IMG/VR virus record: IMGVR_UViG_3300045988_143597
Reading direction: 5' to 3' (one strand)
Length of the DNA: 44,654 bases
From: a virus
Under the pieces are notes generated by a model. That model searched no databases. It was given only the letters and a program-made list of their open reading frames with translations, and was not told the DNA's origin. Shown one piece after another: positions 1-44,654 of the stretch. The number at the start of each line of letters is the position of its first letter. Positions within the stretch are counted from its first letter, which is position 1. Made by a program: the position numbers and the translations under genes.

Positions 1-55
1 TCCGAAAATCGTCATAGTTTTTCTCCTTTCCGCCCAAAAATTGGGCATGAAAAAA
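1..55. repeat. 55-bp terminal direct repeat identical to 44600-44654 (circular-closure overlap)
   Basis: Bases 1-55 (tccgaaaatcgtcatag...ttgggcatgaaaaaa) recur exactly as the last 55 bases. The endolysin start and RBS lie inside the repeat. Confidence 0.95.
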
Positions 56-81
56 CCACCCCGGTCTCATTTCCGAGGTGG
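50..81 (-). terminator. intrinsic terminator between tail-fibre gene and lysis cassette
   Basis: Minus strand: CCACCTCGG-aaatgaga-CCGGGGTGG (9-bp stem, 1 mismatch) followed by T6 (plus A50-A55). Confidence 0.55.
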
Positions 82-99
82 TTGATAATTAGTATTGGT

Positions 100-1698
100 T
101 TAGTCGACGATGTAGGTGACTACGCCATTGATCCGAGAATTATCGCCTATCACGTAGTAGCCATCTATGGAAGCTCGTCCGTTTGGTTCAACTTTCGCAT
201 AAAATACGTTGCCACTATCGCTCAAGACGACACTAGAAACCGTCTCCGTTGGCCGAAACCCAGACGGCACTGTCCAGCTGTTCCAATCTCCTGCCCTGCA
301 TTCATTGAATTGAATCACCACAGCATTGCCCTGCCGTCGCACCACGCCCTTACCACCGGCGAACGTTTGTTTAGACACCGAAGGTGATGCGGATCGAACT
401 TGTTGATCAACGTAGCTTTTTGAGGCCGCGTGGTTATTCGCAGTGGGAATATCTTTAACTTGCAGCTGGCCGTCAGGTAAACGACAGGCCGTCGAAAGTC
501 CAACCGGCAAAAACATAGGAGGCTTAATATTCCCCGGCCAGTCAGAATGCTCAACCATCCTATGAGGCCTAGGCGGGCGCGCGTCCGACAAGCGCGGATC
601 AGACGAATCAACCTTTCCCGCCAACTGCGTAGGCAAACCAGTAATTTGCGACACCCCATGCGTGTGCGATACGTCAGCCTTACCGGCCAGCTCCGACTTT
701 GTCGCATACGTTGAATCAGCATCCGACTTAGTGAGTCGCAAATTGATTTGCCGAACTAAAGCCTCCGATTCTGTGCGGCCCGACTGCACCGCGTCAGCGA
801 GTTCCTTCAACGTGTCCAACGCGTCCGGCGCGCCGTTAACAAGCTTGTCAATAGCGGTTTTTACACGCTTATCAACATCGCCCGTCACCTCCGACGCAAG
901 ATGCTTCAAATGCACCCCACCGGTGGGTATCCCTTCTGCGATGATCTGTGCCGCCCGCCGCTCATGGCCCTCCGCTTTCGTCGCAGATGTAGCCGCGTTC
1001 CTGGCCTCAGCTTGCGCCGCCGACTTGTGAGACAACGCCTGCCCCGCTTGCACACCAGCTAGGCGCGCCGATTCAGTAGCGCCTTGTTTCGATGATTCAG
1101 CACCCTGTTTAGCCTCATCAGCCCTAGCCGCGTGCCCCTCAGCTGTTTTAGCGTGCGCTTGTGCTTGTGTTTCAGACCGGGCCGCCGCTTGAGCCGCTGT
1201 TTGAGCCGCCTGCGCCGATGACTCAGCGCCCTGTTGCGCACTCGTTGCCGCCTGTTCAGACTTCTTTACAGCACCCTGGGCGCGCACAGCTTCATCCTTA
1301 GCGGTAATCGCACCACGGCGCGCGTCCTCAGCACGGTTCACCATCACCTGAACCTCAGCGGCAATGCGCTGCACCTCCGACTCAGATACCTCTTCGGTAG
1401 ATTGTGCAGCCTTCACCGCCTGCGCTAAAGATAAACCATCTTTCACAATGATCGGCACCGGCTCCAACTCCGTAGCCCCCGGATATGGAGTGTTAGACTG
1501 CCTCACCAAGATCAGAACGGCGGGGCCTTCTTCCACCACCAACCGCACCGCACCCGCCTCACCCACCTGCACACGCACCGGCTCATCGACCACCAAACCA
1601 TCACCAGATGGGCGGGTACGCGTGGGGCGTATCAATACCTCTCGTACCGTCGCCGCTTGCGAGGTCACATCCTTTAATGACCCTTGAATAACAGCCAT
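100..1698 (-). CDS. tail fibre / minor tail protein with long Ala/Gln/Lys-rich coiled coil and C-terminal globular domain
   Basis: 532-aa ORF, last gene of the tail module. Central AQ/AK-rich heptad-like region and a beta-rich C-terminus. Confidence 0.6.
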   Translation of the reverse strand: MAVIQGSLKDVTSQAATVREVLIRPTRTRPSGDGLVVDEPVRVQVGEAGAVRLVVEEGPAVLILVRQSNTPYPGATELEPVPIIVKDGLSLAQAVKAAQSTEEVSESEVQRIAAEVQVMVNRAEDARRGAITAKDEAVRAQGAVKKSEQAATSAQQGAESSAQAAQTAAQAAARSETQAQAHAKTAEGHAARADEAKQGAESSKQGATESARLAGVQAGQALSHKSAAQAEARNAATSATKAEGHERRAAQIIAEGIPTGGVHLKHLASEVTGDVDKRVKTAIDKLVNGAPDALDTLKELADAVQSGRTESEALVRQINLRLTKSDADSTYATKSELAGKADVSHTHGVSQITGLPTQLAGKVDSSDPRLSDARPPRPHRMVEHSDWPGNIKPPMFLPVGLSTACRLPDGQLQVKDIPTANNHAASKSYVDQQVRSASPSVSKQTFAGGKGVVRRQGNAVVIQFNECRAGDWNSWTVPSGFRPTETVSSVVLSDSGNVFYAKVEPNGRASIDGYYVIGDNSRINGVVTYIVD

Positions 1699-1715
1699 CG
1701 CTTACTCACTTCCTT

Positions 1716-2924
1716 TTAGTCCGTCCGATAGTAGGTGATGAACACATCGGTGTATCCCAGGTTTGCACGTGGTGACCACGTAACCGTTTGCTCCCTGCCA
1801 TTTGCGTTAGCGGTGTGCACATCCACAGCACCATTGTTAGCTTTTGTTAAAGCGTGAATGACACCCTCCCAGCCTGGCTTAATCGTTATTTTCGCACTAT
1901 GCGCACCAATTAAGGGGGTATCACGGTCGACAATGAACAAATCAGTCTCCAGCGTTTTGCCCTCAATGTTTCCAGCCACCAACGTGGGCATTCGGCGTAG
2001 CATCTTGTCCCGCGTCTCATCGGCCTTATTGTTTGCAGCAATCGCAGTGCGGTTAGTCTCCGCCAACTTCTGCGTCGCTTTATTAGCCGCATCAACGGCG
2101 GCAATAGCCTTACTATTTGCCTGCGTAGCCGTGGTGTTAGCTTCGATAGCGATCCGCTTACCCTCTTCAGTGGTAAGGTTTGCGGCTTTCGCGGTCGCTT
2201 GAGCGTCTTTAGCTTTCGAGAGGGCATCATCAACAACCGAGGTAGCGGTTGTGGCTTTTTTCATCGCCTCAGCCGCTTTCGTTTCAGCACCCTCAGCGAC
2301 CTTAGACGCCCGGTCAGCGGTGGACTCAGCCCGCGCCGCCGTCGTTTTCACATGCTTAACATCCTTAGCCAGCTTCTTACGATCCGCCTCTAACGCCTGC
2401 TTAATCTGGTCGTTATGCGACCGTAGAGTTTCCGCATCTGTGATTAACTGCCCTCCAACATGCACGCGCCAGCGCACGCCCTGCTTATCTGTGAGCATGT
2501 CGCACGCCGTCACCGGTAGATTCAACACCCGGCCCCAAATACGAACCCCCACCACATCACCGGTGGTGAAATCCACACCGGGGGTGAACAAACCTAAACC
2601 AGCGCCCTCAATGTCACGCTCGAAAAACACATCGCCGTCAACACGCTTTAACGTTGAGTCAAGAACTTTCTCCATGTCGGAGCGCCCATGCCCGTGACCG
2701 TCACCCGCGTCAACCGACACATCCGCGCGCACCCATGCGAAGTCAAACCTTCCCGTAGGCATACCCACTGGACGGTAGATATACCCGTCTACAAGGTTGT
2801 CATCCTTACCCGTGTCTTGATACCCCTCCGGCAGGGTGACAGCACGGGAACCATACACGTATGCAGCCGTGCGGCGGCCCACGGTCATATCGCCGCCACT
2901 GGCAACGAGTTGCACAAAACCCAT
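1716..2924 (-). CDS. minor tail protein (coiled-coil fibre-like)
   Basis: 402-aa ORF in the tail-tip block. Central Ala/Lys/Thr coiled-coil segment; tightly packed with neighbours. Confidence 0.55.
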   Translation of the reverse strand: MGFVQLVASGGDMTVGRRTAAYVYGSRAVTLPEGYQDTGKDDNLVDGYIYRPVGMPTGRFDFAWVRADVSVDAGDGHGHGRSDMEKVLDSTLKRVDGDVFFERDIEGAGLGLFTPGVDFTTGDVVGVRIWGRVLNLPVTACDMLTDKQGVRWRVHVGGQLITDAETLRSHNDQIKQALEADRKKLAKDVKHVKTTAARAESTADRASKVAEGAETKAAEAMKKATTATSVVDDALSKAKDAQATAKAANLTTEEGKRIAIEANTTATQANSKAIAAVDAANKATQKLAETNRTAIAANNKADETRDKMLRRMPTLVAGNIEGKTLETDLFIVDRDTPLIGAHSAKITIKPGWEGVIHALTKANNGAVDVHTANANGREQTVTWSPRANLGYTDVFITYYRTD

Positions 2925-2927
2925 GAC

Positions 2928-3782
2928 TTACCCCTTCTGTTCCACACGCACAACAGCCGTAGGCAGTGACAGCCGCTCACCCTGCGGTTGCTCATCACCG
3001 GGCCACCACAAGTCAACGGTGATGCTCACACCAGCCGCTAATGCCACGGCTTGTATCTCCTGCCAAATTGACTTATCCGTCGGTCGAATCAACACCTCCG
3101 GCGACGGGCGATTAGACACGCGGGTGTCAACCACAATCGGAGGGTTGTTCTTCACCCCCGCGACACGATACGCCGCGGCTAGCGAGTCCATAATGAGCTT
3201 ACGAATAGTCGCCTCAGCCGGGCCGCCAACCGTAAACCCATCCGCAATAGCAGCAAACTCAACCGGGGAAAGTGAACGCACCGTGCCAAACTCCGCACCT
3301 TCATCACGCTCAAAATTACGCCACTGATCTGCCTTCCACGCACCAGGGAACGATGGGCACGGCACAGCATCTAGCATGTCCAACAAGCTCACAGCGTGGA
3401 TAGTTAACGTTTGTGGGGCGGCCACCTCACCCTTTGCAACAACGTGGGTGACCTTGAACGCGCGCCGCTCACCCTCACGTTCAACAACGATCATGCGGGT
3501 TTTCTGCGCAGCTGGCACCAACTGACCATCCGGCCCAACAATGCCCAAACCATCAGCCACCAACTCGTCCACGATCTGATGCACGACACCATATCCGGTC
3601 GCGACGTTGATAGTGCACTCGAACGAGGTCGGAGCGTTACGCGCCTGCGGTGCTTTCAACTCAACCACAGGAGGTACGTCCATTAACGGCACGCCATCAG
3701 CATCCAACAAACCAATCCACTGGCCGCGATCAGCAATGACCTGCGCCCGGTGCTTTTTATGCTGCTCCCAATCAAAAACCAT
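2928..3782 (-). CDS. minor tail protein
   Basis: 284-aa ORF, second gene after the tape measure. Gaps of 4 and 10 nt to its neighbours. Confidence 0.5.
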   Translation of the reverse strand: MVFDWEQHKKHRAQVIADRGQWIGLLDADGVPLMDVPPVVELKAPQARNAPTSFECTINVATGYGVVHQIVDELVADGLGIVGPDGQLVPAAQKTRMIVVEREGERRAFKVTHVVAKGEVAAPQTLTIHAVSLLDMLDAVPCPSFPGAWKADQWRNFERDEGAEFGTVRSLSPVEFAAIADGFTVGGPAEATIRKLIMDSLAAAYRVAGVKNNPPIVVDTRVSNRPSPEVLIRPTDKSIWQEIQAVALAAGVSITVDLWWPGDEQPQGERLSLPTAVVRVEQKG

Positions 3783-3791
3783 GACACTCCC

Positions 3792-4574
3792 CTACTGCTT
3801 AAATGGATCAAAGAAACCCAGCTGCCACTGCAACTCCGCGCCAGCTGGCAGGCGATACGTGCGCACCTGCCCCACCGGTATCCCCTCCGGCAACACCGCA
3901 CCATCCAGGGCATGCCACAGCTCACGATCAACAACATCCGAATCATCAACGACCACACACGATTGAGCATTATCCAACACCAACGTGCGGGCCTCAGATG
4001 TTCGCGGCAAATCAAAATGAGCACCAGACGGCAGGGTGACCCGGCCACCGGCACCCTTCCACCTGATACGGGGCCACACCTCCACATCCCCCGCATTCGT
4101 CACAGTGATCGAATCGCTAGCTTTCACCACATCCAACGACCAAAAACCCGCATCCGCAATCAACGGAACCTGCACACCGTCATACCCATGAGCAGCATGA
4201 GGATCAAGCTTCAGCGGGCCAATAGATTCACGCAACCTCACCAGCGCCGAAACGTTACCCACGCCAGGCGCATTCACCCTCAACGTACCTTCTTGAGTGC
4301 GGGAAAAACTCTGCCGAAACTCCGCAACCGTCTCCGCCAACGTAGCCCCAACAGCCGGACGAATAGCAACCTGCAACTCGCCCGTCATCGGGTGAACATT
4401 CAACCCATGAAACCGCTGCCCTGCCACACCAACCGCAGACGTCACCACATCCTCGGCAACACCAACCAAACCACTAATGCCACCGCTGACCACGAAAGGA
4501 CCGCCAGTGCGAGCAGACAGATCAAACCGGTGACCTACAGGGCTTGTATACGACAGTCGATAATAAGGCCGCAT
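3792..4574 (-). CDS. distal tail protein (Dit-like) / minor tail protein
   Basis: 260-aa ORF immediately downstream of the tape measure, the canonical Dit position in siphoviruses. Confidence 0.5.
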   Translation of the reverse strand: MRPYYRLSYTSPVGHRFDLSARTGGPFVVSGGISGLVGVAEDVVTSAVGVAGQRFHGLNVHPMTGELQVAIRPAVGATLAETVAEFRQSFSRTQEGTLRVNAPGVGNVSALVRLRESIGPLKLDPHAAHGYDGVQVPLIADAGFWSLDVVKASDSITVTNAGDVEVWPRIRWKGAGGRVTLPSGAHFDLPRTSEARTLVLDNAQSCVVVDDSDVVDRELWHALDGAVLPEGIPVGQVRTYRLPAGAELQWQLGFFDPFKQ

Positions 4575-4659
4575 CGTTTCCTCTTTTCACTTATACATAG
4601 AAAAACCATGAAACCCCGGCGCAGATAAACATCCACACCGGGGTTAAGGTGGCAGCAAC

Positions 4660-7600
4660 CTAGCGGCGTGCCGCCATGTAAGTAACAGCTGGAGTATCTT
4701 TCTTCTCCAACTGCTTGACACGCAACTCCAAAGACGACTGCGCATCATTGACCATCGACAAAATAGATTCGACTTGATCAGCGGAATAACTATCGCCCTT
4801 GACCAAAGGAAGTTCCACCACAGTAGAACCAACCTGGGCCGTCACAGTACGCACATCACCAGCGATCTCCGCCAACTGTGCGCGCTGCGCGCGGGCAGCC
4901 TCCAACATCTCATCACGTTTAGCCGCTGCAACATTAGCCGCATCAGCTAGACGTTGTGCCTCATCTTTAGTCGATGCCTTGAGGATGGACTCTTGCAACT
5001 TCGCAAACTCAACACCAGCTTGCAGACCAGCAACCTTGGCATTAGCTTCTAGCTGCGCTGCAGCTTGGCGTGCCGCCAACTGTGCTTTCTGAGTCGCTAG
5101 ATCGTAGTCAAGCCGCGCCGCTGCTTCCTCATACAGTGATTGAGCACGTTCGGCTTTCAGCTTCGCAGCATCCCACTTGGTGTTCACAGCTATGCCACCA
5201 ACAGTGTCGCTAGCTTGCAATGCAGCCGCAGCTGCCGCTGGATTGCTCTGCGACAGGTACCCGGCAGCTCCAGCGCCAACGCCCTGGATACCAAGACCTG
5301 CGATCAAGCCGACCTTATCGCCGATACCCATCGCTTTCCAGCCGTCGCGAATATCGTCACGATACGCATGTGTCTCAATGCTGCCTGTAACAAGGTCCTT
5401 GAGGCCACTGATAGCCGTAGCTCCACCAGCAATAGCACCCAAAGGCCCACCAACAGCGAAACCAGCGATACCGCCAGCGATGCCACCAAGGATCTTGCCG
5501 ATACCGCCAACGATCTTGCCGATGCCGCCAAAACCGCGCTGTGCACGGCTAGCACCCTGCGCTGTGAGTCCATAGAACTCTTGAGCTTGAGCCTGCATGC
5601 GTGCGGTCGCGGCTTGCAACATCTGCGCAGTATGAGCTTGCGCCAATGCCGCGTTAGCTGCCGCAAACGATGCTTCGACCTGCTTGTTGTGGGCGATTTC
5701 CTCAGCGAGCAAAGCTTCAGCACGGACCCTGGCAAGGGCCGCGTTCGCTTGCGTAACTTCCTCAGAGCTGTCAACCATCTCATCGGTGATCTCCGAGATG
5801 CGGAACACGCCGGTATCCCGGAACCGATCAATGGCCCCACCAAGGGCGTTGAGCGATGATCCCGCACGCATCGTTGCAGCCACACGCGCCTCTTCAACCG
5901 CATGCTCAGCCTGCGAAATACTCACCAAGCCATCCATGCGGGCCTTGAACACATCCCACTCAGCCAACCGCAAATCTTGGTACGCCTTCAACCGTGCAAT
6001 GTTGTCGGTGACCTGCTGCATCTGCAGCTTCGATGCTTCCTGGCGTGCCGTTTGGGCGAGCTTTGCAACATCTCCCATCGTCTGCCACATAGCGGCGATG
6101 GAAGTAAACGCTTGCGCAATACCTTTAAACACATCATCAATCGCGCCCTGGATAGCTTTAAAGCGAGATGCCACCACAGTGCGCTCAGCTGCTTCAAGCC
6201 GCTTCGCGGCATCCTCCGAACGCTTGCGAGCAGTCGCTAACTCGTCCTCAGCTTTATTCAGCTTCTTCAAAGTATCGCGAAGTTTCTTAGCGTTCTTTGC
6301 ATCCGACTTTTCCAACTGCGCATCGGCGTCTTCACGAGCGCGCGCTAGGCGCTTTTCAGCGTTCGCAATATCGTCAGCTTTGCCCTTTGCGCGGGCATTT
6401 GCCAGTGTTTCTTCTGCGTCTTGAATTTTACGACGCGATTGCACCGACAATCCGCCCTCGTCGGCTTCCAACTCAGCGACTTGTTTGCGCAGTTCCGCAA
6501 CCTCAGCTTCTTTGGCCTTAATCGACGAAAGATCAGCTGCGATAGATTTACGCGTCTGCGCTAGACCGTTTTCGGCATCTTGGACAATCTGTGCTGCATC
6601 AACCCAGCTACCGCCCACGGAACGCAACTGCGTATTGAGCCGCAAAGCTGCATCAACTAGTGGATCATTCTTGCTCAAACCAAGAGTTTCACCACCACGG
6701 AAATTGCCGCCAAACGTCGCACGTTCCAACACCGGCACTAACGCACCAAGGTTGTTAGACAGGCGGCTAAACGCAGTCAGTTGGTCATTGTTAATGATGA
6801 TTTCCGGCTTATGCGACAAGTTGAGCGCTGTAACACCGTGTGGCAAAATACCGCCCGTGTCGTAGACCCCGGCACGGGCTACAAGGCCTTTTGCCGCGTC
6901 CATCTGTTGGGCATACCTGTCAGGGAACGCGGACACCTGCACTTTTTGTGCAGCAGCGCCAGGGTCCATGTTCTCCCAGTCAAATTGCTTCAAACGATCA
7001 AAGAACATCCCCGCCGACTTAAACGGCGTCATGCGGTCCTCAACCGTACCCCAACCAGCCTGCCGCTGCTGGAACAAACCAATGCTGTCAGAGTCGCTGC
7101 CAACCGCATCGTGGCGGAAACTCAACGATTCCGGCACTGCATTATTGGCCCACATTTTCAGCGGATTACCAGACTCAACCAGCGTAGTTGCAACGCCGAT
7201 GATTGCGGCGGCAACACCAAGGCCCGCATCCTTTGCAGACCGTGCGATTTCGTGAGCAAAGAACTCAGGACCCCAATCAGGCCCGTTCCACGAACCTAGT
7301 GCCGCGTCTCGATTCTCATCCGACAGTAGCGGGTCACCAGTGTTGTTTACGCCCACGCCGCTAGCATTCTCGGACTTTAGACCAATGTGTTTTGCCGCCT
7401 GGTCAAACAACTCTTGTGCTTTACCAAAGTTGCTAGCGCTAGATGAACCGGAGGTGGTGGACACAGCAGACGAACCAGAAGCGGCAGACACAGCAGATGC
7501 AGTCTCAGACAACGCATCTGCGACCTGCTCAGCACCCTTAGCGTAATACCAATCGGTGAACCCACGGCCTTCTAGAGGACCAGCTTTACCGCCAATCGTT

Positions 7601-10600
7601 AAACCCTGCCCGGTATTGCCACCGGACTCGACAAATGTGCCGTCCGGCAATTGTGCGGCGGTATGCCCACCACCGGGGCCACCGTTCAGGAACGCCACAC
7701 GGAAGTCGCCTTCACCACCGCGACCCTCGCTAAAGCCCTTGTTCACTAACCACGCGCCCTCAGCTGCCGTCGCAGTCCTTGAGTCGAATTTATCCAACCC
7801 ACGAAAGACGTTCACAGCCAGGGAGATTGCGCCGGAACAGTCCACACCGGCCTCAGACCAACCGCCGAAAATATACGGCGATGCGACGGACTCCAACGCC
7901 TTCTTGATCTCATCTGACGTTTTCGCGATGAAACCACCGTCAGCAAATCCGGGGAGTTTAGGGAATGTACCGGCGTTAATCATCTGCAGTTCGCGCGCGT
8001 ACTTGGCAGAGCTGTCACCGTTGATAACCCATTCGCCAGCATCAAGGCGGGCAATTGGCATACCGGCACGGTTAACCGCTAGGAAACCGTCAGTGGTGTG
8101 AGTGCCAGGCCCCGCTAATGGCAAGCGGTAGCCGCCACCTGTTGCGAAACCTGGAACCATGCCGCCGAAAGCGAACCCCGGCACTAAACCTTGGGCGTGG
8201 CCGGGTAGGACGCTTTTCACCGCGCTTGTCACCTTTGACCCCATGGCCTTAATGCCGTTGACCAGGCCCTGAATAAGGTCCTTGCCCATTTGCACTAGCC
8301 ATGTGCCAGCGCCGTTAAACATGTTCTTGATCTTGGTGGGAATGTCCTTGACATAGTCTAAGAAACCACCGAAGTGGTTTTTAACTATCTCGATGGAATC
8401 TCCGAAATAGTCTTTGAACGCGTCAAGAATATTATGGAAGGCGTCGAACACGTCCGCTTTGATGCGGTTGAACGTGTCCGTCATTGCTTGCTTTGCGCCC
8501 TCAAAATCGCCGGTGATCAACTTCGAGAACACATGGAACTGCCCAACGAGCGCATCAATGACAACCTTGAGTGCTGCGAAAACGGTGGCTGAAAGGACGT
8601 TCCAGACCAGTTCAAGGTTGTTTTTCATATTGTCCCACACAAACGAGATCGCGGTAGTGGCTGCATCGAATACAGCTTTGATCTGGTCCATGTGGTCAAT
8701 GATTTCGTTGATGACCTTTTCCTTGATGTAATTCCAACCTGTCTCGATGTCCTTTTTGGTGTCATCGATGGGTTGCTTCAGGTTGTCGTCATACCAGGTT
8801 TTTAGGTCATCGAACTTGCCTTTGAGCCAGTCCCATGCATTGCCGACGTGTTCGGTGATCCAGTCGTGAATTTTGGGAATGTTGGTTTCTAGCCATCCCC
8901 ACACGGAACGGAAAGCGTCGCCGATGGTGGCTACTGCGTCCATCAGTGCTGCTGCGGTATCTGGGCCTAGCAGGTTGTCGAGGAAAGTAGATTCTCCATC
9001 GCCTTGACCGGTGAACACTGCCCACAGTTCACCCACGGCACCTTTAATGTTGCCGAAGATCTCTGTGATGTTACCCCACAGGTTGGCGACAGTGTTTTGG
9101 ATCCACTCCCACACCGGCTCCCACTTAGCTTTGACGTCTTCCCACACGCCAGCGAACACATCTTTAAGCCACTGCCATGATGCTTTTAATGCGTCGGTGA
9201 ACTTCGCCCACAGTTCCCGCCCGGTTTCCGTTTTCGTGAAAAACGCCCACAGTGCAGCGCCCACAGCTGCGGCTATCGCCGCAATAGCGATAAATGGGCC
9301 AAGCGTAGCAATGATGCCAGGGGCAGCCTGCAAGAAAGCTCGCCCCATGAACTTCGCGCCGATAGCGAGTTCTTTCATCGGTTTCAGCGCCAACGTCGCT
9401 GCGTGGTGGAACGGGTTAAACGCTGTTGCCAACCTGGTACCCATACGTGCGAAACCAGCGAGCGCGGGTGAGGTCGTTTCCGCTGCTGTGGCAATCAGCG
9501 ACAGCTCTTGTGCAACCTTGGCGACCAATAGAACCTTGCCGATTTTGGTGATTACGCCAAGGACGTTTTCAAACGGTGGGGTGATGTTGCCAATTGCTTT
9601 CGCACCTAACCATGCGGTAATGAAACCAGCAACGAGGTCGGGGTGCGCCGCTAGGGTGTTGACGATCGTTTCAATCACCGGCGCTAGGGACTCAAGAATC
9701 TTGCCCAATGACTTCCACGTGGCGGCAGATACGTTCGCCGCCGCTTCTGCCATCGTTTTGCCGATAGATATGATGTTGGGTAACAATCCGTTGATAGAAC
9801 CACCAAACGATGTAAACCCATCAACAAGCGCGTCAAGCGCCCCACTATCTTTAAGCTGCTGCCAGAAACCAGGTAGCCCCTCAACAACGTGTTTTAACCA
9901 CGGAGCGACCTTGTTTTCCAAGGTATCACCGAACTCGGCCATAGCAGGGGTCAGCACCATTCCCACCTGAGTAGCCAGCGGCTTAACTACATCAGTAAGA
10001 ACATCCACCAATGCCGTTGCGCCACCAACCATAGCGGGCAAACCTGCAAACACAGGTTTCACCGCTTCAGCGCCTAAACGTCCCAACGCGGCACCAAAGT
10101 TCGACAAAGCGCCAGATACAGTTTCGCCCATCTTCTTCGCAGATCCGCCCACGCCCTTTTCCATAGCGTCAGCGAACGTCGCGAAATCGATCTGGCCTTT
10201 GGACACCATCGCGGACACCTCAGCGGAGGTTTTGCCCGTCTGCTCAGAAAGTAGCTGGAGCACGGGCACGCCACGCCCCAACAGCTGCATCATATCGTCG
10301 CCCTGAAGCTTGCCACGAGCAGCGACGGATCCGAAGATCAAACCAACATCTGCCATAGATGCACCCGCGATAGCTGCTGTGTCAGCAACCGTGGTCAAGC
10401 GCTTTGCCAGCTCTTCGCCGGGTTTCACACCAGCTGCGACCATACTCGCGGCAGTCGTTGCAGCTTCGCCCAAACCAAACGCTGTGCCCTTAACTGACCT
10501 CAAAGCGTTGTCCATAATGGCAGCAACGCTCTCAGTATCGTTGCCTAGGCCTTTAAGCTTCGCTTGCGCTTGGTCAATAGCGTTCAAGCGGGCAAAGCCC

Positions 10601-10818
10601 TTCGTCATGGCCGTGCCGATAGCCCCAGCTGCAGATACGCCGATAGCGGCACCTGCCCCCACCATCGCGGTCTTAATGCCGCTGGACAGCTTTCCACCAA
10701 TGCCCTTACCAGCTGCCGCAGCAGGGGCCTCAACAGAGTTCAACGCATTAGAAATACCGGGGGCGATCTTCGACGTCTCCGGGATAATCGAGATATAGCC
10801 AACGCCAAGTTCAGCCAT
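4660..10818 (-). CDS. tape measure protein with embedded NlpC/P60-like and lysozyme/transglycosylase-like domains
   Basis: Largest ORF. ATG at 10818 is preceded by GGAGGG (the track start at 10833 is TTG). Gly/Ala-rich TM-like N-terminal part. Motifs YIFGGWSEAGVDCSG...GGHTAAQLPDG and SIGLFQQRQAGWG. Long C-terminal coiled coils. Confidence 0.9.
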   Translation of the reverse strand: MAELGVGYISIIPETSKIAPGISNALNSVEAPAAAAGKGIGGKLSSGIKTAMVGAGAAIGVSAAGAIGTAMTKGFARLNAIDQAQAKLKGLGNDTESVAAIMDNALRSVKGTAFGLGEAATTAASMVAAGVKPGEELAKRLTTVADTAAIAGASMADVGLIFGSVAARGKLQGDDMMQLLGRGVPVLQLLSEQTGKTSAEVSAMVSKGQIDFATFADAMEKGVGGSAKKMGETVSGALSNFGAALGRLGAEAVKPVFAGLPAMVGGATALVDVLTDVVKPLATQVGMVLTPAMAEFGDTLENKVAPWLKHVVEGLPGFWQQLKDSGALDALVDGFTSFGGSINGLLPNIISIGKTMAEAAANVSAATWKSLGKILESLAPVIETIVNTLAAHPDLVAGFITAWLGAKAIGNITPPFENVLGVITKIGKVLLVAKVAQELSLIATAAETTSPALAGFARMGTRLATAFNPFHHAATLALKPMKELAIGAKFMGRAFLQAAPGIIATLGPFIAIAAIAAAVGAALWAFFTKTETGRELWAKFTDALKASWQWLKDVFAGVWEDVKAKWEPVWEWIQNTVANLWGNITEIFGNIKGAVGELWAVFTGQGDGESTFLDNLLGPDTAAALMDAVATIGDAFRSVWGWLETNIPKIHDWITEHVGNAWDWLKGKFDDLKTWYDDNLKQPIDDTKKDIETGWNYIKEKVINEIIDHMDQIKAVFDAATTAISFVWDNMKNNLELVWNVLSATVFAALKVVIDALVGQFHVFSKLITGDFEGAKQAMTDTFNRIKADVFDAFHNILDAFKDYFGDSIEIVKNHFGGFLDYVKDIPTKIKNMFNGAGTWLVQMGKDLIQGLVNGIKAMGSKVTSAVKSVLPGHAQGLVPGFAFGGMVPGFATGGGYRLPLAGPGTHTTDGFLAVNRAGMPIARLDAGEWVINGDSSAKYARELQMINAGTFPKLPGFADGGFIAKTSDEIKKALESVASPYIFGGWSEAGVDCSGAISLAVNVFRGLDKFDSRTATAAEGAWLVNKGFSEGRGGEGDFRVAFLNGGPGGGHTAAQLPDGTFVESGGNTGQGLTIGGKAGPLEGRGFTDWYYAKGAEQVADALSETASAVSAASGSSAVSTTSGSSSASNFGKAQELFDQAAKHIGLKSENASGVGVNNTGDPLLSDENRDAALGSWNGPDWGPEFFAHEIARSAKDAGLGVAAAIIGVATTLVESGNPLKMWANNAVPESLSFRHDAVGSDSDSIGLFQQRQAGWGTVEDRMTPFKSAGMFFDRLKQFDWENMDPGAAAQKVQVSAFPDRYAQQMDAAKGLVARAGVYDTGGILPHGVTALNLSHKPEIIINNDQLTAFSRLSNNLGALVPVLERATFGGNFRGGETLGLSKNDPLVDAALRLNTQLRSVGGSWVDAAQIVQDAENGLAQTRKSIAADLSSIKAKEAEVAELRKQVAELEADEGGLSVQSRRKIQDAEETLANARAKGKADDIANAEKRLARAREDADAQLEKSDAKNAKKLRDTLKKLNKAEDELATARKRSEDAAKRLEAAERTVVASRFKAIQGAIDDVFKGIAQAFTSIAAMWQTMGDVAKLAQTARQEASKLQMQQVTDNIARLKAYQDLRLAEWDVFKARMDGLVSISQAEHAVEEARVAATMRAGSSLNALGGAIDRFRDTGVFRISEITDEMVDSSEEVTQANAALARVRAEALLAEEIAHNKQVEASFAAANAALAQAHTAQMLQAATARMQAQAQEFYGLTAQGASRAQRGFGGIGKIVGGIGKILGGIAGGIAGFAVGGPLGAIAGGATAISGLKDLVTGSIETHAYRDDIRDGWKAMGIGDKVGLIAGLGIQGVGAGAAGYLSQSNPAAAAAALQASDTVGGIAVNTKWDAAKLKAERAQSLYEEAAARLDYDLATQKAQLAARQAAAQLEANAKVAGLQAGVEFAKLQESILKASTKDEAQRLADAANVAAAKRDEMLEAARAQRAQLAEIAGDVRTVTAQVGSTVVELPLVKGDSYSADQVESILSMVNDAQSSLELRVKQLEKKDTPAVTYMAARR

Positions 10819-10837
10819 AGCTACACCCTCCAATCAT

Positions 10838-11532
10838 TTACTCATCACCCGCCGGGGAATCCCAACCAAGCCAACTATTGAGATCATCCACAGTGGTCGT
10901 CTCATCCCCACCAAACACAGAAGTGTCATCATCGTCATAGGATGTTTCTTCAACACCGGGACGTTGCACAGGTTTGGGCCGCTCACCTTTGCCGCCGCCG
11001 CGCTGCCAATTCGCACCATTGAGCGCGTCAACAGCTTGTGCCAACAACATATTGGTCAAGCTCCACTGCCCATAGTGCTCATCGTCGTACGTGTTGATCG
11101 CAGCATCCAACGGCAGATGTCGCACAATGACCAGCAGGTCACGCCAGGTTAGCCGGTCCGTGCCATCCAATAGCCAGCGCAATTTGTACCCCATGCGCAA
11201 AAGATCAAACTCCAGGGCAGCTTTGAAACCGTCCTTGAGGTCGATCAGGGCGATGAGGCTTAAGATTCCCCCGCAGGAGCTTCTTCGTCACTGGTCCACG
11301 CTGCAACGAACTCTTCCATCTCATCTTCGGGAATTTCGTCAATGAGGTCTAGGTTTTCCTCATCTGCACACAGTTCCAGCAGTCGCCACATGCGCTCCTG
11401 ATCACTGACGTTGCGGTTCTTTCGGACGAAACCAACGTTGATCACAGATTTCGGCTTCTTCAGGGTGATTTCCGTGCCATCTTCGGTGGTGTAGGTGAAC
11501 CATTCGATCTTCTTTTTAGTTTTCTTTGCCAT
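10838..11532 (-). CDS. tail assembly chaperone GT fusion product (requires -1 frameshift near 11266-11272)
   Basis: The frame of ORF 10838-11200 is open upstream to the slippery site. It is offset by -1 from the G frame (codon phase 11260 mod 3 = 1 versus 10838 mod 3 = 2). Confidence 0.7.
11260..11532 (-). CDS. tail assembly chaperone G
   Basis: 90-aa acidic ORF between the major tail and tape measure genes. Begins MAKKTKKK with an ATG start. Confidence 0.75.
   Translation of the reverse strand: MAKKTKKKIEWFTYTTEDGTEITLKKPKSVINVGFVRKNRNVSDQERMWRLLELCADEENLDLIDEIPEDEMEEFVAAWTSDEEAPAGES
11266..11272 (-). promoter_or_regulatory. -1 programmed frameshift slippery site GGGGGAA
   Basis: Minus strand reads GCG GGG GAA TCT TAA. 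A -1 slip on the G run continues GGA ATC TTA AGC... without stops into the T frame. Confidence 0.6.
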
Positions 11533-11634
11533 CGTGTGATGCCTTTCAAAGTATGTGGGTATGAAAACCCACTGGCACCAATTCCCCTAATAGGGTGGTG
11601 CCAGTGGGTTAAAGTGCCGGGTTAGGCGAGTTGC

Positions 11635-12507
11635 TTAAGCAGCTTCGACCGGCTCAATCTTGATGTCGCCAGATCCGCCCTTCAGTGTGGCCTTATCTGC
11701 GGAAACATCTAGAACGTTGGTGAAGGTGTAAGGTCCGTTGCCAGCCACGTCCACGTTCTTGAGTCCAGCTTCTGCCAGCTTGGACTTGATCACAGATCCC
11801 TGGACATTGTGTGCCAGGCCGGTGAGGGTAACGCCATCAACCATGAGAGTCCATTCGCCGCTAGAGGTCGACGCGGGGAGGGTGATCTTACGGCTAAAGT
11901 CCTCCGCTACCGCATCCATGCGGTCAATGAACTCATACAGCTTGTTGTCATTGACATCCGGGAAGCACTCAAAAGTGACCTCATACTTGACAATGCCGGA
12001 ACGGACAAACTGCACGTCACCAACACTGGTAGCTTGCGCATCAGGCGCAAACAAGCGGATCCGCTTACCCTTGCCAGCTTTGATCTCAAAATCAAGAGCG
12101 ACGTGCTCCAACTCATCCGCATTGTTCAGCACGGAGATCTTGTTACCACCATCTGCGATGCGCACGTTGCCAGGGCCAAACAAGGTCTTGAGCAAGCGCG
12201 CGTTGGCAGCTTCGTAGAACGTCAACTTGAGGTTCACAGCGTGATCCGACTGTGTGATCAGAACGGTATCACCGTTCCAGTCCTTGATCTTGTCGGTAGA
12301 ACGTTCAGTGGTCTTAGTGACGCCATCCTCGGAAATGTAGCCAGCGGGCCACATGCCCAGCTTGGTATCCAGAGCTGTGGTTGCATCCATGGGGAACAAG
12401 CTCGGGTCGGTGGCGACAGGGCCGACGAGTGCGCCGCCTGCTGCCTTGACATCGGGTGCGCCAGTCAGGACATTAGCGCGGTTTCGTCCAATGATAGGTT
12501 TTGCCAT
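11635..12507 (-). CDS. major tail protein
   Basis: 290-aa ORF directly upstream of the G/GT chaperones. Strong RBS context. Confidence 0.7.
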   Translation of the reverse strand: MAKPIIGRNRANVLTGAPDVKAAGGALVGPVATDPSLFPMDATTALDTKLGMWPAGYISEDGVTKTTERSTDKIKDWNGDTVLITQSDHAVNLKLTFYEAANARLLKTLFGPGNVRIADGGNKISVLNNADELEHVALDFEIKAGKGKRIRLFAPDAQATSVGDVQFVRSGIVKYEVTFECFPDVNDNKLYEFIDRMDAVAEDFSRKITLPASTSSGEWTLMVDGVTLTGLAHNVQGSVIKSKLAEAGLKNVDVAGNGPYTFTNVLDVSADKATLKGGSGDIKIEPVEAA

Positions 12508-12559
12508 GTTTTCCTCCTAGAAAACGATATGTGGGCATGAAAAAAGCCCTTGACCTGAA

Positions 12560-12937
12560 TTAGTCAAGGGCTTGGAAAATTGCGCCGGTAAATTGAAACC
12601 GGCAACTGTTCGGCAAGCTTGGGTCATCGTGACGGACGGGGCCGGTCAGTTCCTCCCAACCAAGGATCTCCATCACGTAAATATCGATGTCCCACAGGTT
12701 GCGTCTGAGCATTTCCGCCAGTTCCAAAGCTCTGCCGGGGGTTGGTGCGGTTGCTTGGATCAGCATGTCGCACTTGTCGGTTACCGGGGATGTGGAACGA
12801 GTTGCGGTGTGCTCAATGCGGATGAACTCATCTGGTCTATCGTGCGGTGTTTTTTCTGTCACCGATACATCGGTTAATGTGCGCGCGTAGTCTAAAACGA
12901 GTTTCAATGGGTGGGGGTCAACGAGCTTAGGTGCCAT
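12560..12937 (-). CDS. tail terminator / tail completion protein (by position)
   Basis: 125-aa ORF immediately upstream of the major tail gene. Confidence 0.45.
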   Translation of the reverse strand: MAPKLVDPHPLKLVLDYARTLTDVSVTEKTPHDRPDEFIRIEHTATRSTSPVTDKCDMLIQATAPTPGRALELAEMLRRNLWDIDIYVMEILGWEELTGPVRHDDPSLPNSCRFQFTGAIFQALD

Positions 12938-13179
12938 CAGCCACCGCCTAATGCTTTGACTAGGGTGTTGTGGCGCGCGTTGTCGATCTTCGCCCGCCAG
13001 GTATCGGGGTAGACGATTGCCCGGTAGCGAGTTTTTCCCATGCGGGTGCTTGTGGTGTAGCCGCGTCCCGCGCGTGCTGCAACTTCGCCAGCTTTCCGCG
13101 ACACGAGCGCACCAACAACTGTCGAGTTCAACAATTCCCCATGGGATTCTTTGCGGTGCTTGTAACGGACACGAGACAT
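12937..13179 (-). CDS. head-tail joining (neck) protein, by position
   Basis: 80-aa basic ORF. RBS GGGAGG upstream. 1-nt overlap with the next gene. Confidence 0.45.
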   Translation of the reverse strand: MSRVRYKHRKESHGELLNSTVVGALVSRKAGEVAARAGRGYTTSTRMGKTRYRAIVYPDTWRAKIDNARHNTLVKALGGG

Positions 13180-13359
13180 CTATGCGCCTCCCTCAGATGT
13201 GTCAATCTGGAAACGTACCCATGCGCCAGGGGCATACCCTGCCGCTGCGATAGTTGCAGCGCCATCCTCAAAAACAATGAGGTGACCATCGTCGATATCG
13301 ACCGCATCGCAGTCCCACCGATCAGGTACGTCATCGTCAATCCTGTAGACAATGATCAT
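13180..13359 (-). CDS. hypothetical small structural-module protein (59 aa, below the track cutoff)
   Basis: Hand translation from ATG 13359 gives MIIVYRIDDDVPDRWDCDAVDIDDGHLIVFEDGAATIAAAGYAPGAWVRFQIDTSEGGA*. It fills the gap exactly, and its stop abuts the next start. It replaces the odd-composition track ORF 13128-13352. Confidence 0.45.
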   Translation of the reverse strand: MIIVYRIDDDVPDRWDCDAVDIDDGHLIVFEDGAATIAAAGYAPGAWVRFQIDTSEGGA

Positions 13360-13363
13360 GTTG

Positions 13364-13732
13364 TTAGCCCTCTACTTTCTGAGCTGTGATAACCCCTAGA
13401 CCGGGGTGCATCCACGGATTGTTGTCATACACCTGTGGGTGCGCATCTTGCTGCCAGATCGTGCCATCAGGTAAGCGGAACTGCGACATCTCATTGCCGA
13501 AACTATCCACGGGCGCATATACGTTCAACGTATCCACCGTTCGGGAGATGTGAGTGGAAGTGTCCTCTGTTGAGGCCACGACCGCCCACCCAAACACCGG
13601 AACCTGTCGCCACACACCATCACCTGCGGTGAGGTTGCCGAAATAGTCTTTAACCATCTCCGGTTGCTTGACCTCAATGAGCTGGGTGAGTGGATAGCGT
13701 CCGTTAATAGGTGCGGATTGTGAAAGCCCCAC
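13364..13732 (-). CDS. head closure / head-tail joining protein (by position)
   Basis: 122-aa ORF in the connector block. Confidence 0.45.
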   Translation of the reverse strand: MGLSQSAPINGRYPLTQLIEVKQPEMVKDYFGNLTAGDGVWRQVPVFGWAVVASTEDTSTHISRTVDTLNVYAPVDSFGNEMSQFRLPDGTIWQQDAHPQVYDNNPWMHPGLGVITAQKVEG

Positions 13733-14066
13733 CTGTCCACCTCCCCAACTTCAACTTGTCTTGACGTGTCAACCACACCCCACCGTCGGAAACACCATCA
13801 CTGAAGGTGAATTGGCGGGAAAACGGACCAGCAGTTGCGGACATCTGAGTCACACCAACAGGGGCATCACTAGCGCCAGATGCAGACACGCCACGGGCCA
13901 CGATACGTGCCACGACACGTCGCACCTGTTCTGGCACCGGGTCGAAGGATCGACGGCAATATGCTTCAACCAGATCTGATGCTTCCTCAATGAGTGCTGT
14001 GATCCGTTCGCGGTCATCTTCTTCCAGATCGGCTAGTCGTGCGACATCCTCAAATGATGCGAGCAT
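13704..14066 (-). CDS. head-tail connector (adaptor) protein
   Basis: ATG at 14066 preceded by GGAGGTG. N-terminus MLASFEDVARLADLEEDDRERITALIEEASDLVEAYC resembles gp6-like adaptors. First gene after the capsid gene. Confidence 0.55.
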   Translation of the reverse strand: MLASFEDVARLADLEEDDRERITALIEEASDLVEAYCRRSFDPVPEQVRRVVARIVARGVSASGASDAPVGVTQMSATAGPFSRQFTFSDGVSDGGVWLTRQDKLKLGRWTGGAFTIRTY

Positions 14067-14089
14067 CACGATCACCTCCGCATATCTGG

Positions 14090-15109
14090 TTAGGCCAGCA
14101 CCGTGGCAACCATCGACGCGTTGGGGTTCTTCAGCACGGGCATTGCCATAGCGTTGGCGCGTACCCAATATGAATAGGGGTCATCTTCCTTGTGCAGGCC
14201 AGCGACAATGCCGCCCTGATCGCCAGGCAATAGAGAATACTGCGGGTCGCCAGATTCCGGGGTACGTCCCCACACGGTAGATCCGAGTACACCGCTGCCG
14301 ATCTCTGGAAGCATGAACACCTTCTTGGGGTCCAGAATGTGCTTGGCAGTGCCACCGACGTTGGTCTTGCGGTCATAGAGTGTGATCAGCGGCAGTCCGT
14401 AGGACGTCAACAAAGTGTTGATCGCATCGACCGTGGTGATGGTGGGGGTGTTGACGCCACCAACGGCTTTACGCACTACTTCGTTGCGCTGTAGTGCAGA
14501 GAGCGCTTGTCGGGACATGATGATGGTGCCAGGCAGGACCCCGTTTTCATCTGCGTAGGTTTCCGACCAACCAATGAGGTCAGTGATCGGATCACCATCT
14601 TTATCCCACTTCTTAGATGCGTCGACCTTCATCTTGGTGTCACGTCCCAGATCTGCGGTGATCTTTAGTCCGTTTTCGTTGATGTTGATCGCTGCGGTTT
14701 CCAAGATTTGGCCGCGTAGCGCCTCGACACGCTCAGAGATCGACCGCACGGCGTTGTAGGCCACGGATGCGACGGTGAGCTTGAGCTTGTTCTCTTCGGG
14801 CCGCCCTGCTAAGCCCATCAGGACATCTAGTTCACCCACGCGCATCTTTCGGGATACCGGGGGCAGTGGCAGGGTGACAAGCTCTCCGCCCTCATATCCG
14901 CCGATGGACGCTTCAGCATCATAGGAGCGGTATTCAGCGGTGGGGATCAGTCCATGGCGCGTGCGGGTGAACTCCGCTGTGGTGCCCTCAATGTTTTCGG
15001 ATGGCAGGAATGTTGCCAGGGACCCCTTTTGCTGTTCGATCTGCTCCAGTGAAGCCCGTGCAGCTTCGGTCAGTTCGTTGGGGGTGATGAGATCAGTCCA
15101 TAGTGCCAT
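14090..15109 (-). CDS. major capsid protein
   Basis: 339-aa ORF after the scaffold and decoration genes. N-terminus MALWTDLITPNELTEAARASL resembles the capsid protein E-like family. Confidence 0.8.
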   Translation of the reverse strand: MALWTDLITPNELTEAARASLEQIEQQKGSLATFLPSENIEGTTAEFTRTRHGLIPTAEYRSYDAEASIGGYEGGELVTLPLPPVSRKMRVGELDVLMGLAGRPEENKLKLTVASVAYNAVRSISERVEALRGQILETAAININENGLKITADLGRDTKMKVDASKKWDKDGDPITDLIGWSETYADENGVLPGTIIMSRQALSALQRNEVVRKAVGGVNTPTITTVDAINTLLTSYGLPLITLYDRKTNVGGTAKHILDPKKVFMLPEIGSGVLGSTVWGRTPESGDPQYSLLPGDQGGIVAGLHKEDDPYSYWVRANAMAMPVLKNPNASMVATVLA

Positions 15110-15112
15110 TGG

Positions 15113-15496
15113 TTAGGCCTCCTTCGTAAAGACGAATGCGGCGGGCTTGATAGTCAGTTTGTCGACATCGTGCAGCCCGGTAGGGAATTTGTCGGTGCGG
15201 ATGCGCCCGTGCCAGATCATGGGGGCTACTTGCTTTTCACCCTTGTTGGGCTGCGCTACCAGTAGGAAACCTGCAAGGGTGTCACTGTTTTGGGTGACCA
15301 GACCATAGGTGCCGTCGCTTTCCTTCTTCAGGGGTGCACCTGCTGGGATCACATCGCCGTGCGTACCCTTGAGGGTGGCGAACTTGGTGACATCTAGAGT
15401 GACGCTCATTGCATCACCTGTACCGGTTGCGGAACCTAGCCATTCCAGAGACCCGCCAGCGTAGTTCTTGACAGTTGGCTTAAAGTCCATTGTCAT
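15113..15496 (-). CDS. head decoration protein (putative)
   Basis: 127-aa ORF between the scaffold and major capsid genes. Confidence 0.45.
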   Translation of the reverse strand: MTMDFKPTVKNYAGGSLEWLGSATGTGDAMSVTLDVTKFATLKGTHGDVIPAGAPLKKESDGTYGLVTQNSDTLAGFLLVAQPNKGEKQVAPMIWHGRIRTDKFPTGLHDVDKLTIKPAAFVFTKEA

Positions 15497-16137
15497 TCTC
15501 CTTCTTTTGATTTGAGTTGTCCGTGACGCATCATCAGGTCAACGAGTGATTCTTTTGGCGCGTCGCCGGGGGTTGATTCACGACCAAACACACGTGCCGC
15601 TTCCACCGTGCCGGGTAGCCCTGGGCGCTTATCCGCCAACAATTCAGCAACCTTTGCGCTGTAATCATCTTTAGTGTGGTCCAACTGGTGTGCCGCATGC
15701 AGGAAACTCACTGAGTCCATCGCCGTGCGGGGATCAGTGCCAGCATCGACAATTGCCATCACCAAAGCATGATCCGCTTGGACAGTAGCGAGGGTGCGTT
15801 TCAGTTCATCCACATCATCTGCAACCTGTTGCTTGTAGTTCGCTAGCGCCGTTTCGGCTTCCTTAGCTGTAGCAAGGTTGTTTTTTGATTTGGTTTCCCA
15901 GCTGCGTGCCAGCTTCTTCCATTTGGCGACTTGTTCAGCGAGATCGGACGTGTCATCTTCATCTCCGTCGCCGTCGTCATCGTCGGACTCATCTTTTGCA
16001 CTGGTGGTGTCGTTTTCCGAATCGGAGGTTGCCGTTTCGGCCACCTTCGTGTTCTCATCCGGTGCGCCACTGCCACCACCGCTATCGCCAGAGTCAGCAA
16101 CGATAGTGCGGATGAACCACGGTCGTGTGTGTTTCAT
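15493..16137 (-). CDS. capsid scaffolding protein
   Basis: 214 aa with a very acidic stretch (DESDDDDGDGDEDD) and helical coiled-coil-like sequence. RBS AGGAGA. Lies upstream of the capsid gene. Confidence 0.65.
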   Translation of the reverse strand: MKHTRPWFIRTIVADSGDSGGGSGAPDENTKVAETATSDSENDTTSAKDESDDDDGDGDEDDTSDLAEQVAKWKKLARSWETKSKNNLATAKEAETALANYKQQVADDVDELKRTLATVQADHALVMAIVDAGTDPRTAMDSVSFLHAAHQLDHTKDDYSAKVAELLADKRPGLPGTVEAARVFGRESTPGDAPKESLVDLMMRHGQLKSKEGE

Positions 16138-16191
16138 GATGTTTTCTCCTGTTTCAGGGGTGTTGTGCCCGTATCGGGCGGGTATAGATAT

Positions 16192-16242
16192 GACAAAACC
16201 CCTTCCACGTTCCCTGCCGTGTCGGTCAGGGTGTGAAAGGGG
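16192..16242 (-). terminator. intrinsic terminator after the toxin/immunity pair
   Basis: Minus strand: CCCCTTTCAC...GTGGAAGGGG (10-bp stem with one G.U pair) enclosing an inner CCCTG/CAGGG hairpin, followed by TTTTGT. Confidence 0.5.
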
Positions 16243-16252
16243 TTGTTGTCTA

Positions 16253-16304
16253 GTGCCGCGCCAGGGGTCGAACCTGGGCTAAACCCAACGGGTGTTTACG
16301 CGGC
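16253..16304 (-). other. tRNA-like minihelix: acceptor-like stem + hairpin + canonical T-arm (not a complete tRNA)
   Basis: Minus strand: GCCGCG-T-AAACACCCGTTGGGTTT-AG-C-CCAGG-TTCGACC-CCTGG-CGCGGC-AC. T-loop TTCGACC fits the TTCRANY consensus. No D-arm and no canonical anticodon loop. Confidence 0.5.
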
Positions 16305-16607
16305 GGGCGCTGCTAGTTTTTCTGCAAGTTCAATGCAGACTTCGTACATTGATTCATCGTCATCTACTGGCTCAATGTTTTTTAGTCGGTCTGCTAGATC
16401 TGCAGGGGTGTTCAGCCCATGTTGTTCTGCGTATCCGAACATGTCGCCGATGGTTTCAAAAGGGGCTTCGGTACATTCCCCAGCGATTTTGCGGAGTTGT
16501 CGATTTTCCCCATCTGGATCCCACAGATTCTTCAGTTCCGACACCACATCAATCGCCGCGTTAACGTGATCGATATAAGTCATCTGTGCAGGTGTATTGT
16601 TCCCCAT
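16296..16607 (-). CDS. small acidic protein, candidate immunity partner of the MuF C-terminal toxin domain
   Basis: 103 aa. ATG lies 9 nt after the MuF stop, with AGGAG inside the MuF 3' end. Strongly acidic. Confidence 0.6.
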   Translation of the reverse strand: MGNNTPAQMTYIDHVNAAIDVVSELKNLWDPDGENRQLRKIAGECTEAPFETIGDMFGYAEQHGLNTPADLADRLKNIEPVDDDESMYEVCIELAEKLAAPAA

Positions 16608-16616
16608 CTTTAGCTC

Positions 16617-17873
16617 CTACAGGTATTCCACAGGGAAAGCTGTCATTCCATATGATACACCACTATCGCTGCGGTAGAACTGTACTTTGACAGGCACACC
16701 GTCGATCTCCGCAATTTTGAACACGCGTCGCGCGCCATCTGTGCGGATATCGGTCTGCCATGGCTGATCTGCATCGAGCGCTGCATAGATATTGCTAACG
16801 ACATCTTGGTCTGTCCACCTTGCAGGAAATGCAGCTCCTTTCCTCGCGCTAGCTGCGGTGTGCCCTTTGCTTTTGTTCATGGTGAACATCTCCAGGTGTG
16901 TTGAGTCCTGTCGCCAACCATACAAAACATGTCCAGCGAATTGACGTGTCGACGGCACATCAATCACCTCACCGGCGGGCAAAACCGCCTTACGGGATCT
17001 TTCTGGCGGGATCTCGATACCACGAATGTAGGGAAACTCCCTTAACTCACGCAGCTTATGTTTGTGGTGCTCCAGATAGTATTCCCACCGGTGTAGATCT
17101 TCGCGGCTGTAGTCACGGGGTGCGTGGCCACTGGGTTTGTGACGTTGGGCTTCCTTCGAACCGCGAGTTTTGTATGTGATCGCGTTAGCAACTTTAGCTT
17201 TCACATAGTTCTCTGACCCTGGTACCTTTTCTTTTTCATACCACGCATCTTGCAACTCTTTGGTGATTTTAGGCCATGTGCGCTCATCTCGGGGGTTGCC
17301 CTCAATGCCAATACAACGACAGCCGTCATGCCAACCACCAACACGGTCTTTATCGTGGTAGACCGCGCCGCGTGATGCGAGCATGAGGCAGAAAGCACAC
17401 GCGCGGGGGCTAGGCATCACAAGAAACCGTGCACCTGCTTTTTCTGCGTTGTAGTAGACGGTATCGCGTGCGGGTTGCAGCACTAGACGAGTGAGCGCCT
17501 TTTCAGCCTTGACGCGCGCAGCTTGTAGATCTTGCTCTGTCTGTTCTCTGCGAACATCTTTCAGCGCCCAATTAAGACCTGCGAGGGCTTGTTTCCGGTC
17601 GACAGGTTCCGCAAGATCGGGGTACGCCAACAGAGATAGTTCCTCATCCAAACTGCGCTGAATGAACACATAATCCGCAGCTGCCGCAGCCGCCTGTAGA
17701 CCATAATCTTGAACTATCTCGGGGTACATCTCATTGAGTCGAATGGTTTTGTTGTGCCACGACTCTGCAGGATCTCCAGACCACAGTGCCAACAGGTCGC
17801 GTCGCGCCATCACCTGGAGAGTGTCCAAGGCAAGTGCGTAGTGATCACGGTTCGCTTTGATCAGATCTTCCAC
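16617..17873 (-). CDS. MuF-like minor capsid protein fused to a C-terminal EndoU-like nuclease toxin domain
   Basis: GTG start preceded by GGAGGTG. Lies after the portal gene. Carries the MuF-type CAFC...WHDGCRC motif. The C-terminal ~115 aa (GHVLYG...KGHT...AFPARWTDQDVVSNI...GMTAFPV) resemble bacterial EndoU. Confidence 0.7.
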   Translation of the reverse strand: MEDLIKANRDHYALALDTLQVMARRDLLALWSGDPAESWHNKTIRLNEMYPEIVQDYGLQAAAAAADYVFIQRSLDEELSLLAYPDLAEPVDRKQALAGLNWALKDVRREQTEQDLQAARVKAEKALTRLVLQPARDTVYYNAEKAGARFLVMPSPRACAFCLMLASRGAVYHDKDRVGGWHDGCRCIGIEGNPRDERTWPKITKELQDAWYEKEKVPGSENYVKAKVANAITYKTRGSKEAQRHKPSGHAPRDYSREDLHRWEYYLEHHKHKLRELREFPYIRGIEIPPERSRKAVLPAGEVIDVPSTRQFAGHVLYGWRQDSTHLEMFTMNKSKGHTAASARKGAAFPARWTDQDVVSNIYAALDADQPWQTDIRTDGARRVFKIAEIDGVPVKVQFYRSDSGVSYGMTAFPVEYL

Positions 17874-17891
17874 CTGCCACCTCCGATCGTG

Positions 17892-19310
17892 TTATTCCTG
17901 CAACCCCGCTAGATCATCTGGCTTCACAGTGCCCAACTTGCTGCCCAGTTCATTGAGTCGCTTATCTGCGGTCTGTTTCGCCAACTCAGCTTTCATTGCC
18001 CGTTGATCCTCCAAAGGAATACGCAAACGATCCAATACCCACGGGTGCGTTGCAGGTAGAACACCAGCACCAATAAGCTTCACCAGAGCATCCGATTCAG
18101 CCGCCAACTGCTGCGTTGCAGGGGACTCCCACTTAGGTGCCACCTGTTTCGTGAACTCCGCCCACACAGGACGCGCAGTGCCCGTCAAATACAACAACGT
18201 CCAACCCAACTGGTTGAGATCGCCAGTAATAAGCCGCTGTTGGCCCTCAATGCTGCGGATAAGGCGTTCAAGCCACGCACGAATAGCATCACCAGATGGC
18301 GGATTCTCAGTAGAAAAACCAAGATACGCAGTAGGCAACCCCGTCGCAGATGCAAGCAATTGGGAATACGCGCGCAACTGCTCGATATACGGTGTCGGTG
18401 GTGCTGCGGTGAACTGCCCAACACTAGGCACCTGCCCATCTTCGTCGCGTGGGATCGCCAGCATCCGCCCCATCGTCACCCGCCACCCCGCCTCAACCAT
18501 CTCCTGATGCGAAGGATTATCAGAGGCGGTGAAATCAGACATATCCGCACCCATAGCGTAGCGCTGCGGAGTCGTGTAAAACTCGCGGTTAATCTCCATA
18601 CCCAACATCGTGCGCGCAGCAGCTTGGGTGTAGTACTTCACCGATGGCGTAATCAAACTACGCCCATACCACTCACGAGATCGCAGCTTATTGCGGATAC
18701 GAAAAAACGGCACCATACCCGGCACCGTCTTATATTCGTGAACCACCTCAGCATCATTCGGATGTGTGCCAGGCTGGACCACAATACTGTAGCCCTCAAA
18801 GTGGATCACCTCACGGGAATACACCCACCAATCGGCGCTTAGCCCGGCGTTGCGAATGATCCGAAGGGCTGCAGATGCCCGCCCGGAGATCGGGTCCCAC
18901 CGCAACGTTCCATCCAAAGGTGACACACTATGCAGCGCCCATTGATTGGTGCCCGGCACCTGCTCCACACTCAAGAAACCAACACCATAGATCAAAGAAT
19001 CTTGCACAGCTTCCTGGATACGATCAGCTGCAGCAAACGTGCGGTTAAACTCCGCCATGCCATAGCCATCGCCGTCATCCCACCCGAGGAAATTCATTCG
19101 CTCATGGTGCGTATCAACCACCGTCGATGGCCAGTCACATACCACACCAATGTTCGCCAATTGTGGTGGCACCGCAATGTTCAAACTATGCACACGGACA
19201 GATCCGTCATAGTAAGACAATGCTTCTTTATTGGTTTCCGCCCGCGCAAATACCTGCTGTTTCAGCTCTGCACGGATACTCTGCTCATCTCTCGTTAACT
19301 TACGGGTCAT
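17892..19310 (-). CDS. portal protein
   Basis: 472-aa ORF overlapping the TerL stop by 4 nt. Size and position are typical of a portal. Confidence 0.85.
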   Translation of the reverse strand: MTRKLTRDEQSIRAELKQQVFARAETNKEALSYYDGSVRVHSLNIAVPPQLANIGVVCDWPSTVVDTHHERMNFLGWDDGDGYGMAEFNRTFAAADRIQEAVQDSLIYGVGFLSVEQVPGTNQWALHSVSPLDGTLRWDPISGRASAALRIIRNAGLSADWWVYSREVIHFEGYSIVVQPGTHPNDAEVVHEYKTVPGMVPFFRIRNKLRSREWYGRSLITPSVKYYTQAAARTMLGMEINREFYTTPQRYAMGADMSDFTASDNPSHQEMVEAGWRVTMGRMLAIPRDEDGQVPSVGQFTAAPPTPYIEQLRAYSQLLASATGLPTAYLGFSTENPPSGDAIRAWLERLIRSIEGQQRLITGDLNQLGWTLLYLTGTARPVWAEFTKQVAPKWESPATQQLAAESDALVKLIGAGVLPATHPWVLDRLRIPLEDQRAMKAELAKQTADKRLNELGSKLGTVKPDDLAGLQE

Positions 19311-20962
19311 AGGATCACCGCCTTTCTACGCTTACGGGGCGTGCCACCAAAACCTGCTTTAGTCGCATCCAAACACGCCTTATACGCCATCACAGCTGCA
19401 TATGCTGCGTCGATCTTGTCAGGGCTAGATGGGTGTGCTTTGTACAGCAAATAACCAGTGCGGGTCGCACGCCTCCGAGCATTGAGGAAATGTCTAATCA
19501 ACTGCGGATCATTGCTCATCGTCATCTCCCCACCAACAATCGCCTGCCTCATATTTTCCACTGCTTCATGCACCAACGATCCCCTACCTTTCGGCCACAC
19601 GGAAATAGGTGCGTTACGGGAACCACGGACACGCAACTTGCGCCCATACTTTGCTTCCCAATCAGCAACCTGCCCCTGCCACCCAGATGGATCAGCATAA
19701 AAAGCAACCACATGGTACCGATCAAACGCATCCGCGATAGTTGCTTCCACATCCAACAGATTCGGCTGCCAATCTTGCGGATCATTCGGCCCCTGCTCCC
19801 AAATGCGGATAGTGAACAAGTGCTTATCGGATATCCGCATCGCCACTAGTGCGGTCGCGTCAGCTTTGCCACGGGTGCGACCACGGGAACCATCGAAACC
19901 AAGGACGATCTGATCACCCGGCAAGACTTCTTTAGAGTCATCCACAATCGCACGGACCTCGGGTTGAGACAACCACGAATCGCTCGCGTGCGTGACCTGG
20001 TTAAGGAAGTCCGACCGCATCACCTGCGGATCGCTCGCGGTATCCCAAATGGTTGCCTTAATCCGATCTAGATCAACATGGCCCGGAGGGCACGGCGGGT
20101 CGTGAATGACACACCCATCCGAATGTCCGCTGGCATCGCCATAGGCCACGCGCATGCCGAAGATCAGTGAATCTTCATCGCTCATATCCGTCGCTGCAGG
20201 AGCTTCACGGTGATCGTAGTACAGGCCATCATCTAGCGTGATACCTTGTTGGATTTGCTGCCAAAACGCCGCCGACTGCTCCGCAACACTGCCCTCACCT
20301 GGAATAAAAGCATTCGGAGTTTCCAACGTCGACCCGCCAAGCTTCGCAGCATTCGACCGCATCACCGCAGCAAGATCAACACCACCATTCGACCGCACCC
20401 ACGTTTCCGTCTGGTCCATGATGGAAAACACCGCGCGGGCACCCTTCACCGACCGTGCAGAAGCTGTAATCGGGCGGATCTGGCCACGAGGCAAGTTCAC
20501 GAAACCGCCCATCGGTTCCAAACCCGGGTAATCGTCATAGAGCTGTTCAGATTGGACCAACTCGTGTAACGCATCCCAGGTATTGCGTGTTTGATCCTCC
20601 GATACTGCAGCAACCTGCACTAGCGGAGTACGCACCGTTGACCACGGTTTACCAACCGGCTGGCCGTTTGCATCCCAACCATCAAACAACACTGGCCCCA
20701 TAGCTTCAGCTAACGCCATAGCCGCCGCGAACGGCGATTTACCCCAACCACGTGGGCGTGAAATCACACCACGGTGAATCTTACGGCGCCCCGTCGCTGG
20801 ATCAAGCTCATAGAAGCGTAGAAGAAAGTCTTCCTGCTCCGGGTACGGAACGAACGGCTCATAATCTTCAACCTCAGGTCGCGAAAGATAAGCCGTCATC
20901 CAGTCAATGACCTGCCACCCGAGCGTAGGGAAATCACTATCGCCAAGTGGTTGCCACGACAT
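19307..20962 (-). CDS. terL: terminase large subunit
   Basis: 551 aa. Walker A-like RPRGWGKSPFAA. Acidic nuclease-type C-terminal half. Follows TerS. Confidence 0.9.
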   Translation of the reverse strand: MSWQPLGDSDFPTLGWQVIDWMTAYLSRPEVEDYEPFVPYPEQEDFLLRFYELDPATGRRKIHRGVISRPRGWGKSPFAAAMALAEAMGPVLFDGWDANGQPVGKPWSTVRTPLVQVAAVSEDQTRNTWDALHELVQSEQLYDDYPGLEPMGGFVNLPRGQIRPITASARSVKGARAVFSIMDQTETWVRSNGGVDLAAVMRSNAAKLGGSTLETPNAFIPGEGSVAEQSAAFWQQIQQGITLDDGLYYDHREAPAATDMSDEDSLIFGMRVAYGDASGHSDGCVIHDPPCPPGHVDLDRIKATIWDTASDPQVMRSDFLNQVTHASDSWLSQPEVRAIVDDSKEVLPGDQIVLGFDGSRGRTRGKADATALVAMRISDKHLFTIRIWEQGPNDPQDWQPNLLDVEATIADAFDRYHVVAFYADPSGWQGQVADWEAKYGRKLRVRGSRNAPISVWPKGRGSLVHEAVENMRQAIVGGEMTMSNDPQLIRHFLNARRRATRTGYLLYKAHPSSPDKIDAAYAAVMAYKACLDATKAGFGGTPRKRRKAVIL

Positions 20963-20975
20963 ACCCAGCGACCTC

Positions 20976-21446
20976 CTAAGAAGATTTACCTTGCTTGAAC
21001 TTGTTAATATCGGTCGGATCTACCGCGTGCAGATTCGCACGCCGATTACGTGCCGACGCCACCTGCCCGTCAGGGCGCCGCGCATCAGCAGCATCGGCAT
21101 CAGCAAACTGCATACGCAGCCGAGCGCGATCTTCCATCGTCGCACCGAACTTAGCTACACGGAGACGCAACTCCTGCAGCACAGACGTGTCGCCACGGCC
21201 CCACAGTTCGGCGTGAAGAATTGCGGTATCCAACAGGAAAGACCAGTCAGTCGAACCGAAATGCTCCGACTGTGGAGCATCTGCCCACATCTTCCACCAG
21301 TTCAATGTCTCATCCGGCCAGGGAACAGACGTGGGCAGCTCCGGTTGGGAAGCTTCTTCAAACCGCAGAATCGTTGTGGGTGTCGGGTCAGCATGACGCC
21401 GCGCCCGTTTAGACGCTGGTTTAGGTGCGGGACCTCGTCCTGCCAT
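20976..21446 (-). CDS. terS: terminase small subunit
   Basis: 156 aa with a basic N-terminus (GRGPAPKPASKRARR), immediately upstream of TerL. Confidence 0.65.
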   Translation of the reverse strand: MAGRGPAPKPASKRARRHADPTPTTILRFEEASQPELPTSVPWPDETLNWWKMWADAPQSEHFGSTDWSFLLDTAILHAELWGRGDTSVLQELRLRVAKFGATMEDRARLRMQFADADAADARRPDGQVASARNRRANLHAVDPTDINKFKQGKSS

Positions 21447-21480
21447 GAGTGAACAACCTCCCTAACAAAATAGATACCGT

Positions 21481-21618
21481 TTAAGAAAGTCCCGAACTTG
21501 CGGGAGCTACTGCACGTGCGGTTTTCCGGGCACGTGCAGCGACGCGCTTCTGCGGACCCGTATATGTCACCTTCAGAGATCTACCTGATTGAGATTTATA
21601 CTCAAAACTGCGCTTCAT
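21481..21618 (-). CDS. small basic protein (45 aa), first gene of the late operon
   Basis: ATG 21618 preceded by GGAGGTGAG. Sequence MKRSFEYKSQSGRSLKVTYTGPQKRVAARARKTARAV... The N-terminal extension in the track ORF lacks an RBS. Confidence 0.45.
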   Translation of the reverse strand: MKRSFEYKSQSGRSLKVTYTGPQKRVAARARKTARAVAPASSGLS

Positions 21619-21657
21619 GACACCCTCACCTCCTCTCACTACGTGAAAACAGCGAAC

Positions 21658-21699
21658 AAAAAAACTCACCACACTGCAAACCAACCGCAATGTAGTGAG
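21658..21699 (-). terminator. strong intrinsic terminator upstream of the late operon
   Basis: Minus strand: CTCACTACATTGC-ggttggttt-GCAGTGTGGTGAG (13-bp stem with 2 G.U pairs) followed by T7. Confidence 0.7.
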
Positions 21700-21721
21700 T
21701 AAAAGTGTCCCCGGCTATAAC

Positions 21722-22090
21722 CTATTCAATATCGAACCCCATCAACTTCGCCAACATGTGACCATCGATATACTTATCTCCCAAAACTTTGCGCTTGACG
21801 CCTAGCTCTTTGAGAAAGCGCTCTTTATGTTTGCGAGTCTTAAAGCACACCGCAAACCAATATTCCGAATCTGTGGCATCACGATAGCGGTCGCGCTCGC
21901 GGCGCGCTCGGTCGCTAAAATCTTCCTGCAATGCTTCAAGCTCGCGGGCGCAATCTTCATTAAGGTTAGGCGGATCGCAATATTCTACATCTTTCAGTGG
22001 ATTATCAGGGTCAGCTTTGGCGAACCCTTTCGCGAAAGAGAAGCTTTCACCCTTGAGGTCGAAACCGCTGCCCTTAAACTCGAATGTCAT
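21722..22090 (-). CDS. hypothetical protein (partner of the PAPS-reductase-like gene)
   Basis: 122-aa ORF overlapping the upstream gene by 17 nt. AT-richer than the flanking sequence. Confidence 0.6.
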   Translation of the reverse strand: MTFEFKGSGFDLKGESFSFAKGFAKADPDNPLKDVEYCDPPNLNEDCARELEALQEDFSDRARRERDRYRDATDSEYWFAVCFKTRKHKERFLKELGVKRKVLGDKYIDGHMLAKLMGFDIE

Positions 22091-22814
22091 GACGAATCAA
22101 CTCCAATTCTGCTAGGGGGAACCACTTCAGCACCTGTTGGTAGTCATCTGGGGCGAATCTGCTCATAGGCTCAATGAATCTGTAGTCAACGCCATCGAAT
22201 GATCTGCCGAACCATTCATAATCAGGGGCTAGGTCAATGTTATGGTCTTTGATGTAGTCATAAACACTGCCTTGTAGCCAATCATAGATCGCAGAGACTT
22301 TATGGCCCTTAGTTTTCATAGCCCCATGCTTTTTGATACTAGCGCGGCGCACTAGGCTATCTGAGGCGCGGACTCCATCGGCTACCCATGTATCTTCATC
22401 CAGGCCTAGATCTGCGCGGATAAATTCCCACATCTCTTCAAATGTGGGTGTAGGTATGCCCGCGCGGAAAATTGACGGTAGATGTTCGGGTGCTTGGAAA
22501 ATATAATTATTCAACAAGCGGTAGAAGCCTGGGTGGGGGTATCGGTGGATCTTTGTTTCTAGCTTATCTTCGCAGTAGTCGAGGTATCGGCGCGAAAACT
22601 CTAGAGGTTGGCGGGGGTTAACTCCGGGCACCGGGTAGAGGTGGGCGAGTTTGATGGATATTCCCTCATTTTTTAGCGCTAACGCTGCTGCCAGTGCATC
22701 TTTTCCGCCGCTGAATGCCACGCATACAGGGCGGTTTTCTTCCTTGAGTTGTTGTCTTATTTCTGCACTTGGTGGCACATTTTCAATTGATTTGGTGAGT
22801 TTTATTGTTGTCAT
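22074..22814 (-). CDS. PAPS reductase-like PP-loop ATP pyrophosphatase family protein
   Basis: N-terminal PP-loop motif VAFSGGKDA. 246 aa, a size typical of the phage PAPS_reduct family. Confidence 0.65.
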   Translation of the reverse strand: MTTIKLTKSIENVPPSAEIRQQLKEENRPVCVAFSGGKDALAAALALKNEGISIKLAHLYPVPGVNPRQPLEFSRRYLDYCEDKLETKIHRYPHPGFYRLLNNYIFQAPEHLPSIFRAGIPTPTFEEMWEFIRADLGLDEDTWVADGVRASDSLVRRASIKKHGAMKTKGHKVSAIYDWLQGSVYDYIKDHNIDLAPDYEWFGRSFDGVDYRFIEPMSRFAPDDYQQVLKWFPLAELELIRHDIRV

Positions 22815-22944
22815 TGTGGGGGGCCTTTCTTTGTGTTGATCATAGCCAGTTTTTAGGTGCTGTCAAGGCATGGGGGTAGATGGGGTTAAAAACGCTGTGA
22901 CATGCATGTTTGTTGCCATAGCACCCGCTAATGGGGGTATTGTT

Positions 22945-22972
22945 TTGACTTGCCTTTCGCCTGGTGTAATGT
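22945..22972 (+). promoter_or_regulatory. candidate sigma-70-like promoter of the plus-strand island
   Basis: TTGACT (22945-22950), 16-nt spacer, TAATGT (22967-22972), about 45 nt upstream of ATG 23019. Confidence 0.35.
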
Positions 22973-23018
22973 AGTTGGTGTCAGCAAGAAAGACACACAC
23001 CGCAAAGGAAACAAAAAC

Positions 23019-23342
23019 ATGAACGCAAAGAAAAACACCGAACAGCACCTAGACAACATAATCTCCAACTTCTTCGACACAACCTACGAATACATTGACT
23101 ACATTCGCGGCGCCGAAACGCTCAACCTCAACAATGAAAATACCCCGCTAGGTACCCGCCTAGTCGCAAACCTAAAAAATTCATACCGGGAAGCTGCCGA
23201 GCATCTCACGCAGATCGAGATCAAAGCAATCATCAAAACTGTAACCTCGATCAATCGCCAAACCATGCTAGACAGCGAGCTCAATCTAACCAACGACCTC
23301 GACGCTTTCGCAAGCGACCTCATCGACCAAATCAACCGCTAA
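23019..23342 (+). CDS. hypothetical protein
   Basis: ATG 23019 preceded by AAGGAAA. 107 aa. The track ORF start at 22950 lacks an RBS. Confidence 0.6.
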   Translation: MNAKKNTEQHLDNIISNFFDTTYEYIDYIRGAETLNLNNENTPLGTRLVANLKNSYREAAEHLTQIEIKAIIKTVTSINRQTMLDSELNLTNDLDAFASDLIDQINR

Positions 23343-23365
23343 ACGCGCAGAAAGGATCTAAACAA

Positions 23366-23491
23366 TGAACACCCTCTACTACTACGAAACAGATGAGCTG
23401 TTCATTGAAATGGACGAAAACGGCAACTACATCAACTATTGGAAAGTTTCCACACTAGACGACCGCTACTACTTCACCACCGCAGCCTAAA
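23366..23491 (+). CDS. hypothetical small acidic protein (41 aa)
   Basis: Hand translation: MNTLYYYETDELFIEMDENGNYINYWKVSTLDDRYYFTTAA*. RBS GAAAGGA 8 nt upstream. Confidence 0.4.
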
Positions 23492-23553
23492 CCACCACCG
23501 AGCCGCTAGACGAGAGTTTTACCGGCACCCTACCGCCTCAAAGGATACCCGCC

Positions 23554-23856
23554 ATGGACAACGCCTACAGCGACTACAAATTAGCTGAACTGAAAGATCA
23601 CATCACCGAAGAATGGCAAGCACTCCAACTACTTGAGATAGAAGCTATGGACTTCCAAACCAGCATCAGCATAGTTGGCGACCCTGATCAACTCCGCAAC
23701 TCCTCCGACCTGTTCAACCTGGAACAAAACGAACAGCGCGCCACATATGTCGAACACATGCAAGCCAAACTAGAGCGCGCCATCGCCATCTGCCTGACCT
23801 TCGACAACATCACAGATGAACAAATCACCGCAGTACTCGACCGCCATATTGACTAG
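23554..23856 (+). CDS. hypothetical strongly acidic protein
   Basis: 100 aa. 21 D+E versus 7 K+R by direct count. RBS AAAGGA. Confidence 0.65.
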   Translation: MDNAYSDYKLAELKDHITEEWQALQLLEIEAMDFQTSISIVGDPDQLRNSSDLFNLEQNEQRATYVEHMQAKLERAIAICLTFDNITDEQITAVLDRHID

Positions 23857-23875
23857 AAAGCGCACACCTTAGCTC

Positions 23876-24004
23876 ATGAGCAGCGACATCACTACACCCT
23901 TCCTATCAACCGAAACCAAAGAAAAACTAGCAGACATGGCCATCTACGCGGCCACTATCATCGCGGGCGATATCATCGCCGCCCTGGAAGCACGAAACAT
24001 CTAG
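23876..24004 (+). CDS. possible small protein (42 aa)
   Basis: ATG-to-TAG ORF fills the gap between neighbours, but has no clear RBS. Confidence 0.25.
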   Translation: MSSDITTPFLSTETKEKLADMAIYAATIIAGDIIAALEARNI

Positions 24005-24018
24005 AAAGGATCACACCA

Positions 24019-24342
24019 ATGACCACCAACATCTTCAGCCTCCCCCGGTTGGAAACTCTCCATGTATTGGAAGAGTGGGAAACCGAACCTAACCGCCAAG
24101 GTATCGACCTTAAGCGCTGTGTGCTCGCAAACCACGACTGCACCGAAATGTTCGAACTCTATTACGGTGGCGATGATATGGGCTACGGACTCACCATCTG
24201 CGACATAGAACGACGAAACACCTACGACAGCGCCAACACGCAAGATTGGGGCTACCTCGACCGCCTATTCAACGGGCGCGATAACTGGCAGCAACTCATC
24301 ACATACATGGAAAACATGACACCATCCCGGCATGCTGCATAA
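24019..24342 (+). CDS. hypothetical acidic protein
   Basis: 107 aa. RBS GAAAGGA. Last gene of the plus-strand island. Confidence 0.65.
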   Translation: MTTNIFSLPRLETLHVLEEWETEPNRQGIDLKRCVLANHDCTEMFELYYGGDDMGYGLTICDIERRNTYDSANTQDWGYLDRLFNGRDNWQQLITYMENMTPSRHAA

Positions 24343-24355
24343 CACCACAAACTAA

Positions 24356-24383
24356 CCCCCCTCTAGGATCACCTGGAGGGGGG
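24356..24383. terminator. bidirectional hairpin terminator between convergent genes
   Basis: CCCCCCTC-taggatcacctg-GAGGGGGG (8-bp GC stem) followed by TTT on the plus strand. Confidence 0.6.
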
Positions 24384-24403
24384 TTTAAGCATGTCCACAA
24401 TCG

Positions 24404-24634
24404 CTACTGTCCACGCGACGCTATACGGTCGCGGGCTTTCTTAAGTGTAGATATTGTGACGCTACCAGCATTCGCAGTCTCTGCCCATGTAGCGCCTAAT
24501 TCCATCGCTCTCACCATGTTCGCATCTCTCTTTTCCATTATTGCGCTCCGCTGTCTATCCAAGTCAGCTATCCGCTCAGACAACAAAGCAACCTCGGATA
24601 ACGCCTCATCTTTAGATAAAAAATCACTAGACAT
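24404..24634 (-). CDS. hypothetical protein, last gene of the early operon
   Basis: ATG 24634 (MSSDFLSKDEA...) preceded by GAGAGG. 76 aa. Confidence 0.55.
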   Translation of the reverse strand: MSSDFLSKDEALSEVALLSERIADLDRQRSAIMEKRDANMVRAMELGATWAETANAGSVTISTLKKARDRIASRGQ

Positions 24635-24702
24635 AAAACATGACCTCTCAGAAACTCCAGACCCGCACATAACCCTAGCGGCAATGCCCTCGGCTTGACT
24701 CC

Positions 24703-24915
24703 GGGGGGTGGGGGTGGGGGTGTCCCCCCTGGGTGTTTTGGGTGTTGTGTTGTGTTGTTTGGTGTTGTGGGGGTGGGGCGGTGTTGTTGTGGGGGGTGGG
24801 GGGTGTTGTGTTGTGTTGTGGGTGTTGTGGGTGTTTTGGTGGGTTGTTTTGGTGTTTGTGTGGGTGGGTGGTTTGTGTGGGTGGTTTGTGTGGGTGGGTG
24901 GTTGTGGTGGTGTTT
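24703..24915. repeat. near-pure G/T (plus) = C/A (minus) low-complexity tract with G-quadruplex motifs and short internal repeats
   Basis: 24780-24915 has no A or C (136 nt). 24731-24778 likewise (48 nt). G-run sets lie at 24703-24733 and 24769-24803. Confidence 0.9.
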
Positions 24916-25228
24916 ATGTGGTGTGGGTGGTTGTTTTTAGTCCGGGGTGTGGTTCTGGGGGGTGTTTTGCTCTGTTGTGGTGTTGTTGGTGGCCCCATTG
25001 GATTTCTTTGCGGGTTTTTTGTTGGTGGCAGTTGGTGCAGACGGTTTGGAGGTTGTTTGTGGTGTGTGGGCCGCCTTGGCTGAGGGGTATTTTGTGGTCT
25101 ATTTGGTCTGGGGTGCCGGTGCAGCCGGGGTATTGGAGTTGGCAGGTGTGGTTGTCGCGGGTGTGGATGTGGTGTTTTTGTTGTTTGGTGAGGTGTGGGC
25201 GGTGTGTTTTGGTGTTGTAGCCTGGCAT
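24914..25228 (-). CDS. HNH endonuclease (compositionally re-coded)
   Basis: 104 aa. HIHTRDNHTCQLQYPGCTGTPDQIDHKIPLSQGGPHTTNNLQTVCTNCHQQKTRKE matches the C..C...DH..P...GG...NL...C..CH..K pattern. Confidence 0.75.
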   Translation of the reverse strand: MPGYNTKTHRPHLTKQQKHHIHTRDNHTCQLQYPGCTGTPDQIDHKIPLSQGGPHTTNNLQTVCTNCHQQKTRKEIQWGHQQHHNRAKHPPEPHPGLKTTTHTT

Positions 25229-25436
25229 GTTTTTGGTGGGGTTGTTGGGTGGGTTTATTGGGGTTTTTGTGTTGTTTGGCTATGGTTTGTTTGTTGTTTG
25301 GCTGGGTTTTGTTTGTTTTCTTTGGTGGGTTTTGGTGTGGTTTGTGGGTTGTTGTTTGGTGGGTTGTTGGTGATGTCTTTGAGGGTGTGTTTGGTGGTGG
25401 TTGTTTGGTGTCGGTGGTGGTGTGCTGGTTATGTTG

Positions 25437-25466
25437 CCTGTGCCTGTTCCTGTGCCTGTGCCTGTG
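25437..25466. repeat. hexanucleotide microsatellite (cctgtK)x5
   Basis: cctgtg cctgtt cctgtg cctgtg cctgtg, read directly. Confidence 0.85.
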
Positions 25467-25721
25467 GTGCAGGTTGTTGTGGTGGTGGTGTTGTTGTGGT
25501 GCAGGTTGTTGTGGTGGTGTTGTTTGCCATTGGTGTTTCCTTTGGTGTTGGTGTGGTGTGTGTTTGTAGGGGGTGTGCTGGGTGTGTGGGTGAAGCTCGG
25601 TGGTGTGGGGGTTGTGGTGGTGTGCTGGTTGTGTGGTGGCACTGTTGTGCTGTGGTGTGTGTTTGGTGCGGTGGGGTGCCCCGGTTGTGGGGGTGGGGCG
25701 GTGTTGTGGTGGGGTGCCCCG

Positions 25722-25759
25722 GTGCGTACATACCCCCCGGCGTGCGCATACCCCCCCGG
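25722..25759. repeat. tandem 19-bp repeat within an array of CCCCGG-terminated motifs
   Basis: gtgcgtacataccccccgg / cgtgcgcatacccccccgg. CCCCGG also ends at 25684, 25722 and 25782. Confidence 0.8.
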
Positions 25760-25826
25760 TATGTTTAATGCCCCTCCCCCGGTGTGTTGTGGTGGGGTGG
25801 GGCAATAGATTTACTTACTAAACGCA

Positions 25827-25855
25827 ATTATAGCATGTGTTTGCTCAGTGGTCTA
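25827..25855 (-). promoter_or_regulatory. candidate promoter reading into the C/A-rich region
   Basis: Minus strand: TAGACC (25850-25855), 17-nt spacer, TATAAT (25827-25832). Confidence 0.35.
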
Positions 25856-26420
25856 GTTGATGCTGGTCTGTGAGGTATGCGAGGACGTTGGGGAGTTGGT
25901 AGTAGTTGCGTCGGTTTGTTTTGATGCTGGTGATGTGTCCCCGGTAGGTCCAGTTGTAGAGCTGTTTCGGGGTAACGGTGTAGCCATAGCGCTTCAACTT
26001 GATAAGGATGCTGTGTTGCGTTTCCCACTTGGGTGTTGTTGGGGGTTGGGTGTTGGGGAGTTGGTTGGTGAGTTCTTCGGTAATGGTGGGCAGGTCGGTG
26101 TTTGTGAGGTCTAGTGTTTCGGGGTTGGTGGTGATGGTGAGGGCGTGGTGGTCTAGCCAGTGTAGTAGTGCGGTGGGGTTGGTTTGTGGGGGTTGGGTTG
26201 CGAGGATGTCGGCGAGGGCGTGGGTGAGTTCTGTGAGTTTGATTGTTGTTTCTTGTTCTATGGTGAGCCAGTGGATGTTGGTGGGGGGTTTGGGGCCTGT
26301 TGGGGTGTGGGTGGGGATTTCTGGTGGGGGTGTTTTGGTGGTTTTGAGTTGTTTAAGGGTTGTGTAGTGGGTTCGGAGTTGGTTGGTGTGTTGATAGATG
26401 TGGGTGTAGTTAGTGATCAT
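25845..26420 (-). CDS. DNA-binding protein with C-terminal excisionase/MerR-type HTH (compositionally re-coded)
   Basis: 191 aa. C-terminus YTVTPKQLYNWTYRGHITSIKTNRRNYYQLPNVLAYL fits the HTH_17-like pattern. Thr/Pro/Gln/His/Asn-rich N-terminal part. Confidence 0.65.
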   Translation of the reverse strand: MITNYTHIYQHTNQLRTHYTTLKQLKTTKTPPPEIPTHTPTGPKPPTNIHWLTIEQETTIKLTELTHALADILATQPPQTNPTALLHWLDHHALTITTNPETLDLTNTDLPTITEELTNQLPNTQPPTTPKWETQHSILIKLKRYGYTVTPKQLYNWTYRGHITSIKTNRRNYYQLPNVLAYLTDQHQLDH

Positions 26421-26477
26421 GCCTTTGCCCTGGTTTGTTTTGGTGTGGGGTGTGTTGGCTAGTATGCGCCGATACTC

Positions 26478-26714
26478 TTAGTCTTCATGTTGCCAGGTGG
26501 CCAGGGGGATATCTCTTTCTATCCCGTCGTATGCTGTCGACTGTGCGATACGTGCGGCGAGTTGGAGTTTCGAGGCGACTTCATCAGCTAGTGCAGCGCT
26601 GAGGCGTATTTCCAGCGGCGTATCGCCCCCACTGTGGGTTTGCAAAATAACTGGGTGGGTGTCATCGGCGCGGAGAACGACGCTGATTCCCGCCTCTGTG
26701 AGTTTTTCAAACAT
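26478..26714 (-). CDS. hypothetical protein
   Basis: ATG 26714 (MFEKLTEAGISVVLR...) preceded by AGGAG. 78 aa. The upstream extension in the track ORF is low-complexity. Confidence 0.55.
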   Translation of the reverse strand: MFEKLTEAGISVVLRADDTHPVILQTHSGGDTPLEIRLSAALADEVASKLQLAARIAQSTAYDGIERDIPLATWQHED

Positions 26715-26725
26715 CGTGCTGGCTC

Positions 26726-26890
26726 CTAGTCTGTGTGTAGTTGGATGGTGTTTTTGGTGTGCCGTAGGGCGTCGCACCAGCCGTGCCAGTAGTCTGCGGT
26801 TTGCTGTGGCGGCTGTGCGTATCCTTGTTGGAGCATGTCGGTGATCCACGCCAGCACGGGCGCGGGGTCATACCAGTAGGTGGTGTGCAT
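26726..26890 (-). CDS. hypothetical small protein (54 aa, below the track cutoff)
   Basis: Hand translation: MHTTYWYDPAPVLAWITDMLQQGYAQPPQQTADYWHGWCDALRHTKNTIQLHTD*. AGGAG RBS. Fills the gap after dut. Confidence 0.45.
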   Translation of the reverse strand: MHTTYWYDPAPVLAWITDMLQQGYAQPPQQTADYWHGWCDALRHTKNTIQLHTD

Positions 26891-26894
26891 GGGT

Positions 26895-27314
26895 TTAGGC
26901 TCCTGTTGATCCGTGGCCGTTGTTGCCGCGTTGTGTGTCTTCGAACTCTGTGACGGGCTGCCAATCGACCTCTACAGTGTGGTGGATGATGAGCTGGGCG
27001 ATCCGGTCCCCGCGTTGGATGGTGTAGGGCAGGTGCCCTAGGTTGATGAGATTGACGAAGATTTCACCGGTGTAGCCGGGGTCGATCACGCCGGGGGCGT
27101 TGGTGACGGTGATGCGGTGTTTTGCAGCCAGGCCGCTGCGGGGGCAGACGTAACCAACGGTGTTAGGCGGTAGGCCGATGTGTAGGCCGGTGGGGATTAG
27201 TGCATGTTGGCCGGGGGCTAGTGTTTTAGCTGCTGTGGCTGTGAGGTCGTAGCCCGCGTCCGTGGGGTGAGCTTTCACAGGTGCGGGGCCGGTGTGGTTA
27301 ATAGGGGTGGGCAT
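26895..27314 (-). CDS. dut: dUTP diphosphatase
   Basis: Motifs AGYDL, PRSGLA, GVIDPGYTGEI, RIAQL and C-terminal RGNNGHGSTG. Confidence 0.9.
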   Translation of the reverse strand: MPTPINHTGPAPVKAHPTDAGYDLTATAAKTLAPGQHALIPTGLHIGLPPNTVGYVCPRSGLAAKHRITVTNAPGVIDPGYTGEIFVNLINLGHLPYTIQRGDRIAQLIIHHTVEVDWQPVTEFEDTQRGNNGHGSTGA

Positions 27315-27318
27315 GGAT

Positions 27319-27621
27319 TTAGCTCTCTTCCTTTTGCCGGTGGGTGGTTGCTTTGGCTATGTATTCCGCCATCCAGATAGGCATTTTGATTCTCAATTTG
27401 TACTCGGCTACATGGCTTTGAGGTGCGTCCGTCTTGTTAAAGTCCACCCAGATTTCGAGAACTGCATGTTCGTCGTAAAACTCCAAGTCTGCGTCATACG
27501 ACCCCATGCAGGTGAGGCCGAGGGTTGCGACCTCACCGTAGCCGGGGTAAGGCATGACGCTGTAGTCAAGGCCATAGTGATCTGAAAGGGTACGCAGGTT
27601 ATTGTTTTCTGAAACGTTCAT
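27319..27621 (-). CDS. hypothetical protein
   Basis: 100-aa ORF, tightly packed in the early operon. Confidence 0.6.
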   Translation of the reverse strand: MNVSENNNLRTLSDHYGLDYSVMPYPGYGEVATLGLTCMGSYDADLEFYDEHAVLEIWVDFNKTDAPQSHVAEYKLRIKMPIWMAEYIAKATTHRQKEES

Positions 27622-27623
27622 GG

Positions 27624-27998
27624 TTAGCCTCCTAGTAGTTCGCGCTGCTCGTCGCGGAGTTCAGCGCGGAGGGCCTTAAGCCCTAATAGCTTGTCTGCCC
27701 GTGCTTGTTCGTTGGGGTCGCTTAAGTCATCGATCATCATGTCAATGCGGTCGAGCACCCAGCCTATGGTGCGAGCTTCCACCATTTCAGTGTTTGGCGG
27801 TTGCGGTGTGGACACAGCGAGATCCGCAGCATTGACACCCATTACCCGGCAATTTTCTTTAACGCCCTCCCAGTAGAACCAATCGTGTTCGCCTCGCGCT
27901 GATTCTTTCCCTTTGACAGCGTCGCCCGTGCTGTGCTTAATGATGTCGAGCACATCCCCGTACCGGATCCAAGGGTTAGATGTAGGCGTGCTCACCAC
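27624..27998 (-). CDS. hypothetical protein
   Basis: 124-aa ORF. 7-nt overlap with the upstream gene. Confidence 0.6.
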   Translation of the reverse strand: MVSTPTSNPWIRYGDVLDIIKHSTGDAVKGKESARGEHDWFYWEGVKENCRVMGVNAADLAVSTPQPPNTEMVEARTIGWVLDRIDMMIDDLSDPNEQARADKLLGLKALRAELRDEQRELLGG

Positions 27999-28414
27999 TC
28001 CCCCTCTTCCTTCTCCCCTAGGTTGCAGTAGATTTCATCTATGTAGCTAGCGAAGTCTTTAAGGCAGTCGGCTAGGCTGATGGAGATGTACATGGTGCCG
28101 CTGCTGAAAAACAGCTTGCCATCGTAAGTCCTGACAAAGAGGTACATGTTTTCTTTTCGTGGGCACATGATGGGCAGGGTTTTCATGTACACTCCGCGAT
28201 CGGCGACACTAAGCTCAAAGTAATCGCGCCAGACCTCAAGTTGCGTATCGGTAGCCACAACGCTCACGCTTGTGCCGGGGGCTTCGAATAGGAGTGTGGC
28301 GACATAGTTTTCGTCGATGTATTCGATGTCATAGAAACTACTTGACTCAGAGATCTCGTAGCTAAGTTGGAAGTTTCCAAAATCGACGCGGCTGGGTTGG
28401 AGTCGGTCTTGCAT
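27992..28414 (-). CDS. hypothetical protein
   Basis: 140-aa ORF, 3 nt after the RusA stop. Confidence 0.6.
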   Translation of the reverse strand: MQDRLQPSRVDFGNFQLSYEISESSSFYDIEYIDENYVATLLFEAPGTSVSVVATDTQLEVWRDYFELSVADRGVYMKTLPIMCPRKENMYLFVRTYDGKLFFSSGTMYISISLADCLKDFASYIDEIYCNLGEKEEGEW

Positions 28415-28417
28415 GGT

Positions 28418-28783
28418 TTATTTTCCTTCTGTGATGGTGAGCCAGGTGCGGGCGGGTCGTTCTGGATGTTCAATGATTGGCATGTGCTTAGTCATATATT
28501 GCGGGGTGTCATCTGGCACGAGGCCGTAGTCAACGAGGCCGTCGCAGATTGCTTTCAGGGTGGGGACAAGGTTGTCAGCATCGCGGCGGCGTTTATCGAT
28601 GGGGGCGTAGTGCAGGGTGATGGTGCAGTGTTTCAGGTCGCGGGGTAGGCGGTGGGCTTTTGCTAGCCATGTGGTGGTGGTGCGTATTTCTTTTGTGATT
28701 TCCGCCTTTTTGGCCCAGTGGAGGCGCATGTTTGCTGTTAGGGGTGGGCGGCGGTAGTGCAGGGGAATGTAATAGTTGAGCAT
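28418..28783 (-). CDS. rusA: RusA-like Holliday junction resolvase
   Basis: 121 aa. NMRLHWAKK...RRRDADNLVPTLKAICDGLVDYGLVPDD is typical of the RusA acidic catalytic core. Confidence 0.75.
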   Translation of the reverse strand: MLNYYIPLHYRRPPLTANMRLHWAKKAEITKEIRTTTTWLAKAHRLPRDLKHCTITLHYAPIDKRRRDADNLVPTLKAICDGLVDYGLVPDDTPQYMTKHMPIIEHPERPARTWLTITEGK

Positions 28784-28843
28784 TGAATGTCCTTAAAGGG
28801 GTGGGGCCGGTGCGCCTCTCGGCCAGCGGCCAGGTGGTGGGGG

Positions 28844-31369
28844 TTAAGCTGCGTCGGTTGTTTCGTCCAACAGGTCGAACAGGGACGGGGTTTCGACTTT
28901 TTGCTCTTCTGCCTGTAGGTATGCGACTGCGTCGAGGAAGTAACCGTGGTTGAGTTCCACTCCCCTACCCCTACGGCCCATACGCAAAGCGGTTAGTGGG
29001 ACGGTGCCGATTCCTCCGAAGGGGTCGAATACTAGGTCGCCTTCATTGGAGTAGCGGCGGATTAGACGCTCAACAATGTCGTATTGCAGGGGGCAAATGT
29101 GATTCTGCACATTGCGCTTCGACTGCTCACTGTTGAGGGTGCGCATCCGGTTGATGTCGTGCCACACGTCGTTTTGCCAGCTTCCGGGTGCGAGCGCCAT
29201 AAACGTAGACGGCAATGCACCGCGATAGTCGAGGGTTTCACCAATCTTCACATGGGTCTCGTGGTCGTAGATTTGCTGCAACGACTGCTTTGTGAACATC
29301 TTGCCCAGTTGGTCGTGGGGGAGTTCTGCGAGTTCATCGACGGTGAGGGGCCGGTTACCGGATGAGCGCCAGAATGCGTGCGCGTCGGTTTGCCACCGTG
29401 CGCGACTGTATTCTTCCTTGCTTTTCGTCACGGGTACGTCGGCGTATCCGCGTGAACGGTCTGTTTGTGGTTTATGGAAGATCAGAATATATTCCGGTGA
29501 CCCTACACCCATTTTTGAGCCGTCTTTGCACTGCTCCGACCAGCCTAGGCGGTAGGTTTGGTTATTTTCCCTCACCACATCGGTGGTGACGGTGATCATG
29601 CCCATGTAGTCAAACCCGTGTTTGATGCCGTGTTGGATTGCTTCACTGTGGAAGGGTGAGACGGTGGGGATTCCCGCGCCGGTGGTGTTACCGAAGTTGA
29701 TGCGGTCTTTCACATGGCAGGCGTAGATGCGGCCGGGGTTGAGGATTCGGAGCAGTTGTGGCGTGAGGTAGTCCATCTGTGCCCAAAAATGCTCATTGTT
29801 ATCGGTGTGACCGAAATCGTTGTAATTCGGGGTGTACTCGTAGTGGTTGGCAAAGGGGATGGAAGTCACGATTAGGTCGACGCTGTTGTCTTCCATCGTT
29901 TGTGTTTCTTTCACACAATCGTTGTTTGCGAAGACGAAACGGTTGCCGCTTATTTCGATGCGTTCTACTCCGATGTCTCGCTGGAGCGCTTCAATGATGT
30001 TTTTGGGGTTGAGACCATAGTCTTTGATGATGCCGGTCATGTTGTGGGTCAGCTCCTCATGCATGTGCCATTTTTCTTGCACGGTTTTCACAACGGAGGT
30101 TTCCGTGTTGGCGTAGATCAGGTGGGTGTAGGTGTCGGTTTTTTGACCAAAGCGGTGAATGCGGTGAACTGCTTGGATGATGTCGTTGAATTTGTATGTG
30201 ATCCCTAGGAAGATGGCGGTGTTTGCTTGCTGGAGGTTCATGCCAGACCCGAGCATGATGGGTTTACCGATCAGCGCATAGGTTTCCTTATTTCTCCATT
30301 GCTCTAGGAGTTCTTCTACCTGGTCGGGGGTTTGGCTTCCACGGATTGAGGAGAATGTGAGGCCCGCGTCTTTGAGGTGCTTTTCGATGGCGTCTTGTTC
30401 TGCGTTGAGGTCACACCACAATACGATTTGTTTACCGGGGGATTGTGCCCGGTGCTGGCTGATGAGTTCCATCATTTTGTTGCAGCGGGCGTTAATGCTG
30501 CGGCGTTTTTCTGCTGCTGATTCTTTTAGGCCCATTTGTGTGTCTCGGAAAATGTAGCCTTGCCCATTGCGGTCTGTTTCATCGGTGGTGATGTCAACGT
30601 CCACTTTGTGGAACTCAATGTGGTTAGGTGGCAGGGTGTATTCTGTCGCGTCGTGTCCAAGATCTGCGGGGGATTGAACAAAAGCGGCCCATGTGTTGAG
30701 CCAAAGAAAGAACTCTTTTTCCTTGTGGGGGTAGAGGGTGAGGTTGTTTGCTTTGGTTGAATCTCGTTGGAAGAACCGTGTGAGGGCGTTGCCGGTATCC
30801 ATGATCCCTAAGAATCCGGCGTAGTGAATCAGTTCCTTGTACCGGTTGGGGGATGGGGTGGCGGTGGCCACATACCGGTATGTGACGGTGTCGAAGAGTT
30901 GTAGAAACTCTTGATAAGTTTTTGACCCGTAGGAGCGCAAAACGGATGCTTCATCTAGGGTTACGGCGGTGAACTCGGTGGGGTCGAGTTTGCCGTCTCG
31001 CACGGATTCATAGTTGGTTACGTAGATTCCGTCGCCGTCGAGTTCATCGGTGCGGCGCACAAACCGGGTGTCAACTCCTAGCATGGCGGCGTCGTGCTTG
31101 ATCTCAATACGCACACCGAGGGGGCAGATGATGAGGCCTTTGCCGCCGCCGTGGTGTTTGAGCGTGAGGCGTAGTGTCTCGATCTGCATGACGGATTTTC
31201 CGAGGCCGAATGCTGCAAAGATGGCGCGCCGTCCTCCCGCTACTGCCCATTGAACGATGTCTTTTTGGTGGGGTTTGAGTAGCGGGTTGATCTCGCTTTG
31301 TTGGATCTGGTGGCCATAGTGTTTCTGAAAGTTGACTTTGGCCTGAATAAACTCGTCATAGTTGTTCAT
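28844..31369 (-). CDS. SNF2-family helicase fused to a beta-class N4/N6 DNA methyltransferase
   Basis: ATG 31369 preceded by AGGAG. Helicase motifs AAFGLGKS, LDEAS and QAVHRIHRFGQ. MTase motifs VDLIVTSIPF (IV-like) and LVFDPFGGIGT (I). Confidence 0.8.
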   Translation of the reverse strand: MNNYDEFIQAKVNFQKHYGHQIQQSEINPLLKPHQKDIVQWAVAGGRRAIFAAFGLGKSVMQIETLRLTLKHHGGGKGLIICPLGVRIEIKHDAAMLGVDTRFVRRTDELDGDGIYVTNYESVRDGKLDPTEFTAVTLDEASVLRSYGSKTYQEFLQLFDTVTYRYVATATPSPNRYKELIHYAGFLGIMDTGNALTRFFQRDSTKANNLTLYPHKEKEFFLWLNTWAAFVQSPADLGHDATEYTLPPNHIEFHKVDVDITTDETDRNGQGYIFRDTQMGLKESAAEKRRSINARCNKMMELISQHRAQSPGKQIVLWCDLNAEQDAIEKHLKDAGLTFSSIRGSQTPDQVEELLEQWRNKETYALIGKPIMLGSGMNLQQANTAIFLGITYKFNDIIQAVHRIHRFGQKTDTYTHLIYANTETSVVKTVQEKWHMHEELTHNMTGIIKDYGLNPKNIIEALQRDIGVERIEISGNRFVFANNDCVKETQTMEDNSVDLIVTSIPFANHYEYTPNYNDFGHTDNNEHFWAQMDYLTPQLLRILNPGRIYACHVKDRINFGNTTGAGIPTVSPFHSEAIQHGIKHGFDYMGMITVTTDVVRENNQTYRLGWSEQCKDGSKMGVGSPEYILIFHKPQTDRSRGYADVPVTKSKEEYSRARWQTDAHAFWRSSGNRPLTVDELAELPHDQLGKMFTKQSLQQIYDHETHVKIGETLDYRGALPSTFMALAPGSWQNDVWHDINRMRTLNSEQSKRNVQNHICPLQYDIVERLIRRYSNEGDLVFDPFGGIGTVPLTALRMGRRGRGVELNHGYFLDAVAYLQAEEQKVETPSLFDLLDETTDAA

Positions 31370-31487
31370 GGGGTTAGCTCCTGCGGTCGATGTCACTTTG
31401 GGTTAGGTGGCAGGTAATTCGGGTTGCTCGGCAATATTTTGGTGTTATAATGTTCATTGGTAGTTTCCTTTCTGTGGTTAGAAAGAA

Positions 31488-31517
31488 GCCCCCGGTTGTG
31501 GATGACCGGGGGCTTTT
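31488..31517. terminator. hairpin terminator after ssb
   Basis: GCCCCCGG-N10-CCGGGGGC (8-bp stem), flanked by TTCTTTC on the minus strand and TTTTG on the plus strand. Confidence 0.6.
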
Positions 31518-31530
31518 GCTGTGTATGGGG

Positions 31531-31974
31531 TTAGAACGGTGGCTCGGAGTCGGCTGCTGGCTGGTTTCCTGTGGGGTGCCCTCCCCAGGGGTCTCCCTGC
31601 TGCTGACTGCCGACCGATGCTGCCGTGGTTGCCCCATCGATCGGGAACCGGAGGTTAGGGCCGCAGGCGTAGAGTTTCAGCTCCAAACTGCGGCGTTTCT
31701 CCCCCGTTCTAGTGGTATAGGGCCGGTTTTCGAGGGTGCCGTGGCAGATGACCTCCTGTCCTTTTCGTAGGGTGCCTGCGGAGTTTTCCGCTAGACGATC
31801 CCAGGCGGTGCAGGTGACGTAGGTGGCGTCCCCGTCTGAGTATTCGCCGGTGTTGGGGTCTTGGATTCGTTTGCTGTAGGCAATGTCGAAGCTGGCGACT
31901 TTTTTGCCGGAGGCGGTGAATCGGAGTTCTGGGTCTGCTGTGAGGCGTCCAATGATTGTCACAGTGGGGTGCAT
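31531..31974 (-). CDS. ssb: single-stranded DNA-binding protein
   Basis: OB-fold N-terminus VTIIGRLTADPELRFTASGKKVASF, Gly/Gln-rich linker, acidic tail DSEPPF. Confidence 0.9.
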   Translation of the reverse strand: MHPTVTIIGRLTADPELRFTASGKKVASFDIAYSKRIQDPNTGEYSDGDATYVTCTAWDRLAENSAGTLRKGQEVICHGTLENRPYTTRTGEKRRSLELKLYACGPNLRFPIDGATTAASVGSQQQGDPWGGHPTGNQPAADSEPPF

Positions 31975-32241
31975 GATGGATGTTCTTCTTTCTTAGTTGA
32001 TTTCTCGAAAAAACTATTTGTTTTTTGACGTAACGGGGGTTGGCGGTGGGGTGAAGGTGCCGAAGATTTGTTATCGGATGCTCCAATGTGTTGATTGGCG
32101 ATCACGGCCCCGAGTTGGCCACTGCTTGCTAGCTGGATAGCTCTAAAACGCGCAGAAACGGCGATTTAAGCGACTTTCAGCCCCTCCCCGCTACCCGTGT
32201 AGGGTTCAGCGGTTTTAAAGCGTTAAAACCCCCGTTTTTGG

Positions 32242-32706
32242 CTACTTTTTAAATTTCCGCATCCGCGCAACATGAGGGATCGGCATGTAACGCCCCTCCC
32301 CACCAGCGGAAAGACACGGCAAACCAGCATCAGCGCCACAGGACGGACACTCAACATCCAACGCTCCAACCTGCTCATAAACCGCTTTGACCGGCCCAGA
32401 TGTCCGACGCGGCGCAGCTCTAAGCTCAGCAAGAACCTTGCCCATGGACTGACGTTTTTGCAGATCACGCGCCATAGCAAGCACCGCACCCAGCGGGTTT
32501 AGCGGACGCTCCGCACTGCTCGCGTACACCAGCGGCGCCGCTTGAACAATCAACTCGCCAGGCAGCTGGCTTTGAGCAATTCCAGCGGCCCAAGCAGCGG
32601 TTTTAGCGTCCGCCTCGTCCTCCGACAACCCGGAAAACCGGGTGTCATACTCAGAAACCAGGGCCAATGCTCGCTCTGCCGTTTCCATCGGATCCATGCA
32701 GGTCAC
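32242..32706 (-). CDS. hypothetical protein with C-terminal zinc-ribbon-like CxxC...C motif
   Basis: 154-aa ORF. Contains ECPSCGADAGLPC. Confidence 0.55.
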   Translation of the reverse strand: MTCMDPMETAERALALVSEYDTRFSGLSEDEADAKTAAWAAGIAQSQLPGELIVQAAPLVYASSAERPLNPLGAVLAMARDLQKRQSMGKVLAELRAAPRRTSGPVKAVYEQVGALDVECPSCGADAGLPCLSAGGEGRYMPIPHVARMRKFKK

Positions 32707-33529
32707 GCCCCCTTTCCCTCGCTCGCCTCAAAAACACATTCCCGCCAGATTTCGCAGGCGCAACCAGCTGGTCATTCCACCCATCGCGGTTCAACCACGT
32801 CGCAGCATGCGGGATAAACCTCGGATCGGTTTTATGCTGCTCATGGTGCCTTTTCAAGGCAGCGACAGCGGCATCGAGTTCATCCTTGGACACCCGCTTA
32901 ACAGCCGCGTTCCATGCCTTGAGTGCAGCTCGCTTGCCGACCTTGCGCGGGTACTTGGAATAAAACTTTTCAAACTCCGGTGGATAACTCGCCGCCGATA
33001 CCGCGTTAGCGGTTGAGGCAGTCGGCTGTGCCGACGGCCTTGCGTCGCTGTCGTTGCGCTCGCCAGAATTTTCTTTTTTGAGTGTTTTTTCTTTCATGGA
33101 TGGTTTAAGGACGGTTTGGGGGTCATAGCTGTGACCCCCCGCTCGTTCACCGTATGACCCCCCGCTCGGTAGCGGCGGCTCAATCTGACCCCCCGCGTTT
33201 AGGGGTGATTTATGTCCATGATTTGACAAGTCCGGCTGCCGCATTTTTGCAAAATTCAAGTTCCAGACACGCGGTCGCTTATCGCGTCGGAGGTGATCCA
33301 CCAAACGCGGATCACCGGCGATGATCACACCACGCTCAGATAAAGCGCGGATCCGCCGCTTAACAGTTGCTACAGACACTTGGGCTGCGGCTGCGATTTT
33401 CTCCCTGGCCGGCCACGCTGCGGTGCCGTCATCGCTGGCATGATCAGCTAAAACAAGCAAAATAGCTTGCTCAGTTGGGTCATTGACAGGCGCATCATAC
33501 AGCGCCCAAAGCATCGCCCTAAGGCTCAT
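32651..33529 (-). CDS. winged-helix replication/replisome-organiser-like protein
   Basis: 292 aa. N-terminus LWALYDAPVNDPTEQAILLVLADHASDDGTAAWPAREKIAAAAQVSVATVKRRIRALSERGVI is a wHTH. Lies within the replication module. Confidence 0.55.
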   Translation of the reverse strand: MSLRAMLWALYDAPVNDPTEQAILLVLADHASDDGTAAWPAREKIAAAAQVSVATVKRRIRALSERGVIIAGDPRLVDHLRRDKRPRVWNLNFAKMRQPDLSNHGHKSPLNAGGQIEPPLPSGGSYGERAGGHSYDPQTVLKPSMKEKTLKKENSGERNDSDARPSAQPTASTANAVSAASYPPEFEKFYSKYPRKVGKRAALKAWNAAVKRVSKDELDAAVAALKRHHEQHKTDPRFIPHAATWLNRDGWNDQLVAPAKSGGNVFLRRARERGRDLHGSDGNGRASIGPGF

Positions 33530-33842
33530 CTCGTGGCGTCCTTTCTGTTAGTAGTGTTACGCCCTGTTGGACTCGAACGAATGCGGGGTTATCTGTCGAA
33601 CGGACTAGCCAGCCGTGGCTGTAACTGATAGCCGGGTGCATGTGAATCCACTCGTGGCAGCGGTGGCAAATAACCACACAGTTCTCCATGCTGTGCCGAC
33701 CTCCGTGTTTACGCAGTTGCCGGTGGTGGATGTGCTCAGCACGGCCAGTGCAACCAGCGTGTGGGATCATAACTTCGCAGATGCCGCGTGCACGCTCATG
33801 TAAGCGCATGGCGGTGCTTTGAGGGAATTTCTTAGTCACCAT
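33519..33842 (-). CDS. HNH endonuclease
   Basis: 107 aa. CEVMIPHAGCTGRAEHIHHRQLRKHGGRHSMENCVVICHRCHEWIH. Confidence 0.7.
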   Translation of the reverse strand: MVTKKFPQSTAMRLHERARGICEVMIPHAGCTGRAEHIHHRQLRKHGGRHSMENCVVICHRCHEWIHMHPAISYSHGWLVRSTDNPAFVRVQQGVTLLTERTPRDEP

Positions 33843-34192
33843 TCCCCCCGCCCCGCAACCGCGTACATGTTGCGCACTGAAGCGCCCACGGATTGCATGG
33901 CGCGCAGCTCGCTTTCCAGGGCTTTAGAGCGCCTGTCAGCATACTTATAGGCAGCATCAGCGACATCACGCGCTTTTCGCAGTTCCATGGTTTCAGCACG
34001 TGCCGTTTGTTTGCGGTCCTCCATGTTGCCTAGAGCCTTCAGGTAGGCGTGTGCCCACGCCTCATCGAAAGCACGATCAGCTGCTAGATACGCGCGATAA
34101 GCCTCATCGACGACATCAACACCCCTGCTGATCTGCGTAGCCAACTCCCTAATACGAGCTTCAACCTCGACAGGGTTCAGCGGCGCACTCAT
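33836..34192 (-). CDS. hypothetical coiled-coil protein
   Basis: 118-aa ORF with 4-nt and 7-nt overlaps to its neighbours. Confidence 0.6.
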   Translation of the reverse strand: MSAPLNPVEVEARIRELATQISRGVDVVDEAYRAYLAADRAFDEAWAHAYLKALGNMEDRKQTARAETMELRKARDVADAAYKYADRRSKALESELRAMQSVGASVRNMYAVAGRGEW

Positions 34193-34869
34193 TGGCCGCC
34201 CTTAAGCCGCTGCACAAGCTGCGTGTCATCGTTGATCCGATCTGCAAGCTGCCACACCTTACGGGCAGCCTCATCACCACTCGCCACCGAAATATCCACA
34301 CCACCACCTTCAGGAGTGATAGCAAACCTGGCAACCACACCGCGATCTAAGCCAACAGAATCACACGCTGCACCAAGTTTCGACTTCGCTTTATCCATAG
34401 GTGATTGCGCCGGTGGCCGCTGTGGCTGCGGAGGTTGAGCAGTAGGAACCTCCGGGTATTCAGCATCAGGATCTTTATCATCAGTAGGCAAACACAACAC
34501 CTGCAATAACGCCGTGCGAAACGCCACACTCATCACCTTCGCTGTCGCCTTATCCGCATAATCACGGGCCTCAGCAATAACCGTGGTCGTAAGAACATCC
34601 TCACTATCGCGAACATGGAAGTGATAGGCAACGACCGCACGCACTTCAATACTGACCCGCCCATTAGCCCCCGGTCGATCAATATAGGTGCGCTCAATAA
34701 CCTCAGGTACAGCAACGACACCATGCTTACGGAATGATGGACCAACAGCATTCATCACAGCATCAATACCACGAAAGTAAAACCTCTGCGCATCGTTGCG
34801 GTCGTTTTTTGCAACTGCCCGCACATCGTCCATGACGTGCGTCAATGCCTCAATGACGGTGGTAGGCAC
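34189..34869 (-). CDS. erf: ERF-family single-strand annealing recombinase
   Basis: 226 aa. VIEALTHVMDDVRAVAKNDRNDAQRFYFRGIDAVMNAVGPSFRKHGV matches the ERF N-terminal pattern. Confidence 0.65.
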   Translation of the reverse strand: MPTTVIEALTHVMDDVRAVAKNDRNDAQRFYFRGIDAVMNAVGPSFRKHGVVAVPEVIERTYIDRPGANGRVSIEVRAVVAYHFHVRDSEDVLTTTVIAEARDYADKATAKVMSVAFRTALLQVLCLPTDDKDPDAEYPEVPTAQPPQPQRPPAQSPMDKAKSKLGAACDSVGLDRGVVARFAITPEGGGVDISVASGDEAARKVWQLADRINDDTQLVQRLKGGQ

Positions 34870-35044
34870 GTGCCCGCTCCTCTTCTTCTAAATCATCTGC
34901 CACATCCGCCGCACGCCAGATATCATTAGCTAAATCGCGTGCAAACTCAGCGGCGATGATGGTTTCTTTTTGGTTGTTAATGGTGATACCGACAGATGCC
35001 TCACCCTCAACTAGGTAGGATGCGATGTCAGCTTCCATCGGCAT
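34850..35044 (-). CDS. hypothetical acidic protein (64 aa)
   Basis: ATG 35044 (MPMEADIAS...) preceded by GGAGG. The upstream part of the track ORF overlaps the previous gene out of frame. Confidence 0.5.
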   Translation of the reverse strand: MPMEADIASYLVEGEASVGITINNQKETIIAAEFARDLANDIWRAADVADDLEEEERARAYHRH

Positions 35045-35564
35045 TGCCAGCCTCCAGTTGTTTGACGTCCATGGTGGACAGTGCCTGGTTTGCAAGATCT
35101 GCAGCGCCCTCAGTGGGTTTGATTTGCAGATGCCCCGCTTTAATCTCGATTGTGTAGCCGGGCGGCAATTCGGAGCCTTCTTTGAAAGCTTCCAGTGCGC
35201 GGGCAGCTTGCTGGTTGAGATAGGTATCTTTAAGCACCTTGCGCAGATACCTCGGCGCATGTTCCTTCAACACATCAACGATCTCAGAGATGCACAAGTC
35301 ATCAATGACGTAAGTGAATGCATCTTCAGGCGCGTTCACGATCAGCGAGTGCAGATCTGCGATCACAGCTGTTGGCTTAGGTGACGTTTTCGTCACGGTG
35401 CCAAGTTTCACGCCCGCTGGCGTATGCGCAACCAGCCGGTCACCCTCGGACATGCCACTGTCGAGTGCAGCGCGGTATTCTTTGTGGACATCTTGCAGCT
35501 GGTTGAGCACAGCTCGCTGCAAAACTAGCTGGTTAATTTGCTCTCGTATGTTCATTCTTGTCAT
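35028..35564 (-). CDS. hypothetical protein
   Basis: ATG 35564 (MTRMNIREQ...) preceded by GGAAGGGG. 178 aa. Confidence 0.6.
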   Translation of the reverse strand: MTRMNIREQINQLVLQRAVLNQLQDVHKEYRAALDSGMSEGDRLVAHTPAGVKLGTVTKTSPKPTAVIADLHSLIVNAPEDAFTYVIDDLCISEIVDVLKEHAPRYLRKVLKDTYLNQQAARALEAFKEGSELPPGYTIEIKAGHLQIKPTEGAADLANQALSTMDVKQLEAGNADGS

Positions 35565-35850
35565 ATCCCCTTCCAAGGATCAGCGCCACTGATTTTTTGT
35601 GCTTTGGGCAAAAACATAAGCCCCACGATCCGGTGCCAATTTGGATACAATCGGGCCATAGGCAGGGCCGGTAAATGCGCTCACACAGTGGCGTATGTAT
35701 CCCCGATTTAGCGGCACAGAGTACATCCGTGGCGTTGTATTTCCACTCGCCATAGCGGTGGCGGAATGCCCTGATGTGCATATCGTTGTGATGTTTGCGC
35801 AGATATTCCCTCGGCACTTTCAGCACCTGAGTTGCGCGTTTTTCCGACAT
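35533..35850 (-). CDS. hypothetical Cys/His-rich protein
   Basis: ATG 35850 lies just after the upstream stop. Contains CERIYRPCLWPDC...CFCPKH. The start is uncertain (the track start is TTG at 35889). Confidence 0.5.
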   Translation of the reverse strand: MSEKRATQVLKVPREYLRKHHNDMHIRAFRHRYGEWKYNATDVLCAAKSGIHTPLCERIYRPCLWPDCIQIGTGSWGLCFCPKHKKSVALILGRGYDKNEHTRAN

Positions 35851-35857
35851 GTGAGTG

Positions 35858-36058
35858 TCATTGATCACGGCACCGCTCCAGTGCGACAAGCTCCCATAAT
35901 CGCAGCTTCTCCACCAATCTCAACAATGCGCGTCGTTCTTCAGCGCTCCACATAGATGATGCTGACGACATTTCCACTACACGCGCGGCGCGTATCAATG
36001 CCCACACAACCATTCCGGGAACAAACGGGTTAAACCTATCTGTCATGGTTACTTTCAT
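35858..36058 (-). CDS. hypothetical protein
   Basis: 66-aa ORF with a 4-nt overlap to the upstream gene. Confidence 0.5.
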   Translation of the reverse strand: MKVTMTDRFNPFVPGMVVWALIRAARVVEMSSASSMWSAEERRALLRLVEKLRLWELVALERCRDQ

Positions 36059-36246
36059 TCCACATCCTCATGTGTAGAGGAGATGTCGAAGCGCGCCAGC
36101 TCATCTTTGAGACAATTGAGCAGCAACGTCCATTGCTCGAATCGGAGATCAGTGGCATCACCGCTCAGGTAGATGGTGCCGTTCTCATAGAGGGTGAAAT
36201 GCGTGCCATTGATGCTGTGCGTGGCTAGGGGTTTAGGTACGGACAT
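36055..36246 (-). CDS. hypothetical protein
   Basis: ATG 36246 (MSVPKPLATH...) preceded by AGGAGA. 63 aa. Confidence 0.5.
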   Translation of the reverse strand: MSVPKPLATHSINGTHFTLYENGTIYLSGDATDLRFEQWTLLLNCLKDELARFDISSTHEDVE

Positions 36247-36257
36247 AGAGCTGTCTC

Positions 36258-36467
36258 CTAGGTGAGGTATTCGGATAGTCGATCGACGGGGATTTTGTAG
36301 GTTGAGTGCTTGCACCGCTGGGTGGCGAACGACTCTTCACGTGCGCAGCGCTGCCGTAGTCGGTTTGGTGACATGTTGACGATTTGGGCGAACTCATCAA
36401 CGGTTAAAAGTGCTGTCCTACGTCCAATAACTGCTTCTGTCAGGTCAATGAGTTGTTTGCGATTCAT
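36258..36467 (-). CDS. HTH DNA-binding protein (excisionase-like)
   Basis: ATG 36467 preceded by GGGAGG. LLTVDEFAQIVNMSPNRLRQRC is an HTH. Confidence 0.5.
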   Translation of the reverse strand: MNRKQLIDLTEAVIGRRTALLTVDEFAQIVNMSPNRLRQRCAREESFATQRCKHSTYKIPVDRLSEYLT

Positions 36468-36530
36468 TCCAGTGCCTCCCCTCATAGGTGTCGTGGTTGA
36501 GGTAGATCAAGATGGATAGTGCGGTGGCGA

Positions 36531-36761
36531 TCATTGGCGGCCATCCTTGAACAATTCCGGTACCTCGTTGCAGAAAACGCAGTCGCAGTGTTCGTCTTTC
36601 TTTTGTGCTTGTGCGATGGACTCAGCAACAGTGTTAGCGACAAGGGCTAATATGGCGCGTTTAGTTCGTAGTGTTTGAAGTTCAGCCCACATAACAGCTG
36701 CATATGTTGTGGTGAGTGCGATGGCACAGATAGCCAGCACTAGGACGGCGAAATTGAGCAT
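36531..36761 (-). CDS. small membrane protein
   Basis: ATG 36761 preceded by AGGAG. N-terminal TM helix MLNFAVLVLAICAIALTTTYAAVMW. Confidence 0.55.
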   Translation of the reverse strand: MLNFAVLVLAICAIALTTTYAAVMWAELQTLRTKRAILALVANTVAESIAQAQKKDEHCDCVFCNEVPELFKDGRQ

Positions 36762-36836
36762 GTTTACTCCTATGTTGTGGTGTTGTTTTGCTTGCTGGGG
36801 ATATGCCATAACAGTTCACAGCGATATATCCCCTCG

Positions 36837-36861
36837 TGTCCCCTGCCGGAGTTGAACCGGC
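36837..36861 (-). other. tRNA 3'-end-like fragment (T-arm + acceptor strand)
   Basis: Minus strand: GCCGG-TTCAACT-CCGGC-AGGGGAC-A. No matching 5' half at tRNA distance. Confidence 0.45.
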
Positions 36862-36967
36862 GGCGTGCGTTTGCGCCGTTATCTGAACGGCACGTGTTTA
36901 CTGAAACCGCATCCGTAGAAAATTGGATAAAAAAATACGCACGTGGCGGCCTGCGCCGGGGACATGT

Positions 36968-37005
36968 GGCCCCGCTAATGGGGCCGGTGGATTTGTTTTG
37001 TTTTT
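36968..37005 (+). terminator. plus-strand-oriented intrinsic terminator in a minus-strand gene region
   Basis: GGCCCC-gctaat-GGGGCC followed by ggtggaTTTGTTTTGTTTTT. Confidence 0.45.
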
Positions 37006-37233
37006 CCAGAGGACGTGTGCCATTACCTCACCATATGGTGGTTCCTACATGCCTGTTTGCGCTTAACCAAGCCTTTGCGAGAGGGTGGGATTTATGCCGT
37101 CATCACGACGGCCAGCGCCTGTATCTCACACGTCCTATATATTCAGTTATTCAAAGAACACGACACTGTTGTGTCTCGTGTGCGCCCGGGGGATTGCACC
37201 CCGGCTACTGCCCTACTAGGGGCGCACTGCCAC

Positions 37234-37353
37234 TTAAACCAGGGCAGGTAGGTGGATCAATAGGTCAATGAGACCGATGATGAGGATGGTTAGAAGGATG
37301 GTGTCGAACACAACACCGGGGGTCGTGTAGTCACGCCAGGTAGGTTTGTCCAT
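37234..37353 (-). CDS. small membrane protein (39 aa), chimeric paralogue of 38387-38497 and 38297-38383
   Basis: Hand translation: MDKPTWRDYTTPGVVFDTILLTILIIGLIDLLIHLPALV*. The ATG lies 2 nt after the ant stop. Confidence 0.5.
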   Translation of the reverse strand: MDKPTWRDYTTPGVVFDTILLTILIIGLIDLLIHLPALV

Positions 37354-37355
37354 AA

Positions 37356-38144
37356 CTAGCCCCTACCCGTCACAGTGACGTCACCGCTAGGGGGTAAGTC
37401 AAGGAGGCTCGGCGGGTCGATACGATCCAACCCCAATTTGCGGCGGATAAAATCAACCCCGGACGGCTGCACGTAGGTTGTGTAGCGAATGACCTGTTCC
37501 CCATTCGAGCGCTCGAAGGTATATGCCTTGACCTCAAAGTGCTGCATGTACTTCTGGTACGGGGTATTTGCATTTGCGCCCTTTGCGATGAACACACCAC
37601 GGTTACGCAGCTCTTTAAACAGCTTGTTTTGCCCCATGCCCAACATCTTTGCCACCGTTCCGACGTTGTATTTGCCTGTAGCGTCAATGAACGTGTCGTA
37701 AGCGTCGGCCTTTGGCTCAAGTTCTTTGTTCTTAGCTTCCAGGGCGAGGCGTTCTTCTTCGGCGTTCAACGCGATACGGAGAATCTCAGCGCGGGTGAGA
37801 TCGGCGGGGCTGAATTGATTTGCGTTGTAGGACCCGGTGCGACGAATCTGCGGCAAAACCTCCTCAAACACCCAGCGCTCAAACCGTTGAGCCGCTGGCA
37901 ACTTAGAAGAGACGATCAAGCGCATAACGTCCGGCTCGGTGATGAACTTTGCCTGTTGCTCACGACCAAGGCTGTCTAAGATGGGTCGGTAAATCACCGA
38001 CCCACGCACATGTTGGGCAATAGCGTCAGCGGTTCGCTTGTAGCCCAACGCTTCAGCGACATCGCGGCCGCAAAACCACTCCCCGTGTTCATCTACGAAT
38101 GTGCGGACGGGGCTGTGATCGAAGTTGAAAGTCTGTAGTTCCAT
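37356..38144 (-). CDS. antirepressor (Bro-N domain + KilAC/ANT-type C-terminal domain)
   Basis: N-terminus FNFDHSPVRTFVDEHGEWFCGRDVAEALGY is Bro-N-like. C-terminus GTVAKMLGMGQNKLFKELRNRGV is KilAC-like. Confidence 0.75.
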   Translation of the reverse strand: MELQTFNFDHSPVRTFVDEHGEWFCGRDVAEALGYKRTADAIAQHVRGSVIYRPILDSLGREQQAKFITEPDVMRLIVSSKLPAAQRFERWVFEEVLPQIRRTGSYNANQFSPADLTRAEILRIALNAEEERLALEAKNKELEPKADAYDTFIDATGKYNVGTVAKMLGMGQNKLFKELRNRGVFIAKGANANTPYQKYMQHFEVKAYTFERSNGEQVIRYTTYVQPSGVDFIRRKLGLDRIDPPSLLDLPPSGDVTVTGRG

Positions 38145-38296
38145 TGTTGAATCTCCTATCTAAGTGGCTGGTTCAGAAACAACGGTTTCCATCTAGGGGT
38201 TGAAGTTGAAATCGAAGCCGGTGAGTGCGCTTACTCACATCGACATTGGGAGTCCTGCGAGCGCCCCGGCGATAGCCCTACAGGGGCGCACTGTCC

Positions 38297-38383
38297 TTAA
38301 ACCAGGGCGGGCAGGTGGGTTAGTAGCTCGATGAGGGCGATAAAGCCGTCTAGGTAGTCGAGGGGTGTGAGGGTTTCATTCAT
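38297..38383 (-). CDS. possible small protein (28 aa)
   Basis: MNETLTPLDYLDGFIALIELLTHLPALV*. The C-terminus is shared with 37234-37353. Confidence 0.35.
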   Translation of the reverse strand: MNETLTPLDYLDGFIALIELLTHLPALV

Positions 38384-38386
38384 GTG

Positions 38387-38497
38387 TCATGCTCCTAAAG
38401 CGGCGGCCCCGAAAATCAAGCCGATAATTAGAATGGTTAGAAGGATGGTGTCGAACACGGCACCGGGGGTTGTGTAATCTCGCCAGGTGGGTTTCAT
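38387..38497 (-). CDS. small membrane protein (36 aa)
   Basis: MKPTWRDYTTPGAVFDTILLTILIIGLIFGAAALGA*. ATGA overlap with the Cro-like stop. Confidence 0.5.
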   Translation of the reverse strand: MKPTWRDYTTPGAVFDTILLTILIIGLIFGAAALGA

Positions 38498-38727
38498 GCT
38501 GCTGAGCTTTCGATGGTTGGGGTGTCTAGTACGAGGATCTTGCTGGGGCGGGCACCCAACCGAGCGAGAGCACCCAAAACCGAAGCTGAAGGTTGACGAT
38601 GCTTAAGCACCGCAGACCATGTATTCCTGCTAACACCGGTCTTTTCCGCAAGGTCTTTAGTTGTTTCGATGTGATGTGCCCGCTTTACGCGGTCAACCTC
38701 ATCTAAAGAGATAAGAAAACTTGTCAT
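38494..38727 (-). CDS. Cro-like XRE-family HTH regulator
   Basis: ATG 38727 preceded by GAGAAAGG. TKDLAEKTGVSRNTWSAVLKHRQ is an HTH. Divergent from the repressor gene. Confidence 0.7.
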   Translation of the reverse strand: MTSFLISLDEVDRVKRAHHIETTKDLAEKTGVSRNTWSAVLKHRQPSASVLGALARLGARPSKILVLDTPTIESSAA

Positions 38728-38756
38728 TTTGTAGCCTTTCTCGCTTACATGACAAG

Positions 38757-38785
38757 AGTTTAGGTCACTTTGCAAGCCCCCGCAA
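38757..38785 (-). promoter_or_regulatory. candidate early (leftward) promoter
   Basis: Minus strand: TTGCGG (38780-38785), 17-nt spacer, TAAACT (38757-38762). Confidence 0.35.
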
Positions 38786-38840
38786 GTTTTAAAGGTAGAA
38801 AAATTGGTCAACCCTTAAAGAAATGCAGGTAATTGTGGAC

Positions 38841-38869
38841 TTGATGCACAAAAAATTGTGCACTATACT
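38841..38869 (+). promoter_or_regulatory. candidate repressor promoter giving a leaderless mRNA
   Basis: TTGATG (38841-38846), 17-nt spacer, TATACT (38864-38869). The repressor ATG lies at 38877, 8 nt after the -10. Confidence 0.5.
38845..38862. promoter_or_regulatory. palindromic operator candidate TGCACAA-aaaa-TTGTGCA
   Basis: Perfect 7-bp inverted repeat inside the promoter spacer. A related half-site AATTGTGGAC lies at 38831-38840. Confidence 0.5.
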
Positions 38870-38876
38870 GAACGGC

Positions 38877-39470
38877 ATGACAGATCCACGAGAAGTTTTT
38901 AAGTCACTTACTGGCAAACGAGTTACGTCCGTTGACATCGCGGAAATGTTGGACGTCAGCCGAAATACAGTCCAAACATGGATCAAAGAAGGGTTCGCCG
39001 CAGATGAAATCATCAAGGTCGCTCGGGAACTCAACATCAACCCCGCCGAAGCTCTAGTTGAACTTGGAAAACTCACAGCAAAAGAGGTCACCGACTTCAT
39101 CGAAGGTGGCGGCACTTTGCTTGAATTGGCAAGCCTTGAGGCCCTGATCCAACAACTTGCAAAGGTCGGACTAAATGCGGAGGAACTGGCCGAGCTGTCA
39201 AGCGACGGGCTACAGCGCCTAGAGAAAAAGTGGGAGCTTCAGCTCAAAGAATTGAAAGAATCAAACACCGAAAACACGCAGGCCAACATGGCCGACGTCG
39301 CACACCTGGACGAAAAGCGCAACACAACTGTCCAGCCCGGCCAGTACGATCCAGAGCACGAAAACGCGGTAGATCTAGCAACCTCAGACCCAGGCGAAAT
39401 CGCAGCCGACGGTTCAATCAACGAAACCGACGCCGCATACGACGAACAAGACACAGACAACGCCCGCTAA
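38877..39470 (+). CDS. ImmR/CI-like HTH repressor
   Basis: MTDPREVFKSLTGKRVTSVDIAEMLDVSRNTVQTWIKEG is an HTH. Acidic C-terminal tail. First gene of the immR-immA-int-like operon. Confidence 0.7.
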   Translation: MTDPREVFKSLTGKRVTSVDIAEMLDVSRNTVQTWIKEGFAADEIIKVARELNINPAEALVELGKLTAKEVTDFIEGGGTLLELASLEALIQQLAKVGLNAEELAELSSDGLQRLEKKWELQLKELKESNTENTQANMADVAHLDEKRNTTVQPGQYDPEHENAVDLATSDPGEIAADGSINETDAAYDEQDTDNAR

Positions 39471-39488
39471 CACAGAAAGGAACCATCG

Positions 39489-39881
39489 TTGAGACTAACG
39501 ACGGACAACCTCTACACCCTCGCCGAACAACACAATATCCACATCAGCTGGCGAACCAACCTCCCCCACAAAGGCATCTGGATCCCCAACCTCCACACCA
39601 TCGTCCTCAACAACCACATCCACGGCCCCGACCTCCGCTGCACACTAGCCCACGAACTAGCCCACGCACTCCACAACCACCCACCAGGCCACCACCCCCA
39701 CAACGAACGTCAAGCAGACGAAACTGCAGCCACATGGCTCATCACCCCCACCGAATACGCACTAGCAGAAAAAATCTACGGACCACACATCGCCGACATA
39801 GCCCAAGAACTCGAAGTCACCATGCACATGGTAAAAACCTGGCGAAAAATGGCCGCCCGAAAACGACTACAGCCAAAATAA
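39489..39881 (+). CDS. ImmA/IrrE-family metallopeptidase
   Basis: TTG start preceded by AAAGGA. HEXXH motif in CTLAHELAHALHNH. 130 aa. Confidence 0.7.
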   Translation: MRLTTDNLYTLAEQHNIHISWRTNLPHKGIWIPNLHTIVLNNHIHGPDLRCTLAHELAHALHNHPPGHHPHNERQADETAATWLITPTEYALAEKIYGPHIADIAQELEVTMHMVKTWRKMAARKRLQPK

Positions 39882-39909
39882 CCACCCAACACACCAAAGG
39901 TCTCCAACC

Positions 39910-41046
39910 ATGGCAAGCATCCGCAAATACAAGACTGCCACCGGCACCGCGTGGCGGGTCCAATACCGATCACCGGATGGGCGCAGTCGTACAAAACAAG
40001 GGTTTCCCACCAAAGCCAAAGCAGAATCATGGGCCGCAGCAAACACCACCCAGATCGACGCAGGGGCATGGATCGACCCAAATGCAGGGAAAACCACCAT
40101 CGACCAACTATCCGAACAATGGCTAGCCACACAAACACGACTTAAACCAACCGTGCAACGCCTCAATGAAAGCTATTGGCGCGTACACATACAACCACAA
40201 TGGGGACGCCGACCGGCGTCCTCCATACGACCCTCCGAAGTGCAACAATGGATAAACAACATAGACCGCTCCCCTAGCGTCATTAAAGGCGCGCACGGGT
40301 GCTTAGCCCAAATCTTGGACATCGCCGTCAATGACAACATGATTCCAAGCAACCCTGCACGCCTAGCGAAACTGCCGAAAAAGAATAAAGCCGTCAAAGT
40401 GTATCTAACCATTGAGCAGCTTTACCGGTTGGCAGATGAGTCGAAGGTCTACAAAGATCTAGTTCTGTTGCTTGGAACTACGGGGCTTAGGTGGGGTGAA
40501 GCTATCGCACTACGTCCGTGTGATTTTGACCTATTGAAGCGCAGGATCAACGTCACACGCAATGCCACGCGCGCATCGGATGGGTTTGTGGTCGGGCCTC
40601 CGAAAACACATGAGCATCGTACTGTTGCGATAACGTCGCACGCCCTGGAGGTTCTACGGCCACGCATTGAGGCCACCGGTGCTGATGCATTGTTGTGGCA
40701 CGGCGCAGATGGCAATTTTTTGCGTCACGCGGGTAAAGAATCGTGGTTTGAGTATGCGGTGAGAAGGTGCCAGGACAGCGATCTGACGTTTCCACGGTTA
40801 ACGCCTCATGGTTTGAGGCATGTGGCGGCGGGGTTAATGGTATCTGCGGGGGCGAATGTGAAGGTTGTGCAGCGTCAACTTGGTCACGCATCGGCGGCTA
40901 TGACGTTGGATACATACGCGGATTTATTTGACGGGGACCTTGACGGTGTGGCCGATATTTTGGAGAAAAAGTTGAACGATTGTCGTGGGATTGTCGTGGG
41001 ATTGCCTGATAAAAGGTCTTCTAGCAGCTCGAAAAGTGCCGTCTAG
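39910..41046 (+). CDS. int: tyrosine integrase
   Basis: 378 aa. N-terminus MASIRKYKTATGTAWRVQYRSPDGRSRTK is an arm-binding domain. Catalytic region LLLGTTGLRWGEA...HGLRHVAAGL...LGHASAAMTLDTYADLF. Confidence 0.9.
   Translation: MASIRKYKTATGTAWRVQYRSPDGRSRTKQGFPTKAKAESWAAANTTQIDAGAWIDPNAGKTTIDQLSEQWLATQTRLKPTVQRLNESYWRVHIQPQWGRRPASSIRPSEVQQWINNIDRSPSVIKGAHGCLAQILDIAVNDNMIPSNPARLAKLPKKNKAVKVYLTIEQLYRLADESKVYKDLVLLLGTTGLRWGEAIALRPCDFDLLKRRINVTRNATRASDGFVVGPPKTHEHRTVAITSHALEVLRPRIEATGADALLWHGADGNFLRHAGKESWFEYAVRRCQDSDLTFPRLTPHGLRHVAAGLMVSAGANVKVVQRQLGHASAAMTLDTYADLFDGDLDGVADILEKKLNDCRGIVVGLPDKRSSSSSKSAV
40980..41004. repeat. 25-bp arm-type repeat (2 x TGTCGTGGGAT), copy 1, inside the int 3' end
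   Basis: ttgtcgtgggattgtcgtgggattg is identical to 41212-41236. Confidence 0.85.
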
Positions 41047-41071
41047 CTGGGATTTTATGGGAAATAAAAAA

Positions 41072-41096
41072 GCGCCCCCTGCAGGATTCGAACCTG
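41072..41096 (-). other. attP core candidate: copy of a tRNA 3' end (T-loop to discriminator)
   Basis: Minus strand: CAGG-TTCGAAT-CCTGC-AGGGGGC-G, 25 nt downstream of the int stop. tRNA identity stops within the T-stem, as expected for an att core. Confidence 0.7.
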
Positions 41097-41211
41097 TTTT
41101 TCGCTTTTTTGAAACGTGTGCCATAACCTGCAAAAACATGATCTAAGCTGCGTAAATAGTCGATTTTTCCACTGTCGGATTTATCCCGATTTGAACCTTT
41201 TTTAACCCCTT

Positions 41212-41236
41212 TTGTCGTGGGATTGTCGTGGGATTG
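41212..41236. repeat. 25-bp arm-type repeat, copy 2
   Basis: Identical to 40980-41004. The two copies flank the attP core in direct orientation. Confidence 0.85.
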
Positions 41237-41374
41237 GATGGCGGTTTGTGTCAGAACATCACGACCATGTCATATCTCACATTAAAAGGTGTCTATCCAA
41301 GTAGGCAATCTCCGTCTATCACGTTATAATTAAAGTGTAAGGAACAAAGAAACAACACCAACAAGGAGATCGCA

Positions 41375-42040
41375 ATGTTCACCCTCACCACCCCCACCGA
41401 CGTCTACACAGCACCCACCCTCGAAGGCCTCCGCACCCAAATCGTCGAAGAGTGGGCGAAGTACGGCACGAGCGACAATATCAACTTTGCAGACCAGGTG
41501 CACGCCGTGTTCCCCTCCGACCCCTCCGAGCTGGACGAAGACGAACAACTACCCCAGGTGCGCCCCCTCACCCCCGAGCTACTTGTTGAATTGGCAGCGT
41601 GGGCGCTCAGCGAGCACCCTAAGCACATCAAGCTTGAAACCGTGGACGCTCGCACCATTGAGGACGTTGCCGAGGTTGTCGCCGCTGAAACCGGTTGCGA
41701 GATTGAAGCTGCCCACGGGGTACTTGCAGACCTTGCCGGCCTACACGCCGCCCGTGGTGACCTGAGTATTGATCCGAACGACCTTACCCCACGCAAGGCG
41801 CTACTACTCAAGGCAGAAGCCGCGCTGATCATCTCTGAATCTCAAGCGGACAACGGGATCATCGGACAGTTGGAAGATGCACAACAGGTGCTAGAGCAAG
41901 CGGAACGCGCGGTGGTCGAGGCCCGCGACGCTAGGGACCGGGCGCTACGTTCCGCATCACGAGAGGGGGTGAGCGTTGCTCAGCTGCGTGCTGCGACGGG
42001 GTTGAGTCGACCTGCGGTGTACAAGATTTTGGGCAAATAA
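41375..42040 (+). CDS. hypothetical protein with C-terminal HTH (moron next to attP)
   Basis: 221 aa. RBS AAGGAG. TATAAT at about 41325-41330. C-terminus GVSVAQLRAATGLSRPAVYKILG. Confidence 0.65.
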   Translation: MFTLTTPTDVYTAPTLEGLRTQIVEEWAKYGTSDNINFADQVHAVFPSDPSELDEDEQLPQVRPLTPELLVELAAWALSEHPKHIKLETVDARTIEDVAEVVAAETGCEIEAAHGVLADLAGLHAARGDLSIDPNDLTPRKALLLKAEAALIISESQADNGIIGQLEDAQQVLEQAERAVVEARDARDRALRSASREGVSVAQLRAATGLSRPAVYKILGK

Positions 42041-42044
42041 AAAA

Positions 42045-42084
42045 GGCCCCCGGCGTGCAACAAATCATGTCACAGCCGGGGGTC
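42045..42084. terminator. bidirectional terminator between the moron and the lysis cassette
   Basis: CCCCCGGC-N20-GCCGGGGG. On the minus strand it is followed by CCTTTTTTATTT. Confidence 0.65.
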
Positions 42085-42088
42085 TTAG

Positions 42089-42493
42089 TTAATCTCGGGG
42101 TTCATCTCGCGGGCGGGTATCCCACCACTCAGGGAACGTTAAAAAATCAGGCGGGGGCCATGCTAAATCCTGGGAAATCAGCCAGCGCCCAACTCGACCT
42201 ACTTCTGCCGCCACATAGGTGTGATAGAGCTTTGCTTTTTCCAGCTCCACCTTAGTGTGGTGATGGGACTCTCGCTCAGCGGCCCATTCTGCCCGGAGTT
42301 TAATCATGTCCGCCTCCAAGCTTGTGAGCGTTTGCGCTTGACGGTCGAAGGCGTCTTGCTGGCTACTTATCAAGATTTCTAGCCGTTTGGTTTGCTCACC
42401 CTCAAGGCTGGAACGCCGGTTAAGCAAGGCTACAAGGAACCCGCCCAAAGCGCTCATGATGGCAACAACCACCGCGTCATTTAAGGGGGGCAC
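42089..42493 (-). CDS. membrane-anchored coiled-coil protein of the lysis cassette
   Basis: N-terminal TM helix VVVAIMSALGGFLVALL followed by a coiled coil. Last gene before the terminator. Confidence 0.55.
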   Translation of the reverse strand: MPPLNDAVVVAIMSALGGFLVALLNRRSSLEGEQTKRLEILISSQQDAFDRQAQTLTSLEADMIKLRAEWAAERESHHHTKVELEKAKLYHTYVAAEVGRVGRWLISQDLAWPPPDFLTFPEWWDTRPRDEPRD

Positions 42494-42872
42494 CTGGCAT
42501 CACCTTCTCCGCATTCGTCGCCATCACCATAATCGCCCCCGCAAGCATGAGGTAGTTCTTCACACTCACCCATGCCCGCGTCTGGTCCTCAAATAACCAT
42601 GCGGTGAAGTATCCGCCCGCTAACAGTAGGGTGAGGCTCATTGTGAGCGCTAGTCCGATTTGCCGGGGGTGGTAAAACCACTGCCCGGCAACAAGTAGGA
42701 CGGCTGCGAGTATCCACGCAGCGCCAAACACGTGCCCTGACGTAACACGACTAATTAAAGCTAGTTGTTCAGGCAAAGCCCCCAATGGGGGCAGATACGC
42801 AAGGCCGGTGGCAAAACACCAGGTAGCGAGGCCCGCGTGAGCTATCCGAGAGGTTGCTACGCGGGCACCCAT
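42477..42872 (-). CDS. polytopic membrane protein (holin-like / lysis accessory)
   Basis: 131 aa with about 4 hydrophobic helices. TAATG overlap with the holin stop. Confidence 0.55.
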   Translation of the reverse strand: MGARVATSRIAHAGLATWCFATGLAYLPPLGALPEQLALISRVTSGHVFGAAWILAAVLLVAGQWFYHPRQIGLALTMSLTLLLAGGYFTAWLFEDQTRAWVSVKNYLMLAGAIMVMATNAEKVMPGAPLK

Positions 42873-43183
42873 TAGCTATCTCCGAGCTTGCCGTGCATCT
42901 CTCGAAGGCGCGCTGCATATGCGGCGGTCGGATCGGTGACAGAATGCTTACCGCCGCCATCTGCATCACCTACCGCAGCCGCCTTAGGGGTGGGGCGAAT
43001 GTTCGCCAAGGCCAGCACAGACGCCGCCGTGGCAGCAATCGATGGCACACGATCAACCCACGAATTAAGCCCGTCAACATCAATCGCGCCGGTGACAATA
43101 CCGATCACTCCAACAATGCCCACAATGGCGTAAATCAGGGCACGCAGCACAGGGGTTTGGCTCAAAATGGAGAGCTTGTTCAT
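42872..43183 (-). CDS. holin
   Basis: 103 aa. Two TM helices (LRALIYAIVGIVGVIGIVTGAI and SIAATAASVLALANI) and a charged C-terminus. Directly after the endolysin. Confidence 0.65.
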   Translation of the reverse strand: MNKLSILSQTPVLRALIYAIVGIVGVIGIVTGAIDVDGLNSWVDRVPSIAATAASVLALANIRPTPKAAAVGDADGGGKHSVTDPTAAYAARLREMHGKLGDS

Positions 43184-43186
43184 GTT

Positions 43187-44614
43187 TTACTTTCCTTCCT
43201 TTTTAGTGTCGTAGCAGCCGGAAACATCGAGAGCTGCACCAATGGCGCCGATAGCGTCCACGAGGGTGCGACCACCCAGCTGCGGCCACCCGCTAAAAGC
43301 GGGTAGTCCGTCTCGTTCCTCATATCCAACCAGCTGGTCGAGAATAAGCTTGTCGATGTTCATAGTGTTCTCCTTCTTAGGATTAGCCGCCGCATAGGTG
43401 TAGCCCTTTGGCGGAATGAGTGTTGCAAGTTGGTCAAGGCTCAGCCAATACCCGTAGGGGCTGAAACCGCTGTCTGCGATCCAGACGGCACGCCCCTGCC
43501 CGTCATCGCGGTAGCCCATCGCGGCAAAGTAGTGATACACGACACCGCCCCGGTAGTTTGGGCTGGCGCTGCCATACACACCGCGGGGATAGTTCGACGG
43601 GGGTGCGACAATGTTGCACACAACGCCGTATCCAGCGTCAATGCTGTTGACGATGTCGGCCCATAGTTTGTCCCGCTGTTCAGGGGTCGGGGGATCGGTG
43701 GGCATTTCCACGGTGGTGTAGTTAGCCTCAGGTAGCCGGTTACGTAGCACGCGGGTAATCAGCCCGATGTAATCGGTGCCGTTAACCGTAGTGCCCAGCT
43801 CGTGGGCTAGAACAGCCTCATCAACTAGGACACCGGTAGCCGCCCTCACAATAGTTTGGGTGGACGCGGGGCCGCAGTTGTAGAACGTGTCCTGTGTGAC
43901 CTGGTCGCGGGGGTAGTCAAGAACTTTCTGTCCTCCACCAACCGGCGCGGGCGCGGGGGCGGGGGCGGGTGCACTGGCACCCTCAAACAGGGCGCGCAGT
44001 TCATCCACACTACCCCTGTAGGCGTTAACATCCACCCAATATCCAGCCACACGAGCGTTAGAGTTGAACTGCCACATAACAGGGGTCTGGTTACCCAGCG
44101 GGTAAGACCATTGCCTGTCATGGTCGCCGGGGTAAACATCAGCGGGGCTACCCTTGTCGTTACGCCCGTAAGCAGCGACCCATACGTGCCCAAATTGTGC
44201 CGTGGATGGCTCGCCACCAGCCATACCCTCCCAATAAGGCACGTAAGAATAAATGCCTAGGACGCGGATACCACGGTCTTCAAAGCACTGCTTAGCCCGC
44301 TGCACATGCTGCTCAGACAACCGAGTGGGGGTCTCGCAATCTAACCAGATAGGTAGGCGATGCTCCCCCATCACATCCACAGCGGTTGCCACCTGTTGCT
44401 CAATGCTCGTGCCCTCCGAAGGGTGACGTAGATAGTGGTAAGCCGCCAGGGGTAGGCCAGCGTTCTTACCGTCTTCTACATGGGAGCGATAGCACGAATC
44501 ACGATAGGTGCCGTCCGTGGTGCGAATGATGGCAAAGCTAATGCCTTCATCTCGTGCCCGCACAAGGCTCAGCCCATTTTGGTGCTCGGAAATATCAATT
44601 CCGAAAATCGTCAT
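43187..44614 (-). CDS. endolysin: GH25 muramidase + papain-like cysteine peptidase + C-terminal domain
   Basis: ATG 44614 preceded by GGAAAGGAGA. N-terminus MTIFGIDISEHQNG is GH25-like. (AP)5 linker. Peptidase motifs FYNCGPAST...YHYFAAMGY. Confidence 0.85.
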   Translation of the reverse strand: MTIFGIDISEHQNGLSLVRARDEGISFAIIRTTDGTYRDSCYRSHVEDGKNAGLPLAAYHYLRHPSEGTSIEQQVATAVDVMGEHRLPIWLDCETPTRLSEQHVQRAKQCFEDRGIRVLGIYSYVPYWEGMAGGEPSTAQFGHVWVAAYGRNDKGSPADVYPGDHDRQWSYPLGNQTPVMWQFNSNARVAGYWVDVNAYRGSVDELRALFEGASAPAPAPAPAPVGGGQKVLDYPRDQVTQDTFYNCGPASTQTIVRAATGVLVDEAVLAHELGTTVNGTDYIGLITRVLRNRLPEANYTTVEMPTDPPTPEQRDKLWADIVNSIDAGYGVVCNIVAPPSNYPRGVYGSASPNYRGGVVYHYFAAMGYRDDGQGRAVWIADSGFSPYGYWLSLDQLATLIPPKGYTYAAANPKKENTMNIDKLILDQLVGYEERDGLPAFSGWPQLGGRTLVDAIGAIGAALDVSGCYDTKKEGK

Positions 44615-44654
44615 AGTTTTTCTCCTTTCCGCCCAAAAATTGGGCATGAAAAAA
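44600..44654. repeat. second copy of the 55-bp terminal repeat
   Basis: Identical to 1-55. Confidence 0.95.

Follow-up and report, generated by a model that had tools for sequence, protein, structure and literature searches.

Strand Composition in Related Phages

The leading strand of replicating DNA is usually G+T-rich, and transcription-coupled deamination is predicted to give the coding strand a sign opposite to A+C enrichment (review PMC3269016). Among actinophages, Rhodococcus phage ReT1v-1, Gordonia phage BeeGee and one IMG/VR contig represent three lineages that show an abrupt composition flip at the genome end, where A+C drops from 0.77 to 0.40 in ReT1v-1 and from 0.75 to 0.45 in BeeGee. 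In BeeGee the skew weakens away from both ends. In ReT1v-1 it does so from the left end, but at the right end it is a step confined to the HNH endonuclease gene. HNH homologues situated away from the right end, in Alpacados, RGL3 and DatBoi, are unskewed. Survivors, prophiFVLQ01-1 and prophiT46-3 display the order HNH-cos-TerS without the skew, thus proximity to the cohesive-end (cos) site is not sufficient.

The window (the whole stretch of DNA analyzed, 44,654 nt) is the complete genome (44.65 kb) of a temperate siphovirus whose host is Corynebacterium argentoratense, from the human mouth/throat. It shows the same flip, as does its relative L210. Four independent lineages (the window group, ReT1v-1, BeeGee and L171) combine a terminal HNH gene of AC3 0.96–1.00 with a G+T-rich terminase, and synonymous divergence among them is saturated. 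Over ten phages the AC3 of HNH anticorrelates with that of TerS (rho = −0.86, p = 0.003) and of TerL (rho = −0.93, p = 0.0003), a statistic that ignores kinship, the window and L226 being one lineage.

Two Mirror-Image States

The DNA of the window is a patchwork of strongly A+C-rich segments and mirror-image G+T-rich ones. At four-fold synonymous sites A+C is 0.49 over the whole genome, 0.75 (n = 961) in the minus-strand genes from SSB to HNH, 0.77 (n = 329) in the plus-strand small open reading frames (morons) with Rep and ImmA, and 0.30 (n = 1475) in TerS, TerL, portal and minor tails. The A+C and G+T blocks differ at these sites with p = 1e-105; after Bonferroni correction, a deviating composition remains in 21 of 59 genes. 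The three A+C blocks are mutually indistinguishable in synonymous spectrum (p = 0.45), and the spectra of the two states are approximately reverse complements of each other. The skew reaches synonymous sites, non-coding tracts and, where it is strongest, amino acid content.

The initial annotation was based on five hand-counted samples, all exact on recount: A38 C32 G12 T18 at 23041–23140, 73% A+C at 39541–39640 and 67% at 40021–40120, and, for the minus strand, 85% at 26041–26140 and 64% at 30001–30100. It was also right that codon choice shows the skew and that the bias reverses the usual transcription-associated or Szybalski direction. Late genes had been put at about 47–49% A+C, and their pooled coding-strand value is 0.473. 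However, this average conceals a strong opposite synonymous bias, with AC3 of 0.18–0.38 in terminase, portal and minor-tail genes. The G+T-rich state is found in four minor-tail or tail-fibre genes (100..4574, minus strand; AC3 0.18–0.38) and in TerS, TerL and portal (17892..21446, minus strand), where four-fold sites are A 0.14, C 0.17, G 0.38 and T 0.31. The major capsid protein gene is intermediate (AC3 0.56). The A+C skew had been assigned to early, lysogeny and moron modules, of which "early" takes in too much: from the cro-like gene to the Zn-binding protein (32242–38811) there are 12 early genes that are neutral or mixed, two of them being G+T-rich (ERF 0.27, Zn-binding 0.26).

The proposal that the sign tracks transcription direction and not the DNA strand is not supported. 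Late genes lying on the same strand are skewed the other way, the integrase flips in mid-frame, the flip in L084, L086 and L171 falls between co-oriented genes, and a co-oriented Abi_2 gene in L226 is unskewed. A model in which composition purely follows the gene strand gives R2 = 0.07; only when restricted by module does gene strand reach 0.45, and a two-domain DNA-strand model gives 0.46. The latter fits equally because all plus-strand genes sit where the plus strand is already A+C-rich. The argument against a replication-strand effect is therefore lost, and a replication- or end-related DNA-strand effect may be at work. Followed in virion orientation, cumulative keto excess reaches its only minimum at the inferred cos (~24,694) and its only maximum at the repressor/cro switch.

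The Right Genome End

The cos site is placed at 24680..24708 by homology to the deposited ReT1v-1 ends (TCAAG/C..GAGGGC..TGTGCG..GGGTCTGG). The right end would lie at ~24694 and the left end at ~24693, the virion top strand corresponding to the minus strand of the window. At this inferred site A+C falls from 0.88–1.00 to 0.34 within 100 nt, between co-oriented genes. A cause acting on whole mRNAs, as had been suggested, is contradicted here, since the flip lies inside one transcription unit if the late transcript crosses cos; the mid-gene flip of the integrase also contradicts it.

On the right-end side is an extreme A/C cassette (24695..26470, minus strand). The 85% counted at 26041–26140 understates it: the minus strand is 80–100% A+C throughout, in every codon position and in non-coding DNA. 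The cassette is made up of two genes, phrog_12885 and HNH, together with a promoter-like island and two non-coding A/C stretches, a leader and a trailer, and is conserved in L088, L210 and the C. argentoratense prophage L226. Predicted RNA self-structure is −0.08 kcal/mol/nt compared with about −0.30 elsewhere, there are 1.7 6-bp palindromes per kb vs about 11, and C minus G = +0.34.

The 191-aa phrog_12885-family gene (25845..26420, minus strand) matches its family over the full length (2e-27) and, through the C-terminal 50 residues, phrog_908 too. It displays an AC3 of 0.88, a four-fold A+C of 0.92 and 56% K/N/T/Q/H/P residues; L178 and L226 carry the identical protein. The only T-containing island of the A/C tract is occupied by a promoter-like site, TAGACC-17-TG-TATAAT with an extended −10 (25827..25855, minus strand; scan score 10/12 with TG), and is 100% conserved with L088. 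This site is a candidate start of a leader-HNH-cos-terminase transcript, as a lead only, because promoter-like matches overall in the scan were not above chance. The A/C-only leader (25229..25805, minus strand) contains short tandem A/C repeats and a few conserved G-runs. Between the window and L088 it shows indels of 19, 2, 21, 15, 6, 3, 12 and 1 nt, so reading frame is not kept, and a Pfam search of open reading frames running through it gave no match. G-containing islands conserved inside the tract comprise the promoter-like site and G-run/C-run hairpins.

The HNH gene (24914..25228, minus strand) is of the packaging-associated type (Pfam HNH 8e-11; phrog_333 3e-24) and differs from L088 by 3 mismatches and zero indels. 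Its AC3 is 0.98–0.99, all 44 four-fold sites are A or C, and K/N/T/Q/H/P make up 65% of residues vs 26% in unskewed homologues. C. argentoratense has an annotated protein 97% identical to it. The trailer (24695..24913, minus strand) overlaps a pure A/C run of 136 nt at 24780–24915 and contains the element CCCAGGGGGGACACCCCCACCCCCACCCCCC (24703–24733), which is also present at the right terminus of BeeGee; ReT1v-1 shows a C-run triplet at its terminus. A 376-codon open reading frame at 24675..25805 (minus strand) was rejected as spurious. It is out of frame with HNH, the L088 indels break its frame and a family search gave no match.

Other Skewed Segments

A 3-kb segment between cos and TerS (21538..24623) was delimited by alignments among relatives. 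The window, L176 and L177 carry it whereas L088 and L226 do not, so that genomes 96–98% identical vary in this moron/PAPS segment; relatives without it have the TerS/TerL/portal block directly across cos. The segment contains a PAPS-reductase-like gene (22074–22814, minus strand; phrog_2302, 5e-29; four-fold A+C 0.72) with a strong promoter-like site at 22866–22839, two small open reading frames, and five or six morons (22950..24342, plus strand), which have AC3 of 0.70–0.81, lie 0.35–1.7 kb from the left genome end and gave no matches in a Pfam search.

The right-arm early block (26478..32105, minus strand; AC3 0.58–0.78) is moderately A+C-rich and, from Pfam/PHROG matches, carries a 78-aa open reading frame, dUTPase, three small open reading frames, RusA, an SNF2-helicase/N6-N4 methylase and SSB. 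Outward from the right end AC3 runs 0.65 (78 aa), 0.78 (dUTPase), 0.58 (124 aa), 0.77 (RusA), 0.74 (SSB) and 0.26 in the next gene. A sharp edge lies at 31975/31976, where identity to L083 and L088 falls from 94–96% to 87–91%. Among relatives the intensity ranges over 0.62–0.71 in SNF2 and 0.60–0.78 in dUTPase. The dUTPase codon usage initially noted was confirmed by counts of CTA (5/10 Leu), ACA (6/16 Thr), CAA (3/5 Gln) and AAA (3/3 Lys). Amino acid composition does not account for the bias: mycobacteriophage SNF2/methylase orthologues are 72% identical with AC3 of 0.54 vs 0.70 in the window.

The lysogeny block (38823..40400, plus strand), defined by Pfam matches and composition, includes an HTH repressor-like gene (AC3 0.67), an ImmA/M78 peptidase (AC3 0.89, four-fold 0.93) and integrase codons 1–160 (0.65–0.80). 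The integrase had been sampled in its 5′ half, and it is A+C-rich only to codon 160. Codons 161–378 (40401..41046, plus strand) are G+T-rich at synonymous sites (AC3 0.20–0.40), and the gene is thus an intragenic flip. The L085 allele is uniformly 0.33–0.42. At the N-terminus 59 of 60 residues are identical to L085 while 24 nt differ, and at 19 of these positions the window has A/C where L085 has G/T. The attP core (41072..41096, plus strand) was defined by comparing the window with L181, an integrated copy, across their junctions; the same sequence forms the 3′ end of a host tRNA gene. A 298-codon open reading frame at 39230..40126 (plus strand) is spurious; as initially proposed it is a by-product of the bias, because its frame differs from those of Rep, ImmA and Int (offsets 2, 2 and 1) and local T is 11%. 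In the early-left region an HTH_36 protein (32651–33529) is, from its domain match, a putative initiator.

Origin of the Skew

The causes are not transcription direction, translation or host codon usage. Translational selection or a fit to host tRNAs, like ordinary transcription-coupled mutation, is very improbable, and the findings at four-fold sites, NNR codons and non-coding tracts already contradict it. Host (0.75) and A+C blocks (0.80–0.89) alike favor C-ending NNY codons, yet NNR codons end in A at 0.66–0.77 in the blocks vs 0.31 in the host flank, whose four-fold usage (C 0.45, G 0.25, T 0.19, A 0.11) is unlike that of the phage blocks. The phage encodes no tRNA genes, the capsid gene, expected to be highly expressed, is only 0.56, the non-coding tracts are the most skewed, amino acid content is shifted, and transcription-coupled mutation predicts the opposite coding-strand sign (PMC3269016). 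Ordinary theta replication, running both ways from an origin located at cos or beside it and terminating in the immunity/early-left region, is improbable as well. The polarity is origin-like at cos and terminus-like at the rep/cro switch, with the sign of the leading-strand rule (PMC3269016). However, the arms would be very unequal (about 7–14 kb vs 30–37 kb), the putative initiator and its flanking intergenic region lie at the switch of wrong polarity, profiles are patchy, and up to 100% at four-fold sites is far above known replication skews.

Import of segments skewed in other phages or contexts, with nothing in present biology maintaining them, is doubtful as the whole explanation. The shared foreign origin initially suggested is partially supported by edges at homology breakpoints (31975/31976, 24623 and inside int), by int alleles encoding one protein in opposite states, by the variable moron/PAPS segment and by the one spectrum common to three A+C blocks. 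But import merely shifts the question of how the extreme states arose, and leaves unexplained the HNH-terminase covariation and the polarity recurring in four lineages at saturated divergence. No decay is seen: composition among relatives looks stationary, substitutions between the window and L088 are near symmetric, with no sign of recent hypermutation, and a singleton excess is within simulated filter bias. Selection on the nucleic acid, somewhat unlikely as the main cause, could give the same local pattern. The leader, HNH and phrog_12885 mRNAs, other early or lysogenic transcripts, or the packaging-end DNA would be kept A/C-rich, since an A/C-only strand cannot self-pair and has much C but little G. 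What might be gained is unstructured RNA for translation, attenuation of late/lytic transcripts of the Rho-loading type, first-entering DNA free of palindromic restriction sites, or a packaging-stop property for terminase. Step-like edges at gene or cassette boundaries (0.92 in phrog_12885 vs 0.66 in the 78-aa gene and 0.54 in the Abi_2 gene adjoining the cassette in L226), the lone skewed HNH of ReT1v-1, the conserved G-containing islands and persistence of the extreme state in HNH genes only about 40% identical favor it. So do the likely lysogen-expressed Rep, ImmA, morons and PAPS reductase, A+C-rich on their own coding strands, and the int 3′ half facing the attB tRNA gene, A+C-rich on its antisense strand. 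Structure, palindromes and the C-over-G shift are as required, but follow from composition whatever its cause, and the promoter-like matches do not exceed chance. The mirror-image terminase state, seen only in phages with a skewed HNH, the cos flip inside a would-be single late transcript, the neutral early-left operon and the neutral Abi_2 are left unexplained.

The reading we prefer, tentatively and at rather less than an even chance, is an end-anchored, strand-asymmetric pressure combined with mosaic exchange between phages. The sharpest feature is better explained by an end- or replication-related DNA-strand effect. Several observations speak against end-anchoring. Farther than about 1.8 kb from the right end the profile rises and falls; Rep-ImmA-Int(N) is about 29 kb away from the left end, among neutral neighbors; the PAPS-reductase-like gene, though close to the left end, carries a sign that is "wrong" for its strand (0.72); and the right-end skew of ReT1v-1 is step-like. 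The asymmetry would be one of amino vs keto bases at the nucleotide level, in two mirror-image states, its dominant component anchored at the cohesive ends with the 5′-terminus strand G+T-rich at each. In the top strand the final 1.8 kb before cos would thus be almost all A/C, and the sequence directly after it, through TerS, TerL and portal, G+T-rich; the plus-strand morons within 1.7 kb of the left end would read the other strand of that domain. We infer that a process repeated in each infection cycle may treat 5′-ended strands differently. They could be displaced single-stranded and deaminated (C to T, A to G), or resected or nick-translated from cos nicks and resynthesized with common G.T mispair errors; both would yield the observed sign. 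Module exchange would relocate segments already skewed and so leave sharp edges at recombination joints, with Rep-ImmA-Int(N), SSB-SNF2-RusA, ERF and the Zn-binding gene in states not expected from where they now lie. The Abi_2 gene inserted beside the cassette, with the breakpoint edges and int alleles, is evidence of such mosaicism. Since the sharpest switch is at the physical genome end, the bias in this phage would reflect a process at its DNA ends together with module swapping.

Phage and host

The 44,654-bp window represents a complete temperate siphovirus genome from human oral metagenomes, and a 42.3-kb IMG/VR contig (L088) and others align with it end to end. A 44.7-kb human oral metagenome contig carries an identical integrase region, and the copy in contig L181 (positions 11300–20076) is integrated into the 3′ end of a tRNA gene, with cellular genes beside it. 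The attP core (41072–41096) matches this tRNA gene 3′ end; the attB tRNA gene of the lysogen is oriented toward int and faces its 3′ end. There are no tRNA genes in the window. The terminal HNH protein shows 97% identity to an annotated protein of Corynebacterium argentoratense, and the same genome holds the prophage (L226). Through this HNH protein, the host is identified as C. argentoratense.

Gene functions were assigned with Pfam and PHROGs. The terminase protein has about 60% identity to the terminases of Rhodococcus, Gordonia, and Mycobacterium phages. The SNF2-helicase/N6-N4 methylase fusion (28844–31396, minus strand) shows about 72% identity to its counterpart in cluster-F-type mycobacteriophages. 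It is widespread, with 53–69% identity to prophage proteins of Actinomycetota and Pseudomonadota, and a genome-contig search with SNF2 yielded relatives only, at 69% identity or less. Megablast with both window halves gave no match among deposited phages. A tblastn search with the phrog_12885 protein also gave no match, probably as a result of low-complexity masking. Single-protein locus searches with HNH, ImmA, the first moron, and phrog_12885 returned almost only close relatives.

Strand asymmetry of gene sets

The compositional bias is synonymous. At four-fold synonymous sites, read on the coding strand, the A+C fraction is 0.49 genome-wide (n = 7010). It is 0.75 in the minus-strand genes from SSB to HNH (n = 961) and 0.77 in the plus-strand morons and Rep/ImmA (n = 329), compared with 0.30 in TerS, TerL, portal, and minor tails (n = 1475). 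The difference between the A+C and G+T gene sets has p = 1e-105; after Bonferroni correction, 21 of the 59 genes still deviate. The three A+C blocks, i.e. SSB to HNH, the morons (22950–24342), and Rep-ImmA with the N-terminal part of the integrase, display one common four-fold spectrum (A 0.25–0.35, C 0.43–0.50, G 0.10–0.15, T 0.10–0.13); the right arm has A 0.25, C 0.50, G 0.15, and T 0.10. The two late blocks also share a spectrum (G 0.38–0.40, T 0.31, C 0.17–0.18, A 0.11–0.14), which is approximately the reverse complement of the former. G+C content is alike in the skewed segments (0.47–0.61), and what differs is strand asymmetry. There are just two mirror-image segment states and a neutral one. 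Among co-oriented genes, the coding-strand A+C fraction at third codon positions (AC3) ranges from 0.18 to 0.98.

Variation is also seen within genes. The tape-measure gene (4660–10833, minus strand) has an AC3 of 0.26–0.66 per 100 codons internally, which suggests sub-gene patches. In the 221-aa HTH protein gene beside attP (41375–42040, plus strand), AC3 declines from 0.80 (5′ end) to 0.23 (3′ end). A second, unrelated HNH gene in the early-left region (33519–33842, minus strand) is of normal composition (AC3 0.57).

The initial annotation described an A+C enrichment that follows the coding strand, flips with gene orientation, and is limited to early, lysogeny, and moron modules. Its five 100-nt counts were exact on recount, its remarks on dUTPase codons were correct, and the pooled late-gene A+C of 0.473 agrees with its estimate of 47–49%. 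The A+C blocks it described are real, but the opposite bias of the late genes was missed. Twelve genes of its early module, from the cro-like gene to the Zn-binding protein gene, are neutral or mixed, and of the integrase only the first 160 codons carry the A+C skew, the remainder being G+T-rich. The enrichment at 24695–26470 is far more extreme than had been given.

Protein composition and host codon usage

Neither protein composition nor host codon usage is the cause of the skew. Amino acid composition shared with normally composed orthologs had been named as an explanation to check. The SNF2/methylase gene has an AC3 of 0.70 as opposed to 0.54 in the 72%-identical mycobacteriophage orthologs; the mean for 156 orthologs is 0.547 (sd 0.063). 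Over 569 identical residues, the window carries A where the ortholog carries G in 69 cases, and the reverse is found in 6.

Host codon usage was taken from about 9 kb of host flank in L181 (59% GC), where four-fold sites show C 0.45, G 0.25, T 0.19, and A 0.11. Four-fold A in the A+C blocks is 0.25–0.35 versus the host 0.11, and the A-fraction of NNR codons is 0.66–0.77 versus 0.31. The G+T blocks have a C-fraction of NNY codons of 0.37–0.42 versus 0.75 in the host. Capsid gene composition is intermediate. Codon choice as an adaptation to the host is thus contradicted, as both the A+C and the G+T blocks are unlike host usage. Host replication direction was also considered and rejected: no skew is seen in the host flank (A+C 0.495), and Rep/ImmA are A+C-rich although they run in the same orientation as the host genes.

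At its strongest, the skew alters the proteins themselves. Lysine, asparagine, threonine, glutamine, histidine, and proline together make up 65% of the HNH protein, 56% of the phrog_12885 protein, and 42% of ImmA, as opposed to 24–27% in unskewed homologs and other genes.

The A/C tract

The most extreme segment lies on the minus strand. In the direction of transcription, it consists of a 191-aa phrog_12885-family gene (25845–26420), a T-containing island in which a motif scan placed an extended −10 promoter-like site (25855–25827), an A/C-only leader of about 577 nt between this island and HNH, the HNH gene (24914–25228; Pfam HNH 8e-11, phrog_333 3e-24), and an A/C-only trailer of about 220 nt that includes a 136-nt run without G or T. 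All four-fold sites of HNH are A or C. The HNH coding sequences of the window and L088 differ by 3 mismatches with no indel, but the flanks carry slippage-type indels of 19, 2, 21, 15, 6, 3, 12, and 1 nt. Because of these indels, the flanks are non-coding and a 376-codon open reading frame running through them is spurious. A bias of coding sequence only is refuted, as the most skewed DNA is the non-coding leader and trailer with their frame-breaking indels.

The cassette shows little RNA self-structure (minimum free energy −0.08 versus −0.30 kcal/mol/nt), few palindromes (1.7 versus about 11 per kb), and a C minus G value of +0.34. Three of the genome's four canonical G-quadruplex motifs are found on its G+T-rich complementary strand (virion positions 43032–43065, 43290–43317, and 44085–44110; window positions about 26283–26316, 26031–26058, and 25238–25263). 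All of these properties follow from the composition, whatever its cause. The cassette also has a Rho-utilization-like composition (at least 80 nt, C well above G, and little structure), which is a likeness of composition only. In the promoter and terminator scan, promoter-like totals were at or below chance and the matches are leads only. In the 5′ part of the A/C leader (25690–25800, minus strand), conserved G-runs could pair with C-runs (GCCCCACCCC...GGGGGAGGGGC), and a 19-nt unit, CCGGGGGGTATG(C/T)(G/A)CGCAC, is present in 2 copies in the window and 1 in L088.

Automatic gene prediction seems to fail where composition is extreme. ImmA, in the region equivalent to window positions 39489–39881, is called in contigs L181 and L182; in L180, L183, and L184 it is not called, and a 42-aa open reading frame on the opposite strand is called instead. 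Contig ends are also found in the A/C region of IMG/VR contigs of one sample, L083 ending in the phrog_12885 gene and L177 and L222 at about window position 24714. This suggests that short-read assemblies fragment at the low-complexity tract.

The putative cos site and polarity along the virion genome

The HNH nuclease domain gene is situated beside TerS (phrog_1897), TerL, and portal, which is the arrangement of a packaging module. Cultured cos actinophages have HNH homologs at their physical genome ends. Around ...GGAGTCAAG on one side and CCGAGGGC...GGGTCTGG on the other, the window aligns with the termini deposited for Rhodococcus phage ReT1v-1, and the right terminus of Gordonia phage BeeGee shares the CCCAGGGGG-AC-CACCCCCACCCCCC element of the window. 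On account of the likeness to these two termini, we place a putative cos at about 24,694, between HNH and TerS. Close to this point, at 24716–24729 (plus strand), a G-run/C-run element can be read as a terminator-like hairpin, GGGGGTGTCCCCCC, with a T-rich tail after it, downstream of the plus-strand morons.

In virion orientation, the top strand is the window minus strand, starting at the predicted cos. Starting at the left end, the cumulative keto excess climbs to its only maximum at 30.8 kb (v30,795), where a divergent repressor/cro-like switch is located, and then drops to its single minimum at the right end, with plateaus and local reversals on the way. The curve thus has one origin-like and one terminus-like extremum, as in replication-type skews. 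An HTH_36 initiator-like gene (32651–33529) is located at a switch with terminus-like polarity. At cos, A+C falls from 0.88–1.00 to 0.34 within 100 nt, between co-oriented genes. At each end, the strand with the 5′ terminus is G+T-rich. The plus-strand morons lie only 0.35–1.7 kb from the left end.

All 9 bottom-strand genes are in the part of the genome where top-strand genes are G+T-rich. The claim that the sign of the skew tracks gene orientation does not hold for gene strand alone (R2 0.07), and the integrase flips inside one open reading frame. A coding-strand effect confined to modules fits with an R2 of 0.45, but a DNA-strand effect in two domains fits equally well (R2 0.46), and because the bottom-strand genes are all in one domain, the two are inseparable in this genome. 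The observed strand asymmetry is real and striking, and the causal reading in the initial annotation, a dependence on transcription direction as opposed to DNA strand, is only partly right.

Other phages

The pattern recurs in other phages. In the related loci L084 and L086, early genes have an AC3 of 0.7–0.87 and are followed by same-strand late genes at 0.14–0.32. ReT1v-1 is ordinary overall, but its last gene, an HNH homolog (42% identical), has an AC3 of 0.96 and its TerS 0.17. BeeGee displays 0.96 for HNH, 0.39 for TerS, and 0.42 for TerL, and L171, a 67%-GC contig, 1.00 for HNH and 0.22 for TerL. The skew shows a gradient toward both ends in BeeGee and toward the left end in ReT1v-1; the window profile is non-monotonic past 1.8 kb. 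Survivors and two M. abscessus prophages have unskewed HNH and unskewed terminase genes, and copies of HNH away from the right end (Alpacados, RGL3, DatBoi) are unskewed as well. Across ten phages, with phylogeny ignored, the AC3 of HNH is negatively correlated with that of TerS (rho −0.86, p 0.003) and of TerL (rho −0.93, p 0.0003). A scan with a degenerate cos motif gave 41 loci, and the genuine ones are the window's own relatives only.

Mosaicism, morons, and the integrase

Identity to L088 is 96–98% in unskewed regions and 91–92% in the skewed block, and the homology breakpoint at 31975/31976 is a compositional edge as well. Three assemblies (the window, L176, and L177) share a 3-kb segment (21538–24623), which holds a PAPS-reductase-like gene as well as the morons and is absent from L088 and L226. 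With its variable presence and its own transcription-like signals, it has the properties of a moron cassette; no homologs of the cassette in other contexts were found in IMG/VR. The PAPS-reductase-like gene (phrog_2302; 22074–22814, minus strand) lies between cos and TerS. It is preceded by TTGACA-16-TATGAT (22866–22839), the region's best promoter-like match, and a strong terminator-like hairpin (21700–21664) is found downstream of the open reading frame that follows it. The gene is A+C-rich although the same strand around it is G+T-rich.

Prophage L226 carries an Abi_2 (abortive-infection family) gene (7817–8776) between the small open reading frames that follow dUTPase and phrog_12885, which is absent from the window. 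It is on the same strand as phrog_12885 and just upstream of it, but is unskewed (four-fold 0.54) with neighbors at 0.94 and 1.00. A 56-aa open reading frame and a glutaredoxin/NrdH-like gene are found between the 100-aa open reading frame and dUTPase in L088 (14118–14536), L226 (6256–6674), and L084 (12140–12558). The window is without both, the junction being at 27314–27319.

The integrase gene (39910–41046) changes state at about codon 160. In the int allele of L085, 59 of the first 60 residues are identical to those of the window; 24 nt differ, and 19 of these are A or C in the window and G or T in L085. The int alleles and the mosaic edges show that the skew state is inherited with the DNA segment and does not depend on the protein or the transcript. 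The integrase of L174 (6525–7658), with 29.5% identity to that of the window, shows the same mid-gene flip from A+C to G+T near codons 120–160.

Discussion

Strand skews are routinely interpreted as marks left by replication or transcription. In vertebrate mtDNA, the A+C-rich sense sequences of the L strand are attributed to deamination of the displaced H strand. The A+C state of the phage is similar and of comparable magnitude, with a coding strand in which A and C prevail, almost no G or T at four-fold sites, and a like spillover into amino acids, where K, N, T, Q, H, and P rise in the phage (compare PMC2779903). It differs in being local (1.8–7 kb of a 44.6-kb dsDNA), patchy, and of two mirror-image kinds that change over at the genome end. 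Moreover, strand-displacement replication is not known for this phage, and only some of the relatives show a distance-dependent gradient. Replication skews of bacterial chromosomes and of end-replicated linear viruses likewise switch polarity at a defined point, and the G+T-richness of the strand with the 5′ terminus is as expected of a displaced or lagging-template strand (framework in PMC3269016). Here, however, the skew is several times stronger and its domains are unequal and broken up; polarity switches at cos and not at the predicted initiator gene, and only some related cos phages show the pattern. Transcription-coupled asymmetry and Szybalski's rule agree with the late genes of the window (G>C and T>A at synonymous sites, the direction of a deaminated non-template strand). 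The early, lysogeny, and moron blocks are opposite in sign (A+C 0.75–0.77), so that only the late genes are canonical, and the sign is not constant by orientation (R2 0.07; the int flip). As in temperate-phage mosaicism, segments of their own composition are bounded by recombination joints, and variable accessory genes (the 3-kb segment, Abi_2, glutaredoxin) are found among near-identical genomes; but the segments differ by strand asymmetry and not by G+C content. The gene order, with HNH immediately upstream of cos-TerS-TerL-portal, is that of HNH-terminase cos modules of the HK97 gp74 type (background in PMC12967558 and PMC9611059). A literature search, with most subscription journals outside its scope, gave no report of an A/C-recoded terminal HNH with its flanks or of a mirror-image skew across cos.

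One end-anchored cause that switches polarity is preferred over gene-specific selection, mainly because HNH and the terminase genes covary across cos. We suggest tentatively, giving it a little less than an even chance, that a subset of cos-packaging actinobacteriophages (of Corynebacterium, Prescottella, Gordonia, and a high-GC host) is under a previously undescribed end-anchored, strand-asymmetric process. Its outcome would be one strand of almost only A and C over the final stretch before cos (a few hundred to about 2,000 bp), a recoded but functional HNH packaging nuclease (100% A/C silent sites, about 65% K/N/T/Q/H/P), and a mirror-image bias on the terminase genes across the end. Such a process would recur at each infection and treat 5′-ended strands differently. 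The 5′-ended strands may be displaced as single strands and deaminated, which converts amino to keto bases; single-strand deamination is invoked for mitochondrial H strands and lagging-strand templates. Or they may be resected or nick-translated from cos nicks, where resynthesis with prevalent G.T mispairs would enrich the new strand in G+T. Both candidates yield the observed sign. The purine/pyrimidine ratio at four-fold sites is nearly constant (0.40 versus 0.43–0.46), which fits transitions; in int, 6 of 17 directional synonymous differences are transversions, at a dS of about 0.4. An end-anchored process does not account for the non-monotonic profile beyond 1.8 kb, the neutral neighbors of the Rep-ImmA-Int(N) block, the PAPS-reductase-like gene, whose sign is wrong for its position, the cos/HNH phages that are unskewed, or the mid-gene flip that recurs in the L174 integrase. 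A transcript-level component is possible for genes expressed in the lysogen.

Recent hypermutation is ruled out by the near-symmetric substitutions between the window and L088. An excess of lineage-specific changes from A/C to G/T (172:91) might have pointed to erosion of the skew, but in simulation the filter "five agree, one differs" by itself gives a 2.1–3.7-fold excess under stationarity. The reading as erosion is withdrawn because 172:91 falls inside this filter bias, and the singleton-change test does not separate mutation from selection.

This dsDNA phage has a segment-confined skew of mitochondrial strength, and an abrupt mirror-image switch at the cohesive end is found in four lineages. 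For practical work, A/C tracts create long spurious open reading frames and appear to break metagenome assemblies and to make gene callers miss real genes (ImmA is uncalled in 3 assemblies); origin prediction based on skew plots would be misled by them, as would attempts to infer horizontal transfer from composition. If the cause is selective, the packaging end or the late-operon leader has a sequence requirement of a new kind, and the skew marks it. If it is mutational, the skew is a record of the strand that is displaced or resynthesized at phage genome ends in each infection: a heritable trace, legible in the sequence, of how the ends are processed (by strand displacement, resection, or nick translation from the cos nicks) after injection or during packaging. 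This would give a handle, from sequence only, on a largely unmapped step of actinophage biology, and would show how far compositional pressure can push the gene of a working enzyme.

Follow-up and report, generated by a model that had tools for sequence, protein, structure and literature searches.

The DNA analysed here, IMG/VR virus record IMGVR_UViG_3300045988_143597 (44,654 nt; hereafter the window), contains at positions 24700–26460 an island whose plus strand is 83% G+T (G781 T687 A117 C176). This island forms the cos-proximal cassette at the right end of a temperate Corynebacterium siphophage of the C. argentoratense group from the human oral cavity. Along the minus strand, which is the direction of transcription, the order is gp54-family gene, promoter, G-run leader, C/A-only spacer, HNH gene, C/A-only trailer, G6/C-tract element and cos. 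The features, with the evidence for each, are:

24680–24701, unstranded: predicted cos region, sense strand GTCAAG/CCGAGGGCAT/TGCC (homology to the record ends of BritBrat and ReT1v-1)
24703–24733, minus: conserved element next to cos, CCCAGGGGGGACACCCCCACCCCCACCCCCC, in which C-tracts (G-tracts on the plus strand) follow a G6/C5 inverted repeat (alignment)
24734–24913, minus: pure C/A trailer of degenerate short repeats (run scan, base counts, TRF)
24914–25228, minus: cos-associated HNH endonuclease gene, 104 aa (Pfam, phrog_333, homologue annotation and position)
25229–25689, minus: C/A-only spacer, indel-rich and cryptically simple (alignment, TRF)
25690–25826, minus: leader, AT-rich at its start, in which CCGGGG(G)n motifs recur; no other stretch of the island departs from A/C-only sequence (sequence, alignment)
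25827–25855, minus: sigma-70/SigA-type promoter-like site TAGACC-17-TGcTATAAT, directed toward the HNH gene and cos (consensus match, conservation)
25845–26420, minus: 191-aa DNA-binding protein gene of the BFK20-gp54 family (phrog_12885, homologues, model, fold matches)
26421–26466, minus: C/A-rich leader of the 191-aa gene with its ribosome-binding region, forming the left edge of the cassette (start of homology in the full copies)

The first-pass annotation had taken the island for a stand-alone module, whereas it belongs to the cos-proximal right-end cassette and ends at cos. All of its base counts, in the island and in the late-gene samples, were reproduced on recount: positions 26041–26140 contain G50 T35 A9 C6, the late-gene samples at 9001–9100 and 14521–14580 have 51% and 53% G+T, respectively, and the longest plus-strand run free of A and C extends over 136 nt (24780–24915; G74 T62 A0 C0). 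In a 100-nt sliding window, the value of (G+T-A-C)/N is 0.34–1.0 over the island versus a whole-window mean of 0.008 (sd 0.23), and the sole dip within the island falls at the short G/C-run leader (25700–25850). Pure G/T runs of at least 40 nt are found at 24730–24915 and 25321–25372 and nowhere else in the window, and none appeared in 100 dinucleotide-preserving shuffles. The maximum absolute skew per 200 nt reaches 0.92–0.99 in the four island-bearing loci and is at most 0.58 in ∼ 40 related and control loci. The inner boundary is abrupt, with the skew dropping from 0.6 to 0.24 at 26460 without a gradient.

The reading frames stay open throughout the island, as had been noted, with 26 mutually overlapping ORFs that span 50 aa or more (up to 376 aa), and the scarcity of palindromes expected of a G/T strand is also seen: the island has three 6-bp palindromes versus ∼ 20 (minimum 10) in other windows of equal size. 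The claim that the transcript cannot pair with itself held for most of the island, where the minus-strand RNA folds with 0 to −14 kcal/mol per 150 nt (window-wide mean −43), but not for the G-run leader (25700–25790) and the G6/C-tract element (24703–24733), which break the A/C tract. The sense strand of the island, whose 3′ end lies at cos, contains 787 C and 183 G in 1781 nt (44% C, 10% G), and its non-coding spacers are purer in A/C than the two genes; G and T are gone from nearly all sites that the proteins and signals could spare. At third codon positions the A/C fraction (A/C3) is 0.98 in the HNH gene and 0.88 in the 191-aa gene, compared with 0.18–0.6 in late genes. Early genes in general are moderately A/C-rich (A/C3 of 0.65–0.8), so that the bias belongs in part to this phage group more broadly. 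As a result of the loss of G and T from the sense strand, both proteins are built mostly from the eight A/C-only codons; Thr, Pro, His, Gln, Asn and Lys make up 65% of the HNH protein, and 56% of the 191-aa protein. A head-to-tail repeat unit was not found: TRF returned degenerate overlapping arrays (58–100% matches), mostly in the spacers, neither gene is repeat sequence, and true (ACC)n microsatellites from IMG/VR are unlike the island.

Both minus-strand ORFs had been described as real, recoded genes as opposed to decayed ones, and profile searches bear this out. The HNH ORF matches PF01844 with 46.5 bits (cut-off 21.4, E 4e-12), HNH_5 with 33.4 bits (cut-off 27.5, 4.5e-8) and phrog_333 (3e-24), which upholds the earlier HNH assignment, and a 97%-identical protein of C. 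argentoratense is annotated as an HNH endonuclease. The start region of the HNH gene has no Shine-Dalgarno sequence. In three other loci (L001, L002 and L009) terS, terL and the portal gene come after the HNH gene and cos; in the window a 3-kb insert separates cos from terS. The HNH homologues sit at the right end of actinophage genomes and are encoded by the last gene in BritBrat, ReT1v-1 and BFK20. This arrangement resembles that of the cos-associated HNH proteins of the HK97 gp74 type, which are likewise small and encoded beside cos, terS, terL and the portal gene; in HK97, gp74 reportedly acts in cos cleavage together with the terminase. According to Xu and Gupta (2013; PMC3592412), cos-adjacent phage HNH enzymes are site- and strand-specific nickases, many with sites of 3–7 bp such as CG^GT; we found nothing there on the composition of the gene or of the surrounding DNA.

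The 191-aa protein matches phrog_12885 over its full length (residues 6–188, 2e-27) and has 34 remote homologues. It shares with BFK20 gp54 and the rest of this family the motifs GP..P.N and, at the C-terminus, W..RG.I...Y, the invariant residues including P46, R160 and Y174 (alignment A1). Its AlphaFold model (pLDDT 94.6) matches BFK20 Gp54 in Foldseek (E 1.2e-8) and predicts an N-terminal helical domain followed by a C-terminal MerR/excisionase-like winged HTH. Phage IME1320_01 encodes a homologue whose composition is normal (28% identity, E 4e-16). The excisionase-type HTH of the first-pass annotation is weakly supported; it stands as far as the predicted fold of the C-terminal domain is concerned, but not by Pfam: the C-terminal 63 aa score 13.3 bits against HTH_17 (gathering cut-off 27, E 0.1) and the whole protein has no match, while among 19 gp54-family members four match HTH_17 and two match MerR. 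The C-terminal model superposes on BldC, GlnR, TnrA and the GIsul2 excisionase (target-normalised TM 0.51–0.72 overall and 0.67–0.72 for BldC, GlnR and an excisionase, rmsd 2.2–2.9 Å, 55–61 columns, probability up to 0.97); these predicted superpositions establish the fold class and not excisionase identity.

The promoter-like site matches 10 of the 12 consensus positions, has an extended TG and is identical in the window, L001, L002 and L009; analogous promoter-like sequences lie between or upstream of the corresponding genes of BFK20 and IME1320_01. Downstream there is an untranslated leader of ∼ 290 nt. In the G-run stretch at 25690–25826, a 19-nt unit is present in one copy more in the window than in the relatives, the predicted fold of the RNA is no better than those of shuffled sequences (z 0.22), and an Rfam search matched no family. 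In the spacer at 25229–25689, 17% of the ungapped columns vary, many indels are not multiples of 3, and TRF reports degenerate short repeats. It may contain a 33-codon ORF (25429–25530 including the stop codon), preceded by a conserved AAAGGA Shine-Dalgarno sequence (25528–25543).

This layout could reflect a device that works at the level of RNA. The transcript from the internal promoter might serve as an outsized Rho-loading (rut-like) tract and gate read-through that leaves the HNH region, passes cos and enters the late operon; release would come from an antiterminator, which may be the gp54-like protein, or from Rho titration. Alternatively, an RNA free of G and U might escape G- or U-dependent endoribonucleases. 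Rut sites are C-rich, G-poor and unstructured, and span ∼ 80 nt in otherwise ordinary sequence. The sense strand, essentially structure-free and purest in its spacers, has this composition over at least ∼ 80 nt; the island, however, is 10–20 times longer than a rut site, also excludes U and extends across translated genes. Also in favour are the conserved strong promoter just downstream of the DNA-binding-protein gene and ahead of the untranslated leader, the promoter followed by a hairpin at the corresponding place in BFK20 and IME1320_01, a layout that resembles Q-PR′-tR′ of phage lambda, and the fact that every strongly skewed gene is A/C-rich in its own sense strand, on whichever DNA strand it is located. 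Nevertheless, we regard an RNA device as unlikely: the 191-aa gene lies upstream of the promoter and yet is recoded, the composition in BritBrat switches between overlapping and presumably co-transcribed ORFs, the skew ends at cos although the transcript must run on into terS, and the leader shows neither an Rfam element nor significant structure.

The cos cut is predicted near 24684–24695 from an alignment with the record ends of BritBrat (...GGCAT) and ReT1v-1 (...TCAAGG); BFK20 has an annotated 3′ protruding cos ∼ 80 nt past its HNH gene. The skew of the window stops ∼ 5–20 nt from the predicted cut, and in BritBrat and ReT1v-1 the skew changes sign precisely where the genome physically ends. 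In the window, the plus-strand keto skew goes from negative to positive at cos. A skew of the replication type was not found: the sign does switch at cos, but the extreme bias covers 1.75 kb here and ∼ 0.45 kb in ReT1v-1, and elsewhere the composition changes block by block. The terminal element is identical in four relatives, is found 20–45 nt from the physical right end of the Gordonia phages BritBrat and BeeGee, and is present in the IMG/VR contig L058. Its plus strand reads G6-T-G5-T-G5, a sequence shared with the Gordonia phages, and three of the four canonical G4 motifs of the window lie inside the island. These observations, together with the origin-like sign change at cos, would fit a role for structure-forming DNA in starting replication, in ending packaging or in protecting the ends, with the G/T strand folding into G-quadruplexes or the C-rich strand into i-motifs. 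Most of the island, though, is T-rich G/T sequence with short G runs and is not G4-dense, G4 formation needs neither the exclusion of A and C nor the recoding of genes, and locus L055 has the terminal element but no skew, all of which makes this explanation very improbable.

The island is present in more than 10 independent assemblies (from ENA, Logan, JGI and NCBI), including a Corynebacterium argentoratense genome and human oral metagenomes, with natural variation among the copies; the 191-aa gene encodes 37 protein variants across assemblies. In an artefact of sequencing or assembly, or a functionless low-complexity filler, one could accommodate the frequent breaking of assemblies ∼ 340 nt after the 191-aa gene and the antisense ORFs that gene callers mis-call in the island. 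Such a reading has next to no probability. Conversion chemistry would not stay within 1.75 kb or spare the codons for the catalytic Cys, Gly, Asp and Trp residues, profile searches and structure models support both genes, and a weaker form of the bias is present in phages sequenced from purified virions; the independent assemblies, the intact genes and these virion-derived relatives effectively refute it.

The first-pass annotation knew of no counterpart to the island, whereas this weaker form, ∼ 0.4 kb long, occurs in cultured and sequenced phages (BritBrat, BeeGee, ReT1v-1 and IME1320_01). With the same polarity, it covers the right end, HNH gene included, in Gordonia phage BritBrat, Rhodococcus phage ReT1v-1 and Corynebacterium phage IME1320_01; in ReT1v-1 the strong skew is confined to the last ∼ 450 nt of the genome, and in BritBrat A/C3 changes from 0.61 in gp97 to 0.94 in gp98 across a 4-nt gene overlap. 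The HNH proteins of BritBrat, BeeGee and ReT1v-1 are homologous to that of the window (∼ 42% identity, with the PEPHPG C-terminus). BritBrat and BeeGee share the G5/C-tract cos-proximal element with it, the ReT1v-1 version being more divergent, and in this group of phages the bias has A/C3 values of 0.94–0.95 with T3 = 0, reaches the physical end and flips there. Unlike the window, these three phages have a keto skew of −0.4 to −0.6 (−0.6 to −1.0 in the window), contain no pure tracts, and encode HNH proteins with 43–45% T/P/H/Q/N/K. BFK20 resembles the window in the gene order of its right end (gp53 glutaredoxin, gp54, gp55 HNH endonuclease and the 3′ protruding cos), the 191-aa protein family, the promoter-like sequence between both genes and the position of the HNH gene as the last before cos, but differs in having A/C3 of 0.44–0.46, no keto skew, another HNH subfamily and no C/A-only spacers. 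The bias is convergent between two unrelated HNH subfamilies: A/C3 is 0.94–0.98 in the window/BritBrat/ReT1v type and 0.91 in the IME1320_01 type, whose BFK20 orthologue has 0.44. The cos ends of Che9c, D29, BFK20 and L055, the last of which carries the same cos-proximal element, show no skew, which argues against a generic host-driven process. The bias is tied to the module and to the DNA end. A literature search found no published description of it and no remark on it for these phages.

Composition along the genome is that of a mosaic, with blocks of third-position A/C ranging from 0.18 to 0.98. A second strongly A/C-rich sense segment, at 39250–40150, encodes an ImmA-like protease (A/C3 of 0.89); it is on the opposite DNA strand, far from cos, and ignores gene boundaries. 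Homology common to all four full copies of the cassette begins ∼ 45–50 nt upstream of the ATG of the 191-aa gene. The borders match breaks in homology, upstream in L009, which has a different gene (Abi_2) there, and downstream at an insert or a different terS. It is therefore conceivable, albeit improbable, that the cassette and the ImmA segment were recombined in from an unsampled donor with an extremely A/C-rich sense strand, be it a whole genome or an early region, and that the borders are recombination joints; the early region of IME1320_01 is indeed broadly A/C-rich. Such an origin would merely shift the question to the donor, and searches of phage, IMG/VR and GTDB sequences revealed none. 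Moreover, the bias is kept in HNH genes with only ∼ 42% amino-acid identity from genera of 53–67% G+C, so the synonymous sites must have turned over many times under continuing pressure.

The variation among copies is restricted as well. All six variable sites of the HNH gene and 22 of the 24 variable columns of the trailer are A↔C. The 24 changes among eight distinct copies of the 191-aa gene are all A↔G, C↔T or A↔C, with no A↔T, C↔G or G↔T; L009 has five extra G>A changes, which lie in the least converted patch of this gene. Variable columns make up 1.6–1.7% of the two genes, ∼ 10-fold less than in the flanks (16.7%), and 15–17% of the spacers, which are flank-like; freezing of the two-fold degenerate sites, with A↔C as the sole change left free, would be expected to give such a pattern. 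As the third positions and the purer spacers show, the target of the pressure is the nucleotides and not the amino acids, and the alphabet restriction persists in ongoing evolution.

We consider it probable that a strand-specific constraint or process not described before acts at the cos end in one lineage of actinophage packaging modules and removes G and T from the strand whose 3′ end lies there, and that in the Corynebacterium lineage two essential genes and 0.8 kb of non-coding DNA have been forced into two letters. As to its nature, we tentatively favour selection, the selected trait being a terminal tract and transcript of two letters that is free of structure and of recognition sites. 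The two-letter state would be held by selection acting on the nucleic acid itself, and the constraint would be tied both to position, as the last DNA ahead of the packaging cut, and to the start of the transcript, as the first part of the RNA that begins at the internal promoter and continues past cos to the terminase genes. A strand of only A and C, with a partner of only G and T, can hold no palindromes, no mixed-alphabet recognition sites, no start or stop codons and no hairpins. Lacking such palindromes and sites, the terminal DNA would be inert to sequence-specific nickases and nucleases, among which the phage's own HNH–terminase complex, which must cut solely at cos, and host restriction enzymes would be the ones avoided; structure-free RNA would permit translation of the HNH gene without a Shine-Dalgarno sequence. 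Against selection stands the ImmA segment, strongly A/C-rich though nowhere near cos, and restriction protection of 1.75 kb in a 44.7-kb genome is a weak advantage unless that DNA is specially exposed. The site of the phage-gamma type, ACCG, is not depleted on the sense strand of the island (18 in 1.8 kb versus one per 169 nt genome-wide).

The main competing explanation, which we hold to be somewhat unlikely, is mutational: a strand-asymmetric process would start from the cos ends, and selection would merely preserve the residues that are needed. The 5′-ended strand could be repeatedly re-synthesised from cos nicks by a low-fidelity repair polymerase that favours G·T mispairs, or could stay single-stranded for long and undergo deamination of C to U and of A to hypoxanthine, as in the mitochondrial H strand. 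Either version would turn the 5′-ended strand into G/T and the 3′-ended sense strand into A/C. The closest known analogue, the H/L asymmetry of vertebrate mtDNA, has such a mechanism (PMC1794132). There, too, one strand is G/T-rich and the other A/C-rich, although the mtDNA bias is genome-wide, graded with single-stranded time and much weaker at constrained sites, whereas that of the island is sharply bounded, 0.4–1.75 kb long and located at the packaging site of a dsDNA phage.

The polarity fits a mutational origin at both ends, since the 3′-ending strand is A/C-rich at the right end with a flip at position 1 in BritBrat and ReT1v-1, and the top strand is G/T-rich in the first kilobases of the left arm of the window. 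Of the three classes of left-arm genes by direction and position, two conform (the first top-strand gene, 24404–24670, with A/C3 of 0.37 and bottom-strand genes with 0.70–0.77) and one, a PAPS-reductase-like gene (0.63), does not. Coding and non-coding DNA are hit equally, the effect peaks beside cos, the ImmA segment disregards gene boundaries, and the extra G>A changes of L009 fall where conversion is least complete. The magnitude, with a 136-nt run free of exceptions and nearly complete third-position bias, speaks against mutation, and we know of no replication or repair skew that approaches it. The inner border is a step both at 26460 and between BritBrat gp97 and gp98, the left end is affected weakly, the cos ends of Che9c, D29, BFK20 and L055 lack skew, and the ImmA segment is far from cos and has the opposite absolute polarity. 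Strong selection and strong biased mutation predict an identical equilibrium spectrum, and sequence alone cannot separate them; as the bias occupies the corresponding place in the cultured and tractable phages BritBrat (host Gordonia terrae) and ReT1v-1 (Prescottella equi), its cause is directly testable.

If selection is responsible, the island would show that ending packaging, DNA entry or late transcription places a demand on the sequence itself, one that has never been looked for; if mutation is, it would be a local hypermutation zone made by cos-end processing. Phage biology would gain something new either way, be it a functional demand on the DNA packaged last or on the late leader RNA, or a mutational hotspot linked to cos. 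The cassette would also amount to a natural experiment in alphabet reduction, in which a folded DNA-binding protein and a metal-dependent nuclease, judging from their sequences and models, have probably remained functional with 56–65% of their residues drawn from six amino acids. In practical terms, short-read assemblies break at the tract and gene callers are misled by it. Several public records lack the HNH gene and list antisense ORFs.

The strand asymmetry described in the first-pass annotation was borne out by recounting: the plus strand at 26041–26140 contains G50 T35 A9 C6, there is no A or C at 24780–24915, and G+T makes up 51% and 53% of the two samples from late genes. The plus strand of the entire island (window 24700–26460) consists of G781 T687 A117 C176, and a sliding-window check gave a keto skew, (G+T−A−C)/N, of 0.34–1.0 across it in 100-nt windows (mean of the whole window 0.008, sd 0.23), with a sole dip at a short G/C-run leader (∼25700–25850). 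Within the window, pure G/T runs of at least 40 bases are confined to the island, and none appeared in 100 shuffles. The maximal absolute skew per 200-nt window was 0.58 in ∼40 related and control loci versus 0.92–0.99 in the four island-bearing loci. The anticipated consequences were found as well: every one of the six frames stays open, giving 26 ORFs of 50 aa or longer, 6-bp palindromes are scarce (three, versus ∼20 in equal-sized windows elsewhere) and the minus-strand RNA pairs weakly with itself, most island windows folding at 0 to −14 kcal/mol per 150 nt compared with a mean of −43. Explanations at the RNA level, whether Rho-mediated gating or evasion of RNases, appear unlikely. On the sense (minus) strand, the A/C share at codon positions 1, 2 and 3 is 0.79, 0.73 and 0.98 in the HNH gene and 0.79, 0.71 and 0.88 in the 191-aa gene, compared with 0.18–0.6 at third positions (the only ones compared) in the late genes of the window.

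The proposal that these two genes are recoded and not decayed is supported by profile, homologue and model evidence. The HNH gene product scored 46.5 bits against Pfam (cut-off 21.4) and matched phrog_333 (3e-24), and a Corynebacterium argentoratense protein 97% identical to it is annotated as an HNH endonuclease. Thr, Pro, His, Gln, Asn and Lys make up 65% of its residues, 43–45% of those of its homologues from phages BritBrat and ReT1v-1 and 26–35% in four other HNH proteins. The 191-aa ORF is likewise a real gene, matching phrog_12885 over its full length (2e-27). Its product can be aligned along its whole length with a normally composed 202-aa protein of Corynebacterium phage IME1320_01 (28% identity, E 4e-16). 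A search of 1.84 billion representative proteins turned up 34 remote homologues of it, and its AlphaFold model is confident (pLDDT 94.6), with Gp54 of Corynebacterium phage BFK20 among the fold relatives over the full length. The excisionase-type HTH assigned to this protein was recovered in structure, as in the model the C-terminal domain overlays BldC, GlnR/TnrA and an excisionase (TM 0.51–0.72, target-normalised), but not in sequence profile: the protein has no significant HTH_17/MerR match, whereas some members of its family do. A tblastn search of phage records with the whole protein found no match, probably owing to low-complexity masking; the C-terminal 63 aa alone reached IME1320_01. 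In that phage, the gp54-family gene is directly followed by one whose annotation reads GTP pyrophosphokinase (small alarmone synthetase-like; 4170–5012) and which has ordinary composition between two A/C-rich blocks. Public gene calls in the island are wrong: they place G/V/C/W-rich ORFs in antisense and overlook the HNH gene (L001 10600–11437; L060 3613–4454).

The marker genes identify the window as the genome of a temperate siphophage:

19307–20962: terL
20976–21446: terS
26895–27314: dUTPase
39910–41046: integrase
43187–44647: lysin
further markers: portal, capsid and tape-measure genes, repressor-like HTH, antirepressor

The closest TerL (61%) is that of Rhodococcus phage ReT1v-1. Megablast and blastn searches of 50,697 phage records with the island and 4 kb around it gave no match. 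The 191-aa protein found nothing in GTDB representative genomes, whose TerL relatives are at most 59% identical and in no case accompanied by an island. Independent copies were found in an ENA metagenome contig (L001), an IMG/VR contig (L002/L004) and a prophage in a C. argentoratense assembly (L009), and nine more Logan and ENA contigs carry the island, one of them labelled human oral metagenome; at 90% identity, the 191-aa protein falls in a cluster of 37 members. Copies from separate sources differ by natural variation, and we consider it hardly credible that the island is an artefact or functionless filler. From these copies the host is assigned to Corynebacterium, probably within the C. 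argentoratense group. Many short-read contigs end in the C/A-only spacer of the island, ∼340 nt past the 191-aa gene (contig ends of L064–L066).

Alignment of four full island copies revealed a discrete cassette, whose common homology starts ∼45–50 nt upstream of the 191-aa gene and which has the following parts:

26420–25845, minus: 191-aa gene, first in the cassette
25855–25827, minus: promoter-like TAGACC-17-TGcTATAAT (10/12 matches plus extended TG), identical in 4/4 copies
downstream of the promoter, minus: leader, AT-rich at its start, in which CCGGGG(G) motifs recur; the window has one additional 19-nt unit
25689–25229, minus: C/A-only spacer, indel-rich and cryptically simple
25228–24914, minus: HNH gene, start without a Shine-Dalgarno sequence
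24913–24734, minus: pure C/A trailer
24733–24703, minus: conserved cos-proximal element CCCAGGGGGGACACCCCCACCCCCACCCCCC

In L009, the position immediately upstream of the cassette is taken by an Abi_2 (abortive-infection family) gene (7817–8776) in place of the window's small genes; farther upstream comes a glutaredoxin gene, as in BFK20. The sequence CCGGGGG(G)(G)TATG(C/T)(A/G)C(A/G)CAC is repeated immediately after the promoter (window 25732–25782 and its equivalents in L001, L002 and L009). These G-run motifs are the only G-rich spots of the sense strand, are conserved apart from the number of 19-nt units and may form a protein-binding array. The folding energy of the G-run leader RNA was no better than that of shuffles, and an Rfam scan of 20500–28000 at a permissive threshold returned no family. 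Roles for G4 or i-motif structures seem very improbable. The spacer contains a possible 33-codon ORF, MANNTTTTTCTTTTPPPQQPAPQAQAQEQAQAT (25429–25530, minus strand), with a conserved AAAGGA Shine-Dalgarno sequence; its frame is preserved in L001 via in-frame indels and lacks a stop codon in L002.

Past the CCCAGGGGGGACACCCCCACCCCCACCCCCC element, the homology of the relatives divides into two alleles. In L001 and L009, terS lies within ∼230–410 nt of the island, and L002 is alike except for a 140-nt remnant, which is all that it retains of a 3-kb insert of lower G+C (∼21540–24620) placed between the predicted cos and terS in the window and absent from L001 and L009. The insert contains:

22074–22814: PAPS-reductase-like protein gene (phrog_2302, 5e-29)
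plus strand: three small ORFs facing the island
minus strand: 88-aa ORF adjoining cos

A gp54-family regulator next to an HNH endonuclease and cos is an already known kind of module. Many actinophage genomes end with an HNH homologue as the last gene, and in several of them this gene has a raised A/C share at third codon positions (A/C3):

Gordonia phage BritBrat, gp98: 0.94 (T3 = 0); overlapping upstream gene 0.61
Rhodococcus phage ReT1v-1: 0.95; neighbours 0.35–0.64
Corynebacterium phage IME1320_01: 0.91; just upstream 0.46, just downstream 0.38
prophage prophiGD51-2: 0.74; neighbours 0.48–0.67

The HNH protein of IME1320_01 belongs to a different subfamily and is the orthologue of BFK20 gp55. 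In BritBrat and ReT1v-1 the bias takes in the non-coding trailer and extends to the final base of the record, where the skew changes sign on passing to base 1 (from −0.40 to +0.24 and from −0.52 to +0.24, respectively); strong skew in ReT1v-1 (41.7 kb) is restricted to the last ∼450 nt. Aligning the window to the termini of these two phages places its putative cos cut at ∼24684–24695, and the skew ends ∼5–20 nt from that predicted position. The cos-proximal element also occurs in BritBrat, BeeGee and the IMG/VR contig L058, 20–45 nt from the end. This G5-6/C-tract element (24703–24733; final ∼70 nt of L044 and L053) is conserved between Corynebacterium prophages and the Gordonia phages BritBrat and BeeGee, despite the difference in genus and G+C, and could be a signal for packaging termination (cosQ-like) or for recognition by HNH/terminase. 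In contig L055 the element is present and the upstream skew is absent; nor was bias seen in Che9c, D29, BFK20, prophiFVLQ01-1, DatBoi and RGL3. Judged by these genomes, A/C bias is not general among actinophage cos ends. The right end of BFK20 has the same module as the window (glutaredoxin, gp54, gp55 HNH and a 3′ protruding cos) but is of ordinary composition (A/C3 0.44–0.46). We found no account of two-letter recoding, nor of the weaker end-linked bias of cultured relatives, in the papers retrieved on phage strand asymmetry, GT-rich or keto skew, Corynebacterium phage skew and HNH-cos. The recoding is noteworthy as extreme, reproducible and experimentally tractable.

The flanking genes vary among three relatives at 16.7% of columns versus 1.6–1.7% in the two island genes; in the spacers, 15–17% of columns differ among four relatives and indels are many. 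Variable sites are A↔C in 6/6 cases in the HNH gene and in 22/24 in the trailer. Comparison of eight distinct 191-aa gene copies gave 24 changes, each of the type A↔G, A↔C or C↔T; A↔T, C↔G and G↔T changes, common in the flank, are absent (0/24). Such a spectrum is expected if G and T are persistently barred from the sense strand, which would freeze two-fold degenerate sites and let four-fold sites toggle between A and C only. Polarised polymorphisms are about equal in the two directions (9 A/C to G/T, 7 the reverse), a balance expected at equilibrium under selection and biased mutation alike.

We rank first, tentatively, the reading that the two-letter sense strand of the module is kept by selection on the nucleic acid. 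An A/C-only strand excludes palindromes and any site mixing both alphabets on one strand, and its RNA is without structure and without start or stop codons. The island would be the last DNA to pass the terminase–HNH complex before the cut, presumably the first to enter the cell, by analogy with lambda-like phages, and the first stretch of the transcript from the putative internal promoter. Selection is favoured by convergence across two HNH subfamilies, by borders that form steps, by a bias that stops exactly at cos and is lacking at other cos ends, and by the HNH start without a Shine-Dalgarno sequence, permissible on structure-free RNA. Cos-adjacent HNH enzymes are strand-specific nickases with 3–7 bp sites, e.g. 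CG^GT (PMC3592412); against selection, a test for avoidance of such sites was negative, ACCG/CGGT not being depleted on the island sense strand. The main rival, mutation that sets out from cos and acts asymmetrically on the two strands, is possible but doubtful; the 5′-ended strand would undergo either error-prone re-synthesis or deamination while single-stranded, as in mitochondria. It gives the correct polarity at both ends and accounts for coding and non-coding DNA behaving alike, but the magnitude of the bias, its step-like edges, the weakness of the left end and the phages that lack it speak against it.

A second segment with an A/C-rich sense strand (∼39250–40150, plus-strand genes; keto skew per 50-nt window −0.3 to −0.72) lies far from cos and has borders that do not match gene borders. 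It covers:

plus: 3′ part of the repressor-like HTH gene and first ∼240 nt of the integrase gene
39489–39881, plus: ImmA-like metalloprotease gene (phrog_87; A/C3 0.89)

This ImmA segment fits neither a purely end-linked account nor selection on the module. IMG/VR searches for unrelated two-letter islands, a weak test of rarity, gave none: an A/C 14-mer with 40 M on either side had no match, and a second such pattern matched only (ACC)n microsatellites in large AT-rich contigs. Inheritance of the composition from an unsampled donor is improbable. A replication origin was dismissed as the main cause behind the change of sign at cos, the bias being local and block-wise, not replichore-wide. A/C3 in the window is likewise block-wise and very heterogeneous, despite nearly all genes sharing one strand:

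100–4574: distal tail genes, 0.18–0.38
terS, terL and portal genes: ∼0.3
head genes: 0.46–0.61
26.5–32 kb: early genes, moderately A/C-rich, 0.65–0.8
32.2–34.9 kb: genes with 0.26–0.42

The early/late dichotomy in A/C3 is also seen in Corynebacterium phage IME1320_01.

What the first reader, a model, noticed from the sequence alone, without database searches (positions are those of the whole stretch)
24703..24915. 213-nt almost pure G/T tract with multiple G-quadruplex motifs downstream of the HNH gene
Between the HNH stop (24914-24916) and the start region of the last early gene, the plus strand has 136 consecutive nt (24780-24915) made only of G and T. Another 48 nt (24731-24778) are the same, separated by a single C at 24779. 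Two four-run G motifs fit the canonical quadruplex pattern: 24703-24733 (G6-T-G5-T-G5-N10-G3) and 24769-24803 (G5-T-G4-N12-G6-T-G6). Internal repeats are present. The 18-mer ggtgttgtgttgtgttgt occurs at 24741 and 24802. tttgtgtgggtgg occurs at 24855, 24872 and 24885. The 24-mer gttgtgggggtggggcggtgttgt at 24764-24787 recurs at 25684-25707. In the direction of early transcription this is a ~185-nt C/A-only RNA, ending in a G6/C6 hairpin (24703-24729). Ideas (inference): a G4 roadblock or replication/recombination signal; an unstructured spacer or translation enhancer for the downstream gene; or a C-rich RNA sponge for G-rich Shine-Dalgarno-like sequences, since C-rich sRNA loops are used that way in Gram-positive bacteria.
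Basis: partly seen in the sequence, partly recalled or inferred. Interest (0 to 1): 0.7.

Follow-up and report, generated by a model that had tools for sequence, protein, structure and literature searches.

The report
Two-letter spacer beside phage cos site
The G/T-only stretch is real and lies at the predicted right end of a temperate phage genome from the human mouth, next to the site where the DNA is cut for packaging; it is the tip of a 1.8-kb region, working genes included, written almost entirely in two letters per strand, and no force known to do this in a phage has been shown here.

Summary
Window 24703-24915 is 117 G, 89 T, 7 C and no A, with a 136-nt pure G/T run (chance about 1e-36). 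It is only the tip of a ~1.8-kb island (24703-26470) whose minus, sense strand is almost only C/A. The island carries two intact genes recoded into C/A codons: an HNH endonuclease and a MerR-like DNA-binding protein.

Homology to Rhodococcus phage ReT1v-1 and Gordonia phages Apricot, BritBrat and Gibbous, deposited as linear genomes, puts the cohesive-end site (cos) 3-20 bp beyond the tract. The ~180-nt C/A-only stretch is a lineage-specific expansion of the short C/A-rich spacer between HNH and cos.

Four independent relatives keep the alphabet and the length (200-212 nt), while the sequence changes by A<->C swaps and indels.

Best reading (inference, ~0.35): it is one of three ~190-nt G/U-free, unfoldable, untranslatable, C-rich RNA spacers in a promoter-sORF-HNH-cos unit. 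These would act as Rho-loading and termination zones.

Rivals are a strand-specific mutational by-product, a DNA-level packaging role, leading-end defence evasion, and G4. The RNA-sponge and translation-enhancer ideas are unsupported.

The parts
24703..24915 (+). The reported tract: 213 nt, G/T apart from a C6 run and one C
24700..24733 (.). cos-flanking motif. Minus sense: CCCAGGGGGGACACCCCCACCCCCACCCCCCGG. Plus sense: G6-T-G5-T-G5-TGT-C6-T-G3. It is near-identical in the three relatives that span it (L119 has one C>T change, CCCCTC). A related motif occurs in Apricot, BritBrat, Gibbous and ReT1v-1 just inside the right end of their linear records.
24684..24699 (.). Predicted cos cleavage zone. 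GGGCAT-3' (plus-strand atgccc, 24684-24689) aligns with the ...GGCAT-3' right ends of Apricot and BritBrat. The ReT1v-1 end aligns about 14 columns earlier, near 24697.
   Evidence: inference by homology, ends not measured for this phage
24657..24668 (.). Element conserved on the far (left-end) side of cos: GTGCGGGTCTGG in minus sense. Apricot and ReT1v-1 have GTACGGGTCTGG 17-31 nt inside their left ends.
24734..24913 (-). Spacer 3, the core of the finding: 180 nt of C/A-only sense RNA with one G. It has no start codon, no stop codon and no SD-like word. It is degenerate tandem repeats (periods about 10-29).
24914..25228 (-). HNH endonuclease gene, 104 aa. 98% of third codon positions are A/C and 65% of codons are purely A/C. 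Catalytic and zinc-binding residues are kept.
25229..25428 (-). Spacer 2: 200 nt, 95% C/A in sense, between the sORF stop and the HNH start
25429..25530 (-). Small ORF of 33 aa (MANNTTTTTCTTTT...QAQAT) with an AAAGGA-N7-ATG start. It is conserved in four relatives (33-41 aa). Indels inside it are in frame. The stop codon is lost in L081.
25531..25714 (-). Spacer 1: the C/A-rich part of the leader (90% C/A)
25715..25822 (-). Structured 5' part of the leader, with G/C hairpins and repeats (GGGGCACCCC x2, CCGGGGGGTATG.. x2). This is the only part of the leader with normal composition.
25827..25855 (-). Promoter-like site TAGACC-17-TG.TATAAT (10/12, extended -10). It reads towards HNH and cos and is identical in the relatives.
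25845..26420 (-). ORF191: a real, folded protein (AF2 pLDDT 93.8) with a C-terminal MerR-like winged helix. It matches phrog_12885. The N-terminal two thirds are recoded to C/A; the C-terminal third is not.
26421..26470 (-). C/A-rich 5' UTR of ORF191; the outer edge of the island
24404..24670 (-). Its probable start is the second ATG, at about 24634. It lies beyond the predicted cos and is absent from L081, L086 and L119.
24356..24383 (.). Bidirectional terminator-like hairpin CCCCCCTCTAGG..CCTGGAGGGGGG + TTT, between ORF88 and the converging plus-strand genes

Best explanation
IDENTITY (well supported, about 0.8). The window is a circularly permuted temperate siphovirus of an actinobacterium from the human mouth.

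The tract is the last ~230 bp before the predicted cohesive-end site (cos). It has two pieces:
- a cos-flanking motif shared by this phage group: a G-run followed by three C-runs in sense orientation;
- a lineage-specific expansion, to ~180 nt, of the short C/A-rich spacer that related phages carry between the HNH gene and cos. The expansion arose by duplication and slippage.

The tract is also the extreme end of a 1.1-kb transcription unit: promoter 25855-25827, structured leader, small ORF, HNH, cos. In this unit every untranslated stretch is a ~180-200-nt C/A-only spacer. The unit itself sits in a 1.8-kb island with a C/A sense strand.

MECHANISM (inferred, about 0.35). The tract works as RNA.
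- A transcript with no G and no U cannot base-pair with itself.
- It contains no start codon and no Shine-Dalgarno word, and it lies after a stop codon, so it emerges naked.
- It is 55% C.
- This is the ideal loading substrate for the termination factor Rho.

The three spacers would then be successive Rho-dependent termination zones. They would keep a strong, constitutive-looking promoter from expressing HNH and from reading across cos into TerS/TerL unless termination is suppressed. This is the logic of lambda pR'-tR'-Q. The DNA-binding ORF191, encoded immediately upstream of the promoter, is the candidate regulator.

On this reading the plus-strand G4 potential is a by-product of the alphabet.
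For: SHOWN
- Genome layout: integrase, repressor, Ant, Erf, O-like initiator, SSB, SNF2-methylase, dUTPase, ORF191, HNH, TerS, TerL, portal, tape measure, endolysin.
- cos placement. The window's 24760-24600 segment has its only significant match in the whole rotated ReT1v-1 genome exactly across that phage's end junction (E = 0.005). It matches the Apricot junction at E = 1e-8. The alignment puts the GGCAT-3' ends of Apricot and BritBrat on window GGGCAT. Gibbous has the same type of motif and end.
- Gene order. In L081, L086 and L119 the order is HNH, tract, ~270-300 nt, TerS.
- Conservation in four independent relatives. Spacer length is 212/207/200/204 nt and leader length is 594/595/587/594 nt. 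Composition is unchanged (G only in the hairpin plus 1-2 others; at most one T).
- Polymorphic sites in the tract: 19 A<->C against 3 transitions. The leader has 22 against 27 (Fisher p = 0.0015).
- The only minus-sense 78-nt windows in the genome with C >= 40% and G <= 8% lie inside the island.
- Spacer 3 has 0 ATG/GTG/TTG, 0 stop codons and 0 GGAG/AGGA.
- Folding gives no internal structure in the spacer, and the z-score is 0.
- The promoter-like site with extended -10 is conserved.
- A small ORF with an SD sits between two spacers.
- ORF191 and HNH are 99.4-99.5% identical between the window and L081, like the late genes (98.3%). The adjacent early genes are 89-92% identical.
- ORF191 is a confidently folded protein with a MerR-like winged helix.
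- A ~100-nt C/A-rich tail after HNH is also seen in a Streptomyces prophage.

ESTABLISHED KNOWLEDGE
- Rho loads on C-rich, G-poor, unstructured, untranslated RNA (reviewed in PMC12360218).
- Lambda late genes are read from a constitutive promoter through terminators and across cos under Q control (own knowledge).
Against: - Nothing here measures transcription or termination.
- In M. tuberculosis, the Rut sites of full-length Rho show no significant C>G bias or YC enrichment. They are mainly less structured. Only the truncated enzyme behaves like E. coli Rho (PMC13650167). C-richness may therefore matter less in an actinobacterial host.
- Rho does not require absence of U, so the strict two-letter alphabet is more than this model needs.
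- The same bias covers translated sequence (HNH third positions 98% A/C), which a rut model does not require.
- In the window phage itself, a 3.2-kb insertion with converging genes and a terminator already separates HNH from TerS. Insulating the late genes cannot be the tract's role there.
- ORF191 shows no structural match to known Q proteins.
- The hairpin is not followed by a U-tract.
- The background point divergence among the four relatives is only 0.5-2%. The evidence for selection on the alphabet therefore rests on few events, and some of those may be slippage.
Confidence: 0.35

Rival explanations
1. By-product of a strand-specific mutational drive, with no function of its own.

The plus strand near the right genome end is repeatedly exposed or damaged as single-stranded DNA. 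Deamination converts the amino bases to keto bases (C to U/T, A to hypoxanthine/G). Guanine oxidation interconverts G and T.

A G/T-only strand is then an absorbing state. Genes survive by keeping only essential non-C/A codons. Non-coding DNA goes to purity and then expands by slippage.
For: - The bias affects coding and non-coding DNA alike and is strongest at synonymous third positions (HNH 98%).
- Proteins are shifted to T/P/H/Q/N/K, as in vertebrate mitochondrial proteins under strand asymmetry (PMC2779903).
- Polymorphisms in HNH (6 of 8 sites) and in the tract (19 of 22) are G<->T on the plus strand. This is the class expected from 8-oxoG chemistry, and it is significantly unlike the spectrum in the neighbouring dUTPase gene (p = 1e-5).
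- In ReT1v-1 the only C/A-rich part of the whole genome is the terminal 480 nt next to cos. Cornie shows a rise towards the right end.
- The tract is made of degenerate tandem repeats, and a 31-nt block has been copied between leader and tract.
Against: - Elsewhere in the genome the A/C third-position bias follows the coding strand, not one DNA strand. The plus-strand genes 22950-24342 are also A/C-rich in sense. This argues against a replication-type cause.
- Transcription-associated deamination of the non-template strand predicts the opposite sign (own knowledge).
- The usual 5'-3' end resection would expose the other strand.
- Boundaries are sharp, and a 300-bp stretch inside the island (25715-26030, including synonymous sites of ORF191) is not biased.
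- Synonymous G is retained in the (CAGGCA)n part of the small ORF.
- Lengths of spacer and leader are conserved despite many indels. For the window-L081 leader indels, P(|net| <= 1) = 0.055.
- The bias is absent in Gibbous and reversed in JacoRen57, which have related ends.
Confidence: 0.25
2. DNA-level role in packaging.

The strand-asymmetric, repeat-rich DNA just upstream of cos is part of the signal or mechanics of packaging termination. It would be an extended cosQ-like region: binding sites for TerS, HNH or ORF191, or DNA that slows the translocating terminase. Alternatively it matters because it is the last DNA packaged and lies in the portal/tail channel.
For: - The tract abuts the predicted cos, and the adjoining motif is conserved across several actinophage clusters at a fixed short distance from the end.
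- Purity is highest in the 200 bp nearest the end and is significantly stricter than in the leader.
- Length is conserved.
- HNH-terminase cos phages place HNH next to cos (own knowledge of HK97 gp74).
- The C-runs before the cut and GGGTCTGG after it form an imperfect inverted repeat around the cut zone (sequence).
Against: - Sequence inside the spacer is not conserved. About 12% of sites are polymorphic, and 10-21-nt indels occur among phages with nearly identical HNH and TerL.
- There is no helical (~10.5 bp) periodicity above shuffled controls.
- Related phages with the same kind of cos manage with 27-45 nt.
- Two further C/A-only spacers lie 0.5-1.1 kb from cos, beyond any usual cos element.
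- L086 and L119 have a different TerS but the same tract.
Confidence: 0.15
3. Leading-end stealth.

By analogy with lambda, the right end is packaged last and ejected first, so the island is the first DNA in the cell. A duplex written G/T on one strand and C/A on the other cannot contain:
- any palindrome, so no type II restriction sites;
- any word mixing A with G or C with T on one strand, for example the type I-E PAM AAG/CTT.

The entering end would therefore offer no targets to restriction enzymes or to end-primed CRISPR spacer acquisition.
For: - Position at the predicted right end.
- The logical consequences of the alphabet follow from the sequence itself.
- In T7-like phages, the motif content of the first-injected region alone decides sensitivity to a type I R-M system (PMC12455610).
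- Free ends of injected DNA have been described as favoured substrates for type II CRISPR adaptation (PMC13575424).
Against: - Siphovirus DNA entry is fast, and the rest of the genome has normal composition, so a 0.2-1.8-kb clean end gives little obvious protection.
- Coding parts of the island still contain mixed words.
- The host and its defence systems are unknown.
- The order of ejection is assumed, not shown.
Confidence: 0.08
4. G-quadruplex element on the plus (template) strand. It would act as a roadblock or as a signal for transcription, replication or recombination.
For: - Canonical G4 patterns at 24703-24733, 24769-24803 and 24862-24898.
- G4Hunter windows of 1.5-2.4, with a tract mean of 1.32 against -0.02 for the genome.
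- Short-read assemblies break at the island edges.
Against: - The only strictly conserved G-runs belong to the cos-flanking motif. That motif includes a complementary C6 run that competes as a hairpin.
- The runs of the second motif change between relatives.
- G4 formation does not need absence of A and C, so it does not explain the alphabet.
- G4-scoring windows are spread over the whole island as a consequence of composition.
Confidence: 0.07
5. A stable C-rich regulatory RNA (a sponge for G-rich Shine-Dalgarno sequences), or a translation-enhancing leader for the next gene.
For: - The RNA would be unstructured and C-rich.
- CA-rich sequences can enhance translation in E. coli (own knowledge).
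Against: - No Rfam family matches.
- There is no dedicated promoter or minus-sense terminator bounding the tract.
- The predicted cos lies between the tract and the next gene, and that gene is replaced by other DNA or by TerS in relatives.
- Without U the RNA cannot form a perfect CCUCC anti-SD.
Confidence: 0.03

Closest known systems
cos regions of HNH-dependent cos siphoviruses (HK97 gp74 type). Specifically the right ends of Gordonia phages Apricot, BritBrat and Gibbous and of Rhodococcus phage ReT1v-1.
   Same: - HNH is the last gene before cos, and TerS/TerL follow.
- A G-run plus C-run motif sits about 7-20 bp inside the right end.
- The end reads ...GGCAT-3'.
- GT(A/G)CGGGTCTGG lies on the other side of the cut.
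- The spacer after HNH is C/A-rich, and in several of these phages HNH itself is too (sense A+C 0.66-0.76).
   Different: - The spacer is 180 nt here, not 27-45 nt, and it is 99% two-letter.
- The bias extends over 1.8 kb and two genes.
- The window phage has a 3.2-kb accessory insertion between cos and TerS.
- The ends of this phage have not been measured.
Rho-dependent terminators and rut sites (lambda tR1; the tna operon leader, where a short leader peptide is followed by a rut site and a ~200-nt spacer)
   Same: - Untranslated, unstructured, C-rich, G-poor RNA directly after a stop codon.
- A small ORF precedes one of the spacers.
- Spacer lengths are about 200 nt.
   Different: - Far purer and longer than any described rut site.
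- U is excluded as well as G.
- Termination has not been demonstrated.
- Actinobacterial Rho may not favour C>G RNA (PMC13650167).
Lambda late control region (Q gene, constitutive pR', terminator tR', late genes read across cos)
   Same: A DNA-binding protein gene lies immediately upstream of a strong-looking promoter. A long non-coding leader follows, then genes needed for packaging, and the unit is oriented to read across cos.
   Different: - No sequence or fold similarity of ORF191 to Q proteins.
- No intrinsic terminator.
- The regulatory link is conjecture.
Strand asymmetry of vertebrate mitochondrial DNA (G/T-rich heavy strand; proteins enriched in amino acids with CA-rich codons)
   Same: - One strand is keto-rich, and the sense strand is C/A-rich.
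- Third positions are most affected.
- Protein composition is dragged towards T, P, H, Q, N and K.
   Different: - Local (1.8 kb) rather than genome-wide, and far more extreme.
- No known single-strand exposure mechanism here.
- Elsewhere in this genome the bias follows the coding strand.
Leading (first-injected) regions of T7-like and T5 phages
   Same: A terminal genome segment with special sequence organisation that meets host defences first.
   Different: - Those regions work through encoded anti-defence genes, or through absence of single motifs.
- Their entry is stepwise or transcription-driven.
- None is a two-letter sequence.

Membership tests
cos region of HNH-dependent cos actinophages | HNH gene immediately upstream, with terminase small and large subunit genes downstream | tested here: met
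   HNH matches Pfam at 4e-12. TerS and TerL are identified. In L081, L086 and L119, TerS starts ~270-300 nt after the tract. In the window a 3.2-kb insertion intervenes.
cos region of HNH-dependent cos actinophages | Sequence homology to DNA spanning the physical ends of characterised relatives | tested here: met
   The best and only significant hit in the rotated ReT1v-1 genome spans the end junction (E = 0.005). The Apricot junction matches at E = 1e-8. A multiple alignment includes Apricot, BritBrat and ReT1v-1. Gibbous has the same motif and end.
cos region of HNH-dependent cos actinophages | Virion DNA ends (cohesive overhangs) map to this site | not testable with these tools
   Only assemblies are available. 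The window is circularly permuted.
Rho utilisation site / Rho-dependent terminator | At least ~80 nt of C-rich, G-poor RNA | tested here: met
   Sense composition of the HNH-stop-to-cos spacer is C 117, A 87, G 8, U 0. All 78-nt windows with C >= 40% and G <= 8% lie in the island.
Rho utilisation site / Rho-dependent terminator | Unstructured and untranslated RNA | tested here: met
   The spacer has no pairing in the MFE fold, and the z-score is 0. It contains no start codon and no SD word, and it begins right after the HNH stop codon.
Rho utilisation site / Rho-dependent terminator | Rho-dependent transcript 3' ends | not testable with these tools
   No transcriptome or biochemical data are available.
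Rho utilisation site / Rho-dependent terminator | Fits the substrate preference of the host's own Rho | tested here: inconclusive
   The host is unknown but actinobacterial. In M. tuberculosis, full-length Rho Rut sites lack C>G bias but are less structured (PMC13650167).
G-quadruplex-forming sequence | Four G-runs of at least 3 with short loops; G4Hunter at least 1.5 | tested here: met
G-quadruplex-forming sequence | G-runs conserved in relatives beyond what composition gives | tested here: inconclusive
   The runs of the cos motif are invariant. The runs of motif 2 change (G4 becomes GTTGTGGG; G6TG6 becomes G8TG5 or C6AC7).
G-quadruplex-forming sequence | Folding into G4 in vitro or in vivo | not testable with these tools
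   Needs CD, ThT or polymerase-stop assays.
Intrinsic (hairpin + U-tract) terminator | GC hairpin followed by a U run on the transcribed (minus) sense | tested here: not met
   The scan finds only weak plus-strand candidates at 24715-24731. The minus-sense hairpin is followed by GGAGUCAAGCC.
Known non-coding RNA family (Rfam) | Covariance-model match | tested here: not met
   No match with E <= 1 in 21000-28000 on either strand. There are no tRNA genes.
Lambda Q-type late antitermination unit | Regulator homologous to a Q protein, with a terminator downstream of a constitutive promoter | tested here: not met
   The anatomy is similar. However, the ORF191 fold matches only MerR-like winged helices (GlnR, BldC, excisionases), with Foldseek probability up to 0.97 but E about 0.5, and no Q protein.
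Chi-like recombination hotspot | Host-specific oriented octamer on the 3'-ended strand as seen from the entering end | not testable with these tools
   The host and its Chi sequence are unknown. The G/T-rich strand is the 5'-ended strand at the predicted right end, which is the wrong orientation for an E. coli-type GT-rich Chi (inference).

The most novel reading that the evidence does not exclude
A temperate phage maintains the terminal 1.8 kb of its genome in an almost two-letter-per-strand code. The terminal ~230 bp are 99% pure, and two functional protein genes are recoded to C/A codons while keeping their folds.

On this reading a dedicated, end-linked force causes it. Two candidates remain open:
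- selection for a leading end that carries no palindromes and no A+G or C+T words, and is therefore invisible to restriction enzymes and to end-primed CRISPR adaptation;
- an unrecognised, cos-associated single-strand deamination/oxidation process acting on one strand.

Either would be a new principle of local phage genome composition.
Probability: 0.15. Interest if true: 0.85.

Novelty: new variant of a known kind. Interest (0 to 1): 0.6.

Why it matters
- It turns an odd low-complexity tract into an anatomically placed element: the DNA between the HNH packaging nuclease gene and cos. It also identifies a cos-flanking motif shared by several actinophage clusters.
- It exposes an extreme natural case of gene recoding. 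Two proteins are written almost wholly in A/C codons and still fold. That tests how far strand composition can push protein sequence.
- If the Rho reading is right, it would be the cleanest natural Rho-loading sequence known. It would also be a lambda-like late switch in an actinobacterial phage.
- If the mutational or stealth readings are right, it would show a new end-linked force shaping phage genomes.
- A practical point: the island breaks short-read assemblies, so relatives are under-represented and mis-split in viral catalogues.

Tried and rejected
- **Replication-strand skew.** The cumulative GC-skew minimum falls at about 24.6 kb. Rejected because the third-position A/C bias follows the coding strand in plus-strand genes too.
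- **Helical phasing of the tract.** No period near 10-10.5 bp exceeds shuffled controls in any of four relatives.
- **Known RNA or tRNA.** None found.
- **Read-through fusion.** HNH, the tract and ORF88 are in one frame in the window. Relatives have tract lengths that are not multiples of three, and they lack ORF88, so this is coincidence.
- **The exact 20-mer C5AC5AC6GG as a cos marker.** It occurs in 15 IMG/VR contigs, mostly in unrelated contexts. The motif alone is not diagnostic, and the cos claim rests on the longer alignment.
- **Close cultured relatives.** No megablast match in INPHARED. ORF191 gave no tblastn hit in phage records.
- **Host assignment.** The conserved 20-mer found nothing in GTDB representative genomes. 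The closest TerL there is 59% identical, in a Brevibacterium prophage. The host stays unknown, although contigs come from a human oral metagenome.
- **Function of ORF191 by fold search.** Only the MerR-like winged helix is recognised.
- **Pfam scan of 25 family members.** Uninformative.
- **Universality of the right-end C/A bias.** It is present in ReT1v-1, BritBrat, Cornie and (weakly) Apricot, absent in Gibbous, and reversed in JacoRen57.
- **Literature.** Five full-text searches found no description of such a tract.
Full report
**1. The observation**

The sequence is as described.
- 24703-24915 holds 117 G, 89 T, 7 C and no A.
- 24780-24915 is a 136-nt run of G and T only. 24730-24778 is another, and they are separated by one C at 24779.
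- The two G4-pattern matches, the 18-mer pair, the 13-mer triple and the 24-mer copy at 25684 are all present. That copy is really 31 nt at 97% identity.
- A run of 136 two-letter bases is expected about 1e-36 times in a window of this size.
- The tract is found, with its own differences, in three further independent assemblies. It is therefore biological and not an artefact.

**2. The tract is the tip of a larger island**

Fine-scale composition shows a G/T-rich plus strand from 24703 to about 26470. By part, the G+T fraction is:

| Part | G+T fraction |
|---|---|
| Spacer after HNH | 0.99 |
| HNH gene | 0.84 |
| Next spacer | 0.95 |
| Small ORF | 0.82 |
| Rest of the leader | 0.90 |
| Structured 5' leader | 0.53 |
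| C-terminal third of ORF191 | 0.69 |
| N-terminal two thirds of ORF191 | 0.84 |
| Beyond the island, high-coordinate side | 0.64 |
| Beyond the island, low-coordinate side | 0.43 |

All genes here are on the minus strand, so their mRNAs are C/A-rich.
- In HNH, 98% of third codon positions are A or C, and 65% of codons use only A and C.
- HNH is still a bona fide HNH protein (Pfam 4e-12). Its Cys, Asp-His, Asn and C-terminal PEPHPG motifs are conserved against actinophage homologues.
- ORF191 matches phrog_12885 (2e-27) and has 34 distant homologues.
- ORF191 gives an AlphaFold model with mean pLDDT 93.8. Its C-terminal domain resembles MerR-like winged helices such as GlnR, BldC and excisionases.

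Two working genes have therefore been rewritten in a nearly two-letter codon set. No other locus among 117 fetched phage and prophage loci has a 150-nt window above 0.85, apart from copies of this same lineage.

**3. Genome context**

The window is a circularly permuted temperate siphovirus. Its genes, in order, are integrase, repressor, anti-repressor, Erf, O-like initiator, SSB, SNF2-helicase/methylase, dUTPase, ORF191, HNH, TerS, TerL, portal, capsid, a 2057-aa tape measure and endolysin.
- TerL is about 60% identical to those of Rhodococcus, Gordonia and Mycobacterium phages.
- Contigs carrying the identical integrase come from a human oral metagenome. One of them shows the prophage integrated next to host genes.
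- No representative genome holds a close relative, so the host species is unknown.

**4. The tract abuts the cohesive-end site**

In the relatives L081, L086 and L119 the order is HNH, tract, about 270-300 nt, TerS. This is the classical HNH-cos-terminase arrangement. The window phage carries an extra 3.2 kb of accessory genes between them.

Cultured relatives deposited as linear genomes show what lies at the ends. In Rhodococcus phage ReT1v-1 and in Gordonia phages Apricot, BritBrat and Gibbous:
- HNH is the last gene.
- A short C/A-rich spacer follows (27-45 nt).
- Then comes a G-run with two or three C-runs, for example Apricot CCCCCAGGGGGTATGCCCCCCACCCCCACCCCCCGG.
- The end of the record follows about 18 nt later in the Gordonia phages, reading ...GGCAT-3', and 7 nt later in ReT1v-1.
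- The left end of Apricot and ReT1v-1 carries GTACGGGTCTGG.

The window reads, in minus sense, CAGGGGGGACACCCCCACCCCCACCCCCCGGAGTCAAGCCGAGGGCAT|TGCCGCTAGGGTTATGTGCGGGTCTGGAG. It aligns with all of these.

In a search of the whole rotated ReT1v-1 genome, the only significant match of this window segment falls exactly across the end junction (E = 0.005). The Apricot junction matches at E = 1e-8.

Three conclusions follow:
- The cut is predicted at about 24684-24700.
- The 'last early gene' lies on the other side of cos.

By analogy with lambda (own knowledge), this is the end that is packaged last and ejected first.

**5. How the tract evolves**

Among the four relatives:
- The HNH-to-cos spacer is 212, 207, 200 and 204 nt long.
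- The promoter-to-HNH leader is 594, 595, 587 and 594 nt long.
- These lengths hold despite many indels of 1-21 nt. For the window-L081 leader, the chance of so small a net change with random signs is 0.055. This is suggestive only.
- Composition is constant. G occurs only in the hairpin plus one or two others, and there is at most one T.
- Polymorphic sites in the tract are 19 A<->C against 3 transitions.
- In HNH they are 6 against 1.
- In the leader they are 22 against 27.
- In ORF191 they are 6 against 9.
- The tract differs significantly from the leader (p = 0.0015). Tract plus HNH differ from the neighbouring dUTPase gene (p = 1e-5).

The spacer is about five times more polymorphic than the genes, and it consists of degenerate tandem repeats. 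The only G inside the window's spacer came in with a 31-nt block copied from the leader.

So the sequence drifts quickly within the two letters, by slippage, conversion and A<->C change, while alphabet and length hold.

One caution applies. Background divergence among these relatives is only 0.5-2%. The number of independent events is therefore small.

**6. A transcription unit made of C/A-only spacers**

A conserved promoter-like site with an extended -10 (TAGACC-17-TG.TATAAT) lies at 25855-25827. It points towards HNH and cos. Downstream of it lie, in order:
- a structured, G/C-hairpin-rich 5' segment of about 110 nt;
- a C/A-rich stretch;
- a small ORF of 33-41 aa with an AAAGGA-N7-ATG start and in-frame length variation;
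- a 200-nt spacer that is 95% C/A;
- HNH;
- the 180-nt spacer that is 99% C/A;
- the cos motif.

The only 78-nt windows in the genome with at least 40% C and at most 8% G, in minus sense, lie in this island. The tract has no start codon, no stop codon and no SD-like word. It does not pair with itself.

ORF191 and HNH are as conserved between the window and L081 (99.4-99.5%) as the late genes (98.3%). The adjacent early genes are at 89-92%. These two genes therefore travel with the packaging module.

**7. Most likely mechanism, and its limits**

I favour, at about 0.35, an RNA-level role. Each spacer is naked, unfoldable, C-rich RNA emerging after a stop codon, which is the textbook substrate for Rho (review PMC12360218). 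Three such zones behind a strong promoter would give tight, conditional termination before HNH and before cos/TerS. The layout resembles lambda pR'-tR'-Q, with ORF191 encoded just upstream as a candidate regulator.

All of this is inference, and there are real objections:
- Rut sites of full-length M. tuberculosis Rho lack C>G bias (PMC13650167).
- Rho does not require exclusion of U.
- Coding sequence shares the bias.
- In the window phage an insertion already uncouples HNH from TerS.
- ORF191 does not resemble Q.

**8. Rivals**

- *Mutational absorbing state (0.25).* Deamination turns the amino bases (A, C) into keto bases (G, T), and oxidised guanine interconverts G and T. This fits three things:
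  - the synonymous-site saturation;
  - the G<->T polymorphisms;
  - the fact that in ReT1v-1 the only C/A-rich part of the genome is the terminal 480 nt, much as strand asymmetry reshapes mitochondrial proteins (PMC2779903).

  Against it stand:
  - the coding-strand rule elsewhere in the genome;
  - the wrong sign for known exposure mechanisms;
  - the sharp boundaries and the unbiased 300 bp inside the island;
  - the conserved lengths;
  - the absence or reversal of the bias in Gibbous and JacoRen57.
- *DNA-level packaging role (0.15).* Position and end-proximal purity support it. Poor sequence conservation, lack of helical phasing and the short spacers of relatives count against it.
- *Leading-end stealth (0.08).* A G/T-over-C/A duplex cannot contain palindromes or A+G / C+T words. 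This is attractive in view of PMC12455610 and PMC13575424, but it is untested.
- *G4 function (0.07).* The pattern criteria are met. G4 does not explain the alphabet, and the conserved runs belong to the cos motif.
- *sRNA sponge or translation enhancer (0.03).* Nothing found here supports it.

**9. Novelty**

The cos-flanking motif and the HNH-cos layout are members of a known kind. What I found no description of, in five full-text searches, is:
- the 180-nt two-letter spacer;
- its two sister spacers;
- the recoding of two genes.

I file the finding as a new variant of a known kind. There is a modest chance that the underlying force is something new.

Noticed in passing
window 25429-25530 (minus): Small ORF (33 aa, MANNTTTTTCTTTTPPPQQPAPQAQAQEQAQAT) with a good SD/ATG. 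It is conserved in four relatives at 33-41 aa, and indels inside it are in frame. L081 has lost the stop codon (TAA>CAA), which extends it to 83 aa. It retains G at synonymous sites in a (CAGGCA)n repeat (plus-strand TGCCTG x5.3 at 25435-25466).
   Followed up: partly
window 25845-26420 (minus): ORF191 changes codon style inside the gene. The N-terminal two thirds are almost pure A/C codons. The C-terminal winged-helix third has ordinary synonymous G/T. This suggests a recombination joint near 26030. Several distant homologues are also T/H/P/N-rich.
   Followed up: partly
L002 (ends at window 24714); L085 (ends near window 26306); L001 (ends at window 24221): IMG/VR short-read contigs of close relatives stop at the two edges of the island. 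L002 stops inside the G6TG5 run and L085 stops inside ORF191. The island therefore seems to break Illumina assemblies and to split these phage genomes in catalogues.
   Followed up: partly
window 21539-24622: 3.2 kb of accessory DNA lies between the predicted cos and TerS. It includes a PAPS-reductase-like gene (22074-22814, phrog_2302) behind a near-consensus promoter-like site (TTGACA-16-TATGAT, 22866-22839, minus). It also holds a block of plus-strand genes (22950-24342) that converge on ORF88. L081 keeps only a 143-nt remnant of it (23755-23897).
   Followed up: partly
window 21512-21537: Two copies of the palindrome GCACGTGC, 18 nt apart, lie about 70-90 nt upstream of TerS. The region is shared with L081 but not with L086 or L119, which have a different TerS. 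It may be a TerS recognition (cosB-like) element.
   Followed up: no
window 24657-24733: The C-runs before the predicted cut and CGGGTCTGG after it form an imperfect inverted repeat about 35 bp apart. A two-fold symmetric nicking site would be expected to look like this.
   Followed up: no
window 24404-25228: HNH, the tract and ORF88 share one reading frame, with only the HNH TAA between them. This is not conserved in relatives, so it is probably coincidence.
   Followed up: yes
window 28844-31396 (minus): A single 850-aa protein fuses an SNF2-type helicase to an N6/N4 DNA methylase.
   Followed up: no
L144 (Mycobacterium phage JacoRen57, last 60 nt): The right end carries the G-run triple (G8..G8TG6) on the top strand, and the terminal 200 nt are G/T-rich. 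This is the opposite orientation to the C-run motif of the other relatives.
   Followed up: no
L148, L149: The identical integrase is found on a 44.7-kb contig from a human oral metagenome. It is also found on a contig where the prophage is integrated next to CopD/CtaG, ArsR-type regulator and cadmium-resistance genes. No tRNA gene is present in the window.
   Followed up: partly
L083 2900-3600: An unrelated, higher-GC viral contig has a ~700-nt C/A-rich (about 0.8) block covering an HNH gene and its small neighbours. Composition switches abruptly to normal afterwards.
   Followed up: no
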